This document shows positions 1 to 64,000 of a stretch of 64,000 nucleotides of DNA, piece by piece. Location: contig JAJYNN010000003.1 of assembly GCA_021786315.1 (NCBI GenBank), positions 67,360 through 131,359 on the forward strand. Direction: 5' to 3'. The notes below the pieces were generated by a model. That model was not told the origin of the DNA, did not search any database, and saw nothing but the letters and a program-made list of their open reading frames with translations. Positions within the stretch are counted from its first letter, which is position 1. Each line of letters begins with the position of its first letter. The position numbers and the translations under genes were made by a program. Origin of the DNA: a bacterium (GTDB lineage: Bacteria; Patescibacteriota; Microgenomatia; Daviesbacterales; UBA10151).

Positions 1-1
1 A

Positions 2-1084
2 AAATACGGCGGCACCGAAAGGGTAGTTTCAGCCTTAACGGACGAACTGGTAAAGCGGGGACACAAGGTAACCCTGTTTGCCAGCGGTGATTCCGTCACC
101 TCCGCCAAACTGGTTTCCGTCTATCCCAAATCACTGCGGGAAATAAAGATGAAGGACCTTTACGGGCCGAACGTTTGGACAATGCTTAATATCGGGTTGG
201 CTTATTACCATTATGAAGAGTTTGATATTATCCACGACCACGTCGGCCACCCCAGCCTCCCTACGGCCAATATGTCACCCACACCTGTTGCGATGACCCT
301 TCACGGACCGTTTACCACCGAAAATAAGCGGATCTTCCAGACTTTAACCAATCCCTATTTAATCAGCATTTCCGAAGCCCAGGCTAAGTCCGGTCCTCCG
401 GGGTTAAACTATATCGGGAACGTTTACAACGGCCTGCCGATGGAAGACTACCCGTTTTCCAGGGAAAACGAGGGATATCTTCTCTTTGTCGGCAGGATCT
501 CCATGGAAAAGGGTGTCCATAATGCCATTGAGGTAGCCCAGTATCTTGATATCCCCTTAATCATTGCCGCCAAACTGGAGGCCATTGACCTCCCCTACTT
601 TAACGAATACGTCGGCCCCAGGCTTTCCGACACCGTCAGGTGGATCGGGGAGGTGGATGATGCGGAGCGTAACCGTTTAATGAGCAAAGCCCTGGCTTTC
701 TTACACCCAATTACCTGGAAGGAACCATTTGGGCTCACCATGATTGAGGCCATGGCTTGCGGCTGTCCGGTTATCGGTTTTAATAAGGGATCGGTCCCGG
801 AAGTGGTTGAGAACGGCAGATCAGGTTTCGTGGTTGCCGATATTGACGAGATGATTGATGCCGTTGACCACATTAGTTTGCTTGACCGGGAAGAGTGCCG
901 GAGATACGCGCTGGAAAAATTCAGCGCGGCCAAGATGGCGGAAGGCTATGAAAGGATGTATGAAAAGATCATCGAAGAAAAGAAGCACCGGGCAGCAAAG
1001 AAAGACCCTAAAAAAGCTGCTGGATCCGCCCAAAAAGGAGCATTTATCCCCCCAATGTCACCCGTTTTATCTCTAGAATCATAA
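2..1084 (+). CDS. Glycosyltransferase family 4 (GT-B, group 1), 5'-partial (continues upstream of window)
   Basis: Frame 2 is open from the window edge (KYGGTERVVSALTDELVKRGHKVTLFASGDS...). C-terminal half has the GT4 signature EPFGLTMIEAMACGCPVIGFNKGSVPEVVENGRSGFVV (E-x7-E motif). Confidence 0.8.
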   Translation, partial: KYGGTERVVSALTDELVKRGHKVTLFASGDSVTSAKLVSVYPKSLREIKMKDLYGPNVWTMLNIGLAYYHYEEFDIIHDHVGHPSLPTANMSPTPVAMTLHGPFTTENKRIFQTLTNPYLISISEAQAKSGPPGLNYIGNVYNGLPMEDYPFSRENEGYLLFVGRISMEKGVHNAIEVAQYLDIPLIIAAKLEAIDLPYFNEYVGPRLSDTVRWIGEVDDAERNRLMSKALAFLHPITWKEPFGLTMIEAMACGCPVIGFNKGSVPEVVENGRSGFVVADIDEMIDAVDHISLLDREECRRYALEKFSAAKMAEGYERMYEKIIEEKKHRAAKKDPKKAAGSAQKGAFIPPMSPVLSLES

Positions 1085-1161
1085 AACCTATAGTTAATCT
1101 ACCCCCTTGAATTGAGGTCAGTTTGTGCTAAACTGCCACCTTGTTTTAGGAGAAACTGCCC

Positions 1162-2433
1162 ATGGATAACTTAAAACTCTACCAATTAGCACACGATTCC
1201 CTTTTAAATCTGGCAACAGAAGAAGGGATTAACGCATCCGGGAAAAACGATATTTACGGTTGTGTTTTTGGCCGGGATACTGCTTTAACGGTCCTCAAAA
1301 TTTTGCGTGCCCATAAGAAACAGCCCAACACGGCGCTTTTGGAAATTAGCAAAAGAGCCCTGCTGTCTCTGGTTAAGTTGCAGGGGACGGAAGTAAATAT
1401 CGAAAGCGGGGAACAGCCCGGCAAATTTATCCACGAATTCCGCAAAACTGATTTTGGACACCTGCTTTCCGGAGAACGTCCCTGGTATGTTTACCCGGAT
1501 GGCCTGATGCGCAACTACGATTCCATCGATGCTACCCCTTTAGCCCTAATCGCTCTCTATAAATACTGGGAGGCAACCCAAGACAACGGATTTTTGCTTG
1601 CAGTGCTTCCGGCGGTGGAAGCCGGTTTAAACTGGATCGTCACTTACGGGGATATCGATAAAGACCAGCTTTTGGAATATGAATTCCCGGAAGAAAGGCG
1701 TTTTGGCGGCCTCTCTGTCCACTCCTGGACCGATTCCCATCAATCAGTTATAAGACACGACGGAACTTTTCCCGCCTACCCTATCGCCCCGATTGAAGTT
1801 CAGGGATTTGCCTGGCTGGCTTTAAAACTTTGGGGAGATTTTTACTTAACCCAATCGCCGACATTTGCCCACAAGATTATTTCTTTTGCCGATGCAGTTA
1901 AAAGAAAGTTTAACCAGAAGTTTATTTTTAAGGATTACGGAATCTACTTTGGGGCCCAGGCTTTGGATGGCAGAAAAAGCCAAATCCAAACCGTAACAGG
2001 TAACCCCCTTCTTTGTCTTTGGGCTGCCTATCAGGGAAACGGCAGGGTCGAATCTATTGTAGATGAAAGATATATCCCCGGTTTTATTAAACGAACCTTC
2101 CTTCCGGATATGTTCATCGAGGATGCAGGAATAAGGACTATGAGCGCCCTGGCTCCCAACTTTAACCCCAACCAGGATTCCTACCACAACGGCAGCTTTT
2201 GGCCCATCCTAAACGGCCTTGCTATTGAAGGGTTGGAAAATTTTGGGTTTGTCGAGGAAGCGGAGAAACTTAAAACAGCCTCTTTGAAACCCTTTGCTCA
2301 TTTTAGTTCCCCGGTGGAGTTGTACATTAGAAATGCTGAAGGGTATTCCCGATATTGCAATGCCCATGGACAAACCAGTTGCCAGGATCAAGCCTGGTCT
2401 GCTGCCGCCCTCCTAGATATGACAACTGTTTGA
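1162..2433 (+). CDS. Six-hairpin glycoside hydrolase, GDE_C / amylo-alpha-1,6-glucosidase-like (glycogen-debranching-type)
   Basis: 423-aa ORF with an FGRDTALT motif and an (alpha/alpha)6-barrel-type sequence (GSFWPILNGLAIEGL). Upstream there is a putative promoter (TTGAAT-16-TAAACT) and SD AGGAG 9 nt before the ATG. Family assignment is from memory of motifs only. Confidence 0.5.
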   Translation: MDNLKLYQLAHDSLLNLATEEGINASGKNDIYGCVFGRDTALTVLKILRAHKKQPNTALLEISKRALLSLVKLQGTEVNIESGEQPGKFIHEFRKTDFGHLLSGERPWYVYPDGLMRNYDSIDATPLALIALYKYWEATQDNGFLLAVLPAVEAGLNWIVTYGDIDKDQLLEYEFPEERRFGGLSVHSWTDSHQSVIRHDGTFPAYPIAPIEVQGFAWLALKLWGDFYLTQSPTFAHKIISFADAVKRKFNQKFIFKDYGIYFGAQALDGRKSQIQTVTGNPLLCLWAAYQGNGRVESIVDERYIPGFIKRTFLPDMFIEDAGIRTMSALAPNFNPNQDSYHNGSFWPILNGLAIEGLENFGFVEEAEKLKTASLKPFAHFSSPVELYIRNAEGYSRYCNAHGQTSCQDQAWSAAALLDMTTV

Positions 2434-2467
2434 CATCCGTTATATACTATTATGACCTCTCCGAATT

Positions 2468-3868
2468 ATGCCAACTCTTAAAAAAACCATGTTCCGTGAA
2501 TACGACCTCCGGGGACGGGAAGCGGATGATGAGCTAAACGAAGAATCCATGTACCATATCGGACGCGGATTCGGAACTCATCTTAAGAGGAAGGGCATTA
2601 AGGAAGCAACAATTGGACATGATGTCCGGGCCACCTCTGAATCGTTCCATAAAAATTTTATCAAAGGCGTTACAGAATCCGGAGTAGACGTTATCAATAT
2701 CGGCAACGTTACTACCCCTATGGGCTACTGGTCGCAGCACTATTTAAATACCAAGGGCGGGGCAGTAATCACCGCCAGCCATAATCCAGTGGGTTGGAAC
2801 GGAGCGAAAATTAGCGATGATTTTTCTAAAACCATGTTTGGCGAAGAGATCCAACAGATCCACAAGATAATTGCAGATGAAGATTTTGAAAATGGCCAAG
2901 GGTCTATAATTTCCAAAGATATCAAGGAGGCCTATATTCAAGACCTGCTTTCCAAATCCAAGGTCACTAATAAATTTAAAATTTTAGTCAACACCGGAAA
3001 CGGCACTGCGGCAATTGTTGCCCCGGAGCTCTTAAGAAGAGTCGGTTGTGAAGTTATTGAGCATAATACCAATATTGACCCCACATACCCCAACTACACT
3101 CCCAATCCGGAAAATGTGGCCATGATGGAGGACACCATTGCCCAGACAATCAAACATGGATGCGACCTGGGTTTTGCTTTTGACGGGGATGGGGACAGAT
3201 TAGGTTTAGTGGATAACCAGGGACATGTTTTTGCAGCTGATATGATTTTGATTCTCCTGTCCCGGCTTTATCTAAGCCGCCATCCCGGCAACAAAGTCAT
3301 GTTCGATGTTAAAGTTTCCGAAGCCTTACCGGAAGATATTAAAGACCACGGCGGGGAGCCGATCATGTTCCGGACAGGGCATTCTTACATTAAGGCAGAG
3401 ATGAACCGTCAAAATATTTCCCTAACCGGAGAGATGAGCGGCCATATATTTTTCGGCAAGGACTTTGACTATTACGGATTTGATGATTCAATGGTTTCTG
3501 CTTTGAAGGTTTTAGAGTTTTTATCTGAACAAAACGAGCCCCTGGCGGAAATTTTTGCCAGCATCCCCCACTATATTGCTACCCCGATTATCAATGTCGA
3601 AACAGCTGATGAAGTCAAACACGATATCATTAAGCAAATCACTGCCCAATTCAAAAAGGAGGGGTATAAAGTTGTTGATGTCGACGGGGCCAGGGTTTAT
3701 GCCCATGAAGGGTGGGGGTTGGCCCGCGCCTCCAATACTACCCCCAATATTGTCTTGAGATTCGAAGCAAAATCAGAAGAACAAATAGAAAAAATTAAAG
3801 AAATTTTTCGGGAGAAACTCCAAAAATTTAAAGAGGTCAGTACTGACTGGAATTATACCGGCGGTTAA
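2468..3868 (+). CDS. Phosphomannomutase/phosphoglucomutase (alpha-D-phosphohexomutase)
   Basis: Active-site TASHNP(V)GWNG, metal-binding loop FDGDGDRLGLVD, sugar-binding GEMSGHIFF. 466 aa. Confidence 0.9.
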   Translation: MPTLKKTMFREYDLRGREADDELNEESMYHIGRGFGTHLKRKGIKEATIGHDVRATSESFHKNFIKGVTESGVDVINIGNVTTPMGYWSQHYLNTKGGAVITASHNPVGWNGAKISDDFSKTMFGEEIQQIHKIIADEDFENGQGSIISKDIKEAYIQDLLSKSKVTNKFKILVNTGNGTAAIVAPELLRRVGCEVIEHNTNIDPTYPNYTPNPENVAMMEDTIAQTIKHGCDLGFAFDGDGDRLGLVDNQGHVFAADMILILLSRLYLSRHPGNKVMFDVKVSEALPEDIKDHGGEPIMFRTGHSYIKAEMNRQNISLTGEMSGHIFFGKDFDYYGFDDSMVSALKVLEFLSEQNEPLAEIFASIPHYIATPIINVETADEVKHDIIKQITAQFKKEGYKVVDVDGARVYAHEGWGLARASNTTPNIVLRFEAKSEEQIEKIKEIFREKLQKFKEVSTDWNYTGG

Positions 3869-3874
3869 AAAATC

Positions 3875-4084
3875 CTAAGATTGGGGTGGGATAATTATTG
3901 CCGCCAGAATATAGGCAATAATGCCCGGGATGAATCCGGTAAAAATAGTGATAAGCACCCAGGAAAGCCGGAGGATTGTCGGGTCAATATCCAAATATTC
4001 CCCCAGACCACCAAAAACCCCGGCGACCATTCTGTCCTTGTTACTCCGGTATAACTTTTTAGAATTCCTCTTCACTTCTGCCAT
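3875..4084 (-). CDS. PspC-domain membrane protein
   Basis: 69 aa. LYRSNKDRMVAGVFGGLGEYLDIDPTILRL is the canonical PspC motif, followed by one TM helix. ATGA overlap with the upstream gene. Confidence 0.7.
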   Translation of the reverse strand: MAEVKRNSKKLYRSNKDRMVAGVFGGLGEYLDIDPTILRLSWVLITIFTGFIPGIIAYILAAIIIPPQS

Positions 4085-4566
4085 TATATACCAAAATCCC
4101 CACTATCTTGAAGACCCCCGTCATCGTCCATATGCCCGTAGAGCCCGGTCAGGCTGGTTTGGGCAATAATAGAACCCCCCATCTCTTCTTCCAACTCTTC
4201 CTTGGAAGAGCTTGATGGTAAATCTAAGGTTTTGTCTAAAGCATAAAGGTTAAAGATATAACGGTGAACCCCGGAGAGGGGACAAGGAGGCGTATAACCT
4301 GTTCCGCCGCTGCTGTTTACACCCTGTCTGGCTCCCGGAGGCACCTCCCCTTCTTCAATTTCTTCCACATCCGGATTAATATTCCATAAAACCCAATGGG
4401 TAAATGTTCCCGCTGGGGCATCCGGGTCATCGACAACCAAAGTCAGACTCCTGGCTTCCTCCGGGACATCCTCAAAAGACAAAGGCGGGCTCATACCTTC
4501 CCCGTCACAGGTGTATTCCACCGGGATATCTTCATTTTCCTCAAAAGCAGAACTGCTAATCAGCAT
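4084..4566 (-). CDS. YbhB/YbcL family Raf-kinase-inhibitor-like (PEBP) protein
   Basis: 160 aa. DPDAPAG...FTHWVLWNI...GYTPPCP...HRYIFNLYALD are PEBP-family hallmarks. Confidence 0.75.
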   Translation of the reverse strand: MLISSSAFEENEDIPVEYTCDGEGMSPPLSFEDVPEEARSLTLVVDDPDAPAGTFTHWVLWNINPDVEEIEEGEVPPGARQGVNSSGGTGYTPPCPLSGVHRYIFNLYALDKTLDLPSSSSKEELEEEMGGSIIAQTSLTGLYGHMDDDGGLQDSGDFGI

Positions 4567-4632
4567 GTAGAAAATAATACCTTAAAAGGCAAATGCTTTA
4601 CATTAATATTTCTCACCAAAATTATCTGGAAA

Positions 4633-5031
4633 TTAACGCTTTGGAGATTGTTTCTTGGCACGGGCTTTGTGGGCCAAACCATATTTTCTTCGTTCTTTTA
4701 CCCGGGCATCGCGGGTAAGCAAACCATGGTCCTTTAAGACATCGCGGAAATCAGTGGATACTCCGGCTAGCGATCGGGAAATGCCATGGACAACTGCCTG
4801 AAGCTGGGAAGCGGAACCTCCACCAACAACTTTTACCGAAGCAGTGTATTTGCCGAATGTTTTAGTCAATTCAAACGGTTTTTGGTAGGCTTTTTGCTTA
4901 ATCGGTCCACGGAAAACTTCAGCAATCGGTTTGCCGTTAACGGTAACCTGGCCCTGGCCTTCCATAAGCCGGACCCGGGCAATGGCTTCTTTTCTTCTTC
5001 CTACTGCTTGCATTGTGTGGTTAGCTTTCAT
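4633..5031 (-). CDS. rpsI: 30S ribosomal protein S9
   Basis: GGGSASQLQAVVHGISRSL and C-terminal RKYGLAHKARAKKQSPKR are typical uS9. Confidence 0.95.
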   Translation of the reverse strand: MKANHTMQAVGRRKEAIARVRLMEGQGQVTVNGKPIAEVFRGPIKQKAYQKPFELTKTFGKYTASVKVVGGGSASQLQAVVHGISRSLAGVSTDFRDVLKDHGLLTRDARVKERRKYGLAHKARAKKQSPKR

Positions 5032-5033
5032 GG

Positions 5034-5465
5034 TTATTTAGTCTCCTCTTTTTCTTCAACCATCTTTTTGAAAGGATGATCGGATCCTGCAAAAACGTGT
5101 AATTTTTTAATCATCGCCCTTCCTAATTTATTTTTAGGAAGCATGCCTTTGACTGCATGGGTAATAATAGCTTCTGGTTTGCGCTCAATTAATTCATCAA
5201 ACTTTTCTACCCTTAAACCTCCCGGATAGCCGGAGTGCCGGGTATATTTTTTCTCAGTAGCCTTATTTCCGGTAACTTTGACCTTGGCAGCATTAACCAC
5301 AACTACATTGTCACCCATATCCAGGTAAGGAACATAGTTGGGTTTTTTCTTTCCCATTAAAACAGCAGCGATATCCGTAGCCAGTCTTCCTAAAACGGCA
5401 TTTTTGGCATCCACTAATTGCCAGTCTCTTTTAATTTCTCTTGCTGATACAACGTTTGTCGACAT
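5034..5465 (-). CDS. rplM: 50S ribosomal protein L13
   Basis: The N-terminus [45 protein letters not shown] matches uL13. Confidence 0.95.
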
Positions 5466-5965
5466 TATTTAGTCTCCTTTTTAACTCTCGGTTTTCTCAC
5501 TACTTTTTTCTCAGTCTTTTCTTCTGTTTCTTCTGCTTTTCCGACGTTCTGAGATTCTGATACGCTGACACTCTGATCTATTGATTTCTCTGATTTTCCG
5601 GTTTTCTGATCTTCTGAGATGAGCGTCATCTTTACCAACATAGCTCCGTCTCCGGCTCTGTTGCCAAGCCTCACAACTTGAGTAAAACCGGAAGCCCTGG
5701 TTTTATAGGAAGGGGCAATTTCTTCCAGTAATTTTTTGCTGACTTCTTTTTGGGGCAAGTTTGATTCAACGACTCTTCGGGAAGCGTTGGTATTTTCCCG
5801 GCCTTTAGAAATTAAGCGGTCAACCAAGCCTTTAATAGCTTTAGCTTTGGCTTCAGTGGTAGTTAAATGGCCTTGGAGGATGAGACTACGAACTAAGCCT
5901 CTAAAAAGGGCTGTTCTTTGATTTTTGTCTCTACCAAGGTGCTTACCATAGACTTTATGCCTCAC
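5465..5965 (-). CDS. rplQ: 50S ribosomal protein L17 with ~45-aa Ser/Glu-rich C-terminal extension
   Basis: [24 protein letters not shown] is typical bL17. The C-terminal extension (5538-5628) is encoded by the ctctgat-type repeat element. Confidence 0.9.
5538..5628. repeat. In-frame palindromic ctctgat-type repeat element, copy in the rplQ C-terminus
   Basis: ttctgatacgctgacactctgatctattgatttctctgattttccggttttctgatcttctgag. Homologous to the copies at 9229, 15192 and 19751. Confidence 0.55.
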
Positions 5966-6863
5966 TTAGACTCAAACCCCTTTCCTGAAGTTTTTGGGAG
6001 ATCAAAGTCAAAGACTGTACTCCCAAATTTTTAGTTTTCAAAAGCTGGGCACGGGGTGCAGTGATCAATTTTTCCACAGTCTCGATATCCACAGCTTTTA
6101 AGGCATTGGTAATTCTGACAGGAAGATCTAACTCTTCGACACTAAGCTTTAAGACATCATCCGGGACTTTGGTTTCCTCAACCTCTTCGCCTTCAAATAC
6201 CGGCTCAAAGAGCTGCTTGAAGTAATCGCTTAAAACCTTGGCTGATTGGTTTAAAGCCTCTTCCGGTTTGACACTGCCGTCAGTGGTAATGTTCATCACC
6301 AGCTTGTCGAAGTTAGTGCTGCGGCCAACACGGGTTGGCTCAACTTTGTAATCAACTGAAATTACCGGGGTAAAGATGGAATCAATTGGCAGGACTCCGA
6401 TTTCGGAAGTTTTCTTTTCATCAGCGCCGACATACCCCACACCCTTTTCCGCAGTCATCTCAATATTTAATTTGGCGGAAGGAGTGTTCAAAGATGCAAT
6501 GTGCTGATCAGGGTTAACGATCTCTCCGCCACCCATGGCATTAATATCCCGGGCTTTGACTTCACCTTTTCCGGAAGCCTTAACAACCAATCTGATGGGC
6601 TTATCAGAAAAGATTCTCAGTTTAACCTTCTTAAGGTTCAGGATTATTTGGATAACGTCTTCCGAGATTCCCGGAATGGTGGAGAATTGATGGGAAACTC
6701 CATCGATCTTAATAGTGGAAATAGCAGCTCCTTCTAAACCGGAAAGTAACACCCGGCGCAAAACGCTGCCTAAAGTGTGGCCGAAACCTCTCTCTAAGGG
6801 TTCGATGGCAAAAGAGCCAGAATTATCAGTTTGTTCAATTGTGTTTATTTTAAAATTAATCAT
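5955..6863 (-). CDS. rpoA: DNA-directed RNA polymerase subunit alpha
   Basis: AIEPLERGFGHTLGSVLRRVLLS N-terminal domain signature. 302 aa. Confidence 0.95.
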   Translation of the reverse strand: MINFKINTIEQTDNSGSFAIEPLERGFGHTLGSVLRRVLLSGLEGAAISTIKIDGVSHQFSTIPGISEDVIQIILNLKKVKLRIFSDKPIRLVVKASGKGEVKARDINAMGGGEIVNPDQHIASLNTPSAKLNIEMTAEKGVGYVGADEKKTSEIGVLPIDSIFTPVISVDYKVEPTRVGRSTNFDKLVMNITTDGSVKPEEALNQSAKVLSDYFKQLFEPVFEGEEVEETKVPDDVLKLSVEELDLPVRITNALKAVDIETVEKLITAPRAQLLKTKNLGVQSLTLISQKLQERGLSLSEA

Positions 6864-6865
6864 GG

Positions 6866-7468
6866 TTATCTACTATAATATTCAACAATCAGATGTTCGT
6901 CTATCCCCGACTCGGCCTCATCCCTATTTGGAACCCGTAAAACCTTGCCTACGGTAGCCTTTCTTTCCAGCCACTCCGGCAAGGTAGTTTGAGCATCCAA
7001 ACTTTTTCTAACCTGTGTATTATCTAACATCTTCTTCAAAATAGCAACAGTTGATCCAGGTTTGACTTGAAAGGATGGAATTGTCACTTTTTGGCCGTCA
7101 ACACTGATATGTCCGTGGGAAACCATCTGCCTGGCGCCGGCCCGGGAAGGAGAAAAACCTAAACGGTAAACAACATTATCCAGTCTGGTTTCCAAAAGCT
7201 GCATCAAAACATTCCCGGTATTACCCCTCACCTTGCTGGCAGTTTGATAATATTTGGCAAACTGTTTTTCCAAAAGGCCATAAGTCCTTTTGGCCTTTTG
7301 TTTTTCCCGGAGTTGGATACCGTATTCAGAAACTTTCCGGCGGGCACGGGGATGGACCGGTCCGGGAGGAACAGCTCCTTTTCTTTCAATGAAGGCAGCA
7401 TCTTTAGCAAATAGTGCTACACCTTCACGACGGGATAATTTTCTTTTTGGTCCGGTATAACGCGCCAT
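6866..7468 (-). CDS. rpsD: 30S ribosomal protein S4
   Basis: MARYTGPKRKLSRREGV... is typical uS4. 200 aa. Confidence 0.95.
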   Translation of the reverse strand: MARYTGPKRKLSRREGVALFAKDAAFIERKGAVPPGPVHPRARRKVSEYGIQLREKQKAKRTYGLLEKQFAKYYQTASKVRGNTGNVLMQLLETRLDNVVYRLGFSPSRAGARQMVSHGHISVDGQKVTIPSFQVKPGSTVAILKKMLDNTQVRKSLDAQTTLPEWLERKATVGKVLRVPNRDEAESGIDEHLIVEYYSR

Positions 7469-7582
7469 ATAAATTTAATTTTCAATTTACAATTTTCAAT
7501 TTACAATGGATTTTCAATGTTCTTAATCTTGAAAATTTGATCATTAGTAATTACTTGAAAATTGGTTATTGATACTTGAAAA
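7469..7582 (-). promoter_or_regulatory. AT-rich structured leader upstream of rpsD, with three TTGAAAAT copies and three inverted ATTTTCAA copies
   Basis: The intergenic rpsK-rpsD region holds aattttcaatttacaattttcaatttacaatggattttcaatg followed by cttgaaaatttg...cttgaaaattgg...cttgaaaattatacc. The two arms are mutually complementary, so it can form a long hairpin. Confidence 0.35.
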
Positions 7583-7987
7583 TTATACCCTCCTTTTCTT
7601 TTTAGCCCTCGCACCATTGTGGGGTGTGGGAGTAACATCAGCAATTAAAGTAATATTTAACCCGGCGCTCTTTAAAGCCCGGATAGCAGCATCCCGTCCG
7701 CTCCCAGGTCCTTTGATATAAACCTCAACAGCAGACATGCCGACGCTTTTGGCTTTATTGGCCAACTTTTCCATAGCGGTAATGGCAGCAAATGGAGTAG
7801 CTTTTCTGGTGCCCTTAAATCCGGAAGCTCCGGATGAACCCCAACCCAAGGTGTTGCCTTTTTCATCGGTTAAGGTAATTAAGGTATTGTTAAATGTTGC
7901 GGTTACATAAACTCTCCCGGAAGGGATTTGTTTGTTAACGGCGCTCTTTTTAGTTGCTTTTGTTTTTATAGTTTGTTTCTTGGCCAT
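7583..7987 (-). CDS. rpsK: 30S ribosomal protein S11
   Basis: ATFNNTLITLTDEKGNTLGWGSSGASGFKGTRKATPFAA is typical uS11. Confidence 0.95.
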   Translation of the reverse strand: MAKKQTIKTKATKKSAVNKQIPSGRVYVTATFNNTLITLTDEKGNTLGWGSSGASGFKGTRKATPFAAITAMEKLANKAKSVGMSAVEVYIKGPGSGRDAAIRALKSAGLNITLIADVTPTPHNGARAKKKRRV

Positions 7988-7990
7988 ATA

Positions 7991-8383
7991 TTATTTTCCT
8001 CCGGTTTTGGCGACAACATCCTTTCTCACAGTTCCCACTGTCTTTCTCTTACCGCGTCGGGTCCGGCCATTAGAACGGGTTCTCTGACCTCTGGTAGGCA
8101 AACCCCGGCGGTGCCTAATTCCCCTGTAAGCTCCGATCTCTTCCAGTCTTCTGATGTTTTGGTTAATTTCCTGGATCAAATCCCCCTCAACCTTAAATTG
8201 CTCGACTGCCTTCTGGATCTTTCCAACTTCTTCCTCAGTTAAGTCCTTAATCCTTTTGGCTCCGTCAATTTTAGCATCAGCGATAACTTTTTTAACATTA
8301 GCGCGGCCAATGCCAAAGATATAGGTTAACCCTATATCGACTCTTTTTTCATCTGGTAAGTTTACTCCGGCAATTCTTATCAT
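7991..8383 (-). CDS. rpsM: 30S ribosomal protein S13
   Basis: MIRIAGVNLPDEKRV...YRGIRHRRGLPTRGQRT is typical uS13. Confidence 0.95.
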   Translation of the reverse strand: MIRIAGVNLPDEKRVDIGLTYIFGIGRANVKKVIADAKIDGAKRIKDLTEEEVGKIQKAVEQFKVEGDLIQEINQNIRRLEEIGAYRGIRHRRGLPTRGQRTRSNGRTRRGKRKTVGTVRKDVVAKTGGK

Positions 8384-8385
8384 AA

Positions 8386-8502
8386 TTATCCCTGCCTTTG
8401 CTTATGGCGGGCATCGCGTGAACAAATCACGTAAAGTACACCCTCGCGTTTAACGATTTTACAAAATTTACATCTGGCTTTAATACTTGCTTGTACTTTC
8501 AT
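8386..8502 (-). CDS. rpmJ: 50S ribosomal protein L36 (not in the ORF track; found by hand)
   Basis: The reverse complement translates to [38 protein letters not shown] (38 aa), the canonical bL36 zinc ribbon. It lies between infA and rpsM as in most bacteria. Confidence 0.9.
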
Positions 8503-8506
8503 ATCG

Positions 8507-8749
8507 TTACTTTAACCTAAAAGTAATCCTTCCTTTACTCAAGTCATATTTCGGGCTCATTTCCAGTTTTACCCTATCGCCTGCCAAAAGTTTTATATAG
8601 TGCAAGCGCATCTTGCCGGAAATATGAGCTAAAATTGTATGCCCTTCCAACTCTTTTAAATCAGGGGAGCGGTCAATGACCACCCGAAAGAGCGTGTTAG
8701 GCAATACCTCAGCTATCTTCCCTTCAACCTCAATTACGTCGTTATTCAT
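8507..8749 (-). CDS. infA: Translation initiation factor IF-1
   Basis: [43 protein letters not shown] is the S1-like OB-fold signature of IF-1. Confidence 0.9.
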
Positions 8750-8813
8750 ATCTTGTTCACAAGACGAACCATTTTAACAAATCTAGCCTCAAATTACAAT
8801 ACTATGGGCAGCA

Positions 8814-9632
8814 CTATAATCCACGCCAATCAGTAGTAATTTCAGGCTTCTTTTTACCCACAATTACCGACATCTCAAACAGGCCACCTAGGCTACCATC
8901 TTTAGTAGAAATTGTCCAGCCATCATCTGTTTCATACACTTCTCCCCGGCCCTCAGCATAAATTACTTCGATTGCCAAAGTCATACCCGTACGCAATATC
9001 AACCCTTTTCCGGCAGTGCCGTACTCAGGGATCTCCGGATCTTCGTGAGCCTCTCTCCCCACTCCATGGCCAGCCAAACTTTTAACAACCGAATAACCCG
9101 CGCCTTCCACACCCTGTTGGATAACTGAGGAGATATCGCCGATTTTTTTGCCCTCAACCGCTTGGGCAATCGCCTTCCATAAAATCTCTTCCCCTACTTT
9201 TAGAAATTTCTCCTTTTCTTTCAGAGTACCGGCGTCTCGGAGTGTCGGAGTGTCGGAATTTTCTGATATTCCGATACTCTGATACTCTGATGCTCTGACT
9301 ATTACCGACCATGCCATATCTGAGTGCCAACCTTCATAAACCGCCCCCAAATCAATCCCCAAAACATCCCCGTCTTTTAATTCTATATCCCTGGGTATCC
9401 CGTGGACAACCTCATCGTTAATAGTCAGGCAGGTGGTCCAGTAATACCCGGGCACAGTTTTGAAGGAAGAACGGCCTCCTAATCTTTGGATCTCATTCTC
9501 GGCGATCTCGTCCAGTTCCTTTAAGGTAATCCCTACCCGAACATTCTCGATAACCTTTTTCATAGCACGGGCGGCAATTTGGCCGCTCTTTCTAAAAAGT
9601 TTGAGCTCTTCTTCTGTTCTAGACTGCACCAT
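8814..9632 (-). CDS. map: Methionine aminopeptidase type I, with an ~25-aa in-frame surface-loop insertion
   Basis: MetAP motifs are present (GHGVGREAHEDPEIPEY, metal ligands). The insertion ASEYQSIGISENSDTPTLRDAGT is encoded by the palindromic repeat at 9229-9299. Confidence 0.9.
   Translation of the reverse strand: MVQSRTEEELKLFRKSGQIAARAMKKVIENVRVGITLKELDEIAENEIQRLGGRSSFKTVPGYYWTTCLTINDEVVHGIPRDIELKDGDVLGIDLGAVYEGWHSDMAWSVIVRASEYQSIGISENSDTPTLRDAGTLKEKEKFLKVGEEILWKAIAQAVEGKKIGDISSVIQQGVEGAGYSVVKSLAGHGVGREAHEDPEIPEYGTAGKGLILRTGMTLAIEVIYAEGRGEVYETDDGWTISTKDGSLGGLFEMSVIVGKKKPEITTDWRGL
9229..9299. repeat. In-frame palindromic repeat element, copy inside map
   Basis: cggcgtctcggagtgtcggagtgtcggaa-ttttctgata-ttccgatactctgatactctgatgctctgac. 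The arms are mutually complementary (11/13 positions, G-U tolerated). Confidence 0.6.
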
Positions 9633-10170
9633 AAACCACCTTTCCGGTAAAGCTCCTGGCTATCTCATCCCCAACTTCTTCGATGCTTTTGCTGCCATCA
9701 ATCCTGATTAGTTTATTTTGTTTTTGATAAAAATCTAAAACCGGCTCAGTCAGCTGGTGAAAAATGGACAACCGCTGTTCAATTACCTCCGGAGTATCAT
9801 CTTCCCGGCCTCTTTGGAGTAACCTTTTTTCCGCTAACTCATCGGAAATGTCCAGGTAAAAAACTATGTCAAACTTGGGATCATAGGCTTTGAGCTGGGC
9901 TATTTCCCTGGGGTAACCATCCAAAATAAAGCCTGTCCGGTATTCAGGCTTTTCCAACTCATCCCGCAAAATTTTAGCCATTACCTCATCATCAATTAAT
10001 CTTCCGGCTTCCAAATCCTCTTTGACAGATCTCCCAATAACATCATCTGCTTCTGCCCTTTTACGGGCCAGGTCGCCGGCAGACGAAAAGGCTATCCTTA
10101 ACTTATCGGACAAAAGCTCTGCTTGGGTGGTCTTGCCTGAACCTTGGGGGCCAGTGATGAGTATTCTCAT
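9619..10170 (-). CDS. adk: Adenylate kinase (short form)
   Basis: MRILITGPQGSGKTTQAELL P-loop. 183 aa. Confidence 0.9.
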   Translation of the reverse strand: MRILITGPQGSGKTTQAELLSDKLRIAFSSAGDLARKRAEADDVIGRSVKEDLEAGRLIDDEVMAKILRDELEKPEYRTGFILDGYPREIAQLKAYDPKFDIVFYLDISDELAEKRLLQRGREDDTPEVIEQRLSIFHQLTEPVLDFYQKQNKLIRIDGSKSIEEVGDEIARSFTGKVVYGAV

Positions 10171-10174
10171 AGGC

Positions 10175-11461
10175 TTATTTTAAGAAGGATTCGTAGTTCC
10201 TCTCGACTAGTTTGCTCTCGAATTGTTTGGCAGTATCCAAAATTACCGAAACCACAATCAAAAGCCCGGTGCCCCCCAAAGCCAAGGTGGTAACGTTAGT
10301 AATTTGGGAAACAATCGAAGGCAAGATTGCCACTATCCCCAAAAAGAGAGCTCCGGCCAAGGTAATCCTATTCAAGATATAAGTTAGATAGCTGGCCGTG
10401 GCTTCCCCCGGCCTGATTCCGGCAATAAAAGCCCCGGCTTTTTTCAATTCATCGGCAATCTTGTTGGGGTTGAAAACGACAGCCGTATAAAAGTAGGTAA
10501 AGCCAATCACCAGGAAAAAGTAGGTTAAGTTATAAGTTAAAGAGCGCACCTGGAAGTTGGCAATAAACCACCTACCAATATTTTGTAAAGCCGGCTGGGG
10601 AAGTTGGGATAAGTACTGGCCGGCAAACGACGGAATTAATACCAAAGACACCGCAAAGATAATCGGGATCACACCGGCTTGGTTGACCCGCAGCGGCAGG
10701 TACATTGAAGCCCGGTTAACTTCCCGCCCCCCGGTAAAACGCCGGGCATATTGGACCAAAACCTGCCTTCGGCCTTCATTAATAAAGACTACCCCAGCAG
10801 TAATTGCCAAAGCCAAAGCCGCAAAAAGAAGATAATTTAGGATTTGCTGGGTATCAACCAAGGAAGCAGTTTGGGCAACCGTCACCGGCATCCGGGCCAC
10901 AATACCGGCAAAAATCAGAAGAGAGATGCCGTTGCCGATACCGTATTCGGTAATCAATTCCCCCAGCCACATGGCAAAAAGTGTGCCGGCAGTCATGGTG
11001 ACAATTATAAGAAGAATGCTTAAAGGATTAAATTGGAGGATAATCCCCTGGTTTTTGAGCAGGGTAAACATGGCAATTGACTGCAACACCGCCAAAGGAA
11101 CAGTCAGATACCTGGTATATTGGTTAATTTTTTGCCTGCCGTACTCACCCTCTTTGGATAAGGCCTCAAGGGAGGGGAAGACCATAGTTAAAAGCTGGAT
11201 AATAATCGAGGCATTAATATAAGGATTAAGTCCTAAAGAGATAACTGAGAAATTAGCTAAAGTCCCGCCTGAAAAAATATCCAAAAGACCTAAAAATTGG
11301 TTCCCGGAGAAAAGAGAACGTAATGCCTGTAAATCTACCCCGCTTACCGGAATATGGGCTGCAATTCGGTAAACAATGATGATTATGGCAGTGATAATGA
11401 TTTTTCGGCGAAGTTCAGGGATCTTAAGGGAGTTAATTATCGGGGCAAGGAAGCTAGTCAC
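10175..11461 (-). CDS. secY: Preprotein translocase subunit SecY
   Basis: Ten TM segments and a typical SecY sequence. The ORF-track ATG at 11488 has no SD and overlaps rplO by 35 nt. An in-frame GTG at 11461 is preceded by AGGAGGG and overlaps the rplO stop by only 7 nt, so I prefer the GTG start. Confidence 0.85.
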
Positions 11462-11894
11462 GAATAACTTTCCCTCCTGCTTTTTCAATCTTGGCGGCAG
11501 CTGAAGCAGTCACGGGTAATTTTATATTTAAAGCTTTGGTAATCTCACCATCACTCATAATTTTGACTCCATACTTTTTCGCATTACTTTCAGAGACTAA
11601 ACCTTTTTCAATAACGCTTTGCAAATCGATTGTTGTCCCTGCAGCAAAAGCAGAAAGCTTATCTAAAGATAATGTTACCATTTTTGCGCTCATTTTAGGA
11701 TTACCCAATCCCCGACGGTAGGGGAACTTTTTGTACATGGGAAGTGTTCCCCCGATAAATCCGGGAGCAACCTTACCACGGGCTTTTTGGCCTTTGGTTC
11801 CCCGTCCGGAGGTTTTTCCTTTTCCGGATCCCAAACCCCGGCCAACCCTTTTCTTCGATCTTTCGACAACTTTGCTTAATTCGTGTAGTTTCAT
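11454..11894 (-). CDS. rplO: 50S ribosomal protein L15
   Basis: [28 protein letters not shown] is typical uL15. Confidence 0.9.
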
Positions 11895-11895
11895 C

Positions 11896-12408
11896 TTATT
11901 TCTTCCCTTTTTTAGCTCTTTTTACCTTTGGCTCCTCTGACTCATTCGACTCTCTGACTTTTAATTTCAATTCTTTTAACGCCTCCAAGGTAGCATAAAT
12001 ATTGGAAGCCCGGTTGCTGGTTCCGATAATCTTAGAAACTACATCGGAAATTCCTGCAGCATCAACAACCACCCGCACCGCTCCTCCGGCAATAATACCA
12101 GTACCTGCGGGAGCTGGTTTCAGCAAAACTTTAGCCGCGCCTCTTTTAATCACTACAGTGTGGGGAATAGTCCGGTTATCAACTAAAGGAACAGTGATCA
12201 TATGTCTTTTGGCATAAGTTGAGGCCTTTCTGACCGCTGACTGAACATCGGAAGCTTTACCTAAGCCCACACCAACCCGGCCTTTTTTATCACCGGCAAC
12301 CACCAAAACCGAAAGGGACCTTTTGTCTCCGCCTTTGGTCTTTTTGGAGACCCGGTTTACCTGGACAACTTTTTCGAAAAATTCCGGAACAATTACATCT
12401 GGATTCAT
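11896..12408 (-). CDS. rpsE: 30S ribosomal protein S5 (with Lys/Glu-rich C-terminal tail)
   Basis: VNRVSKKTKGGDKRSLSVLVVAGDKKGRVGVGLGKA is typical uS5. It is directly followed by rplO with no L30 gene between. Confidence 0.95.
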   Translation of the reverse strand: MNPDVIVPEFFEKVVQVNRVSKKTKGGDKRSLSVLVVAGDKKGRVGVGLGKASDVQSAVRKASTYAKRHMITVPLVDNRTIPHTVVIKRGAAKVLLKPAPAGTGIIAGGAVRVVVDAAGISDVVSKIIGTSNRASNIYATLEALKELKLKVRESNESEEPKVKRAKKGKK

Positions 12409-12409
12409 A

Positions 12410-12754
12410 TTAGAACTTTAAGCCTCCTTCTCTGGCGCCGCTGGCCAACTTTTCCACTCTTCCGTGATAGGCATAACCGCCACGGTCAAATACTACCTCT
12501 TGGATAGCTTTTTTCAAAGCCTTTTCCGCCAACTTTTTACCGATTTCAAAAGAGATATCCATTTTTGTTTTTCCTTTTTTCTCCAGCTTCATGTCGGACT
12601 CGGCCACCAGGGTCTTGCCCTGGGCATCATCGATAATTTGGGCATAAATGTGCTGGCTGGAACGGTAAACCGCCAAACGCGGACGGGCTGTTGTTCCGGC
12701 TAAATGCTTTCTGACCCTGATATGTCGCTTGTTTCTGCTGGCAACTTTGTTCAT
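12410..12754 (-). CDS. rplR: 50S ribosomal protein L18
   Basis: RPRLAVYRSSQHIYAQIIDD...VFDRGGYAYHGRVEKLASGAREGGLKF is typical uL18. Confidence 0.9.
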   Translation of the reverse strand: MNKVASRNKRHIRVRKHLAGTTARPRLAVYRSSQHIYAQIIDDAQGKTLVAESDMKLEKKGKTKMDISFEIGKKLAEKALKKAIQEVVFDRGGYAYHGRVEKLASGAREGGLKF

Positions 12755-12755
12755 A

Positions 12756-13307
12756 TTATTTTCCTGCTCCTACCTTTCCGGCCTTGCCTGCTTTTCTCTT
12801 TACATATTCACCGCTGTAGCGGATACCTTTCCCCTGGTAAGGTTCCGGCGGCCTGACACCGCGAATCTTGGCGGCGATTTGACCAACCAAATGTTTATCA
12901 ATTCCCGAAACTTTAACCTTGGTATTATCCTCAACGGCAAATTTAATTCCTTCCGGGGCTTCAATTTCTACAGGATGGGAATAACCAACGTTTAAAGTTA
13001 TCTTTTCCGGAGAACCCTGGACCCTATAACCTACTCCCACCAATTCCAGCTTTTTCTCCCAGCCTTTGGAAACACCGCTTACCATATTAAAAAGCAATGA
13101 TCTTGTCAAACCGTGCAGAGACCGGGACACCTTGTCCTCTTTGTGGCGTTTAACGATTAATACCTGATCTTCCTGCTCAATCTTCACCTCAGGACGAGTT
13201 TCCATATGTAATTCTCCTAAAGGACCGGTAGCTTTGACCTTGCGGCCCTCAATCTCGACATTTACTCCGGCAGGTATTTCAATGGGTGCATTACCAATTC
13301 TTGACAT
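12756..13307 (-). CDS. rplF: 50S ribosomal protein L6
   Basis: MSRIGNAPIEIPAGVNVEI... is typical uL6. The ORF-track start at 13319 is a TTG; the ATG at 13307 matches canonical L6 N-termini. Confidence 0.9.
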   Translation of the reverse strand: MSRIGNAPIEIPAGVNVEIEGRKVKATGPLGELHMETRPEVKIEQEDQVLIVKRHKEDKVSRSLHGLTRSLLFNMVSGVSKGWEKKLELVGVGYRVQGSPEKITLNVGYSHPVEIEAPEGIKFAVEDNTKVKVSGIDKHLVGQIAAKIRGVRPPEPYQGKGIRYSGEYVKRKAGKAGKVGAGK

Positions 13308-13312
13308 AAAGC

Positions 13313-13702
13313 TTACCAAACGTAGGCCATGATCTCTCCGCCTACCTTCTCCTTTCTTGCCTCTTTATCAGACATAATTCCTCTTGGTGTGGAAATAATG
13401 GCAATTCCTAGCCCATCAAATACCCAAGGTAAATCTTTGTTCCCACGGTAAACCCGAAGTCCGGGTTTGGAGATTCTCCGCACTCCGGAAAGGGCCGGGG
13501 TAGCCAGGGATCCGGCTTCTTTGTGGTATTTCAAGGTAACCTTGATATTCCGGTCTTGTACCTTGCAGCCGTCAATGTAGCCTTCCTTCTGCAAAAGCTC
13601 ACAGATAGCTGCCCCTAATTTTGAGCGGGAAACAGTGACCTCTTTTAAGGAAGCCATATAACCGTTTTTAATTCTGATTAATAAATCTCCAACTTTATCC
13701 AT
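13313..13702 (-). CDS. rpsH: 30S ribosomal protein S8
   Basis: MDKVGDLLIRIKNGYMA...GGEIMAYVW is typical uS8. The upstream extension in the ORF track (to 13729) would overlap rpsN; the Met at 13702 matches S8 N-termini. Confidence 0.9.
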   Translation of the reverse strand: MDKVGDLLIRIKNGYMASLKEVTVSRSKLGAAICELLQKEGYIDGCKVQDRNIKVTLKYHKEAGSLATPALSGVRRISKPGLRVYRGNKDLPWVFDGLGIAIISTPRGIMSDKEARKEKVGGEIMAYVW

Positions 13703-13706
13703 AATG

Positions 13707-13886
13707 TTACCAGCTCGCTTTCTTGACACCCGGCAATTGGCCGTTGTGGGCTAATTCTCTAAAACAAAGCCTGCATACACCAAACTTGCGGATCACACCG
13801 CGGGACCTGCCGCAGCGAACACAGCGGCTATGATAGCGGACTTGGTATTTTTCTTTATTTTTAACTACATTACTTGTTTTAGCCAT
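13707..13886 (-). CDS. rpsN: 30S ribosomal protein S14 type Z (zinc-binding; not in the ORF track)
   Basis: The reverse complement translates to [59 protein letters not shown] (59 aa). CxxC...CxxC and the C-terminal [11 protein letters not shown]-type ending are canonical for S14Z. It sits between rplE and rpsH. Confidence 0.9.
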
Positions 13887-13898
13887 ATATTTCTTTTT

Positions 13899-14453
13899 TT
13901 AATTCTTTTTAAAAGGCATCCCTAAAAGCTCCAAGAGCTTTCTGCCTTGTTGTTTGTCGCGAGCAGTAGTGACAATCGTAATTTCCATCCCCCGGGTTTT
14001 TCCGTCGGTGTTTTGTCCGACATAACTGACTTCAGGGAAAAGTGTCTGCTCCTTTAACCCCAAGTTAAAGTTTCCCTGGTTGTCAAAAGAAGTAGTTGGC
14101 ACTCCCCGAAAATCCCGGACTTTCGGCAAGACGATTGTTACCAACTTGTCAAAAAACTCGTACATTCTATCACCTCGAAGGGTAACCATCACCCCGACAG
14201 CCTGACCTTGGGCCAACTTAAACCCGGAGATAGACTTTTTAGCTCTTGTTACCTGGGGCTTTTGCCCGGATAAAGCACTCAAGTTTTCCTGGATCTTGTC
14301 CAAAGCGGCCGCATTATCTTTAGCATCACCGGCTCCAACATTGATGACAATCTTTTCCATTCTTGGTACCTCTAAGTCATTGACAAACCCAAACTCTTCC
14401 TTAAGCTTCGGTTTGATCTCTTTTTGATATTTTTCAGTTACCCTGGTACTCAT
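13899..14453 (-). CDS. rplE: 50S ribosomal protein L5
   Basis: 184 aa. Typical uL5 core (…RGMEITIVTTA…). Confidence 0.95.
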   Translation of the reverse strand: MSTRVTEKYQKEIKPKLKEEFGFVNDLEVPRMEKIVINVGAGDAKDNAAALDKIQENLSALSGQKPQVTRAKKSISGFKLAQGQAVGVMVTLRGDRMYEFFDKLVTIVLPKVRDFRGVPTTSFDNQGNFNLGLKEQTLFPEVSYVGQNTDGKTRGMEITIVTTARDKQQGRKLLELLGMPFKKN

Positions 14454-14456
14454 AAT

Positions 14457-14771
14457 TTATTTAATAACCTCCTTGCATTTTTTGCATACCCGGTATTTTT
14501 CCTGTCCTTCAATTTTGTATCCAACCCTGGTTTCCTTTTTACAATTTGGACAAACCAAAGCTACATTGCTTACCGGAAGAGGCTTAGGCAAATCCAAAAT
14601 TCCTCCCTCGTTTTGTCCTGTCCTTCGGATGTGTCTTTTGTAAAGGTTTACCCCTTCCACTAAAACCTTGTTATCTTTAGAAAAAACACGGACCACCTGA
14701 CCGGTTTTACCGGCATCTTTTCCTGTTAATATTTTGACTGTGTCGCTTTTTTTAATCTTCATTTTTACCAT
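14457..14771 (-). CDS. rplX: 50S ribosomal protein L24, with a C-terminal 4-Cys zinc-ribbon-like extension
   Basis: The KOW motif [21 protein letters not shown] is followed by CPNCKK...CKKCKEVIK. Confidence 0.9.
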
Positions 14772-15133
14772 ACCTCCGGTGCCAATGAGGCAATTTTGGT
14801 ATAACCTTTATCACGGACTTCCCTGGCTACCGGCCCAAAGACACGGGTAGCCCTTAAGTTCTTGTCTTTGTCCACAATTACTCCGGCATTCTCATCAAAC
14901 TTTACATAAGATCCATCAGCCCGGCGGACTTCTTTCCTGGTCCGGACGATTACGGATTTGACAACTTCCTTATCCTTCACCTGTCCGTTAGGGACAGCGC
15001 CCTCAACAACTGCCACCACCAATTCACCAACACTGGCTTTCCTTTTTCCGGAACCTCCTAAAGGCTGGATTACCCTTAAAAGCTTGGCTCCGCTATTGTC
15101 GGCAACTTTAATAACTGATCTGTGCTGTACCAT
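14765..15133 (-). CDS. rplN: 50S ribosomal protein L14
   Basis: [23 protein letters not shown]...[24 protein letters not shown] is typical uL14. Confidence 0.95.
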
Positions 15134-15627
15134 TATTTTTTACCTCTCTTTGTTTTCTTCTCACTCTTCTCTTCTTTTTCTTCTATCTTCTCTTCTGATT
15201 TCTCTGATATACCGACACTCTGATCCTCTGACTCACTGATCTTCTGATCTTCCGATTCCTCTGATTCTGGCATTACCTCTGCAATTGCTTCTTTGGCCTC
15301 TTCTTTCAGCTGCTCAGTCACAATAGCCTCAATATCCTTACCAACCACTCTTAAGATCTGGAAGTGCTTATTGGCAGACATTGGTTTGATTTGAACAATC
15401 TCCACCAAATCCCCCTCAGAAACGCCTAAAGTATCATGAACAAGATATTTCTTAGTGCGTCTGAAGGTCTTTCCATACAAAGGGTGAGTTTTGACGCTCT
15501 CCACGATTACAGTCACGGTTTGTGGCTGCTTGGCCGACGTCACCCTTCCGCGGGTTACGGTTTTGGCTTTTTGCATTAACGACTTCTCTTCTTTCATATT
15601 TTGGTTCTTTTTAACTACTTTAGGCAT
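15133..15627 (-). CDS. rpsQ: 30S ribosomal protein S17 with ~80-aa acidic Ser/Glu-rich C-terminal extension
   Basis: Core [11 protein letters not shown]...[18 protein letters not shown]. The start is moved to the ATG at 15627 (MPKVVKK), which has a perfect SD (AAGGAGG, 6-nt spacing) and sits 2 nt after the rpmC stop. The C-terminal tail contains the repeat element at 15192-15268. Confidence 0.85.
15192..15268. repeat. In-frame palindromic repeat element, copy in the rpsQ C-terminus
   Basis: ttctctgatataccgacactctgatcctctgactcactgatcttctgatcttccgattcctctgattc. Confidence 0.55.
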
Positions 15628-15859
15628 TCTTTTCCTCCTTTTGGGCTGCTTCAAACGCTGCCAATACTACTTTTTGCTGCAATACGGTCTGCATTTGCGC
15701 TAAATCCTTTCTTTTATTTTTAATAGCTTTCAAGTTTGTCATCTTATTCGTAACTTTATCAAGTGTCAACTTGGCAATTTCCTCCTCGGCCTTTTTAATT
15801 TGGCCTTCCAGGTTCTTAATGTCTGTTTTTTTAATTTCTGCTAAATCGCTTTTTTTCAT
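15620..15859 (-). CDS. rpmC: 50S ribosomal protein L29
   Basis: 79 aa, helical. MKKSDLAEIKKTDIKNLEGQIKKAEEEIAKL resembles uL29. Its position between rplP and rpsQ is conserved. Confidence 0.85.
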   Translation of the reverse strand: MKKSDLAEIKKTDIKNLEGQIKKAEEEIAKLTLDKVTNKMTNLKAIKNKRKDLAQMQTVLQQKVVLAAFEAAQKEEKNA

Positions 15860-15891
15860 AATTTTGTTAAAAATTTCAAGCTTTGCTTATA

Positions 15892-16308
15892 TTAACTTTC
15901 CTTAGTTACAAACTTAGTTTTTAACGGCAATTTGTGAGCTGCCAGCCTTAAGGCTTCAGTGGCGGTAGCAGAATTTACAGCTCCCATCTCAAAAATAATG
16001 CTTCCAGGCTTAACCACTGCCACATACCCAATAACCTCACCTTTACCGGATCCCATTCTGGATTCAGCCGGGTGCTTGGTAATTGGCTTATCAGGAAAAA
16101 TCCTGATCCAAAGTCTTCCCCCACGAGCCGTAAAGTGGGTGATGGTGCGTCTGGCCGCCTCAATTTGGCGGGAAGTGACCCACCCTCTTTCCGTCGACTT
16201 TAGGCCAAAGGTTCCAAAAGACAAATCGTTACCCCGGCTGGCTACTCCGCCTCTTTTGCCGCGGAAAGTCTTGCGGTATTTTACTCTTTTAGGTACTAAA
16301 AGTGCCAT
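15892..16308 (-). CDS. rplP: 50S ribosomal protein L16
   Basis: [24 protein letters not shown]...[19 protein letters not shown] is typical uL16. Confidence 0.95.
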
Positions 16309-16309
16309 A

Positions 16310-16954
16310 TTAAGCCTTTACCGCCTCCCCCCGGTTAATCCAAACTTTAACCCCGACATAGCCGGACTTAGTTAAAGCCGGGACTGCTGCAAAATCAATA
16401 TCTTGTCTTAAAGTGTGAAGCGGCATAGTTCCCAAAGACTTTCCTTCACGCCGGGCAATTTCTGCTCCCCCAATTCTTCCGGAAAGGATGATCTTTACTC
16501 CTTTAGCCCCAGCCCGCATCACTCTTTCCACTGATTGGTTCATTACCCTCTGAGCAGGCAGCCTTTTGGCTAACTGTTCAGCAATGTTTTGAGCCACTAG
16601 ATAAGCAGAGAGGTCAGGAGCCCGGACATCCATCGGAGCAATTTCCAGAGCATTCTCATCCTTGACCTCCAACTCCCGCATTAGGAATTTCTTCAGCTCG
16701 GTCAATCCGGTTCCGCCGCGGCCAATTAAAACTCCCGGTCGGGCCACAAAGATTAAGACTTTAACTTTATTAGCCGCTCTCTCGATTTCAACTTTGGTTA
16801 CCCCGGCAGCTTTTAATTTGCGCATTAAAATTTCCCGGATCTTAATATCCTGGGAGACATATTGGCTGTACTTCTTGCTGTCGGCAAACCATCTGGATTG
16901 CCAGGTGGCGCTTGTACCCATCCTAAAACCTACCGGATTAATCTTCTGCCCCAT
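16310..16954 (-). CDS. rpsC: 30S ribosomal protein S3
   Basis: [13 protein letters not shown]...KH domain...[12 protein letters not shown] is typical uS3. Confidence 0.95.
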
Positions 16955-17337
16955 TACTTTTCCTCCTTCTTAGTAACCTTGGCTTTTTTTACTTTTGGTT
17001 CTGCTTCAGCTGCTTCCGTTAGCACTATCCTGATATGGCTTAATTTCTTTCTGAAAGGCCTGACCCTTCCCCGGGCTCCCGGCTGGAAACGGCCCATCTT
17101 AATTCCTTCGTTGACCTCAAGTTTGGCAAAAGCCAGTTTCTCTTCATCAAGGTTTTGCTGTCTGGCATTACCCAAAGCAGTCTTGATAGCTTTGGCTAAG
17201 TCATCAGCTGCAGCCCTGTTAGTAAACTCCAGGGTGGTTAAAGCCCTGGCAGGCTTCATTTTTCTGACCAGATCAGCCACCAGCCGCAATTTGCGGGGTG
17301 AGCTATGTACATTTTTTTGTATACTTGTTACTTCCAT
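16954..17337 (-). CDS. rplV: 50S ribosomal protein L22 (with Lys-rich C-terminal tail)
   Basis: SPRKLRLVADLVRKMKPARALTTLEF... is typical uL22. Confidence 0.9.
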   Translation of the reverse strand: MEVTSIQKNVHSSPRKLRLVADLVRKMKPARALTTLEFTNRAAADDLAKAIKTALGNARQQNLDEEKLAFAKLEVNEGIKMGRFQPGARGRVRPFRKKLSHIRIVLTEAAEAEPKVKKAKVTKKEEK

Positions 17338-17352
17338 TTTTAATCTCCTTTT

Positions 17353-17637
17353 TTAAGTCTTCGCTGATGATTTTTCAGTCATCTTTCCGTGTCCTTTAAA
17401 ATTCCTGGTTGGAGAAAACTCTCCCAACCTGTGACCGACCATTGATTCACTGACGTAAACCGAAATAAAGTTCTTGCCGTTATGAACCATAAAGGTGTGT
17501 CCGACAAAATCCGGAGAAATCTGGCTGTGTCTGGCCCAGGTCTTAATCGGGGTTTTGGCACCACCGGATTTCTGGTTTAAAACCTTCTTCAATAACTTTT
17601 CATCAATATATGGTCCTTTTTTCAATGATCTAGCCAT
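17353..17637 (-). CDS. rpsS: 30S ribosomal protein S19
   Basis: [19 protein letters not shown]...[32 protein letters not shown] is typical uS19. Confidence 0.95.
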
Positions 17638-17639
17638 TT

Positions 17640-18464
17640 TTATTTAGATTTTCTCCTTTTCAAAATATATTTATTCGTATATTTCCCAACTTTTCTGGTC
17701 CTGCCAACAGCCGGTCTGCCGTAATAAGTCATCGGTTTCTTGCGTCCGACTCCGGATCTTCCTTCTCCTCCTCCATGGGCGTGAGAGCGGGGATCCATAG
17801 CTGTACCGCGAACTTTTGGCTTAATACCCATGTGCCTTGATCTTCCGGCCTTACCAAGCTTCATGTGCTTGTACTCTTCGTTACCCAAAGCCCCAATTGT
17901 GGCCATTGATTCCAAGGAAATCATTCTAATCTCCCCGGATGGCATTTTCAAGTGAGCAAAGGGTGGTTGCTTCGCCTGTAATGTTAAGGATGTACCGGCA
18001 CTGCGGCCTAATTGTCCGCCTTTACCGGGGGTCATTTCGACATTGTGGACAACTGTTCCCACCGGCATATTTTTCAGCCTCATGGCATTTCCGGTTTTAA
18101 CTTCAACCTTATCTCCGGAAACTACCTGATCCCCAACTTTTAAGCCTTTTGGAGCCAGGATATAGCGGTACTCGCCATCCGGGTACTTAATCAAGGCAAT
18201 ATTGACGTTACGGTTTGGATCGTAAGCAAAAGCCTCAACTTTACCCGCCACAGTAAACTTATCCCGTTTAAAGTCAACGATCCGGTAATATCTCTTGTGT
18301 CGGCCGCCTTGATGACGGACAGTAACTTTGCCGCCGGAGCGTCCGCTCTTTTTAGGAAGGATTACTTCCAGTCCGGCAGGAACCACGGCCAATTTCCCCG
18401 GCTTGGTCATCCTGGAGGCAAATCTGCGGGTCTTGGTTTTTTCTTTGTACTCAACTAATGCCAT
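17640..18464 (-). CDS. rplB: 50S ribosomal protein L2
   Basis: 274 aa. ...[18 protein letters not shown]...[35 protein letters not shown] is typical uL2. Confidence 0.95.
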
Positions 18465-18541
18465 ATTTTTTCCTTGGACAGATCTGGACTTATCTTCCGG
18501 GAGCTATTTAGTCTGCTTCCCAGATCGTCCATTCGTATCTG

Positions 18542-18961
18542 TTACTTTTTACCCCCTTTTTTCTTTTTTTCATCATTTTCTTTTCCTTCTTTTTCGATCT
18601 TAACTCTGGTGCCTTTTAATAAACTCTTCTTTTCTTTTACTTCAGCCTCTTGTTCTTCCACTTTTTCAACTTTAGCCTCTGTCTCAAACAAACCGATCTT
18701 TTGGCCATCTTTTAGTCTAATCATGGCTTTTTTAGCTTCTCCGGTAGAAAAGTATTTTCTCCTGTTGCCTCTTTGAAGCTTGTTTTGAGCCTTGATGGAA
18801 GCTGTTTTAATATCCACAACTTTGACCCCGAATTGTTTTTCCACTGCCTGGGCAATTACGTGTTTGGTGGCCTTGGCGTTTACCAGAAAGGTATACCAAC
18901 CGGCTTTGGTAAGCCCCACAGATTTTTCAGATACAATCGGTCTTTTTAAGATAATATTCAT
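18542..18961 (-). CDS. rplW: 50S ribosomal protein L23 (with Lys/Glu-rich C-terminal tail)
   Basis: KRPIVSEKSVGLTKAGWYTFLVNAKATKHVIAQAVEKQFGVKVVDI is typical uL23. Confidence 0.85.
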   Translation of the reverse strand: MNIILKRPIVSEKSVGLTKAGWYTFLVNAKATKHVIAQAVEKQFGVKVVDIKTASIKAQNKLQRGNRRKYFSTGEAKKAMIRLKDGQKIGLFETEAKVEKVEEQEAEVKEKKSLLKGTRVKIEKEGKENDEKKKKGGKK

Positions 18962-19065
18962 CAGTGGCTAGTCGCTAGAGTCTTGAATCTAGGACTTAAC
19001 CTCCTTTTCTTGTTTTTTATCCTTACTAGACTCCAAACTCTTGACTCTAGACTCTAGTTTTTCTG
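18962..19065. repeat. CTAGAGTC-type palindromic repeat spanning the rplD 3' end and the rplD-rplW spacer
   Basis: cagtggctagtcgctagagtcttgaatctagg ... ctagactccaaactcttgactctagactctag. Its coding part gives the rplD tail LESRVKSLESS. Confidence 0.4.
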
Positions 19066-19720
19066 CTGCTTCTTTGGTCAGCATTAAGGTTTGGAACTTT
19101 AGAACCTGCATAATATTTAACTGGTCAAAAGCCACCGCCTCCACCTTGGGCAAATTCCGGACAGCCCTTTCCAACTTTTCCGGTGTTTTATCTGTTACCA
19201 AAAGTAAGTTGTTCTTAGCCAATTTATTAACAAATTCCTGAATTTGCTTGGTCTTTCCGGAAACAGTATCTACTCCGGTCACACCCAGAAGGTTGCCGTT
19301 TGAAACTTTAGAAGATAAAGCGGCAACTAAAGCCGCTTTTCTCATCTTCTTGGGTAGATCCAAGGTCACTTTCCGGTATTTTGGACCTAAAGCAATACCT
19401 CCGCCAACAAAGATCGGGGCGCGGAGGGCACCATGCCTAGCTCCACCGGTTCCTTTTTGGGTCCTGATTTTTCTGGTAGAACCCTGGACTTGCCCCCTAG
19501 TTTTAGTGTTGGCAAAATGGGATTTTTGGTTATTGGTATAAACCCTAACAGCCTGGGCCAGAAGGGTTTTATTAACTTTCGCTCCAAAAACCTCTTCCGG
19601 TAAAGACAAAGTGCCACTTTCTACCCCGGTCATGTTATAAACCGGTACCAAAAGACCTTCTGCCTTTTTAGCAGCTACCTTAGTAACTTTTTCAGTTGTT
19701 TCTTTCTTAACTCTCGGCAT
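18989..19720 (-). CDS. rplD: 50S ribosomal protein L4
   Basis: 243 aa. A typical uL4 core (…GSTRKIRTQKGTGGARHGALRAPIFVGGGIALGPK…). The C-terminal tail is encoded by the CTAGAGTC-type repeat. Confidence 0.9.
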   Translation of the reverse strand: MPRVKKETTEKVTKVAAKKAEGLLVPVYNMTGVESGTLSLPEEVFGAKVNKTLLAQAVRVYTNNQKSHFANTKTRGQVQGSTRKIRTQKGTGGARHGALRAPIFVGGGIALGPKYRKVTLDLPKKMRKAALVAALSSKVSNGNLLGVTGVDTVSGKTKQIQEFVNKLAKNNLLLVTDKTPEKLERAVRNLPKVEAVAFDQLNIMQVLKFQTLMLTKEAAEKLESRVKSLESSKDKKQEKEVKS

Positions 19721-20495
19721 TTACTTCTCCTTCTTCTTCTTTCGGTGTATCGGCGTCTCGGTGTGTCTGTGTGTCAGAACTCTCTTCTTCGCTGACATTC
19801 TGATGCTCTGATGCTCCGACACTCTGTTCTTCTTCCTCCTCAATCTTTTCTTCCGGTGGAGGAGTATAGCCTTTGATTCTTCCCAGTTTAGTAATTTCCA
19901 CCAAAGATCCTACCGGTCCGGGAACTCCGCCTTTGACCACTAATAAATTATTCTTTTTATCCACAGTAACCACTTCCAGATTCTTCACTGAGACGGTATC
20001 AAAACCATAGTGTCCGGCCATTCTCTTACCCTTGTAAACCCGTCCCGGGGTAGTCCCTGACCCTAAAGATCCGGGAGCGCGGTGCCTGTCTGACTGGCCG
20101 TGGGTTTTCGGGCCACCGGCAAAGTTATAACGCTTGACCCCGCCGGCAAAACCCCGACCCTTGGAAACACCAGCAACTTTAACGGCATCACCTTTAGAAA
20201 AGACATCGCCAACGTGGAGTTCTCTTCCTAAGTCCTCCACCTTGCCGGTTACTTCTCTAAAAAACCGGAGCTTTTGATCTACTCCGGCCTTCTTAGCGTG
20301 TCCCACTTGAGGTTTCTTAACTGATTTTTTAGTGGAAAAACCAAGCTGGGTTGCTTCATATCCATCTTTATCCTTGTTTTTAATTTGGGTAACAAAGTTG
20401 GGCCCAACTTCCAAAATTGTAGCGCCAACACGGCGCCCACGGGCATCGTAGGTTGAAGTCATATTTTTCTTAATTCCTAATAATGTATTAACCAT
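19707..20495 (-). CDS. rplC: 50S ribosomal protein L3 with ~55-aa acidic C-terminal extension
   Basis: Start set at the ATG at 20495 (MVNTLLGIKKNMTSTYDARGRRVGATILEV), which aligns with canonical L3 N-termini. The ORF-track GTG at 20588 would add 31 unmatched residues. The C-terminal tail contains the repeat element at 19751-19826. Confidence 0.9.
   Translation of the reverse strand: MVNTLLGIKKNMTSTYDARGRRVGATILEVGPNFVTQIKNKDKDGYEATQLGFSTKKSVKKPQVGHAKKAGVDQKLRFFREVTGKVEDLGRELHVGDVFSKGDAVKVAGVSKGRGFAGGVKRYNFAGGPKTHGQSDRHRAPGSLGSGTTPGRVYKGKRMAGHYGFDTVSVKNLEVVTVDKKNNLLVVKGGVPGPVGSLVEITKLGRIKGYTPPPEEKIEEEEEQSVGASEHQNVSEEESSDTQTHRDADTPKEEEGEVNAES
19751..19826. repeat. In-frame palindromic repeat element, copy in the rplC C-terminus
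   Basis: cggcgtctcggtgtgtctgtgtgtcagaa...ttctgatgctctgatgctccgacactctg. It shares the 11-mer cggcgtctcgg and the tgtc/ctgat core with the map copy. Confidence 0.6.
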
Positions 20496-20504
20496 ATTTT
20501 TTGC

Positions 20505-20762
20505 CAAGAAAAAGAGTGAGTCCTTCGATAAACTCAGGATCTCACTCAGTAATTGTGCTTTCAATTGTCGTATCCTTTTGGGACGCACAATCTACTGAAA
20601 TTTTTCTTTTGTTAAATCAAACAAATACCATTTGCATGGCCTGTAGGAATTCTAGCACAACTTGAGGCTAAAATGCAATAGTTTGAATCTAGGGATAAAA
20701 ACTAAGAACCTATTGTCTTTAGACCGAAGGTCGCAAGATAGTTGATTGCCGAGAAGCTAAGA
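20505..20762 (-). promoter_or_regulatory. Unusually long (267 nt) rpsJ-rplC intergenic leader with a hairpin and U-run just before rplC
   Basis: On the mRNA strand, gagtgagatcctgagtttatcgaaggactcactc (7+4 bp stem) is followed by tttttcttggcaaaaaatATG. In other bacteria these two genes are adjacent. Confidence 0.35.
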
Positions 20763-21071
20763 TTACATCTTAACTTCAATATCAACACCAGCTGGGAGCT
20801 CAAGGTGCATCAATGAATCAATTGTTTTGTCCGTAGGTTCGACAATTTCCACCAATCTTTTGTGGGTTTTGATTTCAAAAGCTTCCTGGGAATCTTTGTC
20901 TGTGTGAGGGGATCTTAAAACGGTAAATCTTTCGGATTTGGTAGGAAGTGGCACAGGACCAACAATTTTAGCGCCGGTTCGAAGCGCAGCATCCAAAAGC
21001 TGCTCGGTAGCGCCGTCTAAGACTCTATGGTCGTAACTTTTTAATTTGACTCTAATACGTCCTTTTGCCAT
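20763..21071 (-). CDS. rpsJ: 30S ribosomal protein S10
   Basis: RIRVKLKSYDHRVLD...LRSPHTDKDSQEAFEIKTHKRLVEI is typical uS10. Confidence 0.95.
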   Translation of the reverse strand: MAKGRIRVKLKSYDHRVLDGATEQLLDAALRTGAKIVGPVPLPTKSERFTVLRSPHTDKDSQEAFEIKTHKRLVEIVEPTDKTIDSLMHLELPAGVDIEVKM

Positions 21072-21121
21072 CTTTTCCTTTCAAAGTGCAACCTATTGTA
21101 TCACAACACTCTCTTGAGTAC

Positions 21122-21146
21122 AAAAAAGAGGCCTCAGCCTCTTCTT
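21122..21146 (-). terminator. Rho-independent terminator downstream of tuf
   Basis: On the minus strand, a GAGGC-TGAG-GCCTC hairpin is followed by TTTTTTG. Confidence 0.6.
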
Positions 21147-21147
21147 G

Positions 21148-21172
21148 ATTCCTAAATCTTAAATCCTAAATC
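21148..21172. repeat. ATTCCTAAATCTTAAATCCTAAATC motif directly 3' of the tuf stop
   Basis: Single-arm copy of the GATTTAGGAAT family, followed by the GC hairpin terminator. Confidence 0.4.
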
Positions 21173-22353
21173 TATTTAATGATTTTAGTAATAGCTCCAG
21201 CTCCAACTGTCTTTCCACCTTCACGGATAGCGAATCTCAAACCCTCTTCCATAGCAACCGGAGTGATTAACTTTCCAGTAATATGAACAGTGTCTCCTGG
21301 CATAGCCATCTCAACACCCTCAGGAAGTTGGACTTCACCGGTCACATCAGTTGTTCTGACATAGAACTGTGGTCTGTATCCCTTGAAGAATGGGGTGTGT
21401 CTTCCACCCTCTTCTTTAGAAAGGATGTAAACTTCAGCTTCAAACTCAGAGTGAGGAGTAATAGAACCCGGCTTGGCTAATACCTGGCCACGCTCGACAT
21501 CGTTCTTTTCAATACCCCGGAGCAGGATTCCGGCGTTGTCTCCAGCTTGACCCTCATCAAGCATTTTGTGGAACATCTCGATACCGGTAACCACAGTTTT
21601 CTTGGTTGGGCGGATACCGACTATTTCAACTTCTTCATTAACCTTAACTTTACCTCTTTCGATTCTTCCGGTAACCACGGTTCCCCGACCCTTGATAGAA
21701 AAGACATCCTCAACAGCCATCAAAAACGGCTTATCAACATCCCTTTGAGGAGTTGGAATCCATTCGTCAACAGCCTTCATTAATTCCTCAATGGATTTGA
21801 CTGCCTCAGGATCACCGTTTAGAGCCTTCAAAGCACTTCCGCGGATGATTGGAGTGTGATCTCCGTCATATTCATATTTCTTAAGTAAATCGCGGATTTC
21901 CTCTTCCACTAAGTCCAAAAGCTCCGGATCAGAAACCTGGTCAACTTTGTTCATGTAGACCACAATAGCCGGAACACCAACCTGGCGGGCCAAGAGTAAA
22001 TGCTCGCGGGTTTGAGGCATCGGTCCATCCGGAGCGGAAACTACCAAGATAGCACCATCAGCTTGAGCAGCACCGGTAATCATGTTCTTGATATAGTCGG
22101 CGTGACCCGGCATATCGATGTGGGCATAGTGACGATTTTCAGTTTCGTATTCTTGGTGGGAAATGTTAATGGTAATTCCACGGGCTTTTTCTTCAGGGGC
22201 GTTATCGATTTGGTCAACAGATCTTTTCTCGGCTAAACCTTTGTTAGCTAAAACGTTAGTGATAGCTGCGGTCAAGGTAGTTTTTCCATGGTCGACGTGA
22301 CCCATGGTTCCAATATTGACGTGTGGTTTTGTTCTTTGATATGTACCTGCCAT
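21172..22353 (-). CDS. tuf: Elongation factor Tu
   Basis: [23 protein letters not shown]-type motifs, 393 aa. Unmistakable EF-Tu. Confidence 0.97.
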
Positions 22354-22587
22354 ATATTTAAATTAGACTTAAGAATTATTACAAATATTTTTAAGATTTG
22401 CAATACTTCTCTTTGAAGGCCTGTGGGCCTAAAAATCCAGCTTGCTCAGCTGGGTAAAAGTAATATACACAATCTTTTTAAATTATGCAAGAGGGAAATT
22501 TAGCTTTGAAAACCTCTCTAAACTTGAAAAATTGGCCAATTTGTGCTATCCTATCCTCCTCTGTAAAAAGAGGAGAAGGGAGAGAAG

Positions 22588-24009
22588 ATGAGCGAACGAC
22601 TCACTTCCATCTCAATCTCAACTGCCAGCGCACCTACAATAAGGTTAAGTGCACCCAGCACAATGCCAAGCGTAGGAGGCAGAGCATTCTCCCCTAACTT
22701 TCTTTCCCATACCCAAGTATTAGCTCGACCTGCACCCAAACCCGATTTCCTGAAGATGCCTAAGGTAGAAGTAGTCAAAGCTCCTTCTTCAGACCAAAGA
22801 ATATCTCAAGCAGAAGCGTTTAACCCGAACAATAAGATTCTCTGGCAAGCTCCAAAACCGGAAATCGGAGGCCAGAAACCAGAGAGCAAACCAAGCGTCT
22901 CTACATTTAAAGCTGAAAAAACTCCTGCCGCTCAACCTTCGAAGGAACAGCCCAAGGCAGTTGAAGCTAAACCAAAGCCCCCAGTTCAACCAGAAAAACC
23001 CAAAGCCGAGGCTCCCAAAATTGAGACCAAAGATATCACTAAACCAAAAGTTGTTACCCGAAGGGAAGAAGCTAAAACCCAACCCTTAGCCCAAACTTTA
23101 GCCCAGGAGTTAGCGCCGGGGGTACAAAAACCGGACTTTAAACGGCTGGAAAGGGCCGTAAAAGCCACGGAAAAGCCGGTTTCGGTCCTCAAACAAGAGG
23201 TTGAAGAAGTGGCCAAAGCAATCAATGTACCAAAGCCAAAGGAACAACCGGAGGCTAAACCACTGCAGCTTCCAATCTCTCCGGCACTCAAACCGGAAAC
23301 CCAAAGAGCAACCCAAACCCAACCGGAATTAAGTCCGGATCTAAAACAAGCCTTAAAAACCTACGAGTTACTTGCAGCAGCCTTAATTAAGACACAAGTT
23401 GCGCCGGAAGCAGCCCAAAAACAAGCCGCAATTATAGTCTCCCAGGCAATCAGGCCGGAACTCAAAGAACAGTTTTTAACCTCTCTTCAACAAAAACCTG
23501 AGGCCAAGGAAAGGCAACAAGAGGCAAAAGAGAGAGATGAAATTATCAGATTCTATATCGAAAGGGATCCGGAAACAGACAACAGGCGGGTGAAAGCCGC
23601 AATCCAGGCTCTGATAGAGAACTTCCAACCGGGTGAAATACTATCCGGAACAAAGGTCGCCGATAGGATCACATCTAATCTTTTATCAAAAGAACAGCTC
23701 AGCCCAATAATCAGGCCTATCCATCCCTTTGACGGCTTACTGGAAGATTTCCAGACATTTATCCGAAGGTCGGAATTTAGAACTTTGGAGGAAGGATACC
23801 AAAGAATAGATCTGGCCAGCAAACTTTTCCCTGCGGCCCGATTTAATACCCAAGTCACGACCGAGGGGCTCCATCGGGAAAAGGCGTACCGGATTTACTA
23901 CGGAAACATTGATTATGTCTGGGTGGACGGCTGGGGAGTTTGCAGATTTGAACCTGCTGCCGAATCAAGGGAAAAACCCAACCTGTTTGGAACTCTCCAC
24001 AAAGACTAA
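22588..24009 (+). CDS. Hypothetical protein: ~300-aa Pro/Lys/Glu/Ala/Gln-rich low-complexity N-terminal region plus a ~170-aa C-terminal globular domain
   Basis: It is the only long ORF in this interval. Strong SD GAGGAGAAGGGAGAG before the ATG, and a putative promoter TTGAAA-17-TATCCT upstream. It is convergent with fusA, with a 4-nt gap. I recognise no domain. Confidence 0.6.
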   Translation: MSERLTSISISTASAPTIRLSAPSTMPSVGGRAFSPNFLSHTQVLARPAPKPDFLKMPKVEVVKAPSSDQRISQAEAFNPNNKILWQAPKPEIGGQKPESKPSVSTFKAEKTPAAQPSKEQPKAVEAKPKPPVQPEKPKAEAPKIETKDITKPKVVTRREEAKTQPLAQTLAQELAPGVQKPDFKRLERAVKATEKPVSVLKQEVEEVAKAINVPKPKEQPEAKPLQLPISPALKPETQRATQTQPELSPDLKQALKTYELLAAALIKTQVAPEAAQKQAAIIVSQAIRPELKEQFLTSLQQKPEAKERQQEAKERDEIIRFYIERDPETDNRRVKAAIQALIENFQPGEILSGTKVADRITSNLLSKEQLSPIIRPIHPFDGLLEDFQTFIRRSEFRTLEEGYQRIDLASKLFPAARFNTQVTTEGLHREKAYRIYYGNIDYVWVDGWGVCRFEPAAESREKPNLFGTLHKD

Positions 24010-24013
24010 GGAG

Positions 24014-26152
24014 TTAATGTTCAACACGGCCGGTAAAACCGGAGGAAGCAACAATTTTCGCAGCTATATTTGAAGGAACCTCTTCGTAGTGGTCAGCCTC
24101 CATATAGTAAGTAGCGCGGCCTTGGGACATAGACCTGATAGTGGTAGCGTAACCGCCCATTTCTGCTAAAGGCACATAGGCCAAAACTACCCGGGCGTTA
24201 CCGCGCATCTCAGTTGATTGGATCTGAGCGCGTTTTGAAGAAAGGTCGGCGATAATATCACCCAAAAAGTCTTCCGGAGTGGTGACCTCCACCTTCATGA
24301 TTGGCTCAAGCAGAACCAATCCGGCCTTTTGGGCAGCGTCAGTCAAACCTAGAGATCCGGCAATCTTAAAGGCGATTTCCGAAGAATCCACCTCGTGGAA
24401 TGACCCGTCATAAACTACCACCCGGATATCAGTCACCGGATAACCGGCCAAAATACCGGTATCCTCTTTTTCGATCACACCCTTTTCAATTGGAGTAATA
24501 AATTCCCGGGGGATTGCACCACCAACAATCTCCGAAGCAAATTCCCGACCCTGGCCACGGGGTAAGGGCTCGATGCGAAGCAAACAGTGACCGTATTGAC
24601 CGCGACCTCCGGTTTGGCGGATATACTTTCCTTCTCCGCTGGCAGTCTGGGAAATAGTCTCCCGGTAAGCTACCTGCGGCTGACCAACATTGGCTTCCAC
24701 TTTAAATTCCCGGCGCATCCGGTCAACCAAAACCTCAAGCTGAAGTTCACCCATACCGGCAATAATGGTTTGGCCGGTATCAGCATCAGTTTTTACCCTG
24801 AATGTTGGATCCTCTTCTGAAAGTCTGGACAAAGCTAAACCTAATTTTTCCTGGTCAGACTTGGTCTTGGGTTCAATAGCCAAGGAAATAACCGGTTCCG
24901 GGAAGTTAATGGATTCCAAAGTGATTGGGTTGCCCTCGTCACACAAGGTATTGCCGGTGATAGTGTCCTTCAAACCGACAGCAGCCACAATCTCTCCGGC
25001 GTAGGCTTCCTCAATATCCTCCCGCTCATTAGCGTGCATTAACACCAAACGGCCGATTCTTTCCTTGATATCCTTGGTGGAGTTGTAAACATAGGAACCG
25101 GACTTTAAGACTCCGGAATAAACCCGGATGTAGGTTAATTTACCAACGTGAGGATCGACCTGGATCTTAAAAGCCAAGGCGGACATCGGGGCCTCAGGTA
25201 CAGCTTTCCTGACCTCTTCCTGGCCGGTTTTGGGATTGGTACCGACAAACTCGGCAATATCCTGCGGGGATGGTAAAAATTCCACTACTGCATCAAGCAT
25301 TGGCTGGACACCCTTATTGCGAAGTGAAGACCCGGCCAAAACCGGAACAATCTTGTTATCGATAACTGCTTTCCTTAAGGCCTTCTTTAATTCCTCAATA
25401 CTGATCTCTTCCCCATTTAAGTATTTTTCCATTAGGGAATCGTCAGTTCCGGCAATTTCTTCCACTAATTTTTCGCGGTGGATTTTGACATCTTCAACCA
25501 TATCAGCCGGAATCTCTTCTTCCACGAACTTGGCTCCGGTTTCATCACCCTGCCAGACAAAGGCTTTCTGGGTTAAAAGGTCAACTACACCCTTAAAATC
25601 ATTCTCTCTTCCAATCGGCAGGTTGTAAGGCAAGGCGTTAGCCCCCAGACGCTCCCTGGCGGACTCAATTGTCCCCAAGAAGTTGGCCCCCAAGACATCC
25701 ATCTTATTGGCAAAAGCAATTAGCGGGACCTTGTACTTATTGGCCTGTCTCCAGACTGTTTCAGTTTGGGATTGGACTCCGGAAGCAGAATCCAAAACGA
25801 TAACTCCCCCGTCCAAAACCCGCAAAGACCTTTCCACTTCGGCGGTAAAATCCACGTGTCCCGGGGTGTCAATTAAGTTGATCCTGGTTTCCTGGCCTTC
25901 CATCGGACCGGTCTTGGGAGTCCAGAAGGTGGTAATAGCCGCAGAAACGATAGTAATACCGCGCTCGCGCTCCTGTTCCATCCAGTCAGTGGTGGTTGTA
26001 CCTTCATCAATATCACCGATCTTGTAAGTCCGGCCGGTGTAAAAAAGAATCCGCTCGGTTGTGGTGGTTTTACCCGCATCAATGTGGGCGATAATACCAA
26101 TGTTTCTGATTCTGTCGAGAGGAAAATCTCGTTTTGTTTTTGCAACTGCCAT
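24014..26152 (-). CDS. fusA: Elongation factor G
   Basis: [15 protein letters not shown], 712 aa. Unmistakable EF-G. Confidence 0.97.
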
Positions 26153-26153
26153 A

Positions 26154-26372
26154 TTATTTATCTTTCTCTAATTTTTCGATGACTTCTTTAACCTCATCAA
26201 TTCTTACCTGATAGGTCTCAGCATCCTCTTCTAAAGATTGTAGGGCTGAGTCATCACCTAAGTTGGTTCTGGCTTCTTCATCTCTTTGCTGCAAGATAGA
26301 CTTATGCTCACTAATGAGTTTTTTGAGTTTTTCTTGCCACATTTTCAGTTTTTCTTGATTTATTTTGTTCAT
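26154..26372 (-). CDS. Small (72 aa) Lys/Glu-rich coiled-coil protein, translationally coupled to fusA
   Basis: Its stop codon lies 1 nt before the fusA ATG (TAAtATG). A terminator sits upstream, so it heads the fusA transcript. No recognisable family. Confidence 0.5.
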
Positions 26373-26410
26373 TGTTTAAATATCCTCTTTCGGTTTCCAT
26401 AGCTAGCACT

Positions 26411-26433
26411 TAAAAAGCCTCCTTCGGGAGGCC
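26411..26433 (-). terminator. Rho-independent terminator after the 236-aa hypothetical gene
   Basis: On the minus strand, a GCCTCC-CGAA-GGAGGC hairpin is followed by TTTTTAAG. Confidence 0.55.
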
Positions 26434-26509
26434 GTCAACATGTCAATATTACCCAAGATCACGCTTAAAGTCAACACAAACTTCTGATCTGTGACATTGA
26501 AATTTATGC

Positions 26510-27220
26510 TTACCCCTCGGGAGAATTTCGATCCAGGCAAATTTTCATAACTTTGGTGGGCACTTGAGGCAGGTAATTATATGCTCCACCGCTCTTTAGG
26601 CGATAGCCGTTAATAATCCCCTTAGCCTTTTTCTCAACTTTTTCCGGAGAAAATCCCGCAGCTTCGATCTTTGTCCGGAAAACAGATTCCCCCCGGACTA
26701 AGGCCATCACAAACCCCCAATAGATTTTATGCTGCTCCTCCGTCATATAGGAATCAATCCTCTGGACACTCTCACACGTTTCCATAGCATACCTTATTAA
26801 GCCGTTATGGTTGATCTGTTTTCTGGAGATACTTAGTCTTTCCGGCTGTTCCTCCGGCTTTTTCTCTTTTTGAGCCTCTTTTAAGCCTTTGGTTTCCGGC
26901 ACCGCCGCCTCCGGGTCAAAATAATCCCGGAGCATCCAACAACCAATTACTTTTGCTTCATCCAGCTCAGCCTCCGAGAGCCCTGCTTTTTTCACTTCCT
27001 TCATCGCCAAATTAAGTTGGGATTCCTTGGATTCCGGATCACGCAACGTAAAATAGTAGGCAAAAGTAAATTCCCGGGAGACCGCTTTAACAGGATCGGG
27101 AACATCTAAAATAGATAGTTTTGCCCGGGTATAATTTTTTAACTTCCCAAACGGCTCCTCCAACTTGTGGTTAGCATAAACAGAGGCATCAACAGGTAAT
27201 TTGGGCAGTTGTTCCGTCAT
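26510..27220 (-). CDS. Hypothetical protein (236 aa) sitting between rpsG and fusA
   Basis: Intact ORF immediately downstream of rpsG (30-nt gap). Mixed alpha-helical sequence. No recognisable domain. Confidence 0.6.
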   Translation of the reverse strand: MTEQLPKLPVDASVYANHKLEEPFGKLKNYTRAKLSILDVPDPVKAVSREFTFAYYFTLRDPESKESQLNLAMKEVKKAGLSEAELDEAKVIGCWMLRDYFDPEAAVPETKGLKEAQKEKKPEEQPERLSISRKQINHNGLIRYAMETCESVQRIDSYMTEEQHKIYWGFVMALVRGESVFRTKIEAAGFSPEKVEKKAKGIINGYRLKSGGAYNYLPQVPTKVMKICLDRNSPEG

Positions 27221-27250
27221 AAATAGAAATTAAAAGAAGCAGGCGAAGAG

Positions 27251-27730
27251 TTAAAACCTAAAGTGAGCGAAAGCCTTGTTGGCTTCAGCAGCACGTAAGG
27301 TATCTTCTTTCTTCTTAATAGCTACACCTTTACCTTCAGCAGCTTCCATCAACTCTGCAGCCAGTTTACTGGCAAAACTATGGAATTCTTTATTAGAACG
27401 CTTTCTGGCACCCTCAATAATCCAGCGGATAGCCAAAGCTTCTTTTCTGTCTCCCCGGACTTCAACCGGAATCTGGTAAGAAGCTCCCCCAATCCTTCTT
27501 GGGCGGACTTCCATCTTCGGGGAAACGTTGGAAATAGCGGTCTCAAAAATACCTAAAGGACTCTTACCGGTAGTTTTTTCAATCTCTTCCATAGCTTTGT
27601 AGATTAGAGATTGGGCAACGGTCTTTTTGCCGTCAACCATTACCCGGTTGATGAACCTGGTCAAAAGCCGGGAATTGTAAATTGCATCCGGTTCCAAAAC
27701 TCTTCTTTGAACTCTTCCTGATCTTGGCAT
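27251..27730 (-). CDS. rpsG: 30S ribosomal protein S7
   Basis: MPRSGRVQRRVLEPDAIYNSRLLTRFINRVMVDGKKTVAQ is typical uS7. Confidence 0.95.
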   Translation of the reverse strand: MPRSGRVQRRVLEPDAIYNSRLLTRFINRVMVDGKKTVAQSLIYKAMEEIEKTTGKSPLGIFETAISNVSPKMEVRPRRIGGASYQIPVEVRGDRKEALAIRWIIEGARKRSNKEFHSFASKLAAELMEAAEGKGVAIKKKEDTLRAAEANKAFAHFRF

Positions 27731-27738
27731 AATTATTA

Positions 27739-27792
27739 GTGACTAGTGGCTAGGTTTTAGAGTCTAGACTCTTGACTCTAGCGACTTGACTC
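27739..27792. repeat. CTAGAGTC-type palindromic repeat in the rpsL-rpsG intergenic region
   Basis: gtgactagtggctaggttttagagtctagactcttgactctagcgacttgactc. Contains the perfect palindrome gagtctagactc. Shares agtggctag and actcttgactctag with 18962-19065. Confidence 0.4.
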
Positions 27793-27797
27793 TCCTT

Positions 27798-28223
27798 TCA
27801 AGCTTTCGCTCCTCCTGAAGGCCTCTTGGCCCCGTATTTTGATCTACTGGATTTTCTATTGGCCACCCCGCCCATATCTAATTTTCCTCGGATAATGTGA
27901 TATTTTACACCCGGTAAATCCTTAACCCTGCCGCCGCGAACCATGACAATTCCGTGTTCAGCCAAATCGTGGCCGATACCCTGGATATAAGCAGTCACCT
28001 CAGTCTTATTGGACAATCTGACCCTGGCCACCTTCCGCAAAGCGGAATTTGGTTTTTTCGGGGTCATAGTTTTGACCAAAGTGACCACTCCCCGCTTTTG
28101 GGGGCTGGAAGTTGGCGTATATTTTCTGTCTAAGGCGTTAAAACTGCGTCGCAGTGCGGTTGCTTTAACCTTTTTGCTGACAGTTTTGCGGCCGTGTCTT
28201 ACAAGTTGACTAATTGTAGGCAT
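27798..28223 (-). CDS. rpsL: 30S ribosomal protein S12
   Basis: [18 protein letters not shown]...[16 protein letters not shown] is typical uS12. Confidence 0.95.
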
Positions 28224-28231
28224 ACAAACTC

Positions 28232-31200
28232 CTATGCTTGCTCCACCTTAGCTCTTTCGGGGCTGGTCGGAATCAAGCGACCAATGATAACATTTTCCTT
28301 CAAGCCGATCAAGCGATCGACCTTGCCGCTGGTTGCCGCATCGGCGAGTACTGTAGTTGTTTCCTGGAAGGAAGCAGCTGACAGGAAGCTTTCAGTCAAA
28401 AGTGAAGCCCTGGTAATACCCAGGATGGCAACGGACGCTGTAGCAGGATCACCTCCGGCAGCCAATACCCTTTGGTTCTCTTCCTCAAACTTAATCTTAT
28501 CAATAACCTCACCCGGCAAAAGACTGGTATCGCCTTGGCTCTCGATCCTGACCTTATCCGACATCTTGCGGACAATGACCTCAAAGTGTTTTTCATTCAA
28601 AGGCACACCCTGAGAAGAGTAGACTTTCCTGACCTCATCAACGATGTATCTTTGAGCCTCACGGAGTCCTTTAACCCGGACAACCTCTTTAATATCCATG
28701 TGGCCTGAAGCCAGTTGGGTTCCGGCAGCAATTAATTGCCCTTCCTCAACTAAAAGAGTGGCGGAAACCGGAATCAGGTATTCCCTTTCTTCAAAAGGCT
28801 TAGTGGTAGTTCTGACCCTGACTTTAACCCCCATCTCAGTTTCGGTAACAGCAACTTTTCCGGCAATCTCGGACAAAGGTGCCACATTTTTGGGAGTTCT
28901 GGCCTCAAATAGCTCTTCCACACGGGGAAGACCCATGGTAATATCGACACCGGCAATACCTCCGGAGTGGAAAGTCCTCATAGTCAACTGAGTTCCAGGT
29001 TCACCAATACTTTGGGCCGCCACGACTCCAACCGGCACACCAATCTCCACCGGCTTGCGGGTAGTCAAATCCCAGCCATAGCATTTGGCACAAATACCAA
29101 ACTTTCCTTTACAGGTGATTGGTGAAAAGACTGCAATACTTTGGACACCAGCCTCAACTGCCTCAGCAATTAAAGTTTCATTTAAGTACTCACCTTCAGT
29201 GGCAATTGTTTTCTTGGTCTTAGGATTGACTATCTTTGCCGCCACCATTCTTCCTAAGAAGCGGGAGTTAGCCGCAGCTAAACCTTCAGTCGGTACCGGT
29301 AAGGTAATTCCTGTCTTATCGCTACACTCCATCTGGCGGATGATGACATCGTGGGCCACATCCACAAGTCTTCGGGTCAGGTAACCGGCATCAGCTGTCC
29401 TGATAGCCCTATCAGCAACACCTTTTCTTCCTCCCCTAACGGATGCGAAGTACTCAAAGATCCGAAATCCCTGGCGGTAGTTGGATTTGGCCGGAAGCTC
29501 CACAATCTTTCCTGTAGGATCGATGGAGAAACCTCTCATACCGGAAAGCTGCTTGATCTGTTCAGCTGTAGCCCTGGCTCCTCCGGACTTCATGATGATA
29601 CTGACTGAGTTGGTCGGGGCAAAGGAAGCCAAAGTCTTTTTGGCAATGTCATCACCGATTCTGGTCCAAACTTCCTCGGCCAAAAGTCTCTTCTCTTCGT
29701 TGGTAATAATACCTTTCCTTAAGTTATCCTCAATTTCCATAACCTCTTTATCACCATCAGCGATTAACTGGTCTTTTTCCGGAATAATGACAAAATCAAA
29801 GATAGAGGATGAAACTCCGGAAACTGTCATTCCCCAAACACCAAAATCTTTCAGGTCATCAACTAACTTGGCGGCTTCATCCTTGCTAAACTGGTCAAAA
29901 GCTTTCATGGTCAGGTTTTGGGTATCCTTGGCTCCAAATGAAACATTCATGAAGCGCATTGGTTCGGGAAGCAGTCTGTTAAACAGGATCCTTCCGACAG
30001 TAGTCTCTAAATCTTCACCGTTGATACGGGCCTTCATCGGCTGGCGGAGCCCCAACTTACCGCTTTGGAAAGCTAAAACTGCTTCCTCAGGATCAAAAAC
30101 CCGATCCTCAATTAAGGTTGCACCTTCATCCATGGAAGTGGCGTAGTAAATACCCAAGGCAATCTCTTTGTTGTGGACCAAAACCGGTTGGGCGGATGAA
30201 GGCTTCAAGACGTTTTCTTTGGCCATCATTAAGTTCTTAGCTTCCTCACGGGACTTCTCACTTAAAGGAACGTGAATAGCCATTTGGTCTCCGTCAAAGT
30301 CAGCACCGAATCCGACTGTGATACACGGATGGATCTGGATAGCGCTTCCCTCAATTAAGATTGGGAAGAAGGCCTGGATACCTAAACGGTGTAAAGTCGG
30401 AGCCCGGTTGATCAATACCGGGTGGCCCTCCACAACCTCTTCCAGGATATCCCAAACCTCAGCCGGCCTCATTTCCAAAACGTTCTTGGCTCCCTTAATA
30501 TTGGCAGCCAAACCGCGGGCGATAATCTCCCGAAGGACAAACGGTTTAAACATCTCCAAAGCCATCTCCCGGGGCAAACCGACCTGGTCAAGCTTGAGCT
30601 GTGGTCCGACAACAATCACGGAACGTCCGGAGTAATCAACCCTTTTTCCGAGCAGGTTTTGGCGGAAACGACCCTGTTTTCCCCGAAGCATGTCGGAAAG
30701 TGACCTTAAAACATGCCCGGCACCGGCTCCCCGGCGGGTAGTCTTTAAGTTGGAGTCAATCAAAGCATCAACGGCTTCCTGAAGCATACGCTTTTCATTT
30801 CGGAGGATAATTTCCGGAGCGCCAAGATCAATTAGTTTCTTCAAACGGTTGTTGCGGTTAATGACCCGGCGGTACAAATCATTAAGATCGGAGGTAGCAA
30901 ACCTTCCTCCCGGAAGTTGAACCATCGGCCGGAGATCGGGCGGGATAACCGGCAAAAGCCTGGTCACCATCCACTCAGGGGCAATGGTTGCAGCCCTCAT
31001 GCCTTCAATTACCCGAAGCCTCTTGGTAGCTTTAATATGGCGCTGGCCGGAAGACTTTCTGACCTCTTCCCGGAGATCGGCTGAAAGCTTATCCAAATCA
31101 ATCTTCTTTAGGACCTCTAAAAGCCCTTCAGCACCCATACCGACCCTGGCAAAATCACTGACTCCATATTCGTCAAGCTTTAAGAATTCATCCTCAGAAA

Positions 31201-31927
31201 GAACTCTCAAAGGATTAATGCTTTTGACCAGGTCAGCCACAGCTTTGTAGATTTGCTCGAGCTGGCTTTGCTCTACCACTAAGTTGTCACGCAATTTCTG
31301 GATCTCCTGGCGGGTTTTCAGCTCGGCGTCAGAGGCAGCAATTTCGTATTTTTCATGGTCTTTTTGTTCTTTCTTGATCGACTCCAGCTGTTCTTTCATT
31401 GCAGCCTGAAGCTCTTCAATGCGCTTTTCCAGGTTAGCTTCAGCAGCTTTCTTCTTTTCCTCAAGGTCTTTTTCCAGCTTTTCCAAAGCCTGGGTCTTTT
31501 GGGCTTGATCAACCTCAATTACTAGGTAGGAAGCAAAGTAAATAACAGCTTCCAGACTCTTTAAGGAGAGGTCCAAAACAAGCGACAACTTGGAAGGGGC
31601 ACCTTTGACAAACCAGATATGGGTCACAGGAGCAGCTAGGGTAATGTGTCCCATCCGCTCACGTCGGACCTTACTTTGGGTCACTTCAACACCGCATTTG
31701 TCACAAATTACCCCGCGGTAGCGGATTCTCTTATACTTTCCACAGTAACATTCATAATCCTTGCTTGGACCAAAGATGTTTTCTGCAAAAAGGCCATCCT
31801 TTTCCGGCTTTAAGGTCCGGTAGTTAATGGTTTCCGGTTTAGTAACCTCACCAAAAGACCATGCCCGGATTTGTTCGGGGCTGGCGATAGTTACTTTTAA
31901 GGCTTCAAAATCTAGTAAGTCATTCAT
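28232..31927 (-). CDS. rpoC: DNA-directed RNA polymerase subunit beta'
   Basis: 1231 aa. Zinc-binding [18 protein letters not shown] catalytic loop, trigger loop. Confidence 0.97.
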
Positions 31928-31934
31928 ATATTTA

Positions 31935-34900
31935 TTATGCTGTCTCCTCCACTAAATCTTCATCATTCGGCTCTTCTTCCTCAGCCTCTTTTTCAACCTG
32001 GTTTTCTTCAGCTGCAATATTTTCCTCTTCTTCGCCTTTTAAGTCAACTACTTCCATTCCGGCATTTTCACCTTCCAAAGATCCTTCCTCAACTACCGGT
32101 CCGGCTTCCAAGACTTGTTCCATTTGCTCCACAGCTTCAGCAACCTCGGCTTTAACCGGTTCTTCGGCAGCCGCAATGGCGATCTTAGGATTAATGGTTT
32201 CCACATTAACACCCAGGGATTGCAGTTCTTTCACCAAAACCTTAAAGGATTCCGGTACCAAAGCTTGAGGGATCTCAGTACCCTGGATAATAGCCTGGTA
32301 AGCCTTGGTTCGGCCGACCACATCATCGGACTTGATAGTCAACATCTCTTGCAGGATATGGGCTGCGCCGTATGCTTCGAGTGCCCAGACTTCCATTTCT
32401 CCCAACCTTTGGCCTCCCATTTGGGCTTTTCCGCCCAAAGGCTGCTGGGTCACCATGGAGTACGGTCCGGTAGACCTGGCGTGTTGTTTGTCCTCAACCA
32501 TGTGGTGAAGCTTGAGCCAGTAAGATTTACCGACTACGACATCCTGCTCAAAGTAATTTCCGGTCCGGCCATCAATTAACCTGGTTTTACCGGTTTCGGA
32601 AATTCCCGCCTTCTTCATGTGTTCCAGGATGATATTTTCCGGGATCTTTTCAAAAACCGGAGCCGCAACTTTAAATCCTAAACGGTCGGCAGCAAGACCT
32701 AAATGGGCCTCCAAGAGCTGTCCCAAATTCATACGGGACATGATAGTCACCGGGGAAATGACAATATCAATCGGTGTGCCATCTTCCATATGAGGCATAT
32801 CGATCTCAGGAACGATCTTAGAGATGACACCTTTATTACCGTGACGTCCGGCTAACTTATCGCCAACGGAGATCTTTCTAAGCTGGGCAACCTTAACCTT
32901 GATTCTCTTGATGGTTCCGGCATCAAGTTCATCTCCGGCTTCCCGGGACAAGATCTGGATACCGACAACAGTACCTCTTTCGCCGTGGGGCATGCGCAAA
33001 GATGTATCACGGACCTCTTTGGCTTTTTCTCCGAAGATCGCCCGGAGAAGTCTTTCTTCAGCAGTTAGCTCGGTTTCACCTTTGGGCTGAACCTTACCGA
33101 TTAAGATATCATTTGGTCCGACCTTGGCACCAATACGGACAATACCGCCCTCATCAAGGTTAGCCAAATTCTCCTCCGCCACATTTGGAATATCGCGGGT
33201 TAGCTCATCAGGACCAAGCTTGGTTTCCACAACGTCAGTGACATATTCTTCAATGTAGATAGAAGAAAGGACATCTTGTTTGACCAATCTCTCGGAGATA
33301 ACGATAGCGTCCTCGTACCCTAAACCTTCGTAGTTCATGTAGGCGATCAAAAGGTTTTGCCCCAAGGCCAACTCTCCGTTGTCGGTAGCGGTACCGTCAA
33401 TCAAAAGATCACCGGTTTTGACCTTTTGGCCAATTGTTGCCACCGGTTTTTGGTTGTAACAGGTGTTGTCGGAAGTGTTGACGAACTTACGGATCTCCCA
33501 AGTTTGCTTTTCATTCTTACCCTCTAAAGTTAATTTGTTGCCGTCAACATATGTGACAGTTCCGTCAAAAGGAGCCCGGACAATTCTTCCCATATTGTCG
33601 GCCACAACCCTTTCCATACCGGTTCCCACAATCGGGGCAGTTGGAAGGAGTAATGGAACGGCCTGGTTTTCCATGGTACTTCCCATCAAAGCCCGGTTGG
33701 CATCGTCATGAGCCAAAAACGGAATCAAGGAAGGTGAGACACCCACAACCTGTTGGGGGGAAATATCGATGTAATTGACCAACTTGGCATCGGTTTCAAA
33801 GAAACTGCCGTTGTAGCGGACAGGGACACGGGTAGCAGTGATATAACCTTTTTCGTCCACAGATACGGAAGCCTCAGTGATATAGAAATTCTCTTCATCA
33901 TCAGCCGGAAGGTAAACAATTTCCTCAGTAACTCTTGGCTTACCACCCTCTAAAACCACCTTCTTATAAGGAGTCTCTAAGAATCCGTACTCATCAATAC
34001 GGGAATAAAGCGCCAGGTAAGTCACCAAACCAATATTCGGGCCTTCCGGAGATCTGATCGGATCGATACGGCCATATTGGGAGTGGTTGACGTCACGGAT
34101 TGAGAAGGAAGCCCTCTCCCGGGTGATACCACCCTGGCCGGTAACAGTCAAACGCCTTAAGTGGTCAGTTTCAGAAAGCGGGTTGGTTTGATCCAGGATC
34201 TGGGACAACTGGGAAGAACGGAAGAATTCGTTAACCGCAGCAATAATCGGACGGGCGTTGACTAATCCTCCCGGATTAATCTCCACTTCCGCAGAAAGCA
34301 GACTCATTCTCTCCTTGATGACCCTTTCCAGCCTTAAAAGCCCGACCCAAAAAGCGTTTTGGGCCACTAGTTCACCCACCCGGCGAACCCGGCGGTTAGC
34401 CAAATGGTCGATATCGTCAACCTTGCCCTTACCGTTTTGAAGGCCAATCAGGTACTTGATGGTGGCAACAATATCTTCCTTGGTTAAAATCCAGTTTTCC
34501 GGAGTATTGGGGGTATCGAGGCCTAACTTTTTATTAATCTTGAACCTGCCAACCCGGGTTAAGTCATAACGGCGATTGTTGAAGAACATCCCGGTCAAAA
34601 GCCCTTTGGCATTTTCCAGAACCACCGGATCCCCCGGCCTCATCTTGCGGTAGATTTCCAAAAGCGCTTCGTCCTGGTTTTTGGTGGCGTCTTTTCCTAA
34701 GGTGCTCTCCAAGAAGTGATGGTCCTCATTAGTATCAACATCGGCAAACAAAGCCTTGATCTCCTCATCGTCGGAGTAGCCTAAAGCCCGGAGGAAGGTA
34801 GTGGCGGTAAACTTTCGGCGGCGGTCGATTTTAACGGTAATAACATCAGCCCGGGAAACAGAAAATTCCAGCCAAGAACCGTGGGAAGGCCGAAGTTCAG

Positions 34901-35429
34901 AAGAGAAAAGTATCCTGCCGGTAATCGGGTCGGAAGCAGAGGAGAAGAAAACTCCCGGAGAGCGGACAATTTGGTTAACAACTACCCTCTCGATACCATT
35001 AACAACAAAGGTTCCTTTTTCGGTCATCAAAGGAATGTCGCCCAAAAAGACTTCCTGTTTGTACTCTTCCTGGGTTTGCAGATTAGTCAAAGAAACCTTA
35101 ACCCGGAGCGGAGCGTCAAAAGAAACCCCCTTGACCATTGCTTCTTCGGGGGTGTAACGGGGTTTACCTAAAGAGTAATCACCTAACTCAAGTTTCCAGT
35201 TCTTTCCGGTAAAATCTAAAACGGGATTAATGGAATGAAGAATTTCACCAATGCCTTGGTTCAAAAACCAAGCATAAGACTCCTTTTGGAGGTATGTCAG
35301 ATCAAATTTATGATCAATATTTTTTCTTGTACCCCAGTAGATCCGGGTATCAAGGTTATCATTAGTTATATTTTTATTGGGCATCAGTAGATGGTTCCCT
35401 TTGTTGACCTCGTCCGGCAGGTGAGACAC
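31935..35429 (-). CDS. rpoB: DNA-directed RNA polymerase subunit beta (with acidic C-terminal tail)
   Basis: 1164 aa with canonical beta-subunit motifs. The ORF-track start is a GTG at 35429; the internal ATG at 35384 (MPNKNITNDN...) is equally plausible from the N-terminal alignment. Confidence 0.96.
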   Translation of the reverse strand: MSHLPDEVNKGNHLLMPNKNITNDNLDTRIYWGTRKNIDHKFDLTYLQKESYAWFLNQGIGEILHSINPVLDFTGKNWKLELGDYSLGKPRYTPEEAMVKGVSFDAPLRVKVSLTNLQTQEEYKQEVFLGDIPLMTEKGTFVVNGIERVVVNQIVRSPGVFFSSASDPITGRILFSSELRPSHGSWLEFSVSRADVITVKIDRRRKFTATTFLRALGYSDDEEIKALFADVDTNEDHHFLESTLGKDATKNQDEALLEIYRKMRPGDPVVLENAKGLLTGMFFNNRRYDLTRVGRFKINKKLGLDTPNTPENWILTKEDIVATIKYLIGLQNGKGKVDDIDHLANRRVRRVGELVAQNAFWVGLLRLERVIKERMSLLSAEVEINPGGLVNARPIIAAVNEFFRSSQLSQILDQTNPLSETDHLRRLTVTGQGGITRERASFSIRDVNHSQYGRIDPIRSPEGPNIGLVTYLALYSRIDEYGFLETPYKKVVLEGGKPRVTEEIVYLPADDEENFYITEASVSVDEKGYITATRVPVRYNGSFFETDAKLVNYIDISPQQVVGVSPSLIPFLAHDDANRALMGSTMENQAVPLLLPTAPIVGTGMERVVADNMGRIVRAPFDGTVTYVDGNKLTLEGKNEKQTWEIRKFVNTSDNTCYNQKPVATIGQKVKTGDLLIDGTATDNGELALGQNLLIAYMNYEGLGYEDAIVISERLVKQDVLSSIYIEEYVTDVVETKLGPDELTRDIPNVAEENLANLDEGGIVRIGAKVGPNDILIGKVQPKGETELTAEERLLRAIFGEKAKEVRDTSLRMPHGERGTVVGIQILSREAGDELDAGTIKRIKVKVAQLRKISVGDKLAGRHGNKGVISKIVPEIDMPHMEDGTPIDIVISPVTIMSRMNLGQLLEAHLGLAADRLGFKVAAPVFEKIPENIILEHMKKAGISETGKTRLIDGRTGNYFEQDVVVGKSYWLKLHHMVEDKQHARSTGPYSMVTQQPLGGKAQMGGQRLGEMEVWALEAYGAAHILQEMLTIKSDDVVGRTKAYQAIIQGTEIPQALVPESFKVLVKELQSLGVNVETINPKIAIAAAEEPVKAEVAEAVEQMEQVLEAGPVVEEGSLEGENAGMEVVDLKGEEEENIAAEENQVEKEAEEEEPNDEDLVEETA

Positions 35430-35435
35430 AACAAA

Positions 35436-35516
35436 AAAGAAGCATACGGTGTCAGTATGCCTCCTTCTATGTATTCAACTGTGGATAATTTTCCCACAAT
35501 AAACCTTACCTGTCAA
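35436..35516 (-). promoter_or_regulatory. Putative rpoBC promoter and leader hairpin with U-run (attenuator-like)
   Basis: On the minus strand, TTGACA (35511-35516), a 17-nt spacer and GAAAAT (35488-35493), then GCATAC-TGACACC-GTATGC followed by TTCTTTTTTGTTG directly before the rpoB start. Confidence 0.3.
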
Positions 35517-35673
35517 GAGGCTACTGCTCGAGTTTTTTTGGAAACAAAAAACTAAAAAAACTATTTTCAATATACACCCAAAGTCAACAAAAATCCAATG
35601 TCCCAGCTTACATTTTTTAAACCCTTGATACTTGCTACTTAATACGTAATACTAATTTTGAGGGGGTGATTTT

Positions 35674-35874
35674 ATGGCAAAAAAATCTAATGCCGGAAAT
35701 TCATGTGGTCTTTGCAGCAAGAGCCCTTTCTGCGGTTTCTCAAATATTTTGATAGGAATAGGGTTAGGAGCTTTCTTGGCTTACCCGATGTTTGGCACCC
35801 ATCCCGTCAGATGGGGAGCAGCATTAATAATTGTTGGACTAGCCGGCCACCTTTATCCTAAATTTGCTAAATAG
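35674..35874 (+). CDS. Small (66 aa) Cys-rich membrane peptide
   Basis: Strong SD (GAGGGGGTGA, 5 nt before the ATG). CGLCSKSPFCGF, then two hydrophobic helices. It abuts the stop of the convergent minus-strand gene, so a spurious ORF is not excluded. Confidence 0.4.
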   Translation: MAKKSNAGNSCGLCSKSPFCGFSNILIGIGLGAFLAYPMFGTHPVRWGAALIIVGLAGHLYPKFAK

Positions 35875-36492
35875 TTAATAGTTATTAGAAGGTCTAACCA
35901 ATAAGACTTTTGCTTTTTGGTAAAGATCTTCCACTGATCCCTCTTCCCACCAGCCGGTAATATCATTATCAGGGATTAACTCAGGACGATTTGTGGGAAT
36001 TCTGCCCGGACTCCATCGCCATCCTCTCGGCCAAAGACCCGGATCAGTCTTAGGCTTTCCTTCCCTCACTTGAATAGGTTCTTCACCCCGAAAAGGAAAG
36101 CCGATGTGGTATTCCAGCGCAATGTTAAACGATACATGATGGAACTGGTTCACAAAACCACGCTTATTGTATAAGGCCAGGGGGTCGAAAGCTTCCTCTC
36201 TGGAAATTAAATCTTTATCGTAACCGTAGGCAAAATTCTCAGTAACATACTGTGCCTCAACTATATGATGCTCAAAATATCTGGCATACCCGGGGACATA
36301 AATTTTATAGAAAACATCCAAATAATCCCAAACATCACCAGCCGCTGAAACCCAAGCCAGTCTCCAATTAGCCTTTCCATAAATTTCATTCCAACATAAA
36401 GCTTGAGTATCCTTGTTTTTACCCTGGTATCCAGGAGTGTCGGCAATCTTCCAAAGATCCCCATCTATCTGTACTTCCTGTATACCAGCCAT
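35875..36492 (-). CDS. Hypothetical protein (205 aa), Trp/His-rich, probably soluble
   Basis: Intact ORF. No recognisable domain. Confidence 0.55.
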   Translation of the reverse strand: MAGIQEVQIDGDLWKIADTPGYQGKNKDTQALCWNEIYGKANWRLAWVSAAGDVWDYLDVFYKIYVPGYARYFEHHIVEAQYVTENFAYGYDKDLISREEAFDPLALYNKRGFVNQFHHVSFNIALEYHIGFPFRGEEPIQVREGKPKTDPGLWPRGWRWSPGRIPTNRPELIPDNDITGWWEEGSVEDLYQKAKVLLVRPSNNY

Positions 36493-36510
36493 TGGCCAGA
36501 TTATAACAGA

Positions 36511-37662
36511 CTAAATAATTTTTTTGGTTAGAAGGTTATCGTAAAGATTTTTCCAGGCTATAAGTAAGGCCCCGAATCCGAAGATGACAGCAAAGAAAGT
36601 GACAAATCCTCCAAGGATAGGAATGATTGAAAGGATTTCATAAATAATCAGACCCACCAAAAGTGCCCAGCCGCCTGTCCTTGCCTGGTGAAAAAGTTCA
36701 AAGACTTTAGAACCTAAGGCCAGTGAGGAAACTATAACCGAAAGGTATAAAGCAATTAAGTAAAGCCCCAGAATAATTAGTGCCAAAGGAATTCCAACCA
36801 AAGTAAACATCAAAATAAAGACAACAAAGGGCACAACTATCAAAGTAATAATACCTGCCACAAGGCTTAACCAGGGAGACTTAATTAAAGTGGCAGCTTT
36901 CCCCCAGAAAAAGTTTGGCATAAACCGGAGAAGAATTAACCCGACAATAAAGTACGCCAGGAGGGAAATAATTTTGAAGGTAATGCCAAAGCCCACCAAA
37001 GGACCCACCTCCCGCGAAGGCTTGGCCGGGGAAATATGCTGATTAGTTTTCCCGGAAACCGTCGCTCCGGATTGAATTTGGGCTTGGTTATTACTGGTGT
37101 AATCTAAGTTCCCGTTAACTTTTGCCCCTGATGTCAGTGTTAACTGGTTAGCTATCGCGTTCACATCACCCCCCACACTGCTTCCTAAAATTACCTGCCC
37201 CCCGCTGGCGGTAATCCCCCGGCCAACCGGACCGGAAACATCAAGCGAACCGGATGCAGTGGTTAAGCTGCCGTGAATTGATGCCTTATCAGTAACACTT
37301 ATTGAGCCCCCGGCAGCGGAAACATTCCTGTCCACCTCGCCGTTAATGGTTGTCTGCCCTCCAACCGACCGCAAACTCCCGGTAACTTTTCCTGAGACGG
37401 TAATATTCCCGCCAAGTACCAGCAAATCACCATTAACAGTTCCATCAACCATAATATTGCCGCCAGCCAAAAAGGCATCACCATTAACAGTTCCCGATAA
37501 AATGACAGTTCCACCTGAAGCAAAATAATCCCTATTTATAGTTTCCCCTTTGGGCAAGGTTGAGATTTGCGTTCTGTCAGGGCTTTGGGCAAAGACAGGG
37601 GTAAGGGTTACAAAAAGCGAGATAAAAAATACCAAGCACAAAGAGAGAATGACCTTAATCAT
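36511..37662 (-). CDS. Secreted / membrane-anchored beta-helix repeat protein (bactofilin/DUF4097-like Gly-rich repeats) with C-terminal multi-TM anchor
   Basis: N-terminal signal peptide MIKVILSLCLVFFISLFVTLTPVFAQ. About 200 aa of G-x-V/I-x-G-D repeats. A hydrophobic C-terminal region with 4-5 TM helices. Confidence 0.65.
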   Translation of the reverse strand: MIKVILSLCLVFFISLFVTLTPVFAQSPDRTQISTLPKGETINRDYFASGGTVILSGTVNGDAFLAGGNIMVDGTVNGDLLVLGGNITVSGKVTGSLRSVGGQTTINGEVDRNVSAAGGSISVTDKASIHGSLTTASGSLDVSGPVGRGITASGGQVILGSSVGGDVNAIANQLTLTSGAKVNGNLDYTSNNQAQIQSGATVSGKTNQHISPAKPSREVGPLVGFGITFKIISLLAYFIVGLILLRFMPNFFWGKAATLIKSPWLSLVAGIITLIVVPFVVFILMFTLVGIPLALIILGLYLIALYLSVIVSSLALGSKVFELFHQARTGGWALLVGLIIYEILSIIPILGGFVTFFAVIFGFGALLIAWKNLYDNLLTKKII

Positions 37663-37772
37663 CTGGGTACCATCTTATGCTATCTAGATAATAATATCTA
37701 CAAAAGAATGTAAGAGACAAAGCAGAAGAAGTAGCGTGAATTACAGCATTAATTGTCTGAAAATGGCAAAAT

Positions 37773-38624
37773 ATGAAGCAGATGCAGCTTCTTTTGGTAG
37801 GGGTATTAATCACCTTAGTCTCCTGGGTCTTTGCCTGGGGAAAGTTCTCTCCGCTTTCCCAATACTCATTCTTTCCCCTTTGGTTAGGCTATATCTTAAC
37901 TATTAACGGGTTAACCTTAGGAATATTTAAAAATTCGCTACTTTCAAAGATGAGGTTAAGTTTCATCTGGCTTTTTATCATCTCAATCCCCTTATGGTGG
38001 ATGTTTGAAGGGCTAAACACTGTGACCCAAAATTGGAGCTACCTTTCTCCGGTATCGCCTTCTTCCCTGAAATACTTTTTAGGAGGTTCGCTTTATTTTT
38101 CCATTGTTGTCCCGGCAGTCTTATCCACCTCTTTTCTGTTCTATCTCTTGCTCCTGAAGGTGAAGCCTGTCAACCGGAGCCCTTCCGTCATCTCGCCGTT
38201 AGTTTTGGTATTGTCATTTATTCTGGGGGCTTTATTCTCACTCCTAATTTTCATTTTCCCCCAGCTTTATTTTCCCCTGCTTTGGGGGGGAATTTTCCTG
38301 TTACTGGAACCAATTAATTATCTTTTAGGATTCCCCTCGCTTTTTAAAAAAATTGAGACAGGGGATTGGAATCTGGTAATCGCCATTATGGCAGCCACAA
38401 TTTTTACCGGTTTTTGGTGGGAATTATGGAACTTTTATTCATACCCCAAATGGACCTATCACATTCCCCAACTGGGGTTCTTTAAAATCTTTGAGATGCC
38501 TATTTTGGGTTACTTAGGCTATCCCTTCTTTGGCTTAGAAATTTACGCCTTTACCAATTTCATTTTTGGCATAGTTAAAAAATTTTTAGGGATGGTTAGC
38601 TACGTTTTGGTTGTGTTCCTCTAA
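37773..38624 (+). CDS. Polytopic integral membrane protein (8-9 TM), unknown family
   Basis: 283 aa, strongly hydrophobic, Trp/Phe-rich. Its last 39 nt overlap the convergent mltG. Confidence 0.6.
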   Translation: MKQMQLLLVGVLITLVSWVFAWGKFSPLSQYSFFPLWLGYILTINGLTLGIFKNSLLSKMRLSFIWLFIISIPLWWMFEGLNTVTQNWSYLSPVSPSSLKYFLGGSLYFSIVVPAVLSTSFLFYLLLLKVKPVNRSPSVISPLVLVLSFILGALFSLLIFIFPQLYFPLLWGGIFLLLEPINYLLGFPSLFKKIETGDWNLVIAIMAATIFTGFWWELWNFYSYPKWTYHIPQLGFFKIFEMPILGYLGYPFFGLEIYAFTNFIFGIVKKFLGMVSYVLVVFL

Positions 38625-39545
38625 AGTCTTGGCATAATAAGATCTTCCCTTGGAATCATGGTAATAATAAAGGTAAGGGGTAGATGGATCAGCATTGGCC
38701 ACGGCCTCCAAAGACGACAGGCTGGGATTACAAATCGGTGCCGGAGGCAGCCCGGCGTTAAGATAAGTATTGTAAGGGGAGTCAACTTTCAAATCCGCCG
38801 CTGTTAAATTCCTTTTCCACCACGAGCCTTCGGAACTTTGGTATCCCAAAACGTACTGGATCGTGGCATCGGCATTTAAAGCCATGCCAATCTTATACCT
38901 TTTCAGGAGGATGCTGGCAACCATCCGGCGGACTTCATCAGACCGGGCTTCCCTCTCCACAATCGAGGCTAAAATTACCCCCTGGGCCGGAGTTAGACCC
39001 TGAGCTTTAACCTTTTTTTGCAAAGCAGCATCATACCTTTTATCAAAGTTATCCCGCATTATTTGGGCAATCTCCGGCGGAGTGGCTTTGGGATCAAATT
39101 GGTAAGTGTCAGGAAACATATAGCCTTCTTTTGCATCTTGAACAAACTCCGTCGATTTAATACCCAGCTCTGCCCCCAACTTTTCCCCCATCTCCTCTAC
39201 CCGCCAGCCTTCAAGAAGAGTCACTTTTTTATCGATCATGCCTGATCTTAAATTTTGCAAAATTTCCCCGGCACTCATTGAGGGGGATAATTTAAAATTC
39301 CCGGCTTGGATACTCCCGGTATTCCCGCTTCTTTTAACTAGAACAGTAAAGGCGTTTGCTGAACGGACCAAACCTTCCTTTTCCAAATCTTTGGCAATTT
39401 CGACAGTTGCCTCACCGGGGCGAATCATAAATAATTTGGTTCCCTTATCCGCACTATTTACCGGGGAAAGCAAAAAACCGTAGTACCACTTCAATCCGCC
39501 AAAAATTACCACTAAAAAAATAACCAGAAGATAGAAGCGTTTCAT
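38586..39545 (-). CDS. mltG: Endolytic murein transglycosylase MltG (YceG family)
   Basis: N-terminal TM, then YceG signatures (…GMIDKKVTLLEGWRVEEMGEKL…ASIVEREA…YNTYLNAGLPPAPICNPSLSSLEAVANA). Start moved to the ATG at 39545 (MKRFYLL), 4 nt after the ruvX stop. Confidence 0.85.
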   Translation of the reverse strand: MKRFYLLVIFLVVIFGGLKWYYGFLLSPVNSADKGTKLFMIRPGEATVEIAKDLEKEGLVRSANAFTVLVKRSGNTGSIQAGNFKLSPSMSAGEILQNLRSGMIDKKVTLLEGWRVEEMGEKLGAELGIKSTEFVQDAKEGYMFPDTYQFDPKATPPEIAQIMRDNFDKRYDAALQKKVKAQGLTPAQGVILASIVEREARSDEVRRMVASILLKRYKIGMALNADATIQYVLGYQSSEGSWWKRNLTAADLKVDSPYNTYLNAGLPPAPICNPSLSSLEAVANADPSTPYLYYYHDSKGRSYYAKTLEEHNQNVANHP

Positions 39546-39549
39546 TGGT

Positions 39550-39939
39550 TTATCCTTTTGTCTCATCAAGATATCTTTGTAAAATAATCGCCGCGGCAAC
39601 TGCATTGTCTTCCCGGCGGGCTTTTTGGCCCATCCCCATCTCGATCATTGTCCTTTTGGCTTCCTGGGTCGAAAGTGTCTCATCCGCTAAAACCACATCC
39701 GCTCCCTGTTTTCTTAAGGCTTTGGCTACATCTTCGACAATTTTACCCATTTTGCCCTCCGGTTTCCCTAAAATTAGCTGCTGGGCTTTTTCCTCAACAG
39801 CCACAGCCATAACCTTGGCTACTGCTTTATCAAAACTATTGGCCTGAACATTGAGTGTACCTAAAGGAGAAGCGACCTCACCCTCAGAAATTGCTAAACC
39901 AATTCTATTTAAGCCCCAATCAACTCCTAAAAATTTCAT
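39550..39939 (-). CDS. ruvX: Holliday-junction resolvase-like RuvX/YqgF
   Basis: MKFLGVDWGLNRIGLAISEG... is the canonical YqgF N-terminus. 129 aa. Confidence 0.9.
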   Translation of the reverse strand: MKFLGVDWGLNRIGLAISEGEVASPLGTLNVQANSFDKAVAKVMAVAVEEKAQQLILGKPEGKMGKIVEDVAKALRKQGADVVLADETLSTQEAKRTMIEMGMGQKARREDNAVAAAIILQRYLDETKG

Positions 39940-39963
39940 ATCCCGTTAAGGTTAAACCAAAAT

Positions 39964-42366
39964 CTATTTGGGGGCAACATTGATATTGATATTTTGATCC
40001 AGGAAAGGAATCCTGGCAAACTTTGAAGGCAGGGAAGGACTAAGTTCAATATCCGATCCAATTGCGTTGTTTAGGCTCTTAAGCCTGTCCGCTACCTCAG
40101 CAAAACTCTTACCCCGGATATCCTTTTTAATCTGCGCCAAATCATACTTTGGCATCATTTTTGCCTTAAACCGGGCAGTAAATACCAACCTGCCGTCTTT
40201 TTCCACCTTGGTAATGTCTGCCTGGGTCTCAGTATCCTGCAAGTCCAACTGGTACCCGTCAGGCACATTAGTTTCCACCAGCTTGCCCACAATCGACCTT
40301 AAATCATTATCGGAATAGGCGGTGCCTTTAAAGCGGACGGTGGCGTTAAGCGAAAACTCGCTGGCAGCATCATTGACCTGCTTACTGTAACTGTACTTGG
40401 CATCCACTATCGATAGTCCCTCCGAGATAATCTTTTTGTCCCCGGAAAGTTTGCCCTTTAAGGCTTCCACGGCTTTGGTCCGCAGATCATCCAAAACCTG
40501 AGCCTGTAATTTCTTTTGGTCATCAGAGGTGACCACAGTGACTGTTTTGGAAGTTCCGCCGGAAAGTGCATCGGTAATCATCGCCGTGACTTGTGACTTG
40601 GAATAACCTGAAACAGAAAGCCCGTTATTGGTATCTGAGCTTGCAGGCAGGTTGCTGTCGGGCCCTATCGCCGCTGCGGTAATCCCTACCGATTCCGTCT
40701 TTCCCGGCTTGATAACTGTTGTCAAATCCGCTCCCAGCGTTGAGGACTGGGAAGCAATTTTTGCTGAGGAATCCAGAGTAAACTTCAAACCGTTATTGGC
40801 GGTTAAGGTTGTGCCCTGGGAAAGTGAAACCGAGGAATTTGTCATATTATAGAGAGTAACCTTTCCTTTGGCGGGATCACCGATTTGTTTACTTCCTGTA
40901 GCTGACCCTTTACCTGATCCGTCGACGGTTGTTTCCACAGTTGTACCGGGAATAATCTTTTTTTCCTCATCCACGCTGGTCGCCTTAGGGTCGGCAATAA
41001 CTTGGGTGTCTTTTTCTAAAATTTTGGGCTCCACAAAAATAGTGACATTGGCCTTAACCAAAAACACATACGCCAGTACTACCACCAGGAGAAACACCGG
41101 GATCAGAACCAGCTTTCCGGCTGCAGATCCCTGGATTTTTTCCACAAAAGGCATCACCGGCCCCAAGGCAACAGAGGCTTTATTAAGTATTGAAGAAACA
41201 GGAGAATTTTTGCCTCCCATGTGGTGTTTCCCCTCCATTCCCTCAGGAGCAACAAGGTTGGCATCCCGGTGGGAGGAAACAGGCAAATGCATCTCTTCCT
41301 CACTATAACGGTCACCTTCCGCAACTTTGGGTTCCATAAGCTCATCCTCATCCAATGCCTCCATTTCCTCCTCCATCCCCACCATCTCATCCTCTTTCCT
41401 TACCTCATCTAACTCACCGGCAAACTGATCCACCGACTCACCGATTTCATCCGATTTATTCCGATCCCTAATGTCCCCTTTAACAAAACCCAAATCCTCA
41501 TCAGGCGCAACCGCTTTAGCCCGGGAAAGCATGGGCTTGGCCGGGTGTAATGCTTTGGGGCCGGAAGCGGGGGCAGCAGCTTCTTGTTTGGAAACAAAAC
41601 TATGCTTTAAATCAACCTCCGGATTTAGTTCAAAAGCGGCGGAAGAGATAATTGCCCGAAGAGGCGCCTCCTCTTCTAAAATGTCTATCTTGGGAAAGTG
41701 CAGAAAAGGAAGCTTGGAAACCCAGGGATAAGACATTAGGTCATCATGGATCTTGTTTAAGTTCTCCTCTTTTTTGGTGGAATAAAGAAGGATTCTTGAG
41801 GGTAGTACTTCAACTTCGGTAAACTGACTTAGAACTTTCTCCACATCATCAAAAAGGTGGTCTGTCCGTTTGGCTGAACGGGTTTCAGCAATTTTCCCTC
41901 CCCTGATTAATGTGGCTTCCAGGGATTCACCAACCCCAAACAAAATAACTGTCGGCGGTGCTCCCTCGCCTTTTTGTAGGGCAAAGGATAGAGCGTTGGT
42001 GGTGGTGACAAAAGCCAAAGCTTCCAGGTCGCATTCTTTCAAAATCTTTCTTAAAAGCTTTAAATATGGCTCCTTGAGGTTATCATCCAAACTCCAGCTG
42101 TCGGGAACACCGAAAAGGACCTTCTGCGGCTCAATTTCTAAAACCCCCAAGGCTTTATCAAAAGCCTGCAAAGATTTTTCCAGCAAGTCCTCATGGTCGC
42201 TATAAGCGAAAGTGGCTGTGCCTAAGATATCAACCTCTTTGCCAAAGATTGCCCAAACTGCCGCAGTCACTTCAGTCAAACCAATATTTAAAGCAAGGAA
42301 ATATTCCGAATCTTCGGTTTTAGGTTTAAACGGAAGCTGGGCAGTTATTTTGTCTAAGAAACTCAT
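39964..42366 (-). CDS. Large (800 aa) membrane protein: N-terminal actin-like (FtsA/PilM-like) domain, acidic linker, one TM helix, ~430-aa Ser/Thr-rich extracytoplasmic domain
   Basis: ALNIGLTEVTAAVWAIFGKEVDILGTATFAYS and VILFGVGESLEATLIRGG resemble actin-fold ATPase phosphate loops. Acidic stretch EDEMVGMEEEMEALDEDELME. TM LVLIPVFLLVVVLAYVFLV. Function unknown. Confidence 0.55.
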   Translation of the reverse strand: MSFLDKITAQLPFKPKTEDSEYFLALNIGLTEVTAAVWAIFGKEVDILGTATFAYSDHEDLLEKSLQAFDKALGVLEIEPQKVLFGVPDSWSLDDNLKEPYLKLLRKILKECDLEALAFVTTTNALSFALQKGEGAPPTVILFGVGESLEATLIRGGKIAETRSAKRTDHLFDDVEKVLSQFTEVEVLPSRILLYSTKKEENLNKIHDDLMSYPWVSKLPFLHFPKIDILEEEAPLRAIISSAAFELNPEVDLKHSFVSKQEAAAPASGPKALHPAKPMLSRAKAVAPDEDLGFVKGDIRDRNKSDEIGESVDQFAGELDEVRKEDEMVGMEEEMEALDEDELMEPKVAEGDRYSEEEMHLPVSSHRDANLVAPEGMEGKHHMGGKNSPVSSILNKASVALGPVMPFVEKIQGSAAGKLVLIPVFLLVVVLAYVFLVKANVTIFVEPKILEKDTQVIADPKATSVDEEKKIIPGTTVETTVDGSGKGSATGSKQIGDPAKGKVTLYNMTNSSVSLSQGTTLTANNGLKFTLDSSAKIASQSSTLGADLTTVIKPGKTESVGITAAAIGPDSNLPASSDTNNGLSVSGYSKSQVTAMITDALSGGTSKTVTVVTSDDQKKLQAQVLDDLRTKAVEALKGKLSGDKKIISEGLSIVDAKYSYSKQVNDAASEFSLNATVRFKGTAYSDNDLRSIVGKLVETNVPDGYQLDLQDTETQADITKVEKDGRLVFTARFKAKMMPKYDLAQIKKDIRGKSFAEVADRLKSLNNAIGSDIELSPSLPSKFARIPFLDQNININVAPK

Positions 42367-42442
42367 TGGAAACAGCTGCCTGAATTAGGCAGCAGAATTA
42401 TTATATACAGTGTATCACAAATGGGGAAGTTCTGTAGAGAAC

Positions 42443-42479
42443 AAAAGGGGCCGAAAACCTCGGTCCCCCTTTTGTTTTT
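42443..42479 (+). terminator. Strong bidirectional terminator-like hairpin in a divergent intergenic region
   Basis: ACAAAA, GGGGCCGA, AAACC, TCGG-T-CCCC, then CTTTTGTTTTT. There is an A-run before and a T-run after. No annotated gene ends here on either strand. Confidence 0.5.
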
Positions 42480-42653
42480 ACTAACAACACCTAGAAGGAA
42501 TCTCTTCAACTCCTTTCAGGTGACAAGGTCCCACAAAGGTAGCAGATCTAGAATACCCCTTTGGGCAAGCCCACGCATGCTTGTGGACATTTTCAGCATA
42601 TGACTATCAATATATCTTTGTCAACTACGTTCAGTTTACAGGAACGTAGCCAA

Positions 42654-42962
42654 ATGGTTGTTTTAATGTCTTCGAATTTGTTATACATAACTAAGATGGC
42701 TAAAACGTTCTTTACTGCAGATGAGGCAAAACAAATTGGAGAGTCACTGGGAATAGACTGGAGCCGCTTTGATGTGGAACAATTCCGGATGGGTTTGGAT
42801 GTGGAACTTGAGCACGGCACCGTCTCCCCTTCCACTAATGTCACCAACGATGACCCAATTCTAACCGGCAAGATTGCCTTGGCTCACCTTAACGAGTACG
42901 CCGACTATTACACCCGTTTGGCCAAACTGGAGAAAGAGGCTGAAGAATTTTGGGGGAAATAA
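42654..42962 (+). CDS. Small conserved-domain protein (possibly DUF5661-like; ELEHG ... TNDDP motif)
   Basis: GLDVELEHGTVSPSTNVTNDDPILTGKIALAHLNEYADYY. The start is uncertain (ATG 42654 or 42696). The ORF-track start at 42561 adds implausible N-terminal sequence. Confidence 0.5.
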   Translation: MVVLMSSNLLYITKMAKTFFTADEAKQIGESLGIDWSRFDVEQFRMGLDVELEHGTVSPSTNVTNDDPILTGKIALAHLNEYADYYTRLAKLEKEAEEFWGK

Positions 42963-42995
42963 AAGGTTGTCCCAAATGTGGTATAATGCCACACA

Positions 42996-43250
42996 TTGGA
43001 CAACAGTAATTCACCCCGTAAATGTTTTAGCTGCGGATCTGACCTGATTTTGATCGAGGTTACAACCTCGACGTTAGGTAATAATCCTTCACCGATCACC
43101 AAAAGCACTTACCGCTGCTCAAATAAAGAGTGCCAGGAAGAGTCAGAAAAAAGAGCTGCCAAAAAAGAGGAGCTCAGGAAAGAACAGGAAGAGGCCCGTA
43201 AAAACCGCATGGCCGCCATCCATAAATCCATCAACCTCAAGGACGCCTAA
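42996..43250 (+). CDS. Small zinc-ribbon protein (CxxC...CxxxC) with Lys/Glu-rich tail
   Basis: Starts at a TTG 8 nt after a perfect extended -10 (TGgTATAAT, 42979-42987). Low confidence that it is expressed. Confidence 0.35.
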   Translation: MDNSNSPRKCFSCGSDLILIEVTTSTLGNNPSPITKSTYRCSNKECQEESEKRAAKKEELRKEQEEARKNRMAAIHKSINLKDA

Positions 43251-43660
43251 CCCGGGCCAATAACCCCATTGATATAAAAATCCCCGTCGGGGGTAAAAAG
43301 CTTACCGGTATTGTCCGCTGCAAGCGCTCCGCGCAGCTCCAATGGTCCAATTCTGGCAGAGGATGAAAAGTCTATATACTTACCATCCTGACCTAGCTCC
43401 TGGTTCATATACCAGGGGGAAACCGCCCAAATCCGGTCATGGTTACCGCCGCTTATTCCTCCGGCAACTTTCACATCCCCAATCTTAAATGCCACTCCCA
43501 CACCCGCCGATGCCTCTGTGATCACAACCAACACCAAACCAACAGCTGCAAGTAAAGCTAATCCTGAACACCCGATTCCCGGAATACACCCCCGGCGTTT
43601 TTTAATCTCCACCGTTTCATATTCATAAGGGGCTTCATAATATTCGTCTTCTTCCCTCAC
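43247..43660 (-). CDS. Hypothetical membrane-anchored protein (137 aa, one TM)
   Basis: Acidic Tyr/Glu N-terminus, TM LALLAAVGLVLVVI, Gly-rich C-terminal domain. Confidence 0.5.
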   Translation of the reverse strand: MREEDEYYEAPYEYETVEIKKRRGCIPGIGCSGLALLAAVGLVLVVITEASAGVGVAFKIGDVKVAGGISGGNHDRIWAVSPWYMNQELGQDGKYIDFSSSARIGPLELRGALAADNTGKLFTPDGDFYINGVIGPG

Positions 43661-43735
43661 CCTTCAATTGTAGGTTGAACCAGATTTTGAAGCAGTAATC
43701 TTAATCACGATGTTTCATGATGATATAATCCTCTC

Positions 43736-45514
43736 ATGACATCAAATGAGTTAAGGCAAAAATATTTGGATTTTTTTAAAAGCAAAGGACACAAAGAAAT
43801 TCCTTCTGCTTCCCTAGTTCCGGAAAATGATCCCACAACTTTATTTACCAGCTCCGGTATGCAACAACTTATTCCTTATCTTAAAGGACAAGCCCATCCT
43901 GAAGGAAAAAGATTAACTGATTCCCAGCCCTGTTTTCGGTCCCAGGACATTGAAGAGGTGGGTGACAACCGTCATACAACCTTTTTTGAGATGTTGGGCA
44001 ATTGGTCTTTGGGTGATTACTTCAAAAAAGACCAGCTAACATGGTTTTGGGAATTTTTGACCCAGGAATTAAAGCTTGACCCAGACAAACTTTATGTTTC
44101 TTATTTTGAGGGCGATGATCAGATTCCTGAAGATACGGAAACCAAGAATATTTGGCAGGAGTTGGGAATTCCCGAAAACCATATCTATGCTTACGGAACC
44201 AAGAAGAACTGGTGGTCGCGCTCCGGAACTCCGGAAGAAATGCCGGCAGGGGAAATTGGCGGCCCTGATTCCGAAGTTTTTTATGAATTTACTCAGATAG
44301 AACATGATCCAAAATACGGCGAAAAGTGTCACCCTAATTGTGAATGCGGAAGGTTTTTAGAGATTGGCAACTCTGTTTTTATCCAATACGAAAAACAGGA
44401 AAACGGAACATTTAAGGAACTTCCTCAAAAAAATGTTGATTTTGGTGGAGGGCTGGAAAGAATTACAGCAGTATCAGTTAATGAACCTGACATCTTTAAA
44501 ATAGACCTCTTCTGGCCAATTATTGGAAAAATTGAGGAACTTTCCAAGAAAAACTATTCTGACCCAAATGAGCAAAATCCAATGCGAATTATTGCCGACC
44601 ATATCAAAGCTGCTTTCTTTTTAATTGAGTCAGGAGTCCAACCAAGTAATAAATTACAGGGATATATTCTTAGAAGATTATTACGAAGGGTAATGGTAAA
44701 ACTCAACCTTTATACTAAGGACCAAAGACCATTTTTAGGAGAATTGATTGATGCTGTAGCTGAGATATATCGAGCAACCAGCTATTTTCCAGAACAGGGC
44801 GAGGAGCTGGTTAAACAAGTGGTATGGGAAGAATTAGCAAAATTTGAACGAGCACTCGCTCAAGGTTTAAAAGAAATCGAGAAAATTGAAAACATAACTG
44901 GAAAGCTTGCCTTTGATTTATTCCAAACCTATGGTTTTCCCTTGGAACTTACAGAAGAGTTGGCAAAAGAAAAGGGGCTGGAGATTGACCGGGAAGAGTT
45001 TCGGCAAGAGTTTGAAAAACATAAAGAATTATCCCGCACCGCTTCGGCCGGGATGTTTAAGGGAGGGTTGGGAGAGCAATCGGAAGTTACAACTAAATAT
45101 CACACTGCCACACATTTACTCCATGCTGCACTCAGAAAAGTTTTAGGGGAGCACGTCCAACAAAAAGGCAGCAATATTACCGCCGAAAGGTTGCGTTTTG
45201 ATTTTTCCCAGCCGGAAAAAGTTTCCGAAGAACAGCTGAAAGAAGTTGAAAACTTAGTTAATGAACAAATCCAAAAAGATTTACCGGTCACCTCTGAAGT
45301 GATGGACAAAGAAGATGCTTTAAAGTCCGGGGCTTTGGGATTCTTTACTGAAAAGTATGGGGACAAAGTGACTGTTTATACCATCGGAGACTTCTCCAAA
45401 GAAATCTGTGGCGGACCGCACGTTAATAACACCAAAGAGTTGGGAAACTTTAAAATTATCAAGGAAGAATCAGCCGGCGCCGGTGTCAGGCGTATTTACG
45501 CTGCTTTGTCTTAA
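43736..45514 (+). CDS. alaS: Alanine--tRNA ligase, short form (catalytic + tRNA-binding + editing domains; no C-Ala domain)
   Basis: N-terminal class II motifs (FTSSGMQQLIPY, FEMLGNWSLGDYFK). Editing-domain HTATHLLHAAL...CGGPHV. It ends at 592 aa. TGaTATAAT at 43721-43729 lies 6 nt before the ATG, suggesting a leaderless mRNA. Confidence 0.9.
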   Translation: MTSNELRQKYLDFFKSKGHKEIPSASLVPENDPTTLFTSSGMQQLIPYLKGQAHPEGKRLTDSQPCFRSQDIEEVGDNRHTTFFEMLGNWSLGDYFKKDQLTWFWEFLTQELKLDPDKLYVSYFEGDDQIPEDTETKNIWQELGIPENHIYAYGTKKNWWSRSGTPEEMPAGEIGGPDSEVFYEFTQIEHDPKYGEKCHPNCECGRFLEIGNSVFIQYEKQENGTFKELPQKNVDFGGGLERITAVSVNEPDIFKIDLFWPIIGKIEELSKKNYSDPNEQNPMRIIADHIKAAFFLIESGVQPSNKLQGYILRRLLRRVMVKLNLYTKDQRPFLGELIDAVAEIYRATSYFPEQGEELVKQVVWEELAKFERALAQGLKEIEKIENITGKLAFDLFQTYGFPLELTEELAKEKGLEIDREEFRQEFEKHKELSRTASAGMFKGGLGEQSEVTTKYHTATHLLHAALRKVLGEHVQQKGSNITAERLRFDFSQPEKVSEEQLKEVENLVNEQIQKDLPVTSEVMDKEDALKSGALGFFTEKYGDKVTVYTIGDFSKEICGGPHVNNTKELGNFKIIKEESAGAGVRRIYAALS

Positions 45515-45792
45515 GATTTTCTCTTAAAAAGAAGCTTTTTGGCAGGTTTGTTTTGGACAATTGACTTGACGGCCTTCACCCCGGTTTCCACTACCTGGGT
45601 CACCTCAGCCGCCGCTTTAATCGGTTTACTGACATCCTCGGCAATGTTCTGGGCATCACCCAAAAGCTCCTCAAATTTATCCAGGGATTTCCTTAGTTCC
45701 TTTAAGATCATAAACACCTGGATACCCAAAATTGACATGATGACCGAAAGAAGGAGAATTAAAAAAACTAGGGCAATCTGTAAAATGTCCAT
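45511..45792 (-). CDS. Small membrane protein, N-terminal TM + coiled coil (DUF948-like)
   Basis: 93 aa. MDILQIALVFLILLLSVIMSILGIQVFMIL, then a helical region. Confidence 0.45.
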   Translation of the reverse strand: MDILQIALVFLILLLSVIMSILGIQVFMILKELRKSLDKFEELLGDAQNIAEDVSKPIKAAAEVTQVVETGVKAVKSIVQNKPAKKLLFKRKS

Positions 45793-45816
45793 GGTCTACA
45801 ACTTAACATCTATCGG

Positions 45817-46455
45817 CTATCTTTTCAAGTACACCGTCCTCTCAACTTGAGATTTTTGGCCGAATTTAGAGACAGCGGAAATCTCGATTTTATTGACCGG
45901 AGAAGAAAGAGTAATCTCTTCCTTAAATTGTCCGTCAACATTTACAGGAATCTCCTGCCCGTTGACGGTCACTTTTGCTTCCTGTTCAGTCTCTCCGGCA
46001 ATTTGTAAAGTCGGATTATCAATCGTGAGCTGGTCAGCGGGAGAAGAGATCTTAAGCTCCGGAGCGGAGGCAAAACCGCGGTATTGGATCCAAAGATAGG
46101 CAAAAAAAGCAAGAATCACCAAAGCCACTACCCCGCCTAAAAGCCTTCCTGGAGTAAGCTTTAATCTTGAGACAGAGGGCGGCTTAGAAAAAGCATTCAT
46201 CACATAAGGCTGATGCCTTCTCTCGGAAAACTCCCTTCTATAGATTGCTAAAAGCTTTTGGGAATCTAGTCCTAAAAACCGGGAATAGTTTTTAATAAAT
46301 CCTTGGACAAATGTTGTGGGAGGTAATTTTGAGTAATCGTCAGCCTCCAACGCTGCCAATAACTCTTTTCTGATTTTGGTAGCTTTTTCAATTTCGTCGA
46401 GGGTATAAAACTTTGCTTCCCGGGTTTCCCTTAAAATTGATCCTACCGTACGCAT
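45817..46455 (-). CDS. rodZ: RodZ-like cytoskeleton protein (HTH + TM + DUF4115)
   Basis: YTLDEIEKATKIRKELLAALEADDYSKLPPTTFVQGFIKNYSRFLGLD is the RodZ-type HTH. TM LLGGVVALVILAFFAYLW. C-terminal beta domain. Confidence 0.7.
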   Translation of the reverse strand: MRTVGSILRETREAKFYTLDEIEKATKIRKELLAALEADDYSKLPPTTFVQGFIKNYSRFLGLDSQKLLAIYRREFSERRHQPYVMNAFSKPPSVSRLKLTPGRLLGGVVALVILAFFAYLWIQYRGFASAPELKISSPADQLTIDNPTLQIAGETEQEAKVTVNGQEIPVNVDGQFKEEITLSSPVNKIEISAVSKFGQKSQVERTVYLKR

Positions 46456-46529
46456 GCTTAAAATTATACCATCTTAAGGCTATATCTTAAGTGTACCAGT
46501 AAGCCCCGGTATTATCTAAAAAATCTCCC

Positions 46530-46558
46530 TTGACGGTAAGCGCACTTCTGCCTAATAT
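46530..46558 (+). promoter_or_regulatory. Sigma70-type promoter giving a leaderless transcript of the 46565 gene
   Basis: TTGACG (46530-35), a 17-nt spacer, TAATAT (46553-58), then 6 nt to the ATG at 46565. Confidence 0.4.
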
Positions 46559-46564
46559 GGTCAC

Positions 46565-47113
46565 ATGCCAGATACTGCCGATCAAAAACCCAATCTTCCG
46601 CCTCCCCAAGGGGAAAAAGACCAGGCCGAGAAATATCTCGACAAGCTTGCTAATTTAATTATCCATAACAAAATCCAGGTTTCCCATACTGATTTAAAGA
46701 AATTCGACCTTACGTCTTTGCAGGATCACTACACTATCCCTTTAGATGGCTACGAGGTGGAAGTCAGCCATACCAAACAACCGGACACCGGCAAAGATTT
46801 CTTCGTCATGCTGTTTAATAACATCCGCATGGTCCAGGCCGACGGGGCTAGCTGCATCGATAAATTGATTCTGGCCTATATCCATCTAACGGAAGAGCAA
46901 TTCAGAAAGTTTAAAAGGGTTGCTGATGATCAGCTGGAAAGAAAAAGGCGGGAGGAAGAAGCTCAAAGGTTTGAGGAAGCAATGACCCCGGTGGACAGCC
47001 TATTATCCAGATTTGCGGAAAATTCAGCTAAACCTTCATTCCAGACAAACAATCAGGAACAAAGGCCCCAAGCAACCCCGGCCCCCGTTAATAATTTCTC
47101 TGATAATTTTTAG
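46565..47113 (+). CDS. Hypothetical protein (182 aa)
   Basis: Intact ORF with a 4-nt convergent overlap with ftsK. No recognisable domain. Confidence 0.5.
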   Translation: MPDTADQKPNLPPPQGEKDQAEKYLDKLANLIIHNKIQVSHTDLKKFDLTSLQDHYTIPLDGYEVEVSHTKQPDTGKDFFVMLFNNIRMVQADGASCIDKLILAYIHLTEEQFRKFKRVADDQLERKRREEEAQRFEEAMTPVDSLLSRFAENSAKPSFQTNNQEQRPQATPAPVNNFSDNF

Positions 47114-49218
47114 GCTTCAGCAGTGCCGCCTTGGGCGGAAAAATATTCATCAGCGTTTCTGACTAGTACATCCCGAGGCTTACTGCCCTCACCCGGACCG
47201 ATTATCCCTGCCGCTTCCAACTCATCAATAATTCTCGCTGCCCGGGCATAACCTACCCGAAGTCTCCTTTGAAGCAAAGAGGCTGAAGCCCGGTCATACT
47301 GGCAAACTGTCCGGACTGCTTCCTCAAATAAATCATCCTGGTCTCCGGAATCCCCACCCTTGCCGCCTACCCGACCGATAGGCATTTCGGTAACCTCAGC
47401 AGTATACGAAGGGGCAATTCCCAAATCCTTAAGGAATTTAATTAAAGCGTTAATTTCTGCGTCAGAGACATAGACACCCTGGATACGCATTGGCTTGGAA
47501 GCATCCGGCGGCAGGAATAACATATCTCCTTTACCCAGCAATTTTTCCGCTCCCGGCTGATCAATAATGACACGGGAATCAATCATTGAGGAAACGTTAA
47601 AGGCAATACGGCAAGGAATATTAGCCTTAATTAAACCGGTGATAACATCAACCGAAGGACGCTGAGTGGCCACCACCAAGTGGATACCGGTTGCCCGGGC
47701 AAGTTGGGCAATACGGGTAATGGTATCCTCAACCTCGACCGGAGCAAACATCATTAAATCAGCCAACTCATCAATGAAAATCACAATATTAGGCAAAGCC
47801 TGAAAACCGGACATCTCGTTATAACCCTGGATATTACGGACACCCACGGATTGGAATAATTTATACCTTCTGTCCATCTCCGCTGTTGCCCACTTCAAAG
47901 AGGAAAGAATCTTCTCCGGCTCGGTAATGACCGGAGTTAAAAGATGGGGGATACCGTTAAATCCGGAAAGTTCGACCCTTTTTGGATCAATTAGTATCAG
48001 CTTTAACTCTTCCGGAGAATTTCTAAAAAGTAGGGTGGTGATAAAAGTATTTATCAGGATAGATTTTCCTGACCCGGTGGTACCGGCAATCAAACAGTGT
48101 GGCATCTTGGCAATATCTACAATTATTGGCTTAGAGGCAGTGTCTCTTCCCAAAGCTACTGCCAACTTTGATTTGTTCTTAAGCATCTCGTCTGCAGTCA
48201 TAATTCCCTTAAGACCAACAACCTCCAAAGATCTGTTTGGCACTTCAATACCCACTAAAGATTTACCCGGGATTGGGGCTTCAATACGGACTGTACCGGT
48301 CGGAGTAGCCAAAGCCAAAGCAATATCGTGTTGTAAGTTGGCAATTTTAGCAATCTTGGTTCCGGCAGAGATTTCCAAAGCGTATTGAGTCACCGATGGA
48401 CCACCATTCACCTCAGCCACCCGGGCTCCGATACCAAAAGAATCGAGAGTTTTTTCAATCAAAGCGGCACTCTTTTTAACATCCCCCCGTTCCGCCGGAG
48501 CTCCGATCTTATCGGAAAGCAAAGCCGTCGGAGGGTATTTCCAAATCCTGCTGCCGCCGGCAGCATTTTTAACCAGCTCATCGGCAATGATTGTCTCAGG
48601 TACGGCAGCCGTTTTTGGAACAACTCTAGGCCTGTCATCCACTCCGGAAACCCTGATTGGGATCTTCCGCGCCTCAAACGTTTCCCCTCTCTGAAGTAGC
48701 CCGGAAATAGGCGAAAGGACCCTACCCAATCCGGCAAATCCTCCCGCGAGTATCGACATTACTTGGGACAAAGAGGTATTAAACAAAACCACCAAACCAA
48801 CTAATAAAACCCCCACCAATACTGCGAAGGCTCCCAGACCGGTTACCAGTGATGTTAGCTCAGATCCAATTAAATTTCCCAGCTCTCCCGCCTTACTGGG
48901 AACAAATATCGAGGTTATACCTGAAAGGGCAACTACAGCACTCAAAAGTCCGACTAAAACATTCGGCTGGGCAAATGCCCATTTGAACTTCTGCAAAACT
49001 AAACCGGCAACTAAAAATATTAAGGGAGAAAAAATTGATACCCAACCCAAATTACCTTCCAAAAATTCCCGCCAAAAAACCAGCTTTGAGGATTCAGTCA
49101 AAATGGAAACACCGGACAAAGCAGCCAACACAAAGGAAACAAGGGTAGCCACAGTTACAACAGTCTTTTGGCGGAGTTTTAACTTAGGCAGTGAATAAGC
49201 GGATCTTCTTCTGGGCAT
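47110..49218 (-). CDS. ftsK: DNA translocase FtsK/SpoIIIE
   Basis: N-terminal TM helices, Walker A GTTGSGKS, and a C-terminal gamma winged-helix domain (…LQRRLRVGYARAARIIDELE…). Confidence 0.9.
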   Translation of the reverse strand: MPRRRSAYSLPKLKLRQKTVVTVATLVSFVLAALSGVSILTESSKLVFWREFLEGNLGWVSIFSPLIFLVAGLVLQKFKWAFAQPNVLVGLLSAVVALSGITSIFVPSKAGELGNLIGSELTSLVTGLGAFAVLVGVLLVGLVVLFNTSLSQVMSILAGGFAGLGRVLSPISGLLQRGETFEARKIPIRVSGVDDRPRVVPKTAAVPETIIADELVKNAAGGSRIWKYPPTALLSDKIGAPAERGDVKKSAALIEKTLDSFGIGARVAEVNGGPSVTQYALEISAGTKIAKIANLQHDIALALATPTGTVRIEAPIPGKSLVGIEVPNRSLEVVGLKGIMTADEMLKNKSKLAVALGRDTASKPIIVDIAKMPHCLIAGTTGSGKSILINTFITTLLFRNSPEELKLILIDPKRVELSGFNGIPHLLTPVITEPEKILSSLKWATAEMDRRYKLFQSVGVRNIQGYNEMSGFQALPNIVIFIDELADLMMFAPVEVEDTITRIAQLARATGIHLVVATQRPSVDVITGLIKANIPCRIAFNVSSMIDSRVIIDQPGAEKLLGKGDMLFLPPDASKPMRIQGVYVSDAEINALIKFLKDLGIAPSYTAEVTEMPIGRVGGKGGDSGDQDDLFEEAVRTVCQYDRASASLLQRRLRVGYARAARIIDELEAAGIIGPGEGSKPRDVLVRNADEYFSAQGGTAEA

Positions 49219-49367
49219 AATATTAATTTTAAATTTTCAATTTTAAATTTTAAACATTATTTTAAAATTTGGATTTTAGATTCTAAAATTATAGTAATAT
49301 TATAACATACTTTGTAAAGACTATAAGCCTATTTACAAGCAGGCTTTCAAGCTCCGCTTATGGGATA

Positions 49368-51065
49368 TTACACTTCCACCACTACCGGTAAGATCATTGG
49401 GTGTCTTTGGGTTTCCCGGTAGAAGAAATCCTCCAGGCTCTCCTCTATATGTCTGCGGGCAAACCGCCAGTCCAATGCGCTTTCCGGGTGCTCATTCAAT
49501 GATTGCTCCACCACCCTTTTTGCACGTCCTAATAATTCCTCAGCTCCCTTTTCAAAAACAAACCCCCGGGAAATGATATCCGGTTCCCCTGCCACTTTAC
49601 TGGTTTGAGCATCCACCGGCACCACCACCAACACTATCCCCTCTTCCGCTAAAACCTTCCGGTCCCGTAAAACCACATTTCCCACATCCCCAATCCCTAA
49701 ACCGTCAACATAAACATTTTTGGCTTCCACCCGACCATTAACGGCCGCTTTACTGGGAGTCACCTCCACCACCCGGCCATCCTCAACCAAGAGTACCTTA
49801 TCATCACCATAACCTAGCTCCTCAGCCATTTTAGAAAAGGCCCTCATTCCCTTAAAAGTTGCCCCAATCGGCATCAGGTATTTAGGACGGACCAGGTTGA
49901 TCATCACCTTAATCTCTTCGGAAGCAGCGTGGCCGCCAACGTGCAAGGCGTCATTGACCGCCGTGTAATAAACATTAGCCCCAAATTTAGCGATTTTATC
50001 AATTAAAGCGTTCTGTGCCGACTCGGAAGAAGGGATGGGGTCAGCAGAAAATACTACCGCATCATCTTTTTTAATGGTCACAAAACGGTGGTCGTTATTG
50101 GCTGCCCGGGATAACGCCGAAGTTGGCTGGCCCTGGGAACCGGCAATAATTAGCAGCAGTTTGGCATCCGGAAAACGTTTAATCTCATCCGGGGCAATAA
50201 TGACCCCCGAGGGAACTTGCAGATAGCCTAAGTCCCGCGCCACTTGGAAATTTTGTTCCATTGAGCGGCCGATTAAAGCCACCCTTCTTCCTGCTTCCAC
50301 CGCCACGTTAATCGCCTGCTGGATGCGGCTGATGTTAGATGAGGCAGTTGTAATAATTACTTTCCCCCGTGTTTCGCTTTCAATTCTTTCAAAAGTTGGC
50401 TGGATAGTTCTTTCGGAAGGGTTATAACCGGGCTTTTCTGACCTTAGGGCATCGATCAGCATTAAGAGCACTCCCTTTTTCCCGACAGTGGCTACCGTTC
50501 CCACGTCAGGCGGTTGCCCGATAATGGGAGTCCAGTCGAGCTTAAAATCAGATTGGTGAACAATCCTGCCAACAGGAGTTTCAATGACTAAACCCGTAGC
50601 ATCCGGAACCGAATGTGATACCCGGTAGAAGGAAACTCTAAAAGCGCCCAGCTGCAATTCGGTATCTATATTCACTGTGTGGATGGCATTTTTCGGTAAG
50701 CGGTGCTCAGCAAATTTGGCGCCGATAAACCCGGCAGTCAGCTTTTGGGCATAAATTGGGGCTTTTAGCCGGGGCCATAGGTAAGGCAAGCCGCCAATAT
50801 GGTCATCGTGGCCGTGGCTAATCACAATTCCCCGGATTTTATTAAGTTTATCCTGAAGGTAAGTTACATCCGGAATCACTAAATCAATCCCCAACATAGC
50901 CTCATCCGGAAAACCAATGCCGCAATCGACAATAATAATATCATTGCCGTACTCATATACATACATGTTTTTGGTGACATCACCGACACCCCCCAAGGGG
51001 ATAATTTTTAGGGATTTCCCAACATTGGGCCGGTGTTCAAATTTTGGTTTAAATTTTATATCCAT
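49368..51065 (-). CDS. rnj: Ribonuclease J (beta-CASP metallo-beta-lactamase)
   Basis: ISHGHDDHIGGLPYLW (HxHxDH) and beta-CASP motifs. 565 aa. Confidence 0.9.
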   Translation of the reverse strand: MDIKFKPKFEHRPNVGKSLKIIPLGGVGDVTKNMYVYEYGNDIIIVDCGIGFPDEAMLGIDLVIPDVTYLQDKLNKIRGIVISHGHDDHIGGLPYLWPRLKAPIYAQKLTAGFIGAKFAEHRLPKNAIHTVNIDTELQLGAFRVSFYRVSHSVPDATGLVIETPVGRIVHQSDFKLDWTPIIGQPPDVGTVATVGKKGVLLMLIDALRSEKPGYNPSERTIQPTFERIESETRGKVIITTASSNISRIQQAINVAVEAGRRVALIGRSMEQNFQVARDLGYLQVPSGVIIAPDEIKRFPDAKLLLIIAGSQGQPTSALSRAANNDHRFVTIKKDDAVVFSADPIPSSESAQNALIDKIAKFGANVYYTAVNDALHVGGHAASEEIKVMINLVRPKYLMPIGATFKGMRAFSKMAEELGYGDDKVLLVEDGRVVEVTPSKAAVNGRVEAKNVYVDGLGIGDVGNVVLRDRKVLAEEGIVLVVVPVDAQTSKVAGEPDIISRGFVFEKGAEELLGRAKRVVEQSLNEHPESALDWRFARRHIEESLEDFFYRETQRHPMILPVVVEV

Positions 51066-51070
51066 AATTT

Positions 51071-51160
51071 TAAAAGATTTAAGAATATAGATTTAGGATT
51101 TAGGAATAAAAAAAGCCTTTTTACCGCATTCTTAATTCTTACATCTTAAATCCTAAATCC
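51071..51160. repeat. AT-rich long inverted repeat (AGATTTAGGATTTAGGAAT ... ATTCTTAATTCTTACATCTTAAATCCTAAATCC) immediately 3' of the Lon-like gene
   Basis: The arms at 51089-51107 and 51128-51160 flank AAAAAAAGCCTTTTTACC. The same motif family occurs at 21148-21172 and 58829-58914. Confidence 0.45.
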
Positions 51161-52201
51161 CTAACTCAAATATTGTCCTATATTCTCCGCCGTTATTCTA
51201 TAGGGTCCGGGGTTACCCTCCACTGTAGCCTTGGCTACCTTGCGGACAATCTTTTCCACACTCCGCTGCAGTGATCTTACTCCGGCATCGTAGCCTAAAG
51301 GACGGACAACCTGGGGCCACAAGGGCTCATCAATGACAATTGTCCCGGGATTTAATCCGGCATCCTTCATCACCCTGGGCAAAATAAAGTCTTTGCCGAT
51401 GACTACCTTTTCATTGTCTGAGTAGGCCGGCATCTCCACTATTTCCAACCTGTCCATCACAGCTGTGGCAATATTGGCGGTGTTGTTGGCGGTGGCAATA
51501 AACAAAACTTTGGACAAATCAAAAGGGTAATCGACAAAATAGTCCAAAAACCCGCCGTTTTGCTCCGGGTCCAGCATCTCCACCAACACTCCCATAATAT
51601 CCGCCCGGGTTTCCACCGCTACCCGGTCAATTTCATCAAGTAAAACAATCGGGTTATTGACCCCTAAATCGTGGATAGTCTGCAAAACCCTTCCCGGCTC
51701 CGCCTCCATCTTTATCCGGGATTGGCCTTTAAGCTCACTTATTGATCCTAATCCCCCAAAAGGAATGCGGACAAGCTTTCGGCCTAACGCTTCGGCTATA
51801 GAATAAGCCAAAGAAGTTTTGCCGGATCCTACTAATCCAATAAAGGCTAAAACCGGGGACTTAGCCTGATGCCCCGCCCGGGCATTTAAGATCAGTACTG
51901 ATAAGTATTCCAAAATCCGGTCTTTGACCGGCTTTAAACCGTAGTGGTTGCGGTCTAAGATTTCCGCTGCCCGTTTAAGGTCTAAGATATCCTCGCTGGA
52001 TTTATGGAATGGCAAGGAAGCGACAAATTTTATGTAATTGAACTCCCGGTCAAACTCCAGGCGGTAACCGGAAACACTTACCGCCTTCTCTAAACGGGCT
52101 AATTGCTCGGAAAGCTTTTGGGCCAGATCAGAAGGAAGACCAGCTTGGTCAATTTGTAATTTTAGTTTGGAAAACTCGTTTCCACCTTGGGCAGGATCCA
52201 T
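51161..52201 (-). CDS. Lon-like AAA+ ATPase module without a protease domain (and without most of the Lon N-domain)
   Basis: Aligns with E. coli Lon residues ~240-585: HYGLKPVKDRILEYL, Walker A GLVGSGKTS, Walker B VLLDEIDR, LDPEQN, the sensor and alpha-helical lid. It stops before any S16 peptidase sequence. Confidence 0.8.
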   Translation of the reverse strand: MDPAQGGNEFSKLKLQIDQAGLPSDLAQKLSEQLARLEKAVSVSGYRLEFDREFNYIKFVASLPFHKSSEDILDLKRAAEILDRNHYGLKPVKDRILEYLSVLILNARAGHQAKSPVLAFIGLVGSGKTSLAYSIAEALGRKLVRIPFGGLGSISELKGQSRIKMEAEPGRVLQTIHDLGVNNPIVLLDEIDRVAVETRADIMGVLVEMLDPEQNGGFLDYFVDYPFDLSKVLFIATANNTANIATAVMDRLEIVEMPAYSDNEKVVIGKDFILPRVMKDAGLNPGTIVIDEPLWPQVVRPLGYDAGVRSLQRSVEKIVRKVAKATVEGNPGPYRITAENIGQYLS

Positions 52202-52229
52202 AATTTTATTCTAACGAATTAAGATGAAG

Positions 52230-54485
52230 TTATCTACCTCGTCTGCCGCCACCAAAACCGCCACGTCCACCGCGATCACCCCGGTCAAATCCGCCGGAGC
52301 GGTTACCGAAAGGACGACGTCCACCACGATCCCTATCTCCGCCAAACTCTCTGCGTCCACCAAAACCACCACGGGATGGTTTACCTTCAGATTCCGGCTT
52401 CATGTCTTCACCAAAAAGCATAGATAAGCCAATCTTGCCTTGTTGATCAACATTAGTCACCCTGACTTTAACCTTTTGCCCTTCCGAAACAATGTCTTCC
52501 GGATTTTCAACATGTCCCGGAGCCATCTGGGAAACATGGACCAAACCGTCTTTACCGGGAGCAATCTCCACGAAAGCTCCAAAAGGAGCCAGGCGAACTA
52601 CTGTTCCTTCCATAACTTCACCAACCTCAAAGGTTTTAAACATCCCCTCAACCTCACCTAAGGCTTTTGCAATTGCTTCATCATCAGTTGATGAAACCAT
52701 TACTGTTCCGTCATCTTCAATATCGATTTGGGCACCGGTGCGGGCAATAATTCCGTTAATGTTCTTACCTCCGGGTCCAATAAGCATCCCAATCTCTTCC
52801 GGCTTAATATGGGTAATCTCAATCTTCGGAGCATACTTGGAAATCTCCCCGGCTTTTGGCTCTGCTTCATGCATCTTTTCCAAAATAAACTCGCGGGCAT
52901 GTTTTCCTTGTTTTAAGGCTTCCTCAATAATGGCAAAGGTTAAACCTTGTAACTTAGTATCCATCTGGATAGCGGTAATACCTTTGACGGTTCCGGTAAC
53001 TTTAAAGTCCATCTCGCCGTAAAAGTCTTCAGTAGCCTGCATGTCGGTAATAACCTGGAATTTCTCTTCATTGGACAAAAGCCCCATGGCAATACCTGCA
53101 ACCGGATTCTTCAAAGGAACACCAGCGTTAAGAAGTGCCAAGGTAGAGGCACAGGCAGAAGCCATGGAAGTAGAAGCATTAGCTGCTAAAACTTCGGAAA
53201 CGACCCGGATAGCGTAAGGAAATTCTTCCGTCGAAGGCAAAACTCCCAGGATTGCTTTTTCAGCTAAAGCACCGTGACCGATATCCCTTCGGTTAGGTGA
53301 ACCAATCTTTTTAGCCTCACCGGTTGAGAAAGGATTGATTCCCATGTTGTAGTGGTGCATATATCTTTTGGTAGATTCCCCGGTCATCCCTTCCAAGGTT
53401 TGGGATAAGGAAAGCGGGCCTAAGGTAGCAATTGATAAAACCTGGGTTCCGCCTCTTTGAAAGACTGCTGATCCATGGGTCCGGGGTAAAATTCCGGTTT
53501 CAATAGAAATCGGGCGGACTTCATCCATTGCCCGGCCATCAACTCTTTTACCCTTGTTCAGGATCGAGTCATTCATAATCTCTTTAGCCACCTTGTCAAA
53601 GATAGAAGAAACCATCTGGGCATCCAAAGTTTCAGCATACTTGGCTGCCAACTCGCTTTTGATCATGTCACCTGTCGCTTCATGCCAAGGGTGAGCAGTA
53701 TCGAATAGAGCAGCTTCAATTCTTGTTCGTGCCTCTTCTTTGACCTCTTTGAGTAATTTTTCATCAACAGCTTCCGCAACTGTGGTGTAAGTTTGTTTTT
53801 CCTTACCTGCCTCTTTGGCAAACTCGGAGATAAAAGCAATCATCTTTTGGGATTCTTTATGGGCTTTCTTAATTCCTTCCAAAACTACCTCATCCGGGGT
53901 TTCCTTACCTTCAGCCTCAATCATAACTACTTTTTCAGCTGTGGAGGCAACAAGAAGGGCCAGGTCAAAACTCTCCAACTCAGAAATTTCGGGATCAAAG
54001 GTATATTTCCCTTCTTTGTGACCAACCCGGACTAAATTTACGGGGCCAGCAAAGGGAACAGAGGAAATAGCTAAAGCCGCAGCGCTTCCCACAAAACCTA
54101 AGGTAGTGGGATCATTAACGCCATCATAAGACAAAACAGAGATTACAATTTGAACTTCATTACGGAAATCTTTGGGGAATAAAGGCCTAATGGAACGATC
54201 AATAGCTCTTCCTGCCAAAACTGCTGCATCAGAAGGTCGGGTTTCTCTTTTAATAAACTTCTGGGCGGTAATCCGACCACCGGCGTAATATTTTTCAACA
54301 TATTCAACGGAAAGTGGGAAATAACCACGGTCTTCCTTTAAAGGTTGGGTAGCTACAGTACAAAGCACAACAGTCTCACCCCAACGGGCCAAAACTGCAG
54401 CATCTGCCGCCTGGGCTAACTTGCCAGTCTCTAAAACTAGTTTTCGACCATGAAGATCGATCTCTTTTGTAACAACTTTTGACAT
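52230..54485 (-). CDS. pnp: Polynucleotide phosphorylase with a C-terminal Arg/Gly-rich (RGG) tail
   Basis: Two RNase PH domains, KH and S1 domains. The last ~50 aa are SRGGFGGRREFGGDRDRGGRRPFGNRSGGFDRGDRGGRGGFGGGRRGR. Confidence 0.95.
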   Translation of the reverse strand: MSKVVTKEIDLHGRKLVLETGKLAQAADAAVLARWGETVVLCTVATQPLKEDRGYFPLSVEYVEKYYAGGRITAQKFIKRETRPSDAAVLAGRAIDRSIRPLFPKDFRNEVQIVISVLSYDGVNDPTTLGFVGSAAALAISSVPFAGPVNLVRVGHKEGKYTFDPEISELESFDLALLVASTAEKVVMIEAEGKETPDEVVLEGIKKAHKESQKMIAFISEFAKEAGKEKQTYTTVAEAVDEKLLKEVKEEARTRIEAALFDTAHPWHEATGDMIKSELAAKYAETLDAQMVSSIFDKVAKEIMNDSILNKGKRVDGRAMDEVRPISIETGILPRTHGSAVFQRGGTQVLSIATLGPLSLSQTLEGMTGESTKRYMHHYNMGINPFSTGEAKKIGSPNRRDIGHGALAEKAILGVLPSTEEFPYAIRVVSEVLAANASTSMASACASTLALLNAGVPLKNPVAGIAMGLLSNEEKFQVITDMQATEDFYGEMDFKVTGTVKGITAIQMDTKLQGLTFAIIEEALKQGKHAREFILEKMHEAEPKAGEISKYAPKIEITHIKPEEIGMLIGPGGKNINGIIARTGAQIDIEDDGTVMVSSTDDEAIAKALGEVEGMFKTFEVGEVMEGTVVRLAPFGAFVEIAPGKDGLVHVSQMAPGHVENPEDIVSEGQKVKVRVTNVDQQGKIGLSMLFGEDMKPESEGKPSRGGFGGRREFGGDRDRGGRRPFGNRSGGFDRGDRGGRGGFGGGRRGR

Positions 54486-54520
54486 AAAACTTAATGAAGG
54501 TTTGAGGCTTTGGAAACTGT

Positions 54521-54556
54521 GGAAGAGGCAACTAGATAAAGCTATCTACCTCTTTG
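54521..54556 (-). promoter_or_regulatory. Long imperfect hairpin in the pnp 5' leader, with an extended -10 promoter upstream
   Basis: AGAGG..TAGATA-AAGC-TATCTA..CCTCTT. Upstream on the minus strand there is a TGgTATAAT. Confidence 0.3.
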
Positions 54557-54604
54557 CAATCTCCAAAACACCTCTCAAACCAAAACAATTATACCATTAA
54601 CTGA

Positions 54605-54874
54605 TTACTTGCTCAAGCCGAGCTTTTTAATCAGTTCTTGGTATCTTTCGTTATCCTTCTTTAGAAGGTATTGCAGAAGTCTCCTTCGGCGGTTAACCAT
54701 TGAAAGAAGTCCTCTTCGGGAATGAACATCATGAGTATGTTCCTTTAAGTGGTTGGTTAAGTTTTTGATCTGTTCAGTTAAAAGGGCTGCTTGAACTTCC
54801 GGAGAACCAGTATCACCCTTGTGGGTGGCAAACTCTTCAATAATTTGTTGTTTTGATTTAATGTCTAAAGGCAT
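54605..54874 (-). CDS. rpsO: 30S ribosomal protein S15
   Basis: [42 protein letters not shown] is typical uS15. A 7-bp hairpin (CAAAGGA-AAG-TCCTTTG) lies in its leader. Confidence 0.95.
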
Positions 54875-55020
54875 AAGCCGTCACTAATCCTTCAGAACCA
54901 GCAGTATCTGTGTTCCAAAGGAAAGTCCTTTGTAATTTACTTGGCAATCTTAGCAGAAAAATAAGAATTTATCAAGGGCATACCTTGTGTACTAATTCAA
55001 CCTAAGCTAAAGTAGTATCA

Positions 55021-55845
55021 ATGTATCTCAAGTTTTTCTCAGAGATTAACAAAAACGATACTTCAGAGGTTGGAGGCAAAGGTGCGTCGCTTGGAGAGAT
55101 GACGAAAGTTGGAATCCCGGTTCCCCCGGGGTTTGCAGTGACCACAGAAACATACAAAGAGTTTCGCGATCAGGAATTACCAGTTGAGGTTAGGGATGAG
55201 ATTTTGGCAGCTTTTGATAAATTAGGAGCTGAGCGGGTTGCCGTCAGATCATCAGCAGTGGCCGAGGATTCTTCAGCTGCTTCCTGGGCTGGGCAATTAG
55301 AAAGTTATCTGAACACCACCAGGGATAATTTAATTGAAAATATTAGGAAATGTTGGGAATCCATAAAATCTGAGAGAGCTTTGGCTTATGCTGCTGAAAA
55401 AGATGTTCCGGAGGATAAACTTTTAGTAGCAGTAGTGGTCCAAAAAATGGTAGAAAGCGAAGTTGCCGGAGTGATGTTTACCATTAACCCCATCACCAAA
55501 GATCAAAACGAAGTTATGATTGAAGCGGGATTTGGCTTGGGTGAAATGTTGGTTCAAGGGATGATCACCCCGGATAACTTTGTGGTTGATAAAAATACTT
55601 TGGATATAAAAAGCATTGATATACAAACTCAGGAAACAATGCTGGTTTTTAAAGATGGAGAAAATAAAGAGGTTCCTTTGTCTAATGAGGAGGGTAGCAG
55701 ACAAACTCTGTCTCATGAACAAATCCGGAAACTAACTAAAATTGGCAAGAGGATCGAGGAACATTACGGTTTTCCCTGCGACATCGAATGGACCCTGGAA
55801 AAAGGTAATTTCTATATTGTCCAATCAAGGCCAATTACTGCCTGA
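55021..55845 (+). CDS. Stand-alone PEP-utilising enzyme N-terminal (PPDK_N / pyruvate-phosphate-dikinase ATP-grasp) domain protein
   Basis: GGKGASLGEMTKVGIPVPPGFAVTT...RSSAVAEDSSAASWAGQ resembles the nucleotide-binding domain of PEP synthase / PPDK. Promoter TTGTGT-17-TAAAGT lies 7 nt before the ATG. Confidence 0.65.
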   Translation: MYLKFFSEINKNDTSEVGGKGASLGEMTKVGIPVPPGFAVTTETYKEFRDQELPVEVRDEILAAFDKLGAERVAVRSSAVAEDSSAASWAGQLESYLNTTRDNLIENIRKCWESIKSERALAYAAEKDVPEDKLLVAVVVQKMVESEVAGVMFTINPITKDQNEVMIEAGFGLGEMLVQGMITPDNFVVDKNTLDIKSIDIQTQETMLVFKDGENKEVPLSNEEGSRQTLSHEQIRKLTKIGKRIEEHYGFPCDIEWTLEKGNFYIVQSRPITA

Positions 55846-55895
55846 ATATTATTCAGGTGTACACACAGCTAAGGTAATGGATATTCAACAACGGT

Positions 55896-56156
55896 TCAGT
55901 GGCGGGGAGAGATTTCCAGAAGATCGGTTCCGCGCAAAGCCCAAGTGATCCCCACCAGAGTAACACCCAAACCTGCCAGAGCAATGGCTGAGTTATGGCT
56001 GACAGCATAAAACCCTAGGCTGCCCCCAAAAGTCGCGGCCGTTCCGGCCAAAATCCACTTTACATCAATATTCCTAATCTTATCGACAAACGACCAGGCG
56101 GGATTATCACCTTTTCCTTGTTCAGCTTTGCCTGTAATATTTTCTATACTGCTCAT
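55896..56156 (-). CDS. Small membrane protein (86 aa)
   Basis: Two hydrophobic helices. Immediately downstream of the DHH-like gene. Confidence 0.4.
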   Translation of the reverse strand: MSSIENITGKAEQGKGDNPAWSFVDKIRNIDVKWILAGTAATFGGSLGFYAVSHNSAIALAGLGVTLVGITWALRGTDLLEISPRH

Positions 56157-56162
56157 TTTAAT

Positions 56163-57293
56163 TTATCCGCCTTTGCCGCGGAAGATTTTCGGGGTTAGCC
56201 AGTCCGCTTCCGGATTTTCTGATTCTATACCTTCACCCGAAGGAGTTTCCTCGGCTGATGGTTGAGGTATTTCAGGCTTGTTCTGTGCTGTATCGAAGGG
56301 TTTTTGCTCAATACCGGAAGACACTACCGGAGGAACGGTAAAACTTTCCTGTTTCTGATCCTGGACCGTGCCGTCTGAAGTGGAAATATTCACCGGCGCA
56401 TTAAAGATCTTGCTTAAATCAATTTCCCCCTCTTGCGGTTGAGGTGCCACCGGTTGAGGAGCGGGTTGCGGGGAGGATACAGGATTAACCGAAAAAGCTT
56501 GCTGAAAATCGGGCTGCTTCGGCTGGGATTCATTAAAGTTTGGTTTCTGCCCGCCCTTTTTCAGAGCTTCAGCAACCACAGCAAAAGTATCAGCAGTGGT
56601 ATTTGTACCTTGTAAGTTATTAGTGGCATTAAATATTCCTGAAAGGACGTTGGAAGCAATATCTGTTTCCAAAGGAAGCTGCAACGACATTAATACCTCC
56701 CCAACTATTTCTGAAACCGAAGAGGAGGCAGAATCGACAATACTTGTATTTCCAAACCTGCTGTTATCACCTTTATTGTCAATATCAATTATATGGGCCG
56801 CAGAAAAAATTTCGGGCTTGGCAGTATAGATTCCGCCTAAATCCGATAAAGTTTTAGCCCCAATCACAAAAATTAAATCAAAATTTCCTCCGGCAGTTTT
56901 TGGAGTAATCGCCGTGGGTTCGAACTTTTGTCCGGGAAAAACTTTAAACACTAAGTTTAAGTCAGACCCGGTAGTAAAGTAATCCATTTTTTCTACCGCT
57001 GTAACTTTTCCATCCGGGGTTGCAACTCCGGACAAAACAATCGAAAAATCTCCTCCCTTACCCTCCGGAAGCTTATTGGTGATATTTCCCACCCCAAATA
57101 AATTCGTGTGCCCCACTAAGATCGAGCCTTCGGTGACGATAGAGACGTCCTTCCCTGCCTGTTTTAAAGAAAGATACAAAGCAAGCCCGGCAGCCAGATC
57201 ATCTATAGTGGGGTTAGAGGACAAGGCAATTAAAACCGAACGAACGGAAGGAAGTAAACCGCGGACATTACCTAATTCAGCCTCATATTTCAT
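56163..57293 (-). CDS. DHH-superfamily (NrnA-like) protein with apparently degenerate catalytic motifs and a Pro/Gln-rich C-terminal tail
   Basis: The N-terminus VLIALSSNPTIDDLAAGLALYL resembles the DHH motif-I region (NPDGDAIGS), but the DHH triad is not evident. It is positioned after infB, where rbfA/nrnA sit in other bacteria. Confidence 0.45.
   Translation of the reverse strand: MKYEAELGNVRGLLPSVRSVLIALSSNPTIDDLAAGLALYLSLKQAGKDVSIVTEGSILVGHTNLFGVGNITNKLPEGKGGDFSIVLSGVATPDGKVTAVEKMDYFTTGSDLNLVFKVFPGQKFEPTAITPKTAGGNFDLIFVIGAKTLSDLGGIYTAKPEIFSAAHIIDIDNKGDNSRFGNTSIVDSASSSVSEIVGEVLMSLQLPLETDIASNVLSGIFNATNNLQGTNTTADTFAVVAEALKKGGQKPNFNESQPKQPDFQQAFSVNPVSSPQPAPQPVAPQPQEGEIDLSKIFNAPVNISTSDGTVQDQKQESFTVPPVVSSGIEQKPFDTAQNKPEIPQPSAEETPSGEGIESENPEADWLTPKIFRGKGG
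56208..56232. repeat. Possible degenerate fragment of the same element at the 3' end of the DHH-like gene
   Basis: cttccggattttctgattctatacc compared with cggaattttctgatattccgatac (map) and ccggttttctgatcttc (rplQ). Confidence 0.3.
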
Positions 57294-57341
57294 ACAATGT
57301 CAGGATTTTAGCACATGCGCTATAGGATGTAAAATTGAGTC

Positions 57342-58793
57342 TTAAAGAAGCCTAAACGATTCCACTATATCCCCAATTTGGAAATCAATCGGGGGATCAA
57401 ACATCATTCCACACTCCATCCCCTTTTCCACCTTAGTTACCTCTTCCTTAACTTTTTTCAGCATCTTAATCTTCCCCTCACCGATTATTTCTTCACCCCT
57501 GACTACCCTGACTTTTGGTCCTTTAGAGATAGTCCCTTCAGCTACATGACAGCCAGCAATCTTTTCTGATTTACCATAAGGAAATTCGGCAATAATTTGC
57601 GCCCTCCCAAAAACTTCCTCGACTTTGCCCGGCCGAATAATCCCTTCCACCACATCCTCCAGCTCTTCAATTAATTCATAAATAATGTTGTATGTCCGAA
57701 CCAACACATTTTCCGTCTCGGCAATCTTATTGGCTGATGGTTTAATGCCAACATTAAAAGCCAAAACAATAGCCTTGGTGGAGGCGGCAATCTCAACGTC
57801 GGAATCCGTCACTTCACCGGTCCCCGAGGAAACAATCCTCACATGTTCCTCATCAGTATTAAATTTTTGGATCATATCCACAATTGCCTCCAATGACCCT
57901 TGGTTATCGGCTTTGACCACCACAGTTAAGATTTGTTTATCACCCTCTTTGAGCTTATCGATCAAGCTCCGCATTGCTTTACCTTCGTCGGATCTTTCCG
58001 CTTCCTCACCAAGTTTGGCTCCAACTGCCGGAACTGTCACAAAACCTAAAACTTCAACCGGAACTGAGGGGCCTGCCGAGTCAGCCATCTTCCCTGTCCA
58101 GTCAAACATTCCCCGAACTTTGCCCTGTGCCTCCCCAGCCTTGATCATATCACCCTTGTTTAAACTTCCGTCCCGGATTAAAACGGTGGCGATCGGACCC
58201 TTAAATTTATCGATTTTAGCCTCGATAATCACCCCTGAAGCCGGCTTTGACGGATCGCCTTTAAACTCATTAATTTCCGCCACTAAATTGATAGTCTCCA
58301 GCAGGTCTTCTACACCCAAGCCGCTTTTAGCAGAAACCGGTACCAAGGGGGTATCCCCACCGTATTCCTCAATCAAAACTTCTTGGTCGGAAAGCTGTTT
58401 TTTAATCTTTTCGGTTTGGACTTTTACGTCAACCCCTGGCAAATCTATTTTATTTAAAGCTACAATCATCGGGATTTTTGCCCCTTTAATGTGTTTTATT
58501 GCCTCCACCGTTTGCGGCATAATTCCATCGTCAATGGCCACCACTAAAACAGCAATGTCCGCCACTTGGGCTCCCCGGGAACGCATTTTTTCAAAAGCCG
58601 CGTGGCCGGGAGTATCAATAAAGGTAATTTTCTTTCCTCCAGCCTCAGTTTGGTAAGCACCGATCGCCTGGGTGATTCCGCCGTGTTCCCGGGCGGCCAC
58701 CGAAGTTTTCCGGATAAAATCCAGCAGGGTAGTCTTACCATGATCAACATGGCCAAGGATGGTAACAATAGGAGCTCGGAGTTGTTCGGACAT
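57342..58793 (-). CDS. infB: Translation initiation factor IF-2, short form starting at the G domain
   Basis: [15 protein letters not shown]1 motif at residue 10. 483 aa. No N-terminal domains. Confidence 0.95.
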   Translation of the reverse strand: MSEQLRAPIVTILGHVDHGKTTLLDFIRKTSVAAREHGGITQAIGAYQTEAGGKKITFIDTPGHAAFEKMRSRGAQVADIAVLVVAIDDGIMPQTVEAIKHIKGAKIPMIVALNKIDLPGVDVKVQTEKIKKQLSDQEVLIEEYGGDTPLVPVSAKSGLGVEDLLETINLVAEINEFKGDPSKPASGVIIEAKIDKFKGPIATVLIRDGSLNKGDMIKAGEAQGKVRGMFDWTGKMADSAGPSVPVEVLGFVTVPAVGAKLGEEAERSDEGKAMRSLIDKLKEGDKQILTVVVKADNQGSLEAIVDMIQKFNTDEEHVRIVSSGTGEVTDSDVEIAASTKAIVLAFNVGIKPSANKIAETENVLVRTYNIIYELIEELEDVVEGIIRPGKVEEVFGRAQIIAEFPYGKSEKIAGCHVAEGTISKGPKVRVVRGEEIIGEGKIKMLKKVKEEVTKVEKGMECGMMFDPPIDFQIGDIVESFRLL

Positions 58794-58828
58794 GTCCTAA
58801 ATTCCTTTCTTTTTTTTATCCCAACCAA

Positions 58829-58914
58829 GAATTAGGATTTAGGAATTAGGAATTAAGCGTAAGAGAGGAAACAATTTGTTTTCATTCTATATTCTTAAAT
58901 CATTATTCTTAAAT
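58829..58914. repeat. AT-rich inverted repeat (GAATTAGGATTTAGGAATTAGGAATTAAG ... ATTCTTAAATCATTATTCTTAAATC) between nusA and infB
   Basis: Same GATTTAGGAAT / ATTCCTAAATC family. It begins immediately after the nusA stop. Confidence 0.45.
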
Positions 58915-60375
58915 CTATTTCTTGTTTTGATCTTCTGGTTCATTAGTCTCTTCAAAGGGTGGCTCAGCGTCACTTACATCCGGGGTTTCGGAAGTGTTAG
59001 CCACAGTAGGAGCTTCTTCTTCGCTGGGTTGTTCAGTCGCTACCACATCTCCCCTTTGTTTATCAGTGTCTTCTTCAAAAGACCCTTCGTCTTTAGCTAA
59101 TTTTTCAGCTTCCGGTTCCTTGTCATCAGCCTCAATATCAGCTTCAGCGGCAGCAACGGCCTCAGAAGCCTCTTCTCCTGTTGGTTCTTCGGGAGCTGCG
59201 CCATTTGTTGATTCTTCCTCTTCAACCTTAGTTACCCCTTCTTCCACACCTTCAACTACAGCAGCCCGGCCTTCCTTTTCGGCTGTTTCATCAGTCGGCT
59301 CAGGTTGGGTACCTGCCTCTAAACTTTCTTCAGCCTTCTCTACCGCCTCGGCTGCTGCTTGAGCAGGAGCTTGGGAAACACCCTCTTTTACTTCTGCTGT
59401 TCCCTCTCCGGTTCCTTCAATATCAATCTTCCAGCCGGTAAGTTTGGCTGCCAAACGGACATTTTGTCCGCCCTTACCGATTGCCAGTGATAGTTGATTT
59501 GCAGAAACTTTAACTTTAGCCACCTTTTCGCCATCTTTCTCCTCGATAGCAACTGTCACATCTTTGGCCGGAGACAAGGCTGAAGCAATAAATCTTTCAG
59601 GTTCTTCTGAGAAAGGAATAATGTCAATCCTCTCCTCACCCAGCTCATTCATAACAGCCTGGACCCGGACACCTTTTTGGCCAACTAACGAACCCACCGG
59701 ATCAACCCCGCTTTGGGTAGAGATCGCGGCAATCTTAGTCCGGGATCCGGCTTCCCGGGCCACATCCTTAATTTCAACCGCTCCGGTGGAAATTTCCGGT
59801 ACTTCCATAGCAAACAGACCCTTAACCAAATTGGCATCGGAACGGGAAACAACCACTTCCGGACCACGCTTTCCTTCCCGGATCTCTTTGATGTAAAACT
59901 TTAGCCTTTGCCCCTGGTGGTAGTACTCACCCCGGGTTTGCTCAGGAAACGGAAAGACACCTTCAGCCCGGCCTAAATCTACAAAATAAGTGTTGCCTTC
60001 CTGGCGCTGGATCATCCCGGAGATGACTGCCCCAACTTTTTTCTCGTATTCTTCAGTGATAGCGCTCTTTTCAGCCTCGTGAAGACGCTGCATGATAACT
60101 TGCTTGGCGGTTTGGGCAGCGATCCGGGCAAATCCCGGAGGGGTAATGTTTTCCTCACCGCGATGAATGGTGATCTCACCGGTGACCGAATCAATCTGGG
60201 CAGTCAGCTCTTCGAAATCTTCCGGGATCTCTTCACCCCGGAGGGATAAGTCCTTGCGGTACGCAGCCAAGGCTGCAGTTTGGATTGCTTCTAAAATAAC
60301 ATTAACATCTACCCCCTTCTCAGAGGCTAATTGGTTTAAGGCAGCGGCAAATTCTGTTCGTGCTTGTATCGGCAT
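58915..60375 (-). CDS. nusA: Transcription termination/antitermination factor NusA with a long acidic C-terminal tail
   Basis: S1 and KH domains (…GAVISGMIQRQEGNTYFVDLGRAEGVFPF…). 486 aa. The last ~150 aa are Glu/Ala/Thr-rich. Confidence 0.9.
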   Translation of the reverse strand: MPIQARTEFAAALNQLASEKGVDVNVILEAIQTAALAAYRKDLSLRGEEIPEDFEELTAQIDSVTGEITIHRGEENITPPGFARIAAQTAKQVIMQRLHEAEKSAITEEYEKKVGAVISGMIQRQEGNTYFVDLGRAEGVFPFPEQTRGEYYHQGQRLKFYIKEIREGKRGPEVVVSRSDANLVKGLFAMEVPEISTGAVEIKDVAREAGSRTKIAAISTQSGVDPVGSLVGQKGVRVQAVMNELGEERIDIIPFSEEPERFIASALSPAKDVTVAIEEKDGEKVAKVKVSANQLSLAIGKGGQNVRLAAKLTGWKIDIEGTGEGTAEVKEGVSQAPAQAAAEAVEKAEESLEAGTQPEPTDETAEKEGRAAVVEGVEEGVTKVEEEESTNGAAPEEPTGEEASEAVAAAEADIEADDKEPEAEKLAKDEGSFEEDTDKQRGDVVATEQPSEEEAPTVANTSETPDVSDAEPPFEETNEPEDQNKK

Positions 60376-60383
60376 GTTTTTTC

Positions 60384-60407
60384 AAAAAAAGGTGGGACCA
60401 GCCCACC
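60384..60407 (-). promoter_or_regulatory. Hairpin with U-run 9 nt upstream of the nusA start (attenuator/terminator-like)
   Basis: On the minus strand, GGTGGG-CTGGT-CCCACC is followed by TTTTTTTGAAAAAACATG. Confidence 0.35.
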
Positions 60408-60523
60408 TCTTGTAAGTCCCTTTATTAACTGACACGAACATTTTAGACCCTTCTTAAGATGAAGTCAACCCCACCTGGGAGCACTTGCATCGTACCTCAG
60501 AGGTGCTGATATAATTATTTTCT

Positions 60524-61135
60524 ATGTCGGTATCTTTCGAAATGTTTATCGCCGCGGTAACCTGCTTTTTTAGCTTCGGTATCCAGTCTCTTTTCTATCT
60601 CGTCTATAGACTTAAACGATCCGCATTGATTAAGAAAGAAAAAACGGTATTTGATTATCTTTCAGGTGTTATAGGGGATGGAGTTTTAGTACCCTCAACC
60701 AACATTTTTGCAGTCCAAACCCTTCAATACACCGGAGCAGACCTGTTAAATATGCAAGCTTGGCTTTTGGCTTTACCAATTGGTTTTGCCATCACTTTCT
60801 CCTCACACTATTATCAACAAAAATCTCAGCTTACTAACTGGACAATGCCAAAGATAGGCAGGTGGAATACATTAGGGTTCTACCATGCGTTCTTTATGTT
60901 TTGGGAAACCACATTTTTAGGATACTCCTTAATCAGCCAAATTGAGTTTTCCCTCCATCATGGCCTTAGATCTTTTATCTATTCACCAATTAAATTTGGC
61001 CTTCTAGCGCTGACTTTATTTCTTCTTACTTTCTTTATTGACTACTGGAAGAGTGTCTTTAAGGAATTTGCTGCAGATGTTTTTCGCTCCATTCTTGGCT
61101 TTGAGGTTGATGAGGCCAAAATCCAAGACAATTAG
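60524..61135 (+). CDS. Hypothetical integral membrane protein (203 aa, 5-6 TM)
   Basis: Hydrophobic. TGaTATAAT (60502-60510) lies 13 nt before the ATG. Confidence 0.55.
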   Translation: MSVSFEMFIAAVTCFFSFGIQSLFYLVYRLKRSALIKKEKTVFDYLSGVIGDGVLVPSTNIFAVQTLQYTGADLLNMQAWLLALPIGFAITFSSHYYQQKSQLTNWTMPKIGRWNTLGFYHAFFMFWETTFLGYSLISQIEFSLHHGLRSFIYSPIKFGLLALTLFLLTFFIDYWKSVFKEFAADVFRSILGFEVDEAKIQDN

Positions 61136-61140
61136 CCCGC

Positions 61141-62391
61141 TTATTTTAGATGGTGCTGCAAAGTTGGGTTTAACAATAACCCCAAGATCCCCAAAGTAAG
61201 CCCAAAGGCAATAAAAATTACACTTACATCAAGTTTTTCTGTAAATAAGGCAATCAGCAACACAGGTACAGGAGTAATAGCCGACGCAGAAACAGTAACT
61301 AAGGAAAATACTCTCCCCAACATATGTTCGGGGGTGTTTTCTTGTAAAATGGTTCGCGAATGCACAGCGATAAATACTGCCGCTACTCCAATAACTATAG
61401 CTGCAGCCACTGTAATAACCCGCAAAACCAAAATTCCCAGCTGATCTCCGCCAAAAAGTAGAGCACTAATTCCAAGCGCAAGTAGAACTAGTCCAAAGGA
61501 GACTATGGCGAAAAAAATTGATCTTCCCCGGGTAAAATATTTTTGGGAAAAATTTAAAAGATAAGTGCCAATTCCCAAACCGATAATTAAAGGGATTACC
61601 AGATAGTAGCTAGTTGCTGTTGGAGGCAGCTGGAGGTATTTCTTTACATAATCAATAAAGATAATTGCCAGCATACCAATATTAAATTCCATCAATGTCA
61701 AAAGGATAATCGGCATTAAAATGGTGTGTTTCCCCCGTGTTTCAGCTATCACCTCCTTAGCCAACATTAAGGTATGAGCAAAAATCCGCTTCCCTGTTAC
61801 TTCTGGACGAACTGTCTCAATGGTTTTTAGACTCAACCTGAGGAGAAGGCCCAAGGCTGTTAATACTCCGGCGATGATGAATGCTGCCTGAGCTCCGGAT
61901 TTATCAATACCCCCAAAAGTTTGAATTACCGGACCAGCCAAAGCATAACCTGCCATTACTGATCCTAAACCGGTAAATAAAAAGAGGGAATTTGCCTGAT
62001 GTAGAGATTCATCTTTGACTAATAGAGGAATCGTTGCCGCCTCAGCCGGAGTAAAAAATTGCGAGACGGAGGCAGATAAAAAGGCTATTAAAAGAATAGC
62101 CTCTAAGTTATGACCGGAGAGGGCATAGGCAAAAAATAATATACTGAGAAGAGAGTCTGTCACAAGCATTAATTTTTTCCGGTTGGACATATCGACAATG
62201 GCTCCGGCAAAAAACCCCACAGCGAAAGCCGGCAAAGTCATGGCGGCATAAAACTGGGCCAAAGATGTTCTCGAACCCGTCACCTGGCTGATTAAAAGTA
62301 AGGCCGTAAAGTTACACATATTAAAGGCAATTTGAAGAAGAATTTGATTTCCCCAAAGCTTTAAAAACTGAGTATTTTTTAGAATATCCAT
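61141..62391 (-). CDS. MFS transporter
   Basis: 416 aa, 12 predicted TM helices, MFS-like loops. Confidence 0.8.
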   Translation of the reverse strand: MDILKNTQFLKLWGNQILLQIAFNMCNFTALLLISQVTGSRTSLAQFYAAMTLPAFAVGFFAGAIVDMSNRKKLMLVTDSLLSILFFAYALSGHNLEAILLIAFLSASVSQFFTPAEAATIPLLVKDESLHQANSLFLFTGLGSVMAGYALAGPVIQTFGGIDKSGAQAAFIIAGVLTALGLLLRLSLKTIETVRPEVTGKRIFAHTLMLAKEVIAETRGKHTILMPIILLTLMEFNIGMLAIIFIDYVKKYLQLPPTATSYYLVIPLIIGLGIGTYLLNFSQKYFTRGRSIFFAIVSFGLVLLALGISALLFGGDQLGILVLRVITVAAAIVIGVAAVFIAVHSRTILQENTPEHMLGRVFSLVTVSASAITPVPVLLIALFTEKLDVSVIFIAFGLTLGILGLLLNPTLQHHLK

Positions 62392-62415
62392 CTGTTATAT
62401 AGTATAAAAAAATAT

Positions 62416-63477
62416 ATGGAAGAATCTAGTGAAGTTGATTTTGGGACTGTTTCTCAGAGTGCTCAGGAATGGGAAAACGGGATTAAAAAAACCATTGAGG
62501 CCAATGGCCATACCTGGCACTATATTGAATACGGCAACCCCCAAGGCACTCCTCTAATTAATATCCATGGCTGGTTAGGCTCCTCTGCAGACGGTAATGA
62601 TCTTTTATCTCGTACCTTCGCTGGCGAAGCTGTTAGCTCCCCTGGACTTTCAGCACTTAACCAAACCTCTCCGGAAAGTGCCCAAGGACTTACAGAAAGA
62701 GTGCAAAATTTAAAGGGTAAGTACCATGTAATAACTCCTGAACTTCCTGGTTTTGGAGTTACTGAAGCATTAGAAGGCAAAGTTTCACTTGATCAAATAG
62801 CTGAAAACTTAGTAGGATTTCAAAAAGCACTTTCTGCAAATCAAGCTATTCTTTTTGGCTCTTCCATGGGAGGAATTTTAGCCATTAAAATGGCTGCGGC
62901 CCATCCAGAAAGCGCCAAAGCCTTAGTTGTCCAGGGGACAATGACCCAACCAAAAGATATGGATAAAGTAACTTACGCCCTAGCCCAAGTTATGACCTGG
63001 GGACCAATTCCCAAAGTCATGGCAAAATTAAATCTTACCGGGAAGCTTTTCACTGCAACTGTTAAGGGCAGTAAGGATTTTCAGATAGCCGATAAACCAA
63101 CTCAAGATAGAATTATTGAAGCCACATTAAAGTCAGATCCTATGACAGCCGCTACAACACTAAAGGAAATTGGTAAGGACATAGGTGACGACATTAATAA
63201 AGTGACTTGCCCGGTTATTGTTGTTGACGGGGCCAATGGAACCCTGGTGCCAATTTTAAAAAGCCAGGAAGCAGCAAAACGTTTTTACCCCGATTCGCCA
63301 TTACCCGAAAAGATTCCCCAAAAGGTCGTTTTTCTTCCCCTAGGTGGAGATGCAGGAGAGCAGGGGCATAATATTGTTAATACGCTACCAGAAGGAGTCG
63401 TCTCTTGGGTTGATTATACCCTCAATAAAATGGCGGAAGACCCTCAAAATCAATCGCCTGCTCAAAGCGCTGCTTAA
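62416..63477 (+). CDS. Alpha/beta-hydrolase fold protein
   Basis: HGWLGS, nucleophile-elbow GSSMGG, and a C-terminal Asp/His region. It has a long insertion after beta3. Confidence 0.7.
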   Translation: MEESSEVDFGTVSQSAQEWENGIKKTIEANGHTWHYIEYGNPQGTPLINIHGWLGSSADGNDLLSRTFAGEAVSSPGLSALNQTSPESAQGLTERVQNLKGKYHVITPELPGFGVTEALEGKVSLDQIAENLVGFQKALSANQAILFGSSMGGILAIKMAAAHPESAKALVVQGTMTQPKDMDKVTYALAQVMTWGPIPKVMAKLNLTGKLFTATVKGSKDFQIADKPTQDRIIEATLKSDPMTAATTLKEIGKDIGDDINKVTCPVIVVDGANGTLVPILKSQEAAKRFYPDSPLPEKIPQKVVFLPLGGDAGEQGHNIVNTLPEGVVSWVDYTLNKMAEDPQNQSPAQSAA

Positions 63478-64000
63478 AACCAGCCTTTTTTCTTGGAAGT
63501 GAGCTGGGAAAGCTTTTCAAAGAGTTCTTTTTCCTCTTCAGACAGCTTTTTGGGGATATTAACCCGGATCCGGACAAAATGATCACCTTTTCCTGAGGAA
63601 CGAAGCCTGGCTACCCCTTTATCCTTGATCCTGATGAGCGATCCTGGTTCAGTGCCGGCAGGGACTTTAAGTTTTACCGGTCCCCAGATAGTTTTGACCT
63701 CCACCACATCCCCTAAAACAATTTGGGGAATGGAAAGGGTAATTTCCGAAAAGATATCTGCCCCTTCCCGCAAAAATTCCGGGTGGCGCCTGACCCGAAA
63801 AACCAAATCAATTCCCTCAAACCTCATCCTGGTACCGTTATCCACCCCGGCCGGGACTTTAATGGTCATATGTTTGGTCTTGCCATTACTTTCCGGGATC
63901 TCAATCTCTTTAGTGGTTCCATTAATGGCCTCATTAAAGGTAATCTCCATTTGGTAAGTCGGAGTCCTTTGGTAAGCTCCGGCAAAGGGATTGCCCTGAC
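63474..64000 (-). CDS. dnaJ: DnaJ/CbpA-like co-chaperone, C-terminal substrate-binding domains; 5' part beyond the window; no zinc-finger insertion
   Basis: MEITFNEAINGTTKEIEIP aligns with DnaJ [21 protein letters not shown] but proceeds directly into CTD I without the CxxCxGxG repeats. The frame stays open to the window edge. Confidence 0.7.
   Translation of the reverse strand, partial: QGNPFAGAYQRTPTYQMEITFNEAINGTTKEIEIPESNGKTKHMTIKVPAGVDNGTRMRFEGIDLVFRVRRHPEFLREGADIFSEITLSIPQIVLGDVVEVKTIWGPVKLKVPAGTEPGSLIRIKDKGVARLRSSGKGDHFVRIRVNIPKKLSEEEKELFEKLSQLTSKKKGWF

Follow-up and report, generated by a model that had tools for sequence, protein, structure and literature searches.

Four genes of one ribosomal-protein cluster carry, in the window (i.e., the whole stretch of 64,000 nucleotides that was analyzed), imperfect tandem arrays of a single 8-nt unit, located in the C-terminal tails encoded by rplQ, rpsQ and rplC and in a loop encoded by map. 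The reading that we favor, with a probability of roughly 0.55, is that these arrays belong to one DNA-level octamer family which changes by slippage, gains inverted copies and is occasionally copied to permissive sites, and whose members are most likely neutral or selfish passengers.

Octamer arrays in the ribosomal-protein cluster

On the coding strand the unit reads TCRGAGYR, or TCRGARNN in a looser form. Tandem Repeats Finder identified period-8 arrays at positions 5582-5617, 9237-9257, 9261-9303, 15218-15265 and 19799-19816, with head-to-tail copies of the unit at all four loci (2.2-5.9 per array). When the 64 kb were scanned for runs of three units, allowing up to five mismatches, only these four loci were returned, all on the minus (coding) strand. 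The motif CTGATNCTCTGA, allowing one mismatch, was found at 12 positions where 0.70 would be expected, and 10 of the 12 matches lie on the plus strand within the four intervals. The preliminary description had placed repeats in the same four genes, and its positions hold to within a few bases; the 23-nt core that it had described as common to all copies gave eight matches with up to three mismatches, at the four loci only (0 expected), with three mismatches needed for the rplC copy.

When each copy was compared with the window by blastn, the top non-self matches were always the remaining copies. The map copy matches the rpsQ copy over 29 nt (90% identity, E = 1e-5) and the rplQ copy over 31 nt (87% identity, E = 4e-5), and the rpsQ and rplQ arrays resemble the other copies at the level of the unit only. 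The features, with the evidence for each, are:

5540-5618, minus strand: rplQ array (Tandem Repeats Finder; blastn to map)
9222-9299, minus strand: map quasi-palindrome (Tandem Repeats Finder; blastn to rplC; fold; insertion relative to MetAP structures in the PDB)
11932-11958, minus strand: putative rpsE mini-array (degenerate-unit scan; weak)
15193-15270, minus strand: rpsQ array (Tandem Repeats Finder; blastn to map)
19743-19826, minus strand: rplC quasi-palindrome (ungapped alignment with the map copy; fold)

The names of homologues place the host in Daviesbacteria (candidate phyla radiation). Across about 79 kb of this genome (a 942,606-bp contig), or some 8% of it, we found no further octamer arrays beyond the ribosomal-protein cluster and no intergenic copy of the array. 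Other assemblies overlapping the window are identical to it in the overlaps, which exclude the arrays, and the protein clusters each comprise a single member sequence.

All four copies are read through in frame within essential genes, as had been proposed, and the Ser/Glu-rich peptides quoted earlier, together with DTQTHRDADT, are all present in the translations. The earlier claim that the similarity lies at the nucleotide level also stands: because a period of 8 is not divisible by 3, the unit occurs in all three reading frames, and the similarity is therefore one of DNA and not of peptide. The unit is stop-free in all three sense frames and in none of the three antisense frames, and TCGGAGTG is open in all six.

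The rpsQ gene (S17; 15133-15627) holds, in the variable part of its C-terminal tail, a one-armed tandem array of about nine octamer or nonamer units (TCAGAGGAA TCGGAAGA TCAGAAGA TCAGTGAG TCAGAGGA TCAGAGTG TCGGTATA TCAGAGAAA TCAGAAGAG). The array in the C-terminal tail of rplQ (L17; 5465-5965) is also one-armed, has about 10 units, is more degenerate and is translated into 27 residues. Although the element had been described as an inverted repeat able to form a hairpin, this applies only to map and rplC, the palindromic members of the four main copies; no hairpin was found in rpsQ (fold z of +0.26 and +0.85 for the two strands relative to shuffled sequence) or in rplQ (z above +1 for both strands, likewise relative to shuffled sequence).

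A possible fifth copy was observed in the C-terminal tail of rpsE (S5), where three units (GTCAGAGA GTCGAATGA GTCAGAGGA) encode KVRESNESEE. This mini-array may be a remnant, and it is not present at the equivalent position in the relatives L322 and L323.

The map and rplC palindromes

The map gene (MetAP; 8814-9629) contains a quasi-palindromic octamer array whose A arm, on the coding strand (9261-9299), reads TCAGAGCA TCAGAGTA TCAGAGTA TCGGAATA TCAGAAAA and whose inverted B arm (9222-9258) reads TCCGACAC TCCGACAC TCCGAGAC GCCGGTAC TCTGA, the whole being translated as RASEYQSIGISENSDTPTLRDAGTL. The rplC gene (L3; 19707-20462) carries a homologous quasi-palindrome in its C-terminal tail (A arm, 19791-19826; B arm, 19743-19779), translated as QSVGASEHQNVSEEESSDTQTHRDADTP and bordered in the protein by the conserved tail segments PPPEEKIEEEEE and KEEEGEVNAES. 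The homology of the two copies, already noted in the preliminary description, was confirmed: they are collinear over 84 ungapped nt (77% identity, E = 1e-9, blastn) and share, in the same order, the aperiodic units GAGACGCC and G(G/A)TAC. Since the homology includes these aperiodic variants, one copy derives from the other or both derive from a common source. The "recent spread" proposed earlier is too strong a term, as this best pair is only 77% identical.

The two strands of each palindrome fold differently. On the plus strand the map element reaches -50.5 kcal/mol (z = -9.0) and the rplC element -33.3 kcal/mol (z = -5.3), compared with -26.9 (z = -3.0) and -17.2 kcal/mol (z = -1.6) on the mRNA strand. 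The antisense strands contain seven (map) and six (rplC) G.U pairs, and the sense strands zero and one, respectively. The antisense unit, TACTCTGA, contains TGA, so that an inverted arm survives within an ORF only as stop-free variants, which are TCCGA, TCTGG or a TGA out of frame. Such variants result in A.C mismatches in the mRNA and in G.U pairs on the opposite strand of the window's two palindromes. The strong asymmetry observed in map and rplC exceeds what stop avoidance would strictly demand, since TGA is in frame for one unit in three.

Host sites and related arrays in other genomes

Every Daviesbacteria homologue of L3, S17 and L17 examined has a long C-terminal tail with conserved flanks (PPPEEK...EGEENA in L3; an 18-residue flank...KKKEKK in S17) and a hypervariable middle, and it is to this middle that the repeat is confined. 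Judged from these sequences, the tails are old in Daviesbacteria, and the repeat did not create them. The preliminary description had regarded all four segments as foreign to canonical homologues; this is so for MetAP, in which residues 116-140 are an insertion relative to solved structures (four residues in T. maritima 1o0x), but the L3, S17 and L17 tails are general in the Daviesbacteria homologues examined. The MetAP insert is modeled by AF2 as a low-confidence coil (pLDDT 54-61) and is predicted to be a disordered surface loop. Among 120 homologues this loop spans 0 to about 35 residues; relatives mostly lack an array there, with GC-rich palindromes in L001 and different inserts in others. 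The window's copies are not found in its nearest relatives (MetAP 69% identity; L3 75-88%; S17 74%), and the L3 stretch between EEEEE and KEE differs among close relatives.

The tail middles of many Daviesbacteria homologues encode octamer-array peptides, including SEDQNISESE, SENQNVGEPEKS and the inverted-arm type SPSEFSESE, and such arrays were confirmed from the DNA in L201, L203 and L204. Tails shared by relatives with unrelated nucleotide sequence had been set out beforehand as the mark of an ancient extension rather than of a mobile repeat, as had copies that would not align. The copies do align; the relatives carry the tails, with related octamer arrays in some and unrelated sequence in others.

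Beyond Daviesbacteria, a Collierbacteria class II RNR gene (L058) carries two in-frame octamer-array palindromes of 145 nt that are 81% identical and end in conserved inverted repeats of 16-19 nt (TTCAGAAAACTCGGAA / TTCCAGAACACTCGGAA); the 16-mer CGGAATATCAGAAAAT is common to this element and the window's map copy. Additional in-frame arrays occur in a CPR LeuRS, a MurD-like protein and Rho. The B-type arms of L203, L204 and L058 show TCCGA/TCTGG variants, and the L058 and L204 elements lack the strand asymmetry seen in the window. Apparently non-coding hairpins with the arm units and polarity of the window palindromes are present in Tepidiformales (L012) and Saccharibacteria (L011), with the L011 hairpin lying immediately upstream of ssb; in view of them, an RNA- or strand-specific role is conceivable. 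Period-8 arrays of similar composition are common across many phyla among the matches listed, and in viral contigs a reversed-order control pattern was at least as frequent (68 stretches vs. 48).

Origin of the arrays and comparison with known systems

According to the favored explanation, arrays would grow and shrink through replication slippage, and an array could gain an inverted copy of itself, giving a quasi-palindrome of 80-100 nt. Whole arrays or palindromes would occasionally be transferred to other permissive sites, possibly through ectopic conversion or template switching via A/G-rich microhomology, or through MITE/RPE-like mobilization in trans. Two properties may account for their persistence in essential genes: the absence of stops from every sense frame of the unit, and the location of the sites solely in segments that are disordered and already hypervariable (acidic tails in the three ribosomal proteins and a surface loop in MetAP). 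In the proteins the elements would amount to filler rich in Ser/Glu/Gln/Ile/Gly; most likely they are passengers, neutral or selfish, and they probably serve no purpose themselves. The clustering of all copies in the ribosomal-protein operon is not accounted for by neutrality in its simple form, and the strand asymmetry of the two palindromes also tells against this reading.

A second possibility, which we consider unlikely but worth weighing, is a non-autonomous transposable element of the MITE/RPE type, whose inverted array ends would be recognized by a trans-acting transposase, whose decayed halves would be the one-armed arrays, and of which only in-frame, stop-free insertions in permissive loops or tails would survive. 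Collinear palindromes in two unrelated genes (map and rplC), the paired 145-nt copies with conserved inverted termini in a single Collierbacteria RNR gene and the 16-mer shared by the two genomes are consistent with such an element; unrelated inserts at the L3 and MetAP sites of close relatives suggest recurrent insertion, and published RPEs behave likewise (PMC10969869). However, no target-site duplication was found at the map element and no clear one at rplC, whose flanks, GAAGAAGAA and AAGAAGAA, are Glu codons native to the tail. A Pfam analysis of 20 window ORFs revealed no transposase family, and intergenic copies are absent from the 79 kb. The inverted arms of map and rplC are the array itself and end in plain units with no distinct terminus, and the two share just 77% identity. 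In addition, the orthologous tails of many species carry species-specific unit variants, which fits turnover in situ.

Purely local microsatellite evolution, with independent slippage at each locus from a seed rich in Ser/Glu/Asp/Gln codons and no transfer of DNA between loci, appears improbable. It cannot readily explain why map and rplC, aligned without gaps over 84 nt, agree in the order and length of their arms and in aperiodic variants, no seed is evident at MetAP, as most relatives have no array there, and slippage cannot yield the two RNR copies of L058. It accords better with the rpsQ and rplQ arrays, which match the others merely at the unit level, with tails that are old and Ser/Glu/Asp/Lys-rich in all relatives, and with the similar arrays of many phyla and the viral-contig control.

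A wider and more speculative reading, to which we give little credence, is a cross-phylum family of octamer-array hairpins in which (GAGTGTCG)n is paired with (CGATACTC)n and systematic G.U pairs determine which strand folds better. Its members may be intergenic in Chloroflexota/Saccharibacteria (L012, L011), a perfect palindrome on a viral contig (L324), and, in Microgenomates, in-frame segments of essential genes that run antisense to the mRNA. If true, this would amount to a new strand-specific mobile element (e.g., one mobilized as a single strand) or to a structured antisense RNA module in ribosomal-protein genes.

That the elements are functional nucleic-acid structures, with the peptide as a by-product, seems very unlikely. 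The structure would be an RNA hairpin opposite the ribosomal-protein mRNA, or a hairpin of single-stranded DNA, acting as an antisense regulator, an RNase III/processing site, or a signal for replication or recombination. The far better folding of the plus strand through G.U pairs points in this direction, as do the L012 and L011 hairpins of like arm units and polarity and the conservation of 91% of pair cells in both palindromes, with two double and five single pair-preserving changes. Nonetheless, the covariation is indistinguishable from shuffles (136/500, with two sequences only), a hairpin is possible in only two of the four or five copies, the elements are missing from the nearest relatives, and the asymmetry is not shared by L058 and L204. 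Rfam 15 gave no match at the gathering threshold, the sole overlap being at noise level (mir-2024, 24.6 bits vs. 69, E = 0.37), and no terminator-like site was found at the elements. Finally, a Ser/Glu-rich peptide motif selected for a role in the ribosome or MetAP, with nucleotide similarity arising from codon usage, can practically be dismissed: tails with acidic middles are indeed a conserved lineage feature, but one unit read in three frames gives different peptides from the same DNA, the closest relatives have unrelated sequence at these positions, disorder is predicted for the MetAP insert, and a search of the insert peptide against 1.84 billion representative proteins returned only an unrelated adhesin repeat.

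Among known systems, the cyanobacterial STRRs, reportedly described by Mazel and colleagues in 1990, also place short-period tandem units at many loci of one genome, and Vioque is said to have found one in 1997 inside an essential gene, that for RNase P RNA (cited in PMC2858038). They are heptameric and mostly intergenic, unlike the 8-nt arrays of this member of the Patescibacteria, and we know of no report of STRRs as translated in-frame protein segments or as inverted array pairs. In Plasmodium and other organisms, slippage generates disordered, fast-evolving low-complexity inserts in loops and tails of essential proteins. These share DNA-level repeat dynamics with the window arrays, but mostly have a codon period (3n) and show neither an inverted arm nor evidence of copying from gene to gene.

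Bacterial MITEs and REP-type palindromes (ERIC, Correia, Nezha, REP/BIME) are likewise short, dispersed and hairpin-forming inverted repeats, some of them occasionally intragenic and in frame (PMC10969869). MITEs are characterized by defined terminal inverted repeats, by target-site duplications and by a cognate IS, and most of them lie between genes. The window palindromes have inverted arms but no distinct terminus, and neither a clear target-site duplication, nor a transposase among 20 window ORFs, nor an intergenic copy in the 79 kb was found. PARCELs are also coding repeats with DNA dyad symmetry, for which shuffling inside genomes and from one genome to another has been proposed (PMC2996958), but they encode a 25-residue amphipathic domain, in tandem, in ORFs of surface or unknown function, and not 8-nt units in housekeeping enzymes.

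The precedent invoked in the preliminary description was that of the RPEs of Rickettsia, small palindromes found in frame within housekeeping genes that are unrelated to one another; they are translated and fold-compatible, and occur in several copies per genome (PMC10969869). Compared by description, the window elements are similar in forming frame-preserving segments of unrelated housekeeping genes in a host with a reduced genome, and the Collierbacteria element is also of RPE size. They differ in that RPEs are about 100-150 bp, family-specific and non-periodic, whereas the window elements are 80-100 nt and consist wholly of 8-nt tandem units, as does the 145-nt L058 array; moreover, two of the four window copies are non-palindromic and the host is not Rickettsia. 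The precedent is apt in part: RPE-like elements are plausible in this group, as the in-frame behavior of the Collierbacteria RNR sequences suggests, but the window elements are at most candidate members of the RPE or MITE classes, with no clear target-site duplication, no transposase among 20 window ORFs and no intergenic copy in about 79 kb. In the tiny genomes of Patescibacteria hardly any sequence lies between genes. If small repeats survive there only when stop-free and within disordered parts of essential proteins, much of the puzzling length variation of ribosomal tails and enzyme loops would be explained, and annotators and phylogeneticists should be cautious with such segments, which would be DNA-driven and not homologous as protein. 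The 8-nt period offers a simple signature by which such elements can be searched for in metagenomes, and the arrays would represent a second, independent case of the phenomenon known in Rickettsia.

Octamer arrays in four genes of the ribosomal-protein cluster

The closest database proteins to those of the window carry the name Candidatus Daviesbacteria (Microgenomates, Patescibacteria/CPR), and the MetAP, L3 and S17 sequences identical to the window's all lie on one 942,606-bp contig. The ORF list places the S10-spc-alpha ribosomal-protein cluster on the - strand, from ~4.6 to 22.4 kb. Gene limits were set from the matching database proteins.

Repeat-bearing genes and arrays (window coordinates)
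5465-5965, - strand: rplQ (L17), array at 5540-5618
8814-9629, - strand: map (MetAP), array at 9222-9299
15133-15627, - strand: rpsQ (S17), array at 15193-15270
19707-20462, - strand: rplC (L3), array at 19743-19826
11932-11958, - strand: three-unit mini-array GTCAGAGA GTCGAATGA GTCAGAGGA in the C-terminal tail of rpsE (S5), encoding KVRESNESEE

The preliminary description had reported a repeat shared by rplQ, map, rpsQ and rplC, and our analysis agrees: Tandem Repeats Finder detected period-8 arrays in all four intervals, and the best non-self blastn match of each copy within the window was in every case another copy. Map and rplC align best (84 nt ungapped, 77% identity, E 1e-9), followed by map and rpsQ (29 nt, 90% identity, E 1e-5) and map and rplQ (31 nt, 87% identity, E 4e-5). 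A short array-derived motif occurs 12 times in the window against 0.70 expected, and the 23-nt core proposed earlier has eight matches, confined to the four loci, where none was expected; the peptides quoted at that time were all found in the translated genes. A three-unit scan of the 64 kb gave no match beyond the four loci, nor was any array present in the flanks available from other assemblies of the same organism (5.3 kb upstream and 9.5 kb downstream). The mini-array in the S5 tail may be an array remnant; the relatives at L322 and L323 have no such array at this position.

The coding-strand unit is TCRGAGYR, or more loosely TCRGARNN. Since 8 is not a multiple of 3, each unit is read in a different frame from the one before it and all three frames occur, so the peptide pattern S-E-x-Q-S/R-I/V-G/R... 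is dictated by the 8-nt period of the DNA and not the reverse. A direct frame check showed that (TCAGAGTA)n has no stop in any of the three sense frames, whereas TGA interrupts each of the three antisense frames, which accounts for the uniform orientation of the arrays relative to their genes in the window; (TCGGAGTG)n has no stop in any of the six frames.

The map copy consists of five A-type units followed by five inverted ones (TCCGACAC, TCCGACAC, TCCGAGAC, GCCGGTAC, TCTGA). This layout recurs in the rplC copy, which aligns with the map copy column for column, aperiodic units included (GAGACGCC and G(G/A)TAC). Independent slippage would not reproduce this collinearity, and the two copies therefore share a copying event.

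All the arrays found across ~79 kb of genome sequence fall within a 15-kb ribosomal-protein cluster (5465-20462). Local copying or high transcription could lie behind this clustering, or these proteins may be the only ones to have permissive tails. Elsewhere in the window, a TCGGTG-type degenerate period-8 array (ATCGGATGA AATCGGTG AGTCGGTG GATCAGTT TGCCGGTG; 41413-41444, - strand) lies inside an 800-aa ORF (39964-42366) without a Pfam match, and its units resemble TCGGTGGG, the first unit of the MetAP insert at locus L001. In addition, rplO (L15) directly follows rpsE (S5) without an intervening rpmD (L30) (11454-12408). The absence of L30 has been reported as a feature of CPR bacteria.

Disordered and hypervariable host segments

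Comparison with solved structures showed that MetAP residues 116-140 of the window protein take the place of four residues of T. maritima 1o0x. In an AlphaFold model built with 120 homologues (mean pLDDT 92), confidence falls to 54-61 across the insert, which is modelled without secondary structure between strand 105-110 and helix 130-154. Across the 120 homologues, the loop after AWSVxV ranges from 0 to ~35 residues and hosts numerous unrelated inserts; the loops of the nearest relatives (67-69% identity) are short and unrelated in sequence. One insert (L001 1350-1460) starts with window-type octamers (TCGGTGGG TCAGAGTA TCGG), and a GC-rich palindrome (...GCTCGCCTCGCTCTCGCCTCGCTTCGGGGGCAAAGCGGGTCGCGGGCGAAGCGGG...) lies within it. 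The loop is a hot spot, with GC-rich palindromes among the kinds of insert, and some inserts are bordered by repeated K(D/S/N)Q. A search of the 32-residue map insert against 1.84 billion representative proteins returned only an unrelated adhesin repeat, the query being too short to inform.

The tails of the ribosomal proteins had been attributed to the repeat itself, an origin that the homologues contradict. The L3 tail is present in all 120 homologues as a variable middle bounded by PPPEEK...(E)n and ...EGEENA; the S17 tail is present in all homologues examined (P0241-P0360), its variable middle lying between a conserved flank and a Lys-rich end; and the L17 tail is also found in the relatives at L201 and L202. 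The repeat therefore did not create these extensions and fills their hypervariable cores. Many orthologous L3 and S17 tail cores encode octamer-array peptides, inverted-arm versions included, and the DNA of loci L201, L203 and L204 has arrays and hairpins in the tails, with other unit variants and other routes of avoiding TGA. In the genomes nearest to that of the window (L3 75-88%, S17 74% identity), the array positions hold different sequence, so turnover of the tail cores is fast. A metagenome-contig scan anchored on L5 yielded loci L121-L200, all 51-57% identical to the L5 query and useless for orthologue comparison.

Other short motifs also recur in the L3 and S17 tail cores of different genomes: SSAEATEGKE / SFDSAQDKS / SDAEAMEGKE, KGQE(V/L)SIKGEE, the heptamer-like LSAVSHQ / SVISNQ, and SENRKLKTDN. 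This suggests that further small DNA cassette families occupy these sites.

Hairpin folding and strand asymmetry

The element had been described as a hairpin-forming palindrome throughout. This holds for map and rplC, whereas rpsQ and rplQ each have a one-armed array that folds no better than shuffles. For both palindromes, folding is much stronger on the + strand, which is antisense to the mRNA.

Folding energies of the two palindromic copies
map copy: + strand -50.5 kcal/mol (z -9.0); mRNA strand -26.9 kcal/mol (z -3.0)
rplC copy: + strand -33.3 kcal/mol (z -5.3); mRNA strand -17.2 kcal/mol (z -1.6)

The advantage arises because the arms differ by transitions, which give G.U pairs on the + strand (7 in map and 6 in rplC; the mRNA strand has 0 and 1). 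ORF maintenance would predict part of the bias: where an exact inverted copy of the arm would have TCTGA, TCCGA is seen and the TGA is gone, but TGA would fall in frame in only one unit of three. As a family-wide rule the G.U asymmetry was rejected, as the two L058 elements and one in L204 are without it. The map and rplC copies keep 91% of pair cells; covariation on this pair was indistinguishable from shuffles, two sequences giving no power.

Apparently non-coding hairpins were also observed at L012 4620-4710 (Tepidiformales, Chloroflexota; -67.7 vs -53.6 kcal/mol) and L011 4899-4982 (Saccharibacteria; -38.1 vs -23.1 kcal/mol). Their arms are map-element units, (GAGTGTCG)n in one and (CGATACTC)n or a similar unit in the other, and their better-folding polarity is that of the map element. 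A Saccharibacteria (CACTCCGA)n array, among the matches listed, lies immediately upstream of ssb, and the L011 hairpin ends 4 nt before the ssb start codon. In viral contig IMGVR_UViG_3300045253_000041 (L324 3100-3200), a (GTGTCGGA)n / (TCCGACAC)n inverted-array palindrome runs without interruption and folds equally well on either strand (-78.3 and -79.2 kcal/mol).

Related elements and origin of the repeat family

Genome contigs were scanned with the pattern TCRGARNR x3+TC; the window's own genome is not among the matches listed, which include the following CPR loci.

In-frame elements in other CPR genomes
L058 1634-1779 and 2273-2418, - strand: two 145-nt palindromic octamer-array copies in a Collierbacteria class II ribonucleotide reductase (ORF 1230-3317)
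L033 5053-5142, - strand: perfect (TCAGAGAG)x13 array, read (SESQRVRE)n, in the N-terminal region of a Daviesbacteria transcription termination factor Rho (ORF 3719-5422)

The L058 copies are 81% identical without gaps, have conserved inverted ends and are both translated as SENSE.SESR.IRKS...SFPSVLER; the 16-mer CGGAATATCAGAAAAT is common to the L058 element and the map copy. Short arrays were also listed in a LeuRS from Doudnabacteria and in a MurD-like protein. These loci show that discrete, multi-copy, in-frame octamer palindromes exist in Microgenomates.

The non-CPR genome matches listed are mostly perfect intergenic octamer microsatellites from many phyla. Perfect period-8 arrays of up to ~20 units, e.g., (GTCAGAGC)n, (GTCGGAAG)n and (ATCGGAGA)n, are found among the matches listed (L003-L120 genome, L205-L320 viral) and mostly adjoin genes rather than sit inside them. 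On viral contigs, a composition-matched reversed-order control gave 68 stretches against 48 for the octamer pattern. With a control no less frequent than the pattern itself, octamer SSRs in general are common, and the breadth of the matches is not taken as evidence of one widespread family. Open-frame analysis of at least 118 genome loci was discarded as unreliable in GC-rich genomes.

Taken together, we favor, with a probability of roughly 0.55, a DNA-level octamer repeat family that slips, inverts, is occasionally copied and persists in permissive sites. The arrays would change by slippage, could gain an inverted arm and might occasionally be copied to other permissive sites. Their persistence in essential genes would follow from being stop-free in sense and sited in disordered, already variable segments. 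The tolerance of inserts in ribosomal proteins and MetAP, considered striking in the preliminary description, is less so, given that the host segments are disordered and hypervariable throughout the lineage. The observation made there stands and its interpretation is borne out in part.

A true trans-mobilized element of the MITE or Rickettsia palindromic element (RPE) type is an unlikely but serious competitor, against which speak the lack of a target-site duplication at map and of a transposase among the window ORFs. Purely local microsatellite growth is less probable still, being contradicted by the map/rplC collinearity. We consider a functional antisense or single-strand hairpin improbable; an Rfam search found no family, and terminator and promoter scans no site, at the elements. 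A selected peptide is scarcely credible.

What keeps these elements of interest is their octamer-array architecture, their recurrence in several CPR essential genes and their strand-asymmetric hairpins. We found no literature description of in-frame palindromic or octanucleotide repeats of this kind in CPR. RPEs are ~150-bp palindromes inserted in frame into unrelated metabolic genes (PMC10969869). The window elements act in effect like RPEs and are likened to them by behavior, but they are shorter, purely periodic and half of them non-palindromic; from MITEs they differ in lacking a target-site duplication, and the inverted arms of map and rplC are formed by the array itself. They also recall the cyanobacterial STRRs, whose unit is a heptanucleotide, and PARCELs, coding repeats with dyad symmetry (PMC2996958).

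Follow-up and report, generated by a model that had tools for sequence, protein, structure and literature searches.

Heptamers are the most over-represented long simple sequence repeats in prokaryotes, and an origin by polymerase slippage has been proposed for them (Mrazek 2007, cited in PMC4679880 and PMC4692102). As summarized in these two papers, the LSSR class (Mrazek et al., 2007) and the STRR sequences of cyanobacteria (Calothrix/Nostoc, in PMC4692102), for which a slippage origin has likewise been proposed, consist of tandem 7-nt units, typically in 3-10 copies, and are strongly intergenic, with genome-specific units reused at many loci and no enrichment of other periods. In these respects they resemble the arrays described here: other bacteria have long simple repeats of this kind, and our arrays are a further case in a CPR genome. 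We consider it somewhat probable (roughly 0.55) that the motif represents degenerate tandem heptanucleotide arrays of the LSSR/STRR class, born by slippage and built into AU-rich intercistronic stem-loops.

In the window (the whole 64-kb stretch of DNA analysed), the GAWTTAR-type motif is a real, recurring and non-random family in intergenic spacers. There are 11 matches to GAWTTARGAWTTAR (≤1 mismatch), against 0.90 expected from 100 dinucleotide shuffles (sd 0.98; maximum 4), and all 11 lie inside three spacers up to 37 kb apart: 21072-21171 (tuf|rpsJ), 51066-51160 (Lon-like|rnj) and 58794-58914 (nusA|infB). The exact 9-mer GATTTAGGA, with six copies in the window, is confined to the same spacers. 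At all three sites TRF detects a tandem repeat of period 7 (GATTTAG/GATTTAA/GAATTAG/GAATATA), each array comprising 3-5 degenerate units that read GAWTTAR on the mRNA strand and CTAAWTC on the opposite arm; they are AT-rich, with GG at most and no quadruplex potential. A sequence-only reading of this DNA had correctly located the motif strings, had taken them for a recurring family, and had placed their beginning at stop codons, which we confirm for tuf, the Lon-like gene and nusA. It had also assumed an AT-rich genome; at 42-49% G+C, the window is not markedly so. Since the genes flanking all three sites lie on the minus strand, the arm starting in each stop codon has the mRNA sequence (GAUUUAG)n; two of the sites also have an inverted (CUAAAUC)n arm, which stops 11-36 nt ahead of the next start codon. 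For the same reason, the stop-adjacent arms of the Lon-like gene and nusA are 51128-51163 (stop 51161-51163) and 58883-58917 (stop 58915-58917). The arms at 51089-51107 and 58829-58856, which had been listed first and mistakenly assigned to these stops, are those preceding rnj and infB.

At site 1 (21148..21174, minus strand), the tuf stop TAG (21172-21174) is followed by about 3.5 heptamer units, GATTTAG GATTTAA GATTTAG GAATC on the mRNA strand, for which TRF calls period 7 at 21153-21173. No inverted partner was found in the tuf|rpsJ spacer, so the inverted arms suggested earlier hold for Lon-like|rnj and nusA|infB, and site 1 has a single arm. Directly 3′ of the array lies a GC-rich hairpin with U6 (AAGAAGAGGCUGAGGCCUCUUUUUU; 21121..21146, minus strand), which has a 10-bp stem in the MFE structure and shows compensatory stem changes among related strains (AAAGGGCGAAAGCCCTTTTTT in L002 vs AGAGGCTAAGGCCTCTTTTTT in L004). 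This is the tuf intrinsic terminator, and it is separate from the heptamer repeat. The array brings stops in all three frames within 23 nt: TAG (frame 0), TAG (frame 0), TAA (frame 1) and TAG (frame 2). Its position beside the terminator and a TAG/TAA per unit are kept in a species with diverged synonymous sites; among 97%-identical strains, indels in the array region measure 8, 5, 3, 1, 9, 1 and 1 nt, and are not clean multiples of 7.

This arrangement, three-frame stops followed by GC hairpin and U6, could mean that the purine-rich array is an accessory of termination, supplying stops in all frames and about 21 nt before the hairpin, with the pyrimidine/U-rich arm, where present, flanking a bidirectional terminator on its 3′ side. 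The purine-arm-first polarity is also that of the A-tract, hairpin and U-tract of terminators. Moreover, (GAATTAG)n arrays with the polarity seen in the window follow stop codons on unrelated GC-rich contigs, one of which is probably acidobacterial, and between convergent genes on such contigs (L125, L162, L158) the order is (GAATTAG)n, GC-rich hairpin, (CTAATTC)n, with AAAGCGGAAGCGGCATCGCCGCTTCCGCTTTTC between the two arms in L125. We nevertheless find this explanation improbable. Neither a GC stem nor a U-tract was found at sites 2 and 3, which also leaves the earlier suggestion that the motif is itself a terminator without support; most Daviesbacteria examples are like them in this, and like them lie inside operons, right before the next start codon. 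Convergent CPR spacers seldom carry arrays, and TAG or TAA is present in both unit orientations, so stop content cannot account for the polarity.

At site 2, the 5′ arm in the mRNA (51128..51163, minus strand) contains the Lon-like stop TAG within its first unit and reads GAGTTAG GGATTTAG GATTTAA GATGTAA GAATTAA GAAT. It pairs with the 3′ arm (AUUCCUAAAUCCUAAAUCUAUAUUCUUAAAUC; 51076..51107, minus strand), which ends 11 nt ahead of the rnj AUG (51065), and the fold has a stem of 14 bp or more (MFE -24.9 kcal/mol, z -2.5). At site 3, the nusA stop TAG is in phase with the units of the 5′ arm (58883..58917, minus strand; GAAATAG ATTTAAG AATAATG ATTTAAG AATATAG AATG), and the 3′ arm (CUUAAUUCCUAAUUCCUAAAUCCUAAUUC; 58829..58857, minus strand; period 7, 3.9 copies) ends 36 nt ahead of the infB AUG. 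Pairing between the arms is poor here, with z from -0.9 to -2.0 according to which stretch is folded, and in the MFE fold the 3′ arm pairs not with the 5′ arm but with the SD-like GGAAUUUAGGA of infB (58795-58807). These positions hold about 1.5 more units in sense orientation (GGAATTTAGGAC; 58795..58807, minus strand), which contain the sole SD-like AGGA/AAGGA upstream of infB. The RNA hairpin foreseen in the sequence-only reading is thus predicted at site 2, and array spacers beat shuffles as a class, but at site 3 it forms poorly.

Like these arrays, the REP/BIME elements of enterobacteria and pseudomonads are extragenic, lie at gene 3′ ends inside operons and include inverted copies able to form stem-loops; they are thought to shield upstream mRNA from 3′ exonucleases. 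REPs are imperfect palindromes, 20-40 nt long, whose head is conserved and which have a cognate RAYT transposase. A small dispersed palindrome of the REP/MITE type, copied to gene ends by a transposase such as RAYT, would explain the extragenic location at 3′ ends and the inverted arms, the single unit family at three such distant spacers, the 16-mer GATTTAAGAATATAGA common to site 2 (51076-51091) and site 3 (58886-58901, minus strand), and the occurrence of an own family in each genome. We hold this origin to be very unlikely, because the arms are tandem 7-mers of variable unit number and order, the loops of sites 2 and 3 are unrelated (GCGGUAAAAAGGCUUUUUUU vs AAAACAAAUUGUUUCCUCUCUUACG), these two sites show neither a conserved full-length copy nor a target-site duplication, site 1 is single-armed, and other unit families in the window share the layout. 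With a 7-nt tandem unit in place of a 20-40-nt palindrome, neither the designation as a REP-like family nor membership in REP/BIME is supported.

TRF found period 7 in four other spacers as well, and in one array in the C-terminal tail of L4; the window holds five or more unrelated units. The S11|S4 spacer (7469..7582, minus strand) carries a period-7/14 array of AATTTTC/AATTTAC (plus strand) with inverted TTGAAAAT copies and folds with z -2.2; it belongs to the same class as the GAWTTAR arrays and to a different family. In the rnj|ftsK spacer (49219..49290, minus strand), 9.3 copies of AATTTTA follow a conserved TGTTATAAT promoter and precede the ftsK AUG. The TTGAAAAT/ATTTTCAA repeats noted previously at 7469-7582 and 49225-49290 do exist, as period-7 arrays of another unit. 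The S12|S7 spacer (27731..27797, minus strand) holds a period-7 array of TAGTGAC/TAGAGTC/TTGACTC with a palindromic core, and the spacer beside rpoB (35624..35653, plus strand) one of CTTGATA/CTTAATA, upstream of a small plus-strand ORF. Finally, a heptamer array of CTAGAGT and its complement spans the L4 tail and the L4|L23 spacer (18962..19057, minus strand): the CTAGAGT part (19026-19057) is translated as the L4 C-terminal tail, and the complement lies in the 27-nt spacer.

The same features were assessed in 1.4 Mb of sequence, comprising 80 Daviesbacteria/Gottesmanbacteria loci and the window, of which 6.8% is intergenic. Intergenic autocorrelation peaked at lags 7, 14 and 21, and at a threshold of 10, lags 7 and 14 gave 34 and 31 intergenic arrays, compared to 0-6 at each other lag from 4 to 15. 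Among the intergenic repeats of this Daviesbacteria-like CPR lineage, period-7/14 arrays predominate; the period is strictly 7 nt regardless of unit sequence, and each genome reuses its own unit across several spacers. Arrays occurred in 24/583 co-directional, 6/115 divergent and 1/55 convergent spacers. By our reading, about 24 of the 31 array-bearing spacers have inverted arms, and the array begins at the stop codon in about 16 of 24. The period of 7, the intergenic restriction and the inverted layout are direct observations, as is fold stability, with median MFE z-scores of -2.6 in array-bearing spacers vs -0.7 in controls (p = 2e-4). So is the purine-arm-first polarity: GAWTTAR arrays ≤10 nt from a stop were GGA-sense in 26 cases and CCU-sense in 3, other heptamer arrays abutting stops had G>C on the sense strand at 19:7, and arrays nearest to start codons were CCU-sense in 24 cases vs 14 GGA-sense. 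Sense-vs-antisense folding asymmetry (-2.0 kcal/mol, 17:9) was no larger than in ordinary spacers (-2.2), and so gives no specific sign of RNA-level selection, for example for G.U over A.C pairs. Shine-Dalgarno usage showed no contrast between array-bearing and other genes, its lack not being peculiar to the former.

Among relatives, units differ between species even at one orthologous spacer, and the layout recurs. The closest relative is a sister species whose RNase J is 87% identical; its Lon|rnj and nusA|infB spacers hold repeat hairpins of unrelated units (9-mers GGGTACCAC/CCTCGTGAT; heptamers ATGGTKW/CCATAAA), and the stop-arm-loop-arm-TIR layout of Lon|rnj is kept with unrelated units both there and in a 76% relative. 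In many relatives Lon and rnj abut without a spacer, and the AATTTTA array of ftsK is absent in the sister species L209, with a GCGTATAG/CTATACGC hairpin instead in L212. As many orthologous spacers have no array at all, the structure is dispensable.

Could the arrays be cooperative sites for a protein that reads their register with a 7-nt or 7-bp footprint? Cold-shock domains have a 7-nt footprint, and the HutP site rule is UAG-N4-UAG-N4-UAG. The reader might be an RNA OB-fold (cold-shock domain, S1), a HutP-like protein or an omega/RHH-like binder of DNA heptads, and by binding one arm it would open or close the hairpin and tune termination or initiation. The strict period whatever the unit, the reuse of an own unit in several spacers of a genome and a polarity set relative to transcription would all suit such a site, as would the UAG-N4-UAA-N4-UAG just 5′ of the terminator at site 1, which reads UAG-N4-UAG-N4-UAG in the related species. 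Omega protein, as outlined in PMC9499535, binds heptads of 7 bp, arranged directly as well as inverted, and Csp, S1 and CsrA have been proposed as binders of TAACTGA repeats (PMC4679880). Still, a protein site appears unlikely: the HutP rule is violated by the UAA of the middle unit at site 1, one 64-kb window holds at least five unrelated units, no candidate binder was identified, and the same spacer of the sister species carries 9-mers, which does not fit any single sequence-specific reader. Unrelated units in the same spacers of the closest relative, and the many relatives lacking a Lon|rnj spacer, likewise leave the idea of a protein-binding site shared by these operons unsupported.

The turnover could also be taken to mean that the arrays and their inverted copies are neutral debris, by-products of replication slippage and of template switching in a lineage whose DNA repair is reduced, which persist only where harmless and have no function as RNA or DNA. 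This is possible, though we doubt it. Orthologous spacers are often missing or hold unrelated units, two lineages, but not a third, gained arrays independently between the ftsK AUG and one and the same promoter, one array is merely translated as the L4 tail, and neither sense-strand folding nor SD usage stands out from background. Neutrality is, however, difficult to reconcile with spacers of 100-140 nt composed of arrays persisting in compact CPR genomes (6.8% intergenic), with the strong 26:3 polarity relative to the adjacent gene, with the rarity of arrays in convergent spacers (1/55), and with the tuf|rpsJ array, retained beside its terminator across species with TAG/TAA in every unit.

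We favor stem-loops built from slippage-born arrays. Slippage or duplication of 7 nt would create arrays at any place that tolerates insertions, presumably from the stop codon to the initiation region or promoter of the next gene, and expansion of one arm would be copied into the other via palindrome-correcting template switching. A spacer of near-zero length could thereby grow into an AU-rich stem-loop of 80-140 nt, its 5′ arm beginning in the stop codon and its 3′ arm halting just ahead of the next start codon. In polycistronic mRNA, this intercistronic structure might be a barrier to 3′ exonucleases, a processing site, or a means of coupling downstream initiation to upstream translation; the single arm at tuf may be a 21-nt spacer with three-frame stops before the terminator. 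Slippage alone leaves unexplained the expansion of both arms, the presence of one unit at distant spacers, including the 16-mer of sites 2 and 3, and the occurrence of GAATTAG with the same polarity in GC-rich genomes.

Compared to LSSR/STRR repeats, as these are summarized in the papers cited above, our arrays belong to a Daviesbacteria-like CPR host with tiny spacers, their units are AT-rich and degenerate (78-90% matches), and in this clade they mostly form two inverted arms filling the whole spacer from stop to next start. The TAACTGA repeats of marine Beggiatoaceae (MacGregor 2015, PMC4679880) are also intergenic heptamer arrays by start codons, including those of ribosomal-protein operons, with downstream genes mostly lacking a Shine-Dalgarno sequence and a heptamer that recurs in unrelated phyla. 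However, the BOGUAY genome has one dominant forward unit, with 1/170 inverted, whereas here there are several units per genome, inverted arms are the rule and the lack of SD is not array-specific. The intergenic GGGAATC/GGGGAYT repeats of Xanthomonas and Nostoc (Rehm et al. 2015, PMC4692102) likewise differ in length and sequence when one locus is compared among close relatives, and some form inverted pairs capable of stem-loops, but their G-rich units were studied for G-quadruplex formation. For the heptamers of Nostoc PCC 7120, repeat deletion altered reporter output in Nostoc and E. coli (bioRxiv 10.1101/2022.06.06.494920), a measured regulatory effect, whereas the window arrays are known from sequence alone; the hairpin layout is not described for these or for the heptanucleotide elements, repeated four- or five-fold, of Geobacter metallireducens (PMC2700814). 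Like ours, both comprise 3-5 contiguous heptamers and lie at many loci no more than about 100 nt from a start codon or promoter, and (TTTTGAA)3 resembles the AATTTTC/TTGAAAA arrays of the window.

The window is gene-dense, has a G+C content of 42-49% and encodes, nearly all on the minus strand, ribosomal-protein operons, tuf, rpoBC, nusA-infB, pnp, a Lon-like AAA gene, rnj (the RNase J gene) and ftsK. An exact-match look-up of its tuf gave no entry, probably owing to a different called start. The closest species-representative match to its RNase J is 71% identical, and its relatives are Candidatus Daviesbacteria/Microgenomates of the Patescibacteria (CPR). When the whole window was searched for GAWTTARGAWTTAR with at most one mismatch, 11 matches were obtained against 0.9 expected, all of them confined to three spacers: tuf|rpsJ (site 1), Lon-like|rnj (site 2) and nusA|infB (site 3). 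TRF called period-7 arrays here at 21153-21173 (3.0 copies), 51090-51105 (2.3 copies), 51128-51149 (3.1 copies) and 58829-58855 (3.9 copies), which a unit scan lengthened to 35-42 nt. The motif strings described in a sequence-only reading are present where it had placed them, and its general statement that the motif starts at stop codons is correct, with the wrong arm named as the stop-codon arm at sites 2 and 3. On the mRNA strand, site 1 reads UAG-AUUUAGG-AUUUAAG-AUUUAGG-AAUC and is followed directly by a strong GC hairpin with U6, the tuf terminator (21121-21146), which in the fold is separate from the array; an extended -10-like TGATACAAT lies 3' of this terminator, before rpsJ. At site 2, the Lon-like stop codon lies inside the first unit (GAGUUAG) of the 5' arm, and a 20-nt loop leads to a complementary 3' arm ending 11 nt before the rnj AUG; the stem has at least 14 bp (MFE -24.9 kcal/mol, z = -2.5). 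The 5' arm of site 3 is in phase with the nusA stop codon, and its CCU-type 3' arm ends 36 nt before the infB AUG. In the MFE fold this 3' arm pairs not with the 5' arm, but with 1.5 extra sense units, GGAAUUUAGGA, the sole SD-like sequence upstream of infB. A 16-mer, GATTTAAGAATATAGA, is common to sites 2 and 3.

The same reading had called these elements REP-like and had offered terminator, stabiliser or protein-binding site as possible roles. Its observation stands and its interpretation does so in part: the element is a hairpin of heptamer repeats, and the REP label has to be given up. REP/BIME elements are defined by a 20-40-nt imperfect palindrome of conserved sequence; they go with a RAYT (Y1 transposase) gene of their own and number in the hundreds in a genome. 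Here, the arms are variable runs of 7-nt units, the loops are unrelated and site 1 has a single arm. As to MITEs, whose full-length copies are nearly identical and carry terminal inverted repeats and target-site duplications, sites 2 and 3 are alike in their units and the 16-mer alone, with differing internal sequences and no flanking duplication. A mobile REP or MITE, to which the inverted arms and the shared 16-mer might be ascribed, is the least probable of the explanations we considered. The terminator reading fails at sites 2 and 3, where 51066-51160 and 58794-58914 hold no canonical terminator, that is, no GC stem-loop with a U-tract; at site 1 this function falls to the separate hairpin 3' of the array. 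Since the terminator scan also missed the obvious tuf terminator, these calls rest on the fold. That the arrays are accessories of terminators would fit the arrangement at site 1, and we consider it improbable, sites 2 and 3 having no terminator to assist. Rfam 15 gave no match at the gathering score on either strand of the entire window, and an ARAGORN tRNA scan of the window returned nothing.

A binder that reads the 7-nt register is a further candidate. HutP recognizes two clusters of UAG-N4-UAG-N4-UAG at a terminator, and the HutP gene is part of that system. Site 1 reads UAG-N4-UAA-N4-UAG and a related tuf|rpsJ spacer (L002) UAG-N4-UAG-N4-UAG; the site 1 pattern is a single cluster 5' of the terminator. 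We regard a register-reading binder as unlikely, though slightly less so than a terminator accessory. The features of heptanucleotide simple sequence repeats (LSSR/STRR) were all found: at least three head-to-tail 7-nt copies (TRF and unit scan), over-representation of period 7 with arrays in intergenic positions (81 sources), and a genome-specific unit reused at several loci (the window and the loci of relatives). The element falls in this heptanucleotide-repeat class, and in unit and structure it departs from REP/BIME, MITEs and intrinsic terminators.

The comparative set consisted of 80 loci of about 20 kb each around rnj from Daviesbacteria and Gottesmanbacteria, together with the window (1.42 Mb, 6.8% intergenic). 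Intergenic autocorrelation in this set peaked at lags 7, 14 and 21. At a threshold of 10, 34 intergenic tandem arrays fell at lag 7 and 31 at lag 14, whereas the remaining lags between 4 and 15 had 0-6 each (81 sources). The units are diverse (AAAGTGC, GTATTAA, AGAAATT, CTGAAAG, AATTTCA, GAATGHW, ATTTAGR and others), and individual genomes use their own unit again in several spacers: GAWTTAR in three spacers of the window, GTATTAA in two each of L028 and L029, GAATGHW in two of L069, and GCGTATAG in two of L212, a 76% relative. Read by eye, about 24 of the 31 array-bearing spacers have two inverted arms; the first begins in or at the stop codon in about 16 of these 24, and the second ends a few nucleotides before the next start. 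Arrays were found in 24/583 co-directional, 6/115 divergent and 1/55 convergent spacers. Compared with dinucleotide shuffles, array spacers had a median MFE z of -2.6, with 72% below -2, and control spacers a median of -0.7, with 31% below -2 (array vs control p = 2e-4). Array spacers were no more sense-favoured in MFE than ordinary spacers; because their asymmetry equals the background, the sense/antisense comparison is uninformative on selection at the RNA level.

The window carries other period-7 arrays with units of their own: AATTTTC/AATTTAC in the S11|S4 spacer, CTTGATA next to rpoB, and nine copies of AATTTTA upstream of ftsK. The S12|S7 spacer (27731-27797, minus strand) contains a heptamer hairpin of TAGTGAC/TAGAGTC units; in E. 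coli, S7 binds this spacer to autoregulate translation of the str operon. A further array, of CTAGAGT and its complement, covers the C-terminal tail of L4 and the L4|L23 spacer (18962-19057, minus strand). The units CTAGAGT CTAGAGT CAAGAGT TTGGAGT CTAGTAA code for the final ~25 residues of L4 (...EKLESRVKSLESSKDKKQEKEVKS*), with AAG in the unit that would have put TAG in frame, and the 27-nt L4|L23 spacer is filled by the complementary units ACTCTAG CGACTAG. It seems that the coding tail of L4 has absorbed a formerly intergenic heptamer array. For annotation, this is a caution that heptamer arrays can be swallowed into the ends of ORFs.

Orthologous spacers show how these arrays change. Same-strain contigs from four other SRA runs were 100% identical to the window, and for that reason they teach nothing about array instability or copy number. 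The sister species (L209-L211), with an RNase J 87% identical, has a Lon|rnj spacer equal in length and layout to that of the window: stop codon, repeat arm, loop, complementary arm and a conserved AU-rich initiation region, UUUUNAAAAUAUG. Its arms are built from the 9-mers GGGTACCAC/CCTCGTGAT. L212 has the heptamers TAGCGTA/CTATACG in this spacer, and again before ftsK, and in many other relatives the Lon and rnj genes abut. The nusA|infB spacer of the sister species contains a GC terminator and an ATGGTKW/CCATAAA heptamer hairpin, with the AUG inside the last unit. Its pnp|Lon spacer holds a 140-nt CTCAAAT hairpin, against a spacer of 28 nt in the window. The ftsK promoter-AUG interval received unrelated array insertions in two lineages and none in a third: the conserved extended -10 promoter, AGTATGTTATAAT / AGTATGATATAAT, lies ~10 nt from the AUG in L209 (11698-11800) and ~75 nt from it, with unrelated heptamer arrays between, in the window (49291-49330, minus strand) and L212 (6306-6419). 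Upstream of pnp there is a conserved hairpin, GGAGATTGCAAAGAG...CTCTTCCACAGTTTCCAAA, with no Rfam match (window about 54486-54600, minus strand; L212 383-499; L030 6342-6506; L039 7494-7645; L046 5611-5837), which may be a PNPase autoregulatory or RNase III leader; in L030 and L039, both arms of its apical stem are extended by heptamer arrays (TCAGATA... / CTGAAAG...).

The tuf|rpsJ array stays beside the terminator in a species with diverged synonymous sites (GGTTTAG GTTTTAG GGTGTAG), with TAG or TAA in every unit. In a related species whose S10 protein is identical, the stop codon and the heptamer array are separated by an additional GC-rich hairpin, CCCCCGACGTACGTCGGGG (L002, L003 and L006 329-485; L004 254-420). 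The terminator stem shows compensatory changes between 97%-identical strains. In a 97.4%-identical strain pair, all seven internal indels lie in a 70-nt stretch comprising array, terminator and promoter, and at 8, 5, 3, 1, 9, 1 and 1 nt they do not fall on clean multiples of 7. The picture of spacer evolution is one of quick sequence turnover with a recurrent layout and no essentiality. The turnover would fit arrays that are pure mutational debris; we hold this explanation to be the strongest of the rivals, while still doubting it.

Translation starts behind arrays were not distinctive. A strong SD precedes 2/25 genes behind arrays and 62/624 other genes whose spacers measure 40 nt or more, so that the two groups show no contrast; rnj lacks an SD. 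We therefore dropped the idea that arrays replace the SD as a specific trait, since SD-less starts are usual after long spacers in this clade and many look leaderless. Many window genes have a TATAAT-like box 6-9 nt before the start codon and no SD, for example those starting at 60524(+), 43736(+), 46565(+), 46455(-), 36492(-), 62391(-), 62416(+) and 57293(-), which suggests widespread leaderless or near-leaderless mRNAs. The internal genes of the ribosomal-protein operons, in contrast, have strong GGAGG/AAGGAG sites.

Scanning metagenomes with GAWTTARGAWTTARGAAT returned at least 120 stretches. Nearly all of the matches listed are genuine arrays; they measure 25-200 nt, and their contigs have 23-69% G+C. 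On the 58-69% G+C contigs among them an AT-rich (GAATTAG)n begins at the stop codon. A (CTAATTC)n arm often stands opposite, across a GC-rich terminator-like hairpin (e.g. L125, L158, L161, L162); arms flanking GC-rich hairpins at gene ends are also found on L105, L116, L126, L140 and L141, among others. L105 encodes an ADOP permease (TIGR03434), a family we take to be typical of Acidobacteria, and other GC-rich array contigs encode PckA and NuoM, indicating ordinary bacterial chromosomes. GC-rich array contigs also bear other heptamers (AAATCCG in L089, CCCTAAT in L119). The long GGTTTAG run at 793-992 of L093, the TTTAGGG repeat of plant and algal telomeres in which a few units are GGAATTA variants, probably comes from a eukaryotic telomere and would have no connection with the bacterial arrays.

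Among the matches listed (120 arrays), those nearest a stop were GGA-sense over CCU-sense by 44:12, and by 26:3 within 10 nt, and those nearest a start were CCU-sense by 24:14. ORF calling cannot produce this polarity, because stop triplets occur in every frame of both orientations. Among unselected heptamer arrays with other units, those abutting stops were richer in G than in C on the sense strand (19:7, p = 0.03); near starts, such arrays had no G-vs-C bias (12:12). The stop content of the units had been considered as evidence for a three-frame stop and was dropped, since stops occur in both orientations and ORF calling forces array starts near stops.

Most likely, 7-nt slippage together with copying between arms builds these AU-rich intercistronic stem-loops. 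Slippage in 7-nt steps would seed arrays at stop codons and other tolerated positions, copying between the arms would yield the inverted pair, and the outcome would be an AU-rich stem-loop between cistrons. To judge from sequence, the polarity and the persistence of arrays in a compact genome suggest a modest role at the RNA level. The arrays might act as a 3'-exonuclease barrier or processing site, might couple downstream initiation or, ahead of the tuf terminator, might provide a spacer with stops in three frames. It is tempting to speculate, as a long shot, that (GAAUUAG)n and heptamer arrays generally form a polarity-constrained post-stop RNA module, convergent from CPR to GC-rich Acidobacteria-like genomes. 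A near-universal single-strand binder (a cold-shock/S1-type OB fold, or the ribosome via AGGA cores) would read it in a 7-nt register and set the formation of the adjacent hairpin, and thereby termination, 3'-end protection or re-initiation. If so, heptamer slippage and palindrome correction would be a general bacterial route to de novo intercistronic regulatory stem-loops.

The case is of interest chiefly for a polarity that extends across phyla and for its clean comparative series. The purine arm after the stop codon, defined relative to transcription, holds for GAATTAG in GC-rich genomes too, a testable hint that arrays act as RNA. At Lon|rnj, a single locus offers no spacer, a heptamer hairpin and a 9-mer hairpin, so that the way in which intercistronic structures arise and are replaced becomes accessible to study. 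In an ultra-compact CPR genome, in which pressure is to be expected on almost all intergenic bases, the arrays make up entire hairpins from stop to start. Heptanucleotide repeats have no accepted function after 30 years, and none is established for the known members of the class. Our literature searches found no report on heptamer repeats in CPR bacteria or on the GAATTAG unit, and string searches with the array sequences found no microbial paper.

According to Mrazek (2007), as cited in PMC4679880 and PMC4692102, heptanucleotide units are the most over-represented long SSRs in prokaryotes, and their proposed origin is polymerase slippage over a 7-nt contact. The window arrays form one class with the cyanobacterial STRRs, the GGGAATC repeats of Xanthomonas and Nostoc, some of which are inverted and which vary among close relatives (PMC4692102), the (TTTTGAA)3 repeats of Nostoc (bioRxiv 10.1101/2022.06.06.494920), the GGACCGG/MTYCTGA repeats of Geobacter (PMC2700814) and the TAACTGA repeats of Beggiatoaceae. 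The latter adjoin SD-less start codons, those of ribosomal-protein operons included (PMC4679880). Repeats of this type are characterized as forward direct repeats that end a few nucleotides from the start codon in place of the SD. In the window, the 3' arms stop 11 nt (rnj) and 36 nt (infB) short of the AUG, and the unit is not TAACTGA.

What the first reader, a model, noticed from the sequence alone, without database searches (positions are those of the whole stretch)
22588..24009. An opposite-strand 473-aa Pro/Lys/Glu-rich protein is wedged between fusA and tuf
fusA and tuf are normally adjacent and co-transcribed. Here a plus-strand ORF lies between them. It has its own sigma70-like promoter (TTGAAA-17-TATCCT) and a strong SD. 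It ends 4 nt from the fusA stop, convergently, which leaves no room for terminators. A minus-strand hairpin with a U-run lies between this ORF and tuf. The protein has a ~300-aa PEAK/PKPE-type low-complexity spacer and a C-terminal ~170-aa domain (…IRFYIERDPETDNRRVKAAIQ…YRIYYGNIDYVWVDGWGVCRFEP). The C-terminal domain matches nothing I know.
Basis: partly seen in the sequence, partly recalled or inferred. Interest (0 to 1): 0.55.

Follow-up and report, generated by a model that had tools for sequence, protein, structure and literature searches.

The report
Orphan gene splitting fusA and tuf
A real gene for a previously undescribed protein sits backwards between two of the most conserved translation genes (fusA and tuf) in a small group of tiny-genome groundwater bacteria. 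What the protein does is still unknown.

Summary
ORF 22588-24009 (+, 473 aa) lies between fusA (24014-26152, -) and tuf (21172-22353, -). It is the only plus-strand gene in a 33-kb minus-strand block.

It is a genuine gene. An exhaustive profile search of 1.84 billion proteins found 18 representatives, with four conserved blocks.

The position is conserved in the close clade, where EF-Tu is 90-95% identical but this protein only 27-35%. fusA converges on its 3' end in three loci. tuf lies divergent or one gene away in three. More distant members sit elsewhere, for example next to pyrG-rplS, and eight of nine contexts look monocistronic.

A sigma70-like promoter, a leader hairpin with compensatory changes and a GGAG Shine-Dalgarno are conserved upstream.

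The C-terminal ~125 aa give a confident alpha/beta model (pLDDT 83). That model has no Foldseek match in PDB or BFVD. Nothing matches in Pfam, NCBIfam, PHROGs, PADLOC or PDB sequences. There is no TM segment or signal peptide.

Linker length and charge vary widely across the family. My inferred best guess is a cytoplasmic tether or adaptor protein.

The insertion splits the str operon: tuf has its own conserved promoter behind a hairpin with a T-run.

Interest is moderate. This is a new family of unknown function, and fusA-tuf insertions are common in CPR genomes.

The parts
22524..22552 (+). Sigma70-like promoter of the ORF: TTGAAA, 17 nt, TATCCT, with TG upstream of the -10
   Evidence: The same architecture recurs in L003 (TTGACA-17-TACACT), L088 (TTGCAT-17-TATATT) and L090 (TTGACA-17-TATAGT), each 3 nt before the leader hairpin. 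No transcript data.
22556..22575 (+). Leader hairpin: pyrimidine-rich 5' arm (CTCCTCT) and purine-rich 3' arm (AGAGGAG), 7 bp, loop GUAAAA
   Evidence: dG is -12 kcal/mol, z = -2.2. Equivalent hairpins occur in L003 and L088. Three of the 7 pairs differ from L003 by changes on both sides. It begins only 3 nt after the -10, so how much of it lies in the mRNA is unknown.
22578..22582 (+). Shine-Dalgarno GGGAG, 5 nt before the ATG
   Evidence: Sequence. AAGGGAG / AAAGGAG is conserved in L003 and L088.
22588..24009 (+). CDS, 473 aa, founding member of an undescribed protein family
   Evidence: The identical protein occurs on a 942,606-bp NCBI contig and in two Logan assemblies.
22588..22707 (+). 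Conserved N-terminal peptide region (MSERLTSISIS ... GGR..F), predicted disordered
   Evidence: Alignments. pLDDT 30-35.
22744..22851 (+). LWQA module (res 53-88: DFLKMPKVE...RISQAEAFNPNNKILWQA), a short linear motif present in one to two copies in relatives
22852..23334 (+). Pro/Lys/Glu/Ala-rich disordered linker (net charge +9)
   Evidence: Across the family the linker is 16-195 aa long with net charge from -17 to +19. It is not a tandem repeat.
23335..23499 (+). Conserved helical hairpin (PDLKQALKTYELLAAAL...), res 250-304
   Evidence: 17 consecutive identical residues with P0002. pLDDT is about 75 even with a 2-sequence alignment. The block is conserved family-wide.
23530..23907 (+). C-terminal alpha/beta domain (res 315-440). 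Signature: FERD..AD..R ... ISG..IA..M ... SEI.K ... DGS ... PAVR...TTE.V..ED..RV
   Evidence: A3 alignment. AF2 pLDDT 83, pTM 0.70. No Foldseek match in PDB (best E 0.25, TM < 0.31) or BFVD. No PDB sequence match.
23908..24009 (+). Non-conserved C-terminal tail running up to the fusA stop codon
24010..24013 (.). 4-nt spacer between the convergent stop codons of the ORF and fusA
   Evidence: In relatives the two genes overlap by 4 nt (L098) or 23 nt (L090).
24014..26152 (-). fusA (EF-G), convergent neighbour
22428..22453 (-). Hairpin plus T-run upstream of the tuf promoter. Candidate terminator for minus-strand read-through from fusA.
   Evidence: AGCTGGATTTTTAGGCC is conserved in L003, where the stem is longer (z = -2.1). 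The role is inferred.
22375..22403 (-). tuf promoter-like site: TTGCAA-17-AATAAT with TG
   Evidence: Conserved in L003 (TTGCAA-17-GATAAT) within an 83 %-identical block.
21172..22353 (-). tuf (EF-Tu), divergent neighbour

Best explanation
This is a genuine, vertically inherited, single-gene transcription unit. It encodes a member of an undescribed protein family restricted to CPR/Patescibacteria-type bacteria from groundwater-like samples.

The protein has five parts in order:
- a short conserved N-terminal peptide;
- one LWQA linear motif;
- a long disordered linker whose length and charge are free to vary;
- a conserved helical hairpin;
- a compact ~125-aa alpha/beta C-terminal domain with no recognisable relatives.

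It has no membrane segment and no signal peptide. The most likely mode of action (inferred, not shown) is a cytoplasmic tether or adaptor. The folded C-terminal domain would bind or act on one partner, while the N-terminal motifs recruit another across a flexible spacer.

In the clade that contains this window the gene has long resided on the opposite strand in the fusA-tuf spacer. It is transcribed from its own sigma70-like promoter through a conserved leader hairpin.

Its presence breaks the str operon. fusA and the ORF converge with no room for terminators, so their transcripts must overlap. tuf is re-started from its own conserved promoter behind a hairpin with a T-run.

The location is best read as a stable lineage-specific insertion rather than proof of a role in translation.
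For: The gene is real:
- 473 codons with a conserved start (MSERL / MSTERL / MSAERL).
- P0002 aligns over 95 % of the length (E = 3e-58 pairwise).
- A profile search of 1.84 billion representatives gave 18 hits, most 445-498 aa.
- There are four conserved blocks.
- GC content matches the neighbouring genes.

The position is conserved:
- window: fusA | ORF | tuf.
- L098: fusA overlaps the ORF by 4 nt.
- L090: fusA overlaps by 23 nt, then ORF, uppP, tuf.
- L003: ORF | tuf | rpsJ.

The protein evolves fast compared with its neighbours: EF-Tu 89.5-95 % and the EF-G C-terminus 85-87.5 %, against 27-35 % for the ORF.

It has its own expression signals. The promoter, hairpin and SD geometry is conserved in four loci, with three compensatory pairs.

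It looks monocistronic, and the downstream gene is convergent in 8 of 9 contexts.

The tether architecture is supported as follows:
- disorder is predicted for residues 1-165;
- the linker is 16-195 aa with charge from -17 to +19;
- the C-domain model is confident;
- there is no TM segment (maximum KD19 0.73).

The operon is split: the tuf promoter and the hairpin/T-run are conserved in L003.

The host is CPR-type: there is no L30 gene between S5 and L15, the contig is 0.94 Mb, and several ORFs of 205-800 aa in the window have no Pfam match.
Against: - There is no experimental or transcript evidence. The promoter and terminator are consensus matches that are not significant on their own.
- The hairpin starts 3 nt after the -10, so a canonical start site would fall inside its 5' arm.
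- The adaptor function is inferred from architecture only. No partner is identified and no conserved neighbour exists family-wide.
- Conserved Asp, Ser and Arg residues (ERD, DGS, PAVR) could equally mark an enzyme.
- Conserved synteny with fusA/tuf in the close clade leaves a translation link open.
Confidence: 0.55

Rival explanations
1. Translation-linked factor. The protein acts on EF-G, EF-Tu or the ribosome, for example as a tethered regulator or assembly/quality-control adaptor. It is kept between fusA and tuf, sharing a divergent control region with tuf, so that it is co-regulated with them.
For: - The fusA/tuf position is retained across a clade in which the protein itself has diverged to 27-35 % identity.
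- Other members lie near rplS-pyrG or rpsF-ssb.
- A Gly/Arg-rich N-terminal motif (GGR..GGF; GGRGSNRGVGGF in P0012) and a basic linker in the close group could bind RNA.
Against: - More distant members sit beside unrelated genes: a T4SS pilin cluster, HhH-GPD/peptidase M16, and GSDH.
- Linker charge flips to strongly acidic in other members.
- Small CPR genomes are dense in translation genes, so proximity is weak evidence.
- There is no similarity to any known translation factor.
Confidence: 0.15
2. The position matters mainly at the RNA level. Convergent, terminator-less transcription of the ORF against fusA, together with fusA read-through antisense to the ORF, forms an excludon-like mutual antisense switch. 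This switch would set the EF-G : EF-Tu ratio or uncouple tuf from fusA.
For: - The stop codons are 4 nt apart here and overlap by 4 and 23 nt in L098 and L090.
- There is no terminator-like site at the junction. The nearest minus-strand candidates are a weak 5-bp hairpin inside the ORF (23338-23323) and, about 1.56 kb downstream just before the tuf promoter, a hairpin conserved in L003 (22453-22437).
- The downstream gene is convergent in 8 of 9 family contexts.
Against: - The protein sequence is under clear constraint (four conserved blocks and a folded domain), so the product is the primary function.
- Convergent overlaps are common in compact genomes.
- In L003 and L088 the convergent partner is not fusA.
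- There are no transcript data.
Confidence: 0.15
3. Cell-envelope or cell-division scaffold. The protein would be a cytoplasmic organiser, in the manner of ZipA, SepF, GpsB or PopZ, that links the peptidoglycan or division machinery through its linear motifs.
For: - Neighbours in several lineages are envelope-related: uppP/BacA directly upstream in L088 and L090.
- A LysM protein, LemA, M48 and MurT/GatD lie downstream in L101-L105.
- The motif-linker-domain architecture is typical of such organisers.
Against: - None of these neighbours is conserved across the family, and none is adjacent to the ORF in the window.
- There is no membrane anchor.
- There is no similarity to ZipA, SepF, DivIVA/GpsB or PopZ models in Pfam or NCBIfam.
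Confidence: 0.1
4. Not a gene. It would be a chance or shadow ORF opposite a decayed minus-strand gene, or recently acquired mobile or phage cargo.
For: - It has opposite-strand orientation inside an operon.
- Its composition is low-complexity.
- The word-index search found only one homologue.
Against: - Plus-frame conservation holds across 18 representatives, with in-frame indels.
- Minus-strand ORFs have no Pfam hit.
- GC and codon-position GC match the neighbours.
- There are no flanking repeats.
- There are no hits in viral contigs, phage or plasmid records, PHROGs (one E = 0.016 hit only), PADLOC or BFVD.
Confidence: 0.02

Closest known systems
Canonical str operon (rpsL-rpsG-fusA-tuf) of E. 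coli and most bacteria
   Same: The gene order rpoB-rpoC-rpsL-rpsG-...-fusA-...-tuf-rpsJ-rplC-rplD is on one strand. In about 40 non-CPR loci fetched here, fusA and tuf are 27-250 nt apart.
   Different: Here 1,660 nt separate fusA from tuf. They contain an opposite-strand gene, a hairpin with a T-run and a separate tuf promoter. Two further no-Pfam genes sit between rpsG and fusA. Other CPR loci also carry inserts at this site, but those examined lie on the same strand in all but one locus (L012) and are unrelated.
Motif-linker-domain tether proteins (TonB, ZipA, PopZ; recalled from general knowledge)
   Same: Short conserved terminal motif(s), a Pro/Lys/Glu-rich or acidic disordered spacer of variable length, and a small globular C-terminal domain.
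   Different: There is no TM anchor. No TonB_C, ZipA or PopZ model matches. The C-terminal fold is unmatched in PDB by Foldseek. The similarity is in architecture only, not homology.
Excludon / convergent overlapping transcription units (described in Listeria and others; recalled from general knowledge)
   Same: Oppositely oriented neighbouring genes whose transcripts must overlap because no terminator fits between them.
   Different: Classical excludons involve long antisense 5' or 3' UTRs with demonstrated reciprocal expression. Nothing is demonstrated here, and the arrangement is convergent at the 3' ends.
Multigene insertions between concatenated translation operons (Brandis et al. 2019, PMC6735719, seen)
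   Same: A lineage-specific insertion into the conserved transcription/translation gene block.
   Different: That work concerns insertions between operons in Gammaproteobacteria. Here the insert is inside the str operon, on the opposite strand, in a CPR-type genome.

Membership tests
Any curated protein family (Pfam-A, NCBIfam, PHROGs, PADLOC) | Score above the family threshold against a curated HMM | tested here: not met
   The window protein had 0 Pfam hits at E <= 1. Its only NCBIfam hit was CadC at E = 0.5, 9 bits against a 400-bit cutoff. All 18 members were scanned and gave only scattered single-member hits at E >= 0.003 (Pfam), one hit (NCBIfam) and none (PADLOC). PHROGs gave one hit of unknown function at E = 0.016.
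Any protein with a solved structure | Sequence-profile or fold similarity to a PDB chain | tested here: not met
TonB-like energy transducers | N-terminal transmembrane anchor | tested here: not met
   The maximum 19-residue Kyte-Doolittle hydropathy is 0.73, well below about 1.6.
TonB-like energy transducers | TonB_C domain | tested here: not met
   No Pfam hit.
Elongation-factor-associated proteins (EF-Ts/UBA-like N-domain, other GTPase partners) | Recognisable EF-Ts / TS-N or related domain | tested here: not met
   No Pfam, NCBIfam or PDB-profile match.
Elongation-factor-associated proteins (EF-Ts/UBA-like N-domain, other GTPase partners) | Physical interaction with EF-Tu or EF-G | not testable with these tools
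   This needs AF-Multimer or biochemistry.
Mobile-element or phage cargo gene | Homologues in phage, plasmid or viral contigs; flanking repeats; atypical composition | tested here: not met
   no match; no flanking repeats; GC 0.473 against 0.46-0.49 in neighbours.
Sigma70-type promoter | -35 and -10 hexamers with 16-18 nt spacing, conserved in position in relatives | tested here: met
   The transcription start itself was not tested.
Intrinsic terminator (minus strand, 22453-22428) | GC-rich stem followed by a U-run; actual 3' ends in RNA | tested here: inconclusive
   The pattern is present and partly conserved in L003. The stem is only 6 bp, dG is -10.3 and z is -0.41. There are no RNA data.
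Excludon-like antisense pair | Overlapping antisense transcripts with reciprocal expression | not testable with these tools
   Only the geometry is shown: a 4-nt gap, or 4- and 23-nt overlaps in relatives.
CPR/Patescibacteria genome | Absence of ribosomal protein L30 from the spc operon; small genome | tested here: met
   S5 (11896-12408) abuts L15 (11454-11894) with no L30 between them. The protein is carried on a 942,606-bp contig. No 16S rRNA lies in the window, so the exact phylum is not determined. The best EF-Tu matches in species representatives are only 72-76 %.

The most novel reading that the evidence does not exclude
The C-terminal domain is a truly new fold. The protein would be a CPR-specific component of the translation-elongation apparatus or of its regulation, for example a tethered factor acting on EF-G or EF-Tu. 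It would be kept antisense inside the str operon so that convergent transcription and a shared divergent control region balance EF-G, EF-Tu and its own level.
Probability: 0.12. Interest if true: 0.75.

Novelty: new variant of a known kind. Interest (0 to 1): 0.42.

Why it matters
CPR bacteria have minimal genomes with unusual ribosomes and many unexplained lineage-specific proteins.

A conserved, fast-evolving gene stably lodged on the opposite strand inside the str operon has three uses:
- It marks a natural case of operon splitting at one of the most conserved gene junctions in bacteria.
- It defines a new protein family with a confidently modelled domain that has no recognisable relatives.
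- It gives a concrete candidate for testing whether CPR bacteria have extra, lineage-specific partners of the elongation machinery or a new cytoplasmic scaffold.

If it proves to be just another orphan scaffold protein, the value is mainly in annotation: a new domain family, and a caution that fusA-tuf adjacency does not hold in CPR genomes.

Tried and rejected
Searches that found nothing useful:
- Word-index homologue searches with the family alignment and with the C-domain alignment were swamped or empty. Only the exhaustive profile search found the family.
- A GTDB species-genome scan with the 2-sequence alignment found nothing.
- Metagenome scans found nothing with the close-group alignment and one 1.3-kb locus with the second group. 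The 18-sequence alignment was too divergent to derive patterns.
- Cluster look-up gave no names or accessions.
- Literature searches for the run accessions and for fusA-tuf insertions found nothing relevant.

Structure work with limits:
- The full-length AF2 model from two sequences was poor (pLDDT 43) and was not used for fold search.

Hypotheses rejected:
- Shadow ORF.
- Tandem-repeat protein.
- Transposon-like insertion.
- Phage, plasmid or defence origin.
- tRNA or known RNA in the spacer.
- A second copy in the window, or distant relatives among the genes inserted between fusA and tuf in other CPR loci.

Not pursued:
- A minus-strand promoter-like site at 22510-22482 that would give a ~47-nt RNA ending at the hairpin is not conserved in L003. 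I treat it as chance.
- The automatic alignment of the leader hairpins was out of register, so pairs were compared from the individual folds instead.
Full report
**1. Observation**

The ORF list shows a 473-codon ATG ORF at 22588..24009 on the plus strand.
- It lies between tuf (21172..22353, minus) and fusA (24014..26152, minus).
- In one search it is the only long plus-strand gene between 4084 and 37662.
- That block reads, on the minus strand: rpoB, rpoC, rpsL, rpsG, two unknown genes, fusA, [ORF], tuf, rpsJ, rplC, rplD and the rest of the ribosomal-protein operons.
- The two convergent stop codons are 4 nt apart.

- TTGAAA-17-TATCCT with a TG lies at 22524-22552.
- GGGAG lies 5 nt before the ATG.
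- A minus-strand hairpin with a T-run lies at 22453-22428.

On their own the promoter-like and terminator-like matches are no more frequent than in shuffled sequence. The hairpin also folds no better than shuffles (z = -0.41). Their weight therefore comes from conservation, described in section 4.

**2. It is a real gene and defines a family**

- The protein is identical in two Logan assemblies and on a 942,606-bp NCBI contig.
- The word-index search found one homologue, P0002: 496 aa, 34 % identity over 95 % of the length, pairwise E = 3e-58.
- A profile of the two sequences, scored against 1.84 billion cluster representatives, found 18 proteins at E <= 1e-3. Most are 445-498 aa.

Their alignment shows four conserved blocks separated by unalignable linkers:
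- an N-terminal peptide (MS.E.L ... GGR..F);
- a roughly 36-residue module ending in LWQA (window res 53-88), present twice in some members;
- a helical hairpin (window PDLKQALKTYELLAAAL..., res 250-304);
- a C-terminal domain with the signature FERD..AD..R / ISG..IA..M / SEI.K / DGS / PAVR..TTE.V..ED..RV.

Other checks agree.
- Conservation is in the plus frame with in-frame indels.
- The minus-strand shadow ORFs hit nothing in Pfam.
- GC and codon-position GC resemble the neighbours.
- There are no flanking or tandem repeats.

**3. Synteny**

In the close group (P0001-P0005) the position is conserved.
- L003 (P0002): ORF divergent from tuf-rpsJ.
- L098 (P0004): the fusA 3' end overlaps the ORF by 4 nt.
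- L090 (P0005): fusA overlaps the ORF by 23 nt. On the other side lie uppP and then tuf.
- L088 (P0003): uppP is upstream and a MaoC gene is downstream.

The neighbours are close relatives: EF-Tu 89.5-95 %, EF-G C-terminus 85-87.5 %, S10 99 %. The ORF product is only 27-35 % identical. It is thus a fast-evolving gene in a slowly evolving neighbourhood.

More distant members sit elsewhere.
- P0009 and P0016 are divergent from pyrG-rplS and upstream of LysM/PolX/LemA/M48.
- P0006 lies near rpsF-ssb.
- P0012 lies after an HhH-GPD glycosylase and converges on a peptidase M16 gene.
- P0010 is next to a GSDH gene.
- P0017 lies between a Trans_reg_C/T4SS-pilin cluster and a 1087-aa unknown gene, in groundwater.

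Across these contexts the gene looks monocistronic in 8 of 9 cases, with a convergent downstream neighbour. No partner gene is conserved family-wide.

**4. Expression signals**

Upstream of the four close members the same layout recurs:
- a -35/17 nt/-10 promoter-like site;
- 3 nt;
- a hairpin with a pyrimidine-rich 5' arm and a purine-rich 3' arm;
- AAGGGAG/AAAGGAG, then ATG.

The hairpins fold at about -12 kcal/mol. Between the window and L003, three of seven pairs differ on both sides while staying paired.

Because the stem begins 3 nt after the -10, a canonical start would fall within the 5' arm. Whether this is a 5'-terminal stabilising stem, an anti-SD/SD-like translational element or something else cannot be decided here.

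On the tuf side, a TTGCAA-17-AATAAT site (22403-22375) and the leader are within an 83 %-identical block shared with L003. The 3' arm and T-run of the minus-strand hairpin (AGCTGGATTTTTAGGCC) are also conserved, with a longer stem in L003.

The simplest reading (inferred) has three parts:
- fusA transcription has no terminator at the junction and runs antisense into the ORF, at most to this hairpin;
- tuf restarts from its own promoter;
- the ORF transcript ends somewhere inside fusA antisense.

**5. The protein**

- There is no hydrophobic segment (maximum KD19 0.73) and no signal peptide.
- AF2 with two sequences predicts disorder for residues 1-165 and helices from residue 250.
- With the 16-sequence C-domain alignment the model is confident (pLDDT 83, pTM 0.70). 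Its order is beta-alpha-alpha-(loop)-alpha-alpha-beta-alpha.
- Foldseek finds nothing in PDB (best E 0.25, TM < 0.31) or among viral models.
- Profile searches of PDB sequences find nothing.
- Pfam, NCBIfam, PHROGs and PADLOC find nothing for any member.
- The first linker ranges from 16 to 195 aa and from -17 to +19 net charge. It behaves as a spacer, not a functional surface.

This motif-spacer-domain layout is that of tether or adaptor proteins. I commit to that as the most likely mode of action, with low confidence and an unknown partner.

**6. How unusual is the location?**

Among 80 tuf loci from species representatives, non-CPR genomes have fusA-tuf gaps of 27-250 nt. Loci labelled as Paceibacterota, Moraniibacteriota, Saccharibacteria and Zambryskiibacteriota have gaps of 637-5258 nt with extra genes, on the same strand in all but one locus (L012).

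None of those inserts belongs to this family. The junction is therefore a recurrent insertion site in CPR-type genomes. What is particular here is the opposite orientation and the long retention.

The window itself shows CPR traits:
- no L30 gene between S5 and L15;
- a contig of about 0.94 Mb;
- several ORFs of 205-800 aa in the window with no Pfam match.

**7. Verdict**

This is a new, narrowly distributed protein family of unknown function. It occupies a conserved antisense slot that splits the str operon in one clade.

- Links to translation, to antisense regulation or to the cell envelope remain open rivals. The evidence for each is contextual only.
- Interest is moderate. Orphan genes are abundant in CPR genomes and inserts at this junction are common there.
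- The conserved antisense placement, the conserved leader element and the unmatched confident domain nevertheless make it a reasonable target for structural and transcriptomic follow-up.

Noticed in passing
window 26154-26372 and 26510-27220 (minus strand): Two more genes with no Pfam match (72 aa and 236 aa) sit between rpsG and fusA. The str operon of this organism therefore carries three lineage-specific inserts. The 72-aa gene ends 1 nt before the fusA start.
   Followed up: partly
window 11454-12408: rpsE (S5) is followed directly by rplO (L15), with no rpmD (L30) between them. This is the ribosomal-protein loss typical of CPR bacteria.
   Followed up: partly
window 22455-22480 and L003 2060-2090: A block (GTAAAAGTAATATACACAATCTTT) next to the minus-strand hairpin is conserved between the window and L003, although it lies in non-coding DNA. 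It contains TATATT on the minus strand. This could be a second tuf-leader promoter feeding an attenuator-like hairpin.
   Followed up: no
L037 5555-5845, L055 5533-5820, L071 4006-4287: Three other CPR loci share a conserved ~95-aa protein (…EWGL…EEQ…LYQAILVRSL…TTPEDV…) immediately upstream of tuf on the same strand. Some also carry very large unknown proteins (1134-1547 aa) between fusA and tuf.
   Followed up: no
L003-L007: All five contigs carrying P0002 end at most about 110 nt beyond a 184-aa minus-strand ORF with no Pfam hit and no homologue in the window (one contig ends within it). That ORF overlaps the end of the gene by 22 nt. The shared end point suggests a repeat or strain-variable junction where fusA would be expected.
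   Followed up: partly
L094 5629-8892: The distant family member P0017 is followed, with a 4-nt overlap, by a 1087-aa protein with no Pfam hit. It is preceded by a 424-aa Trans_reg_C protein and four T4SS_pilin genes. This is the only context where the gene looks operonic.
   Followed up: partly
window 19707-20588 and 18989-19720: Ribosomal proteins L3 and L4 carry long charged C-terminal extensions. The L3 extension is acidic (…PPPEEKIEEEEEQ…EEEGEVNAES) and the L4 extension is Lys/Glu-rich.
   Followed up: no
window 35875-37662 and 39964-42366: Three sizeable minus-strand ORFs (205, 383 and 800 aa) just beyond rpoB have no Pfam match.
   Followed up: no
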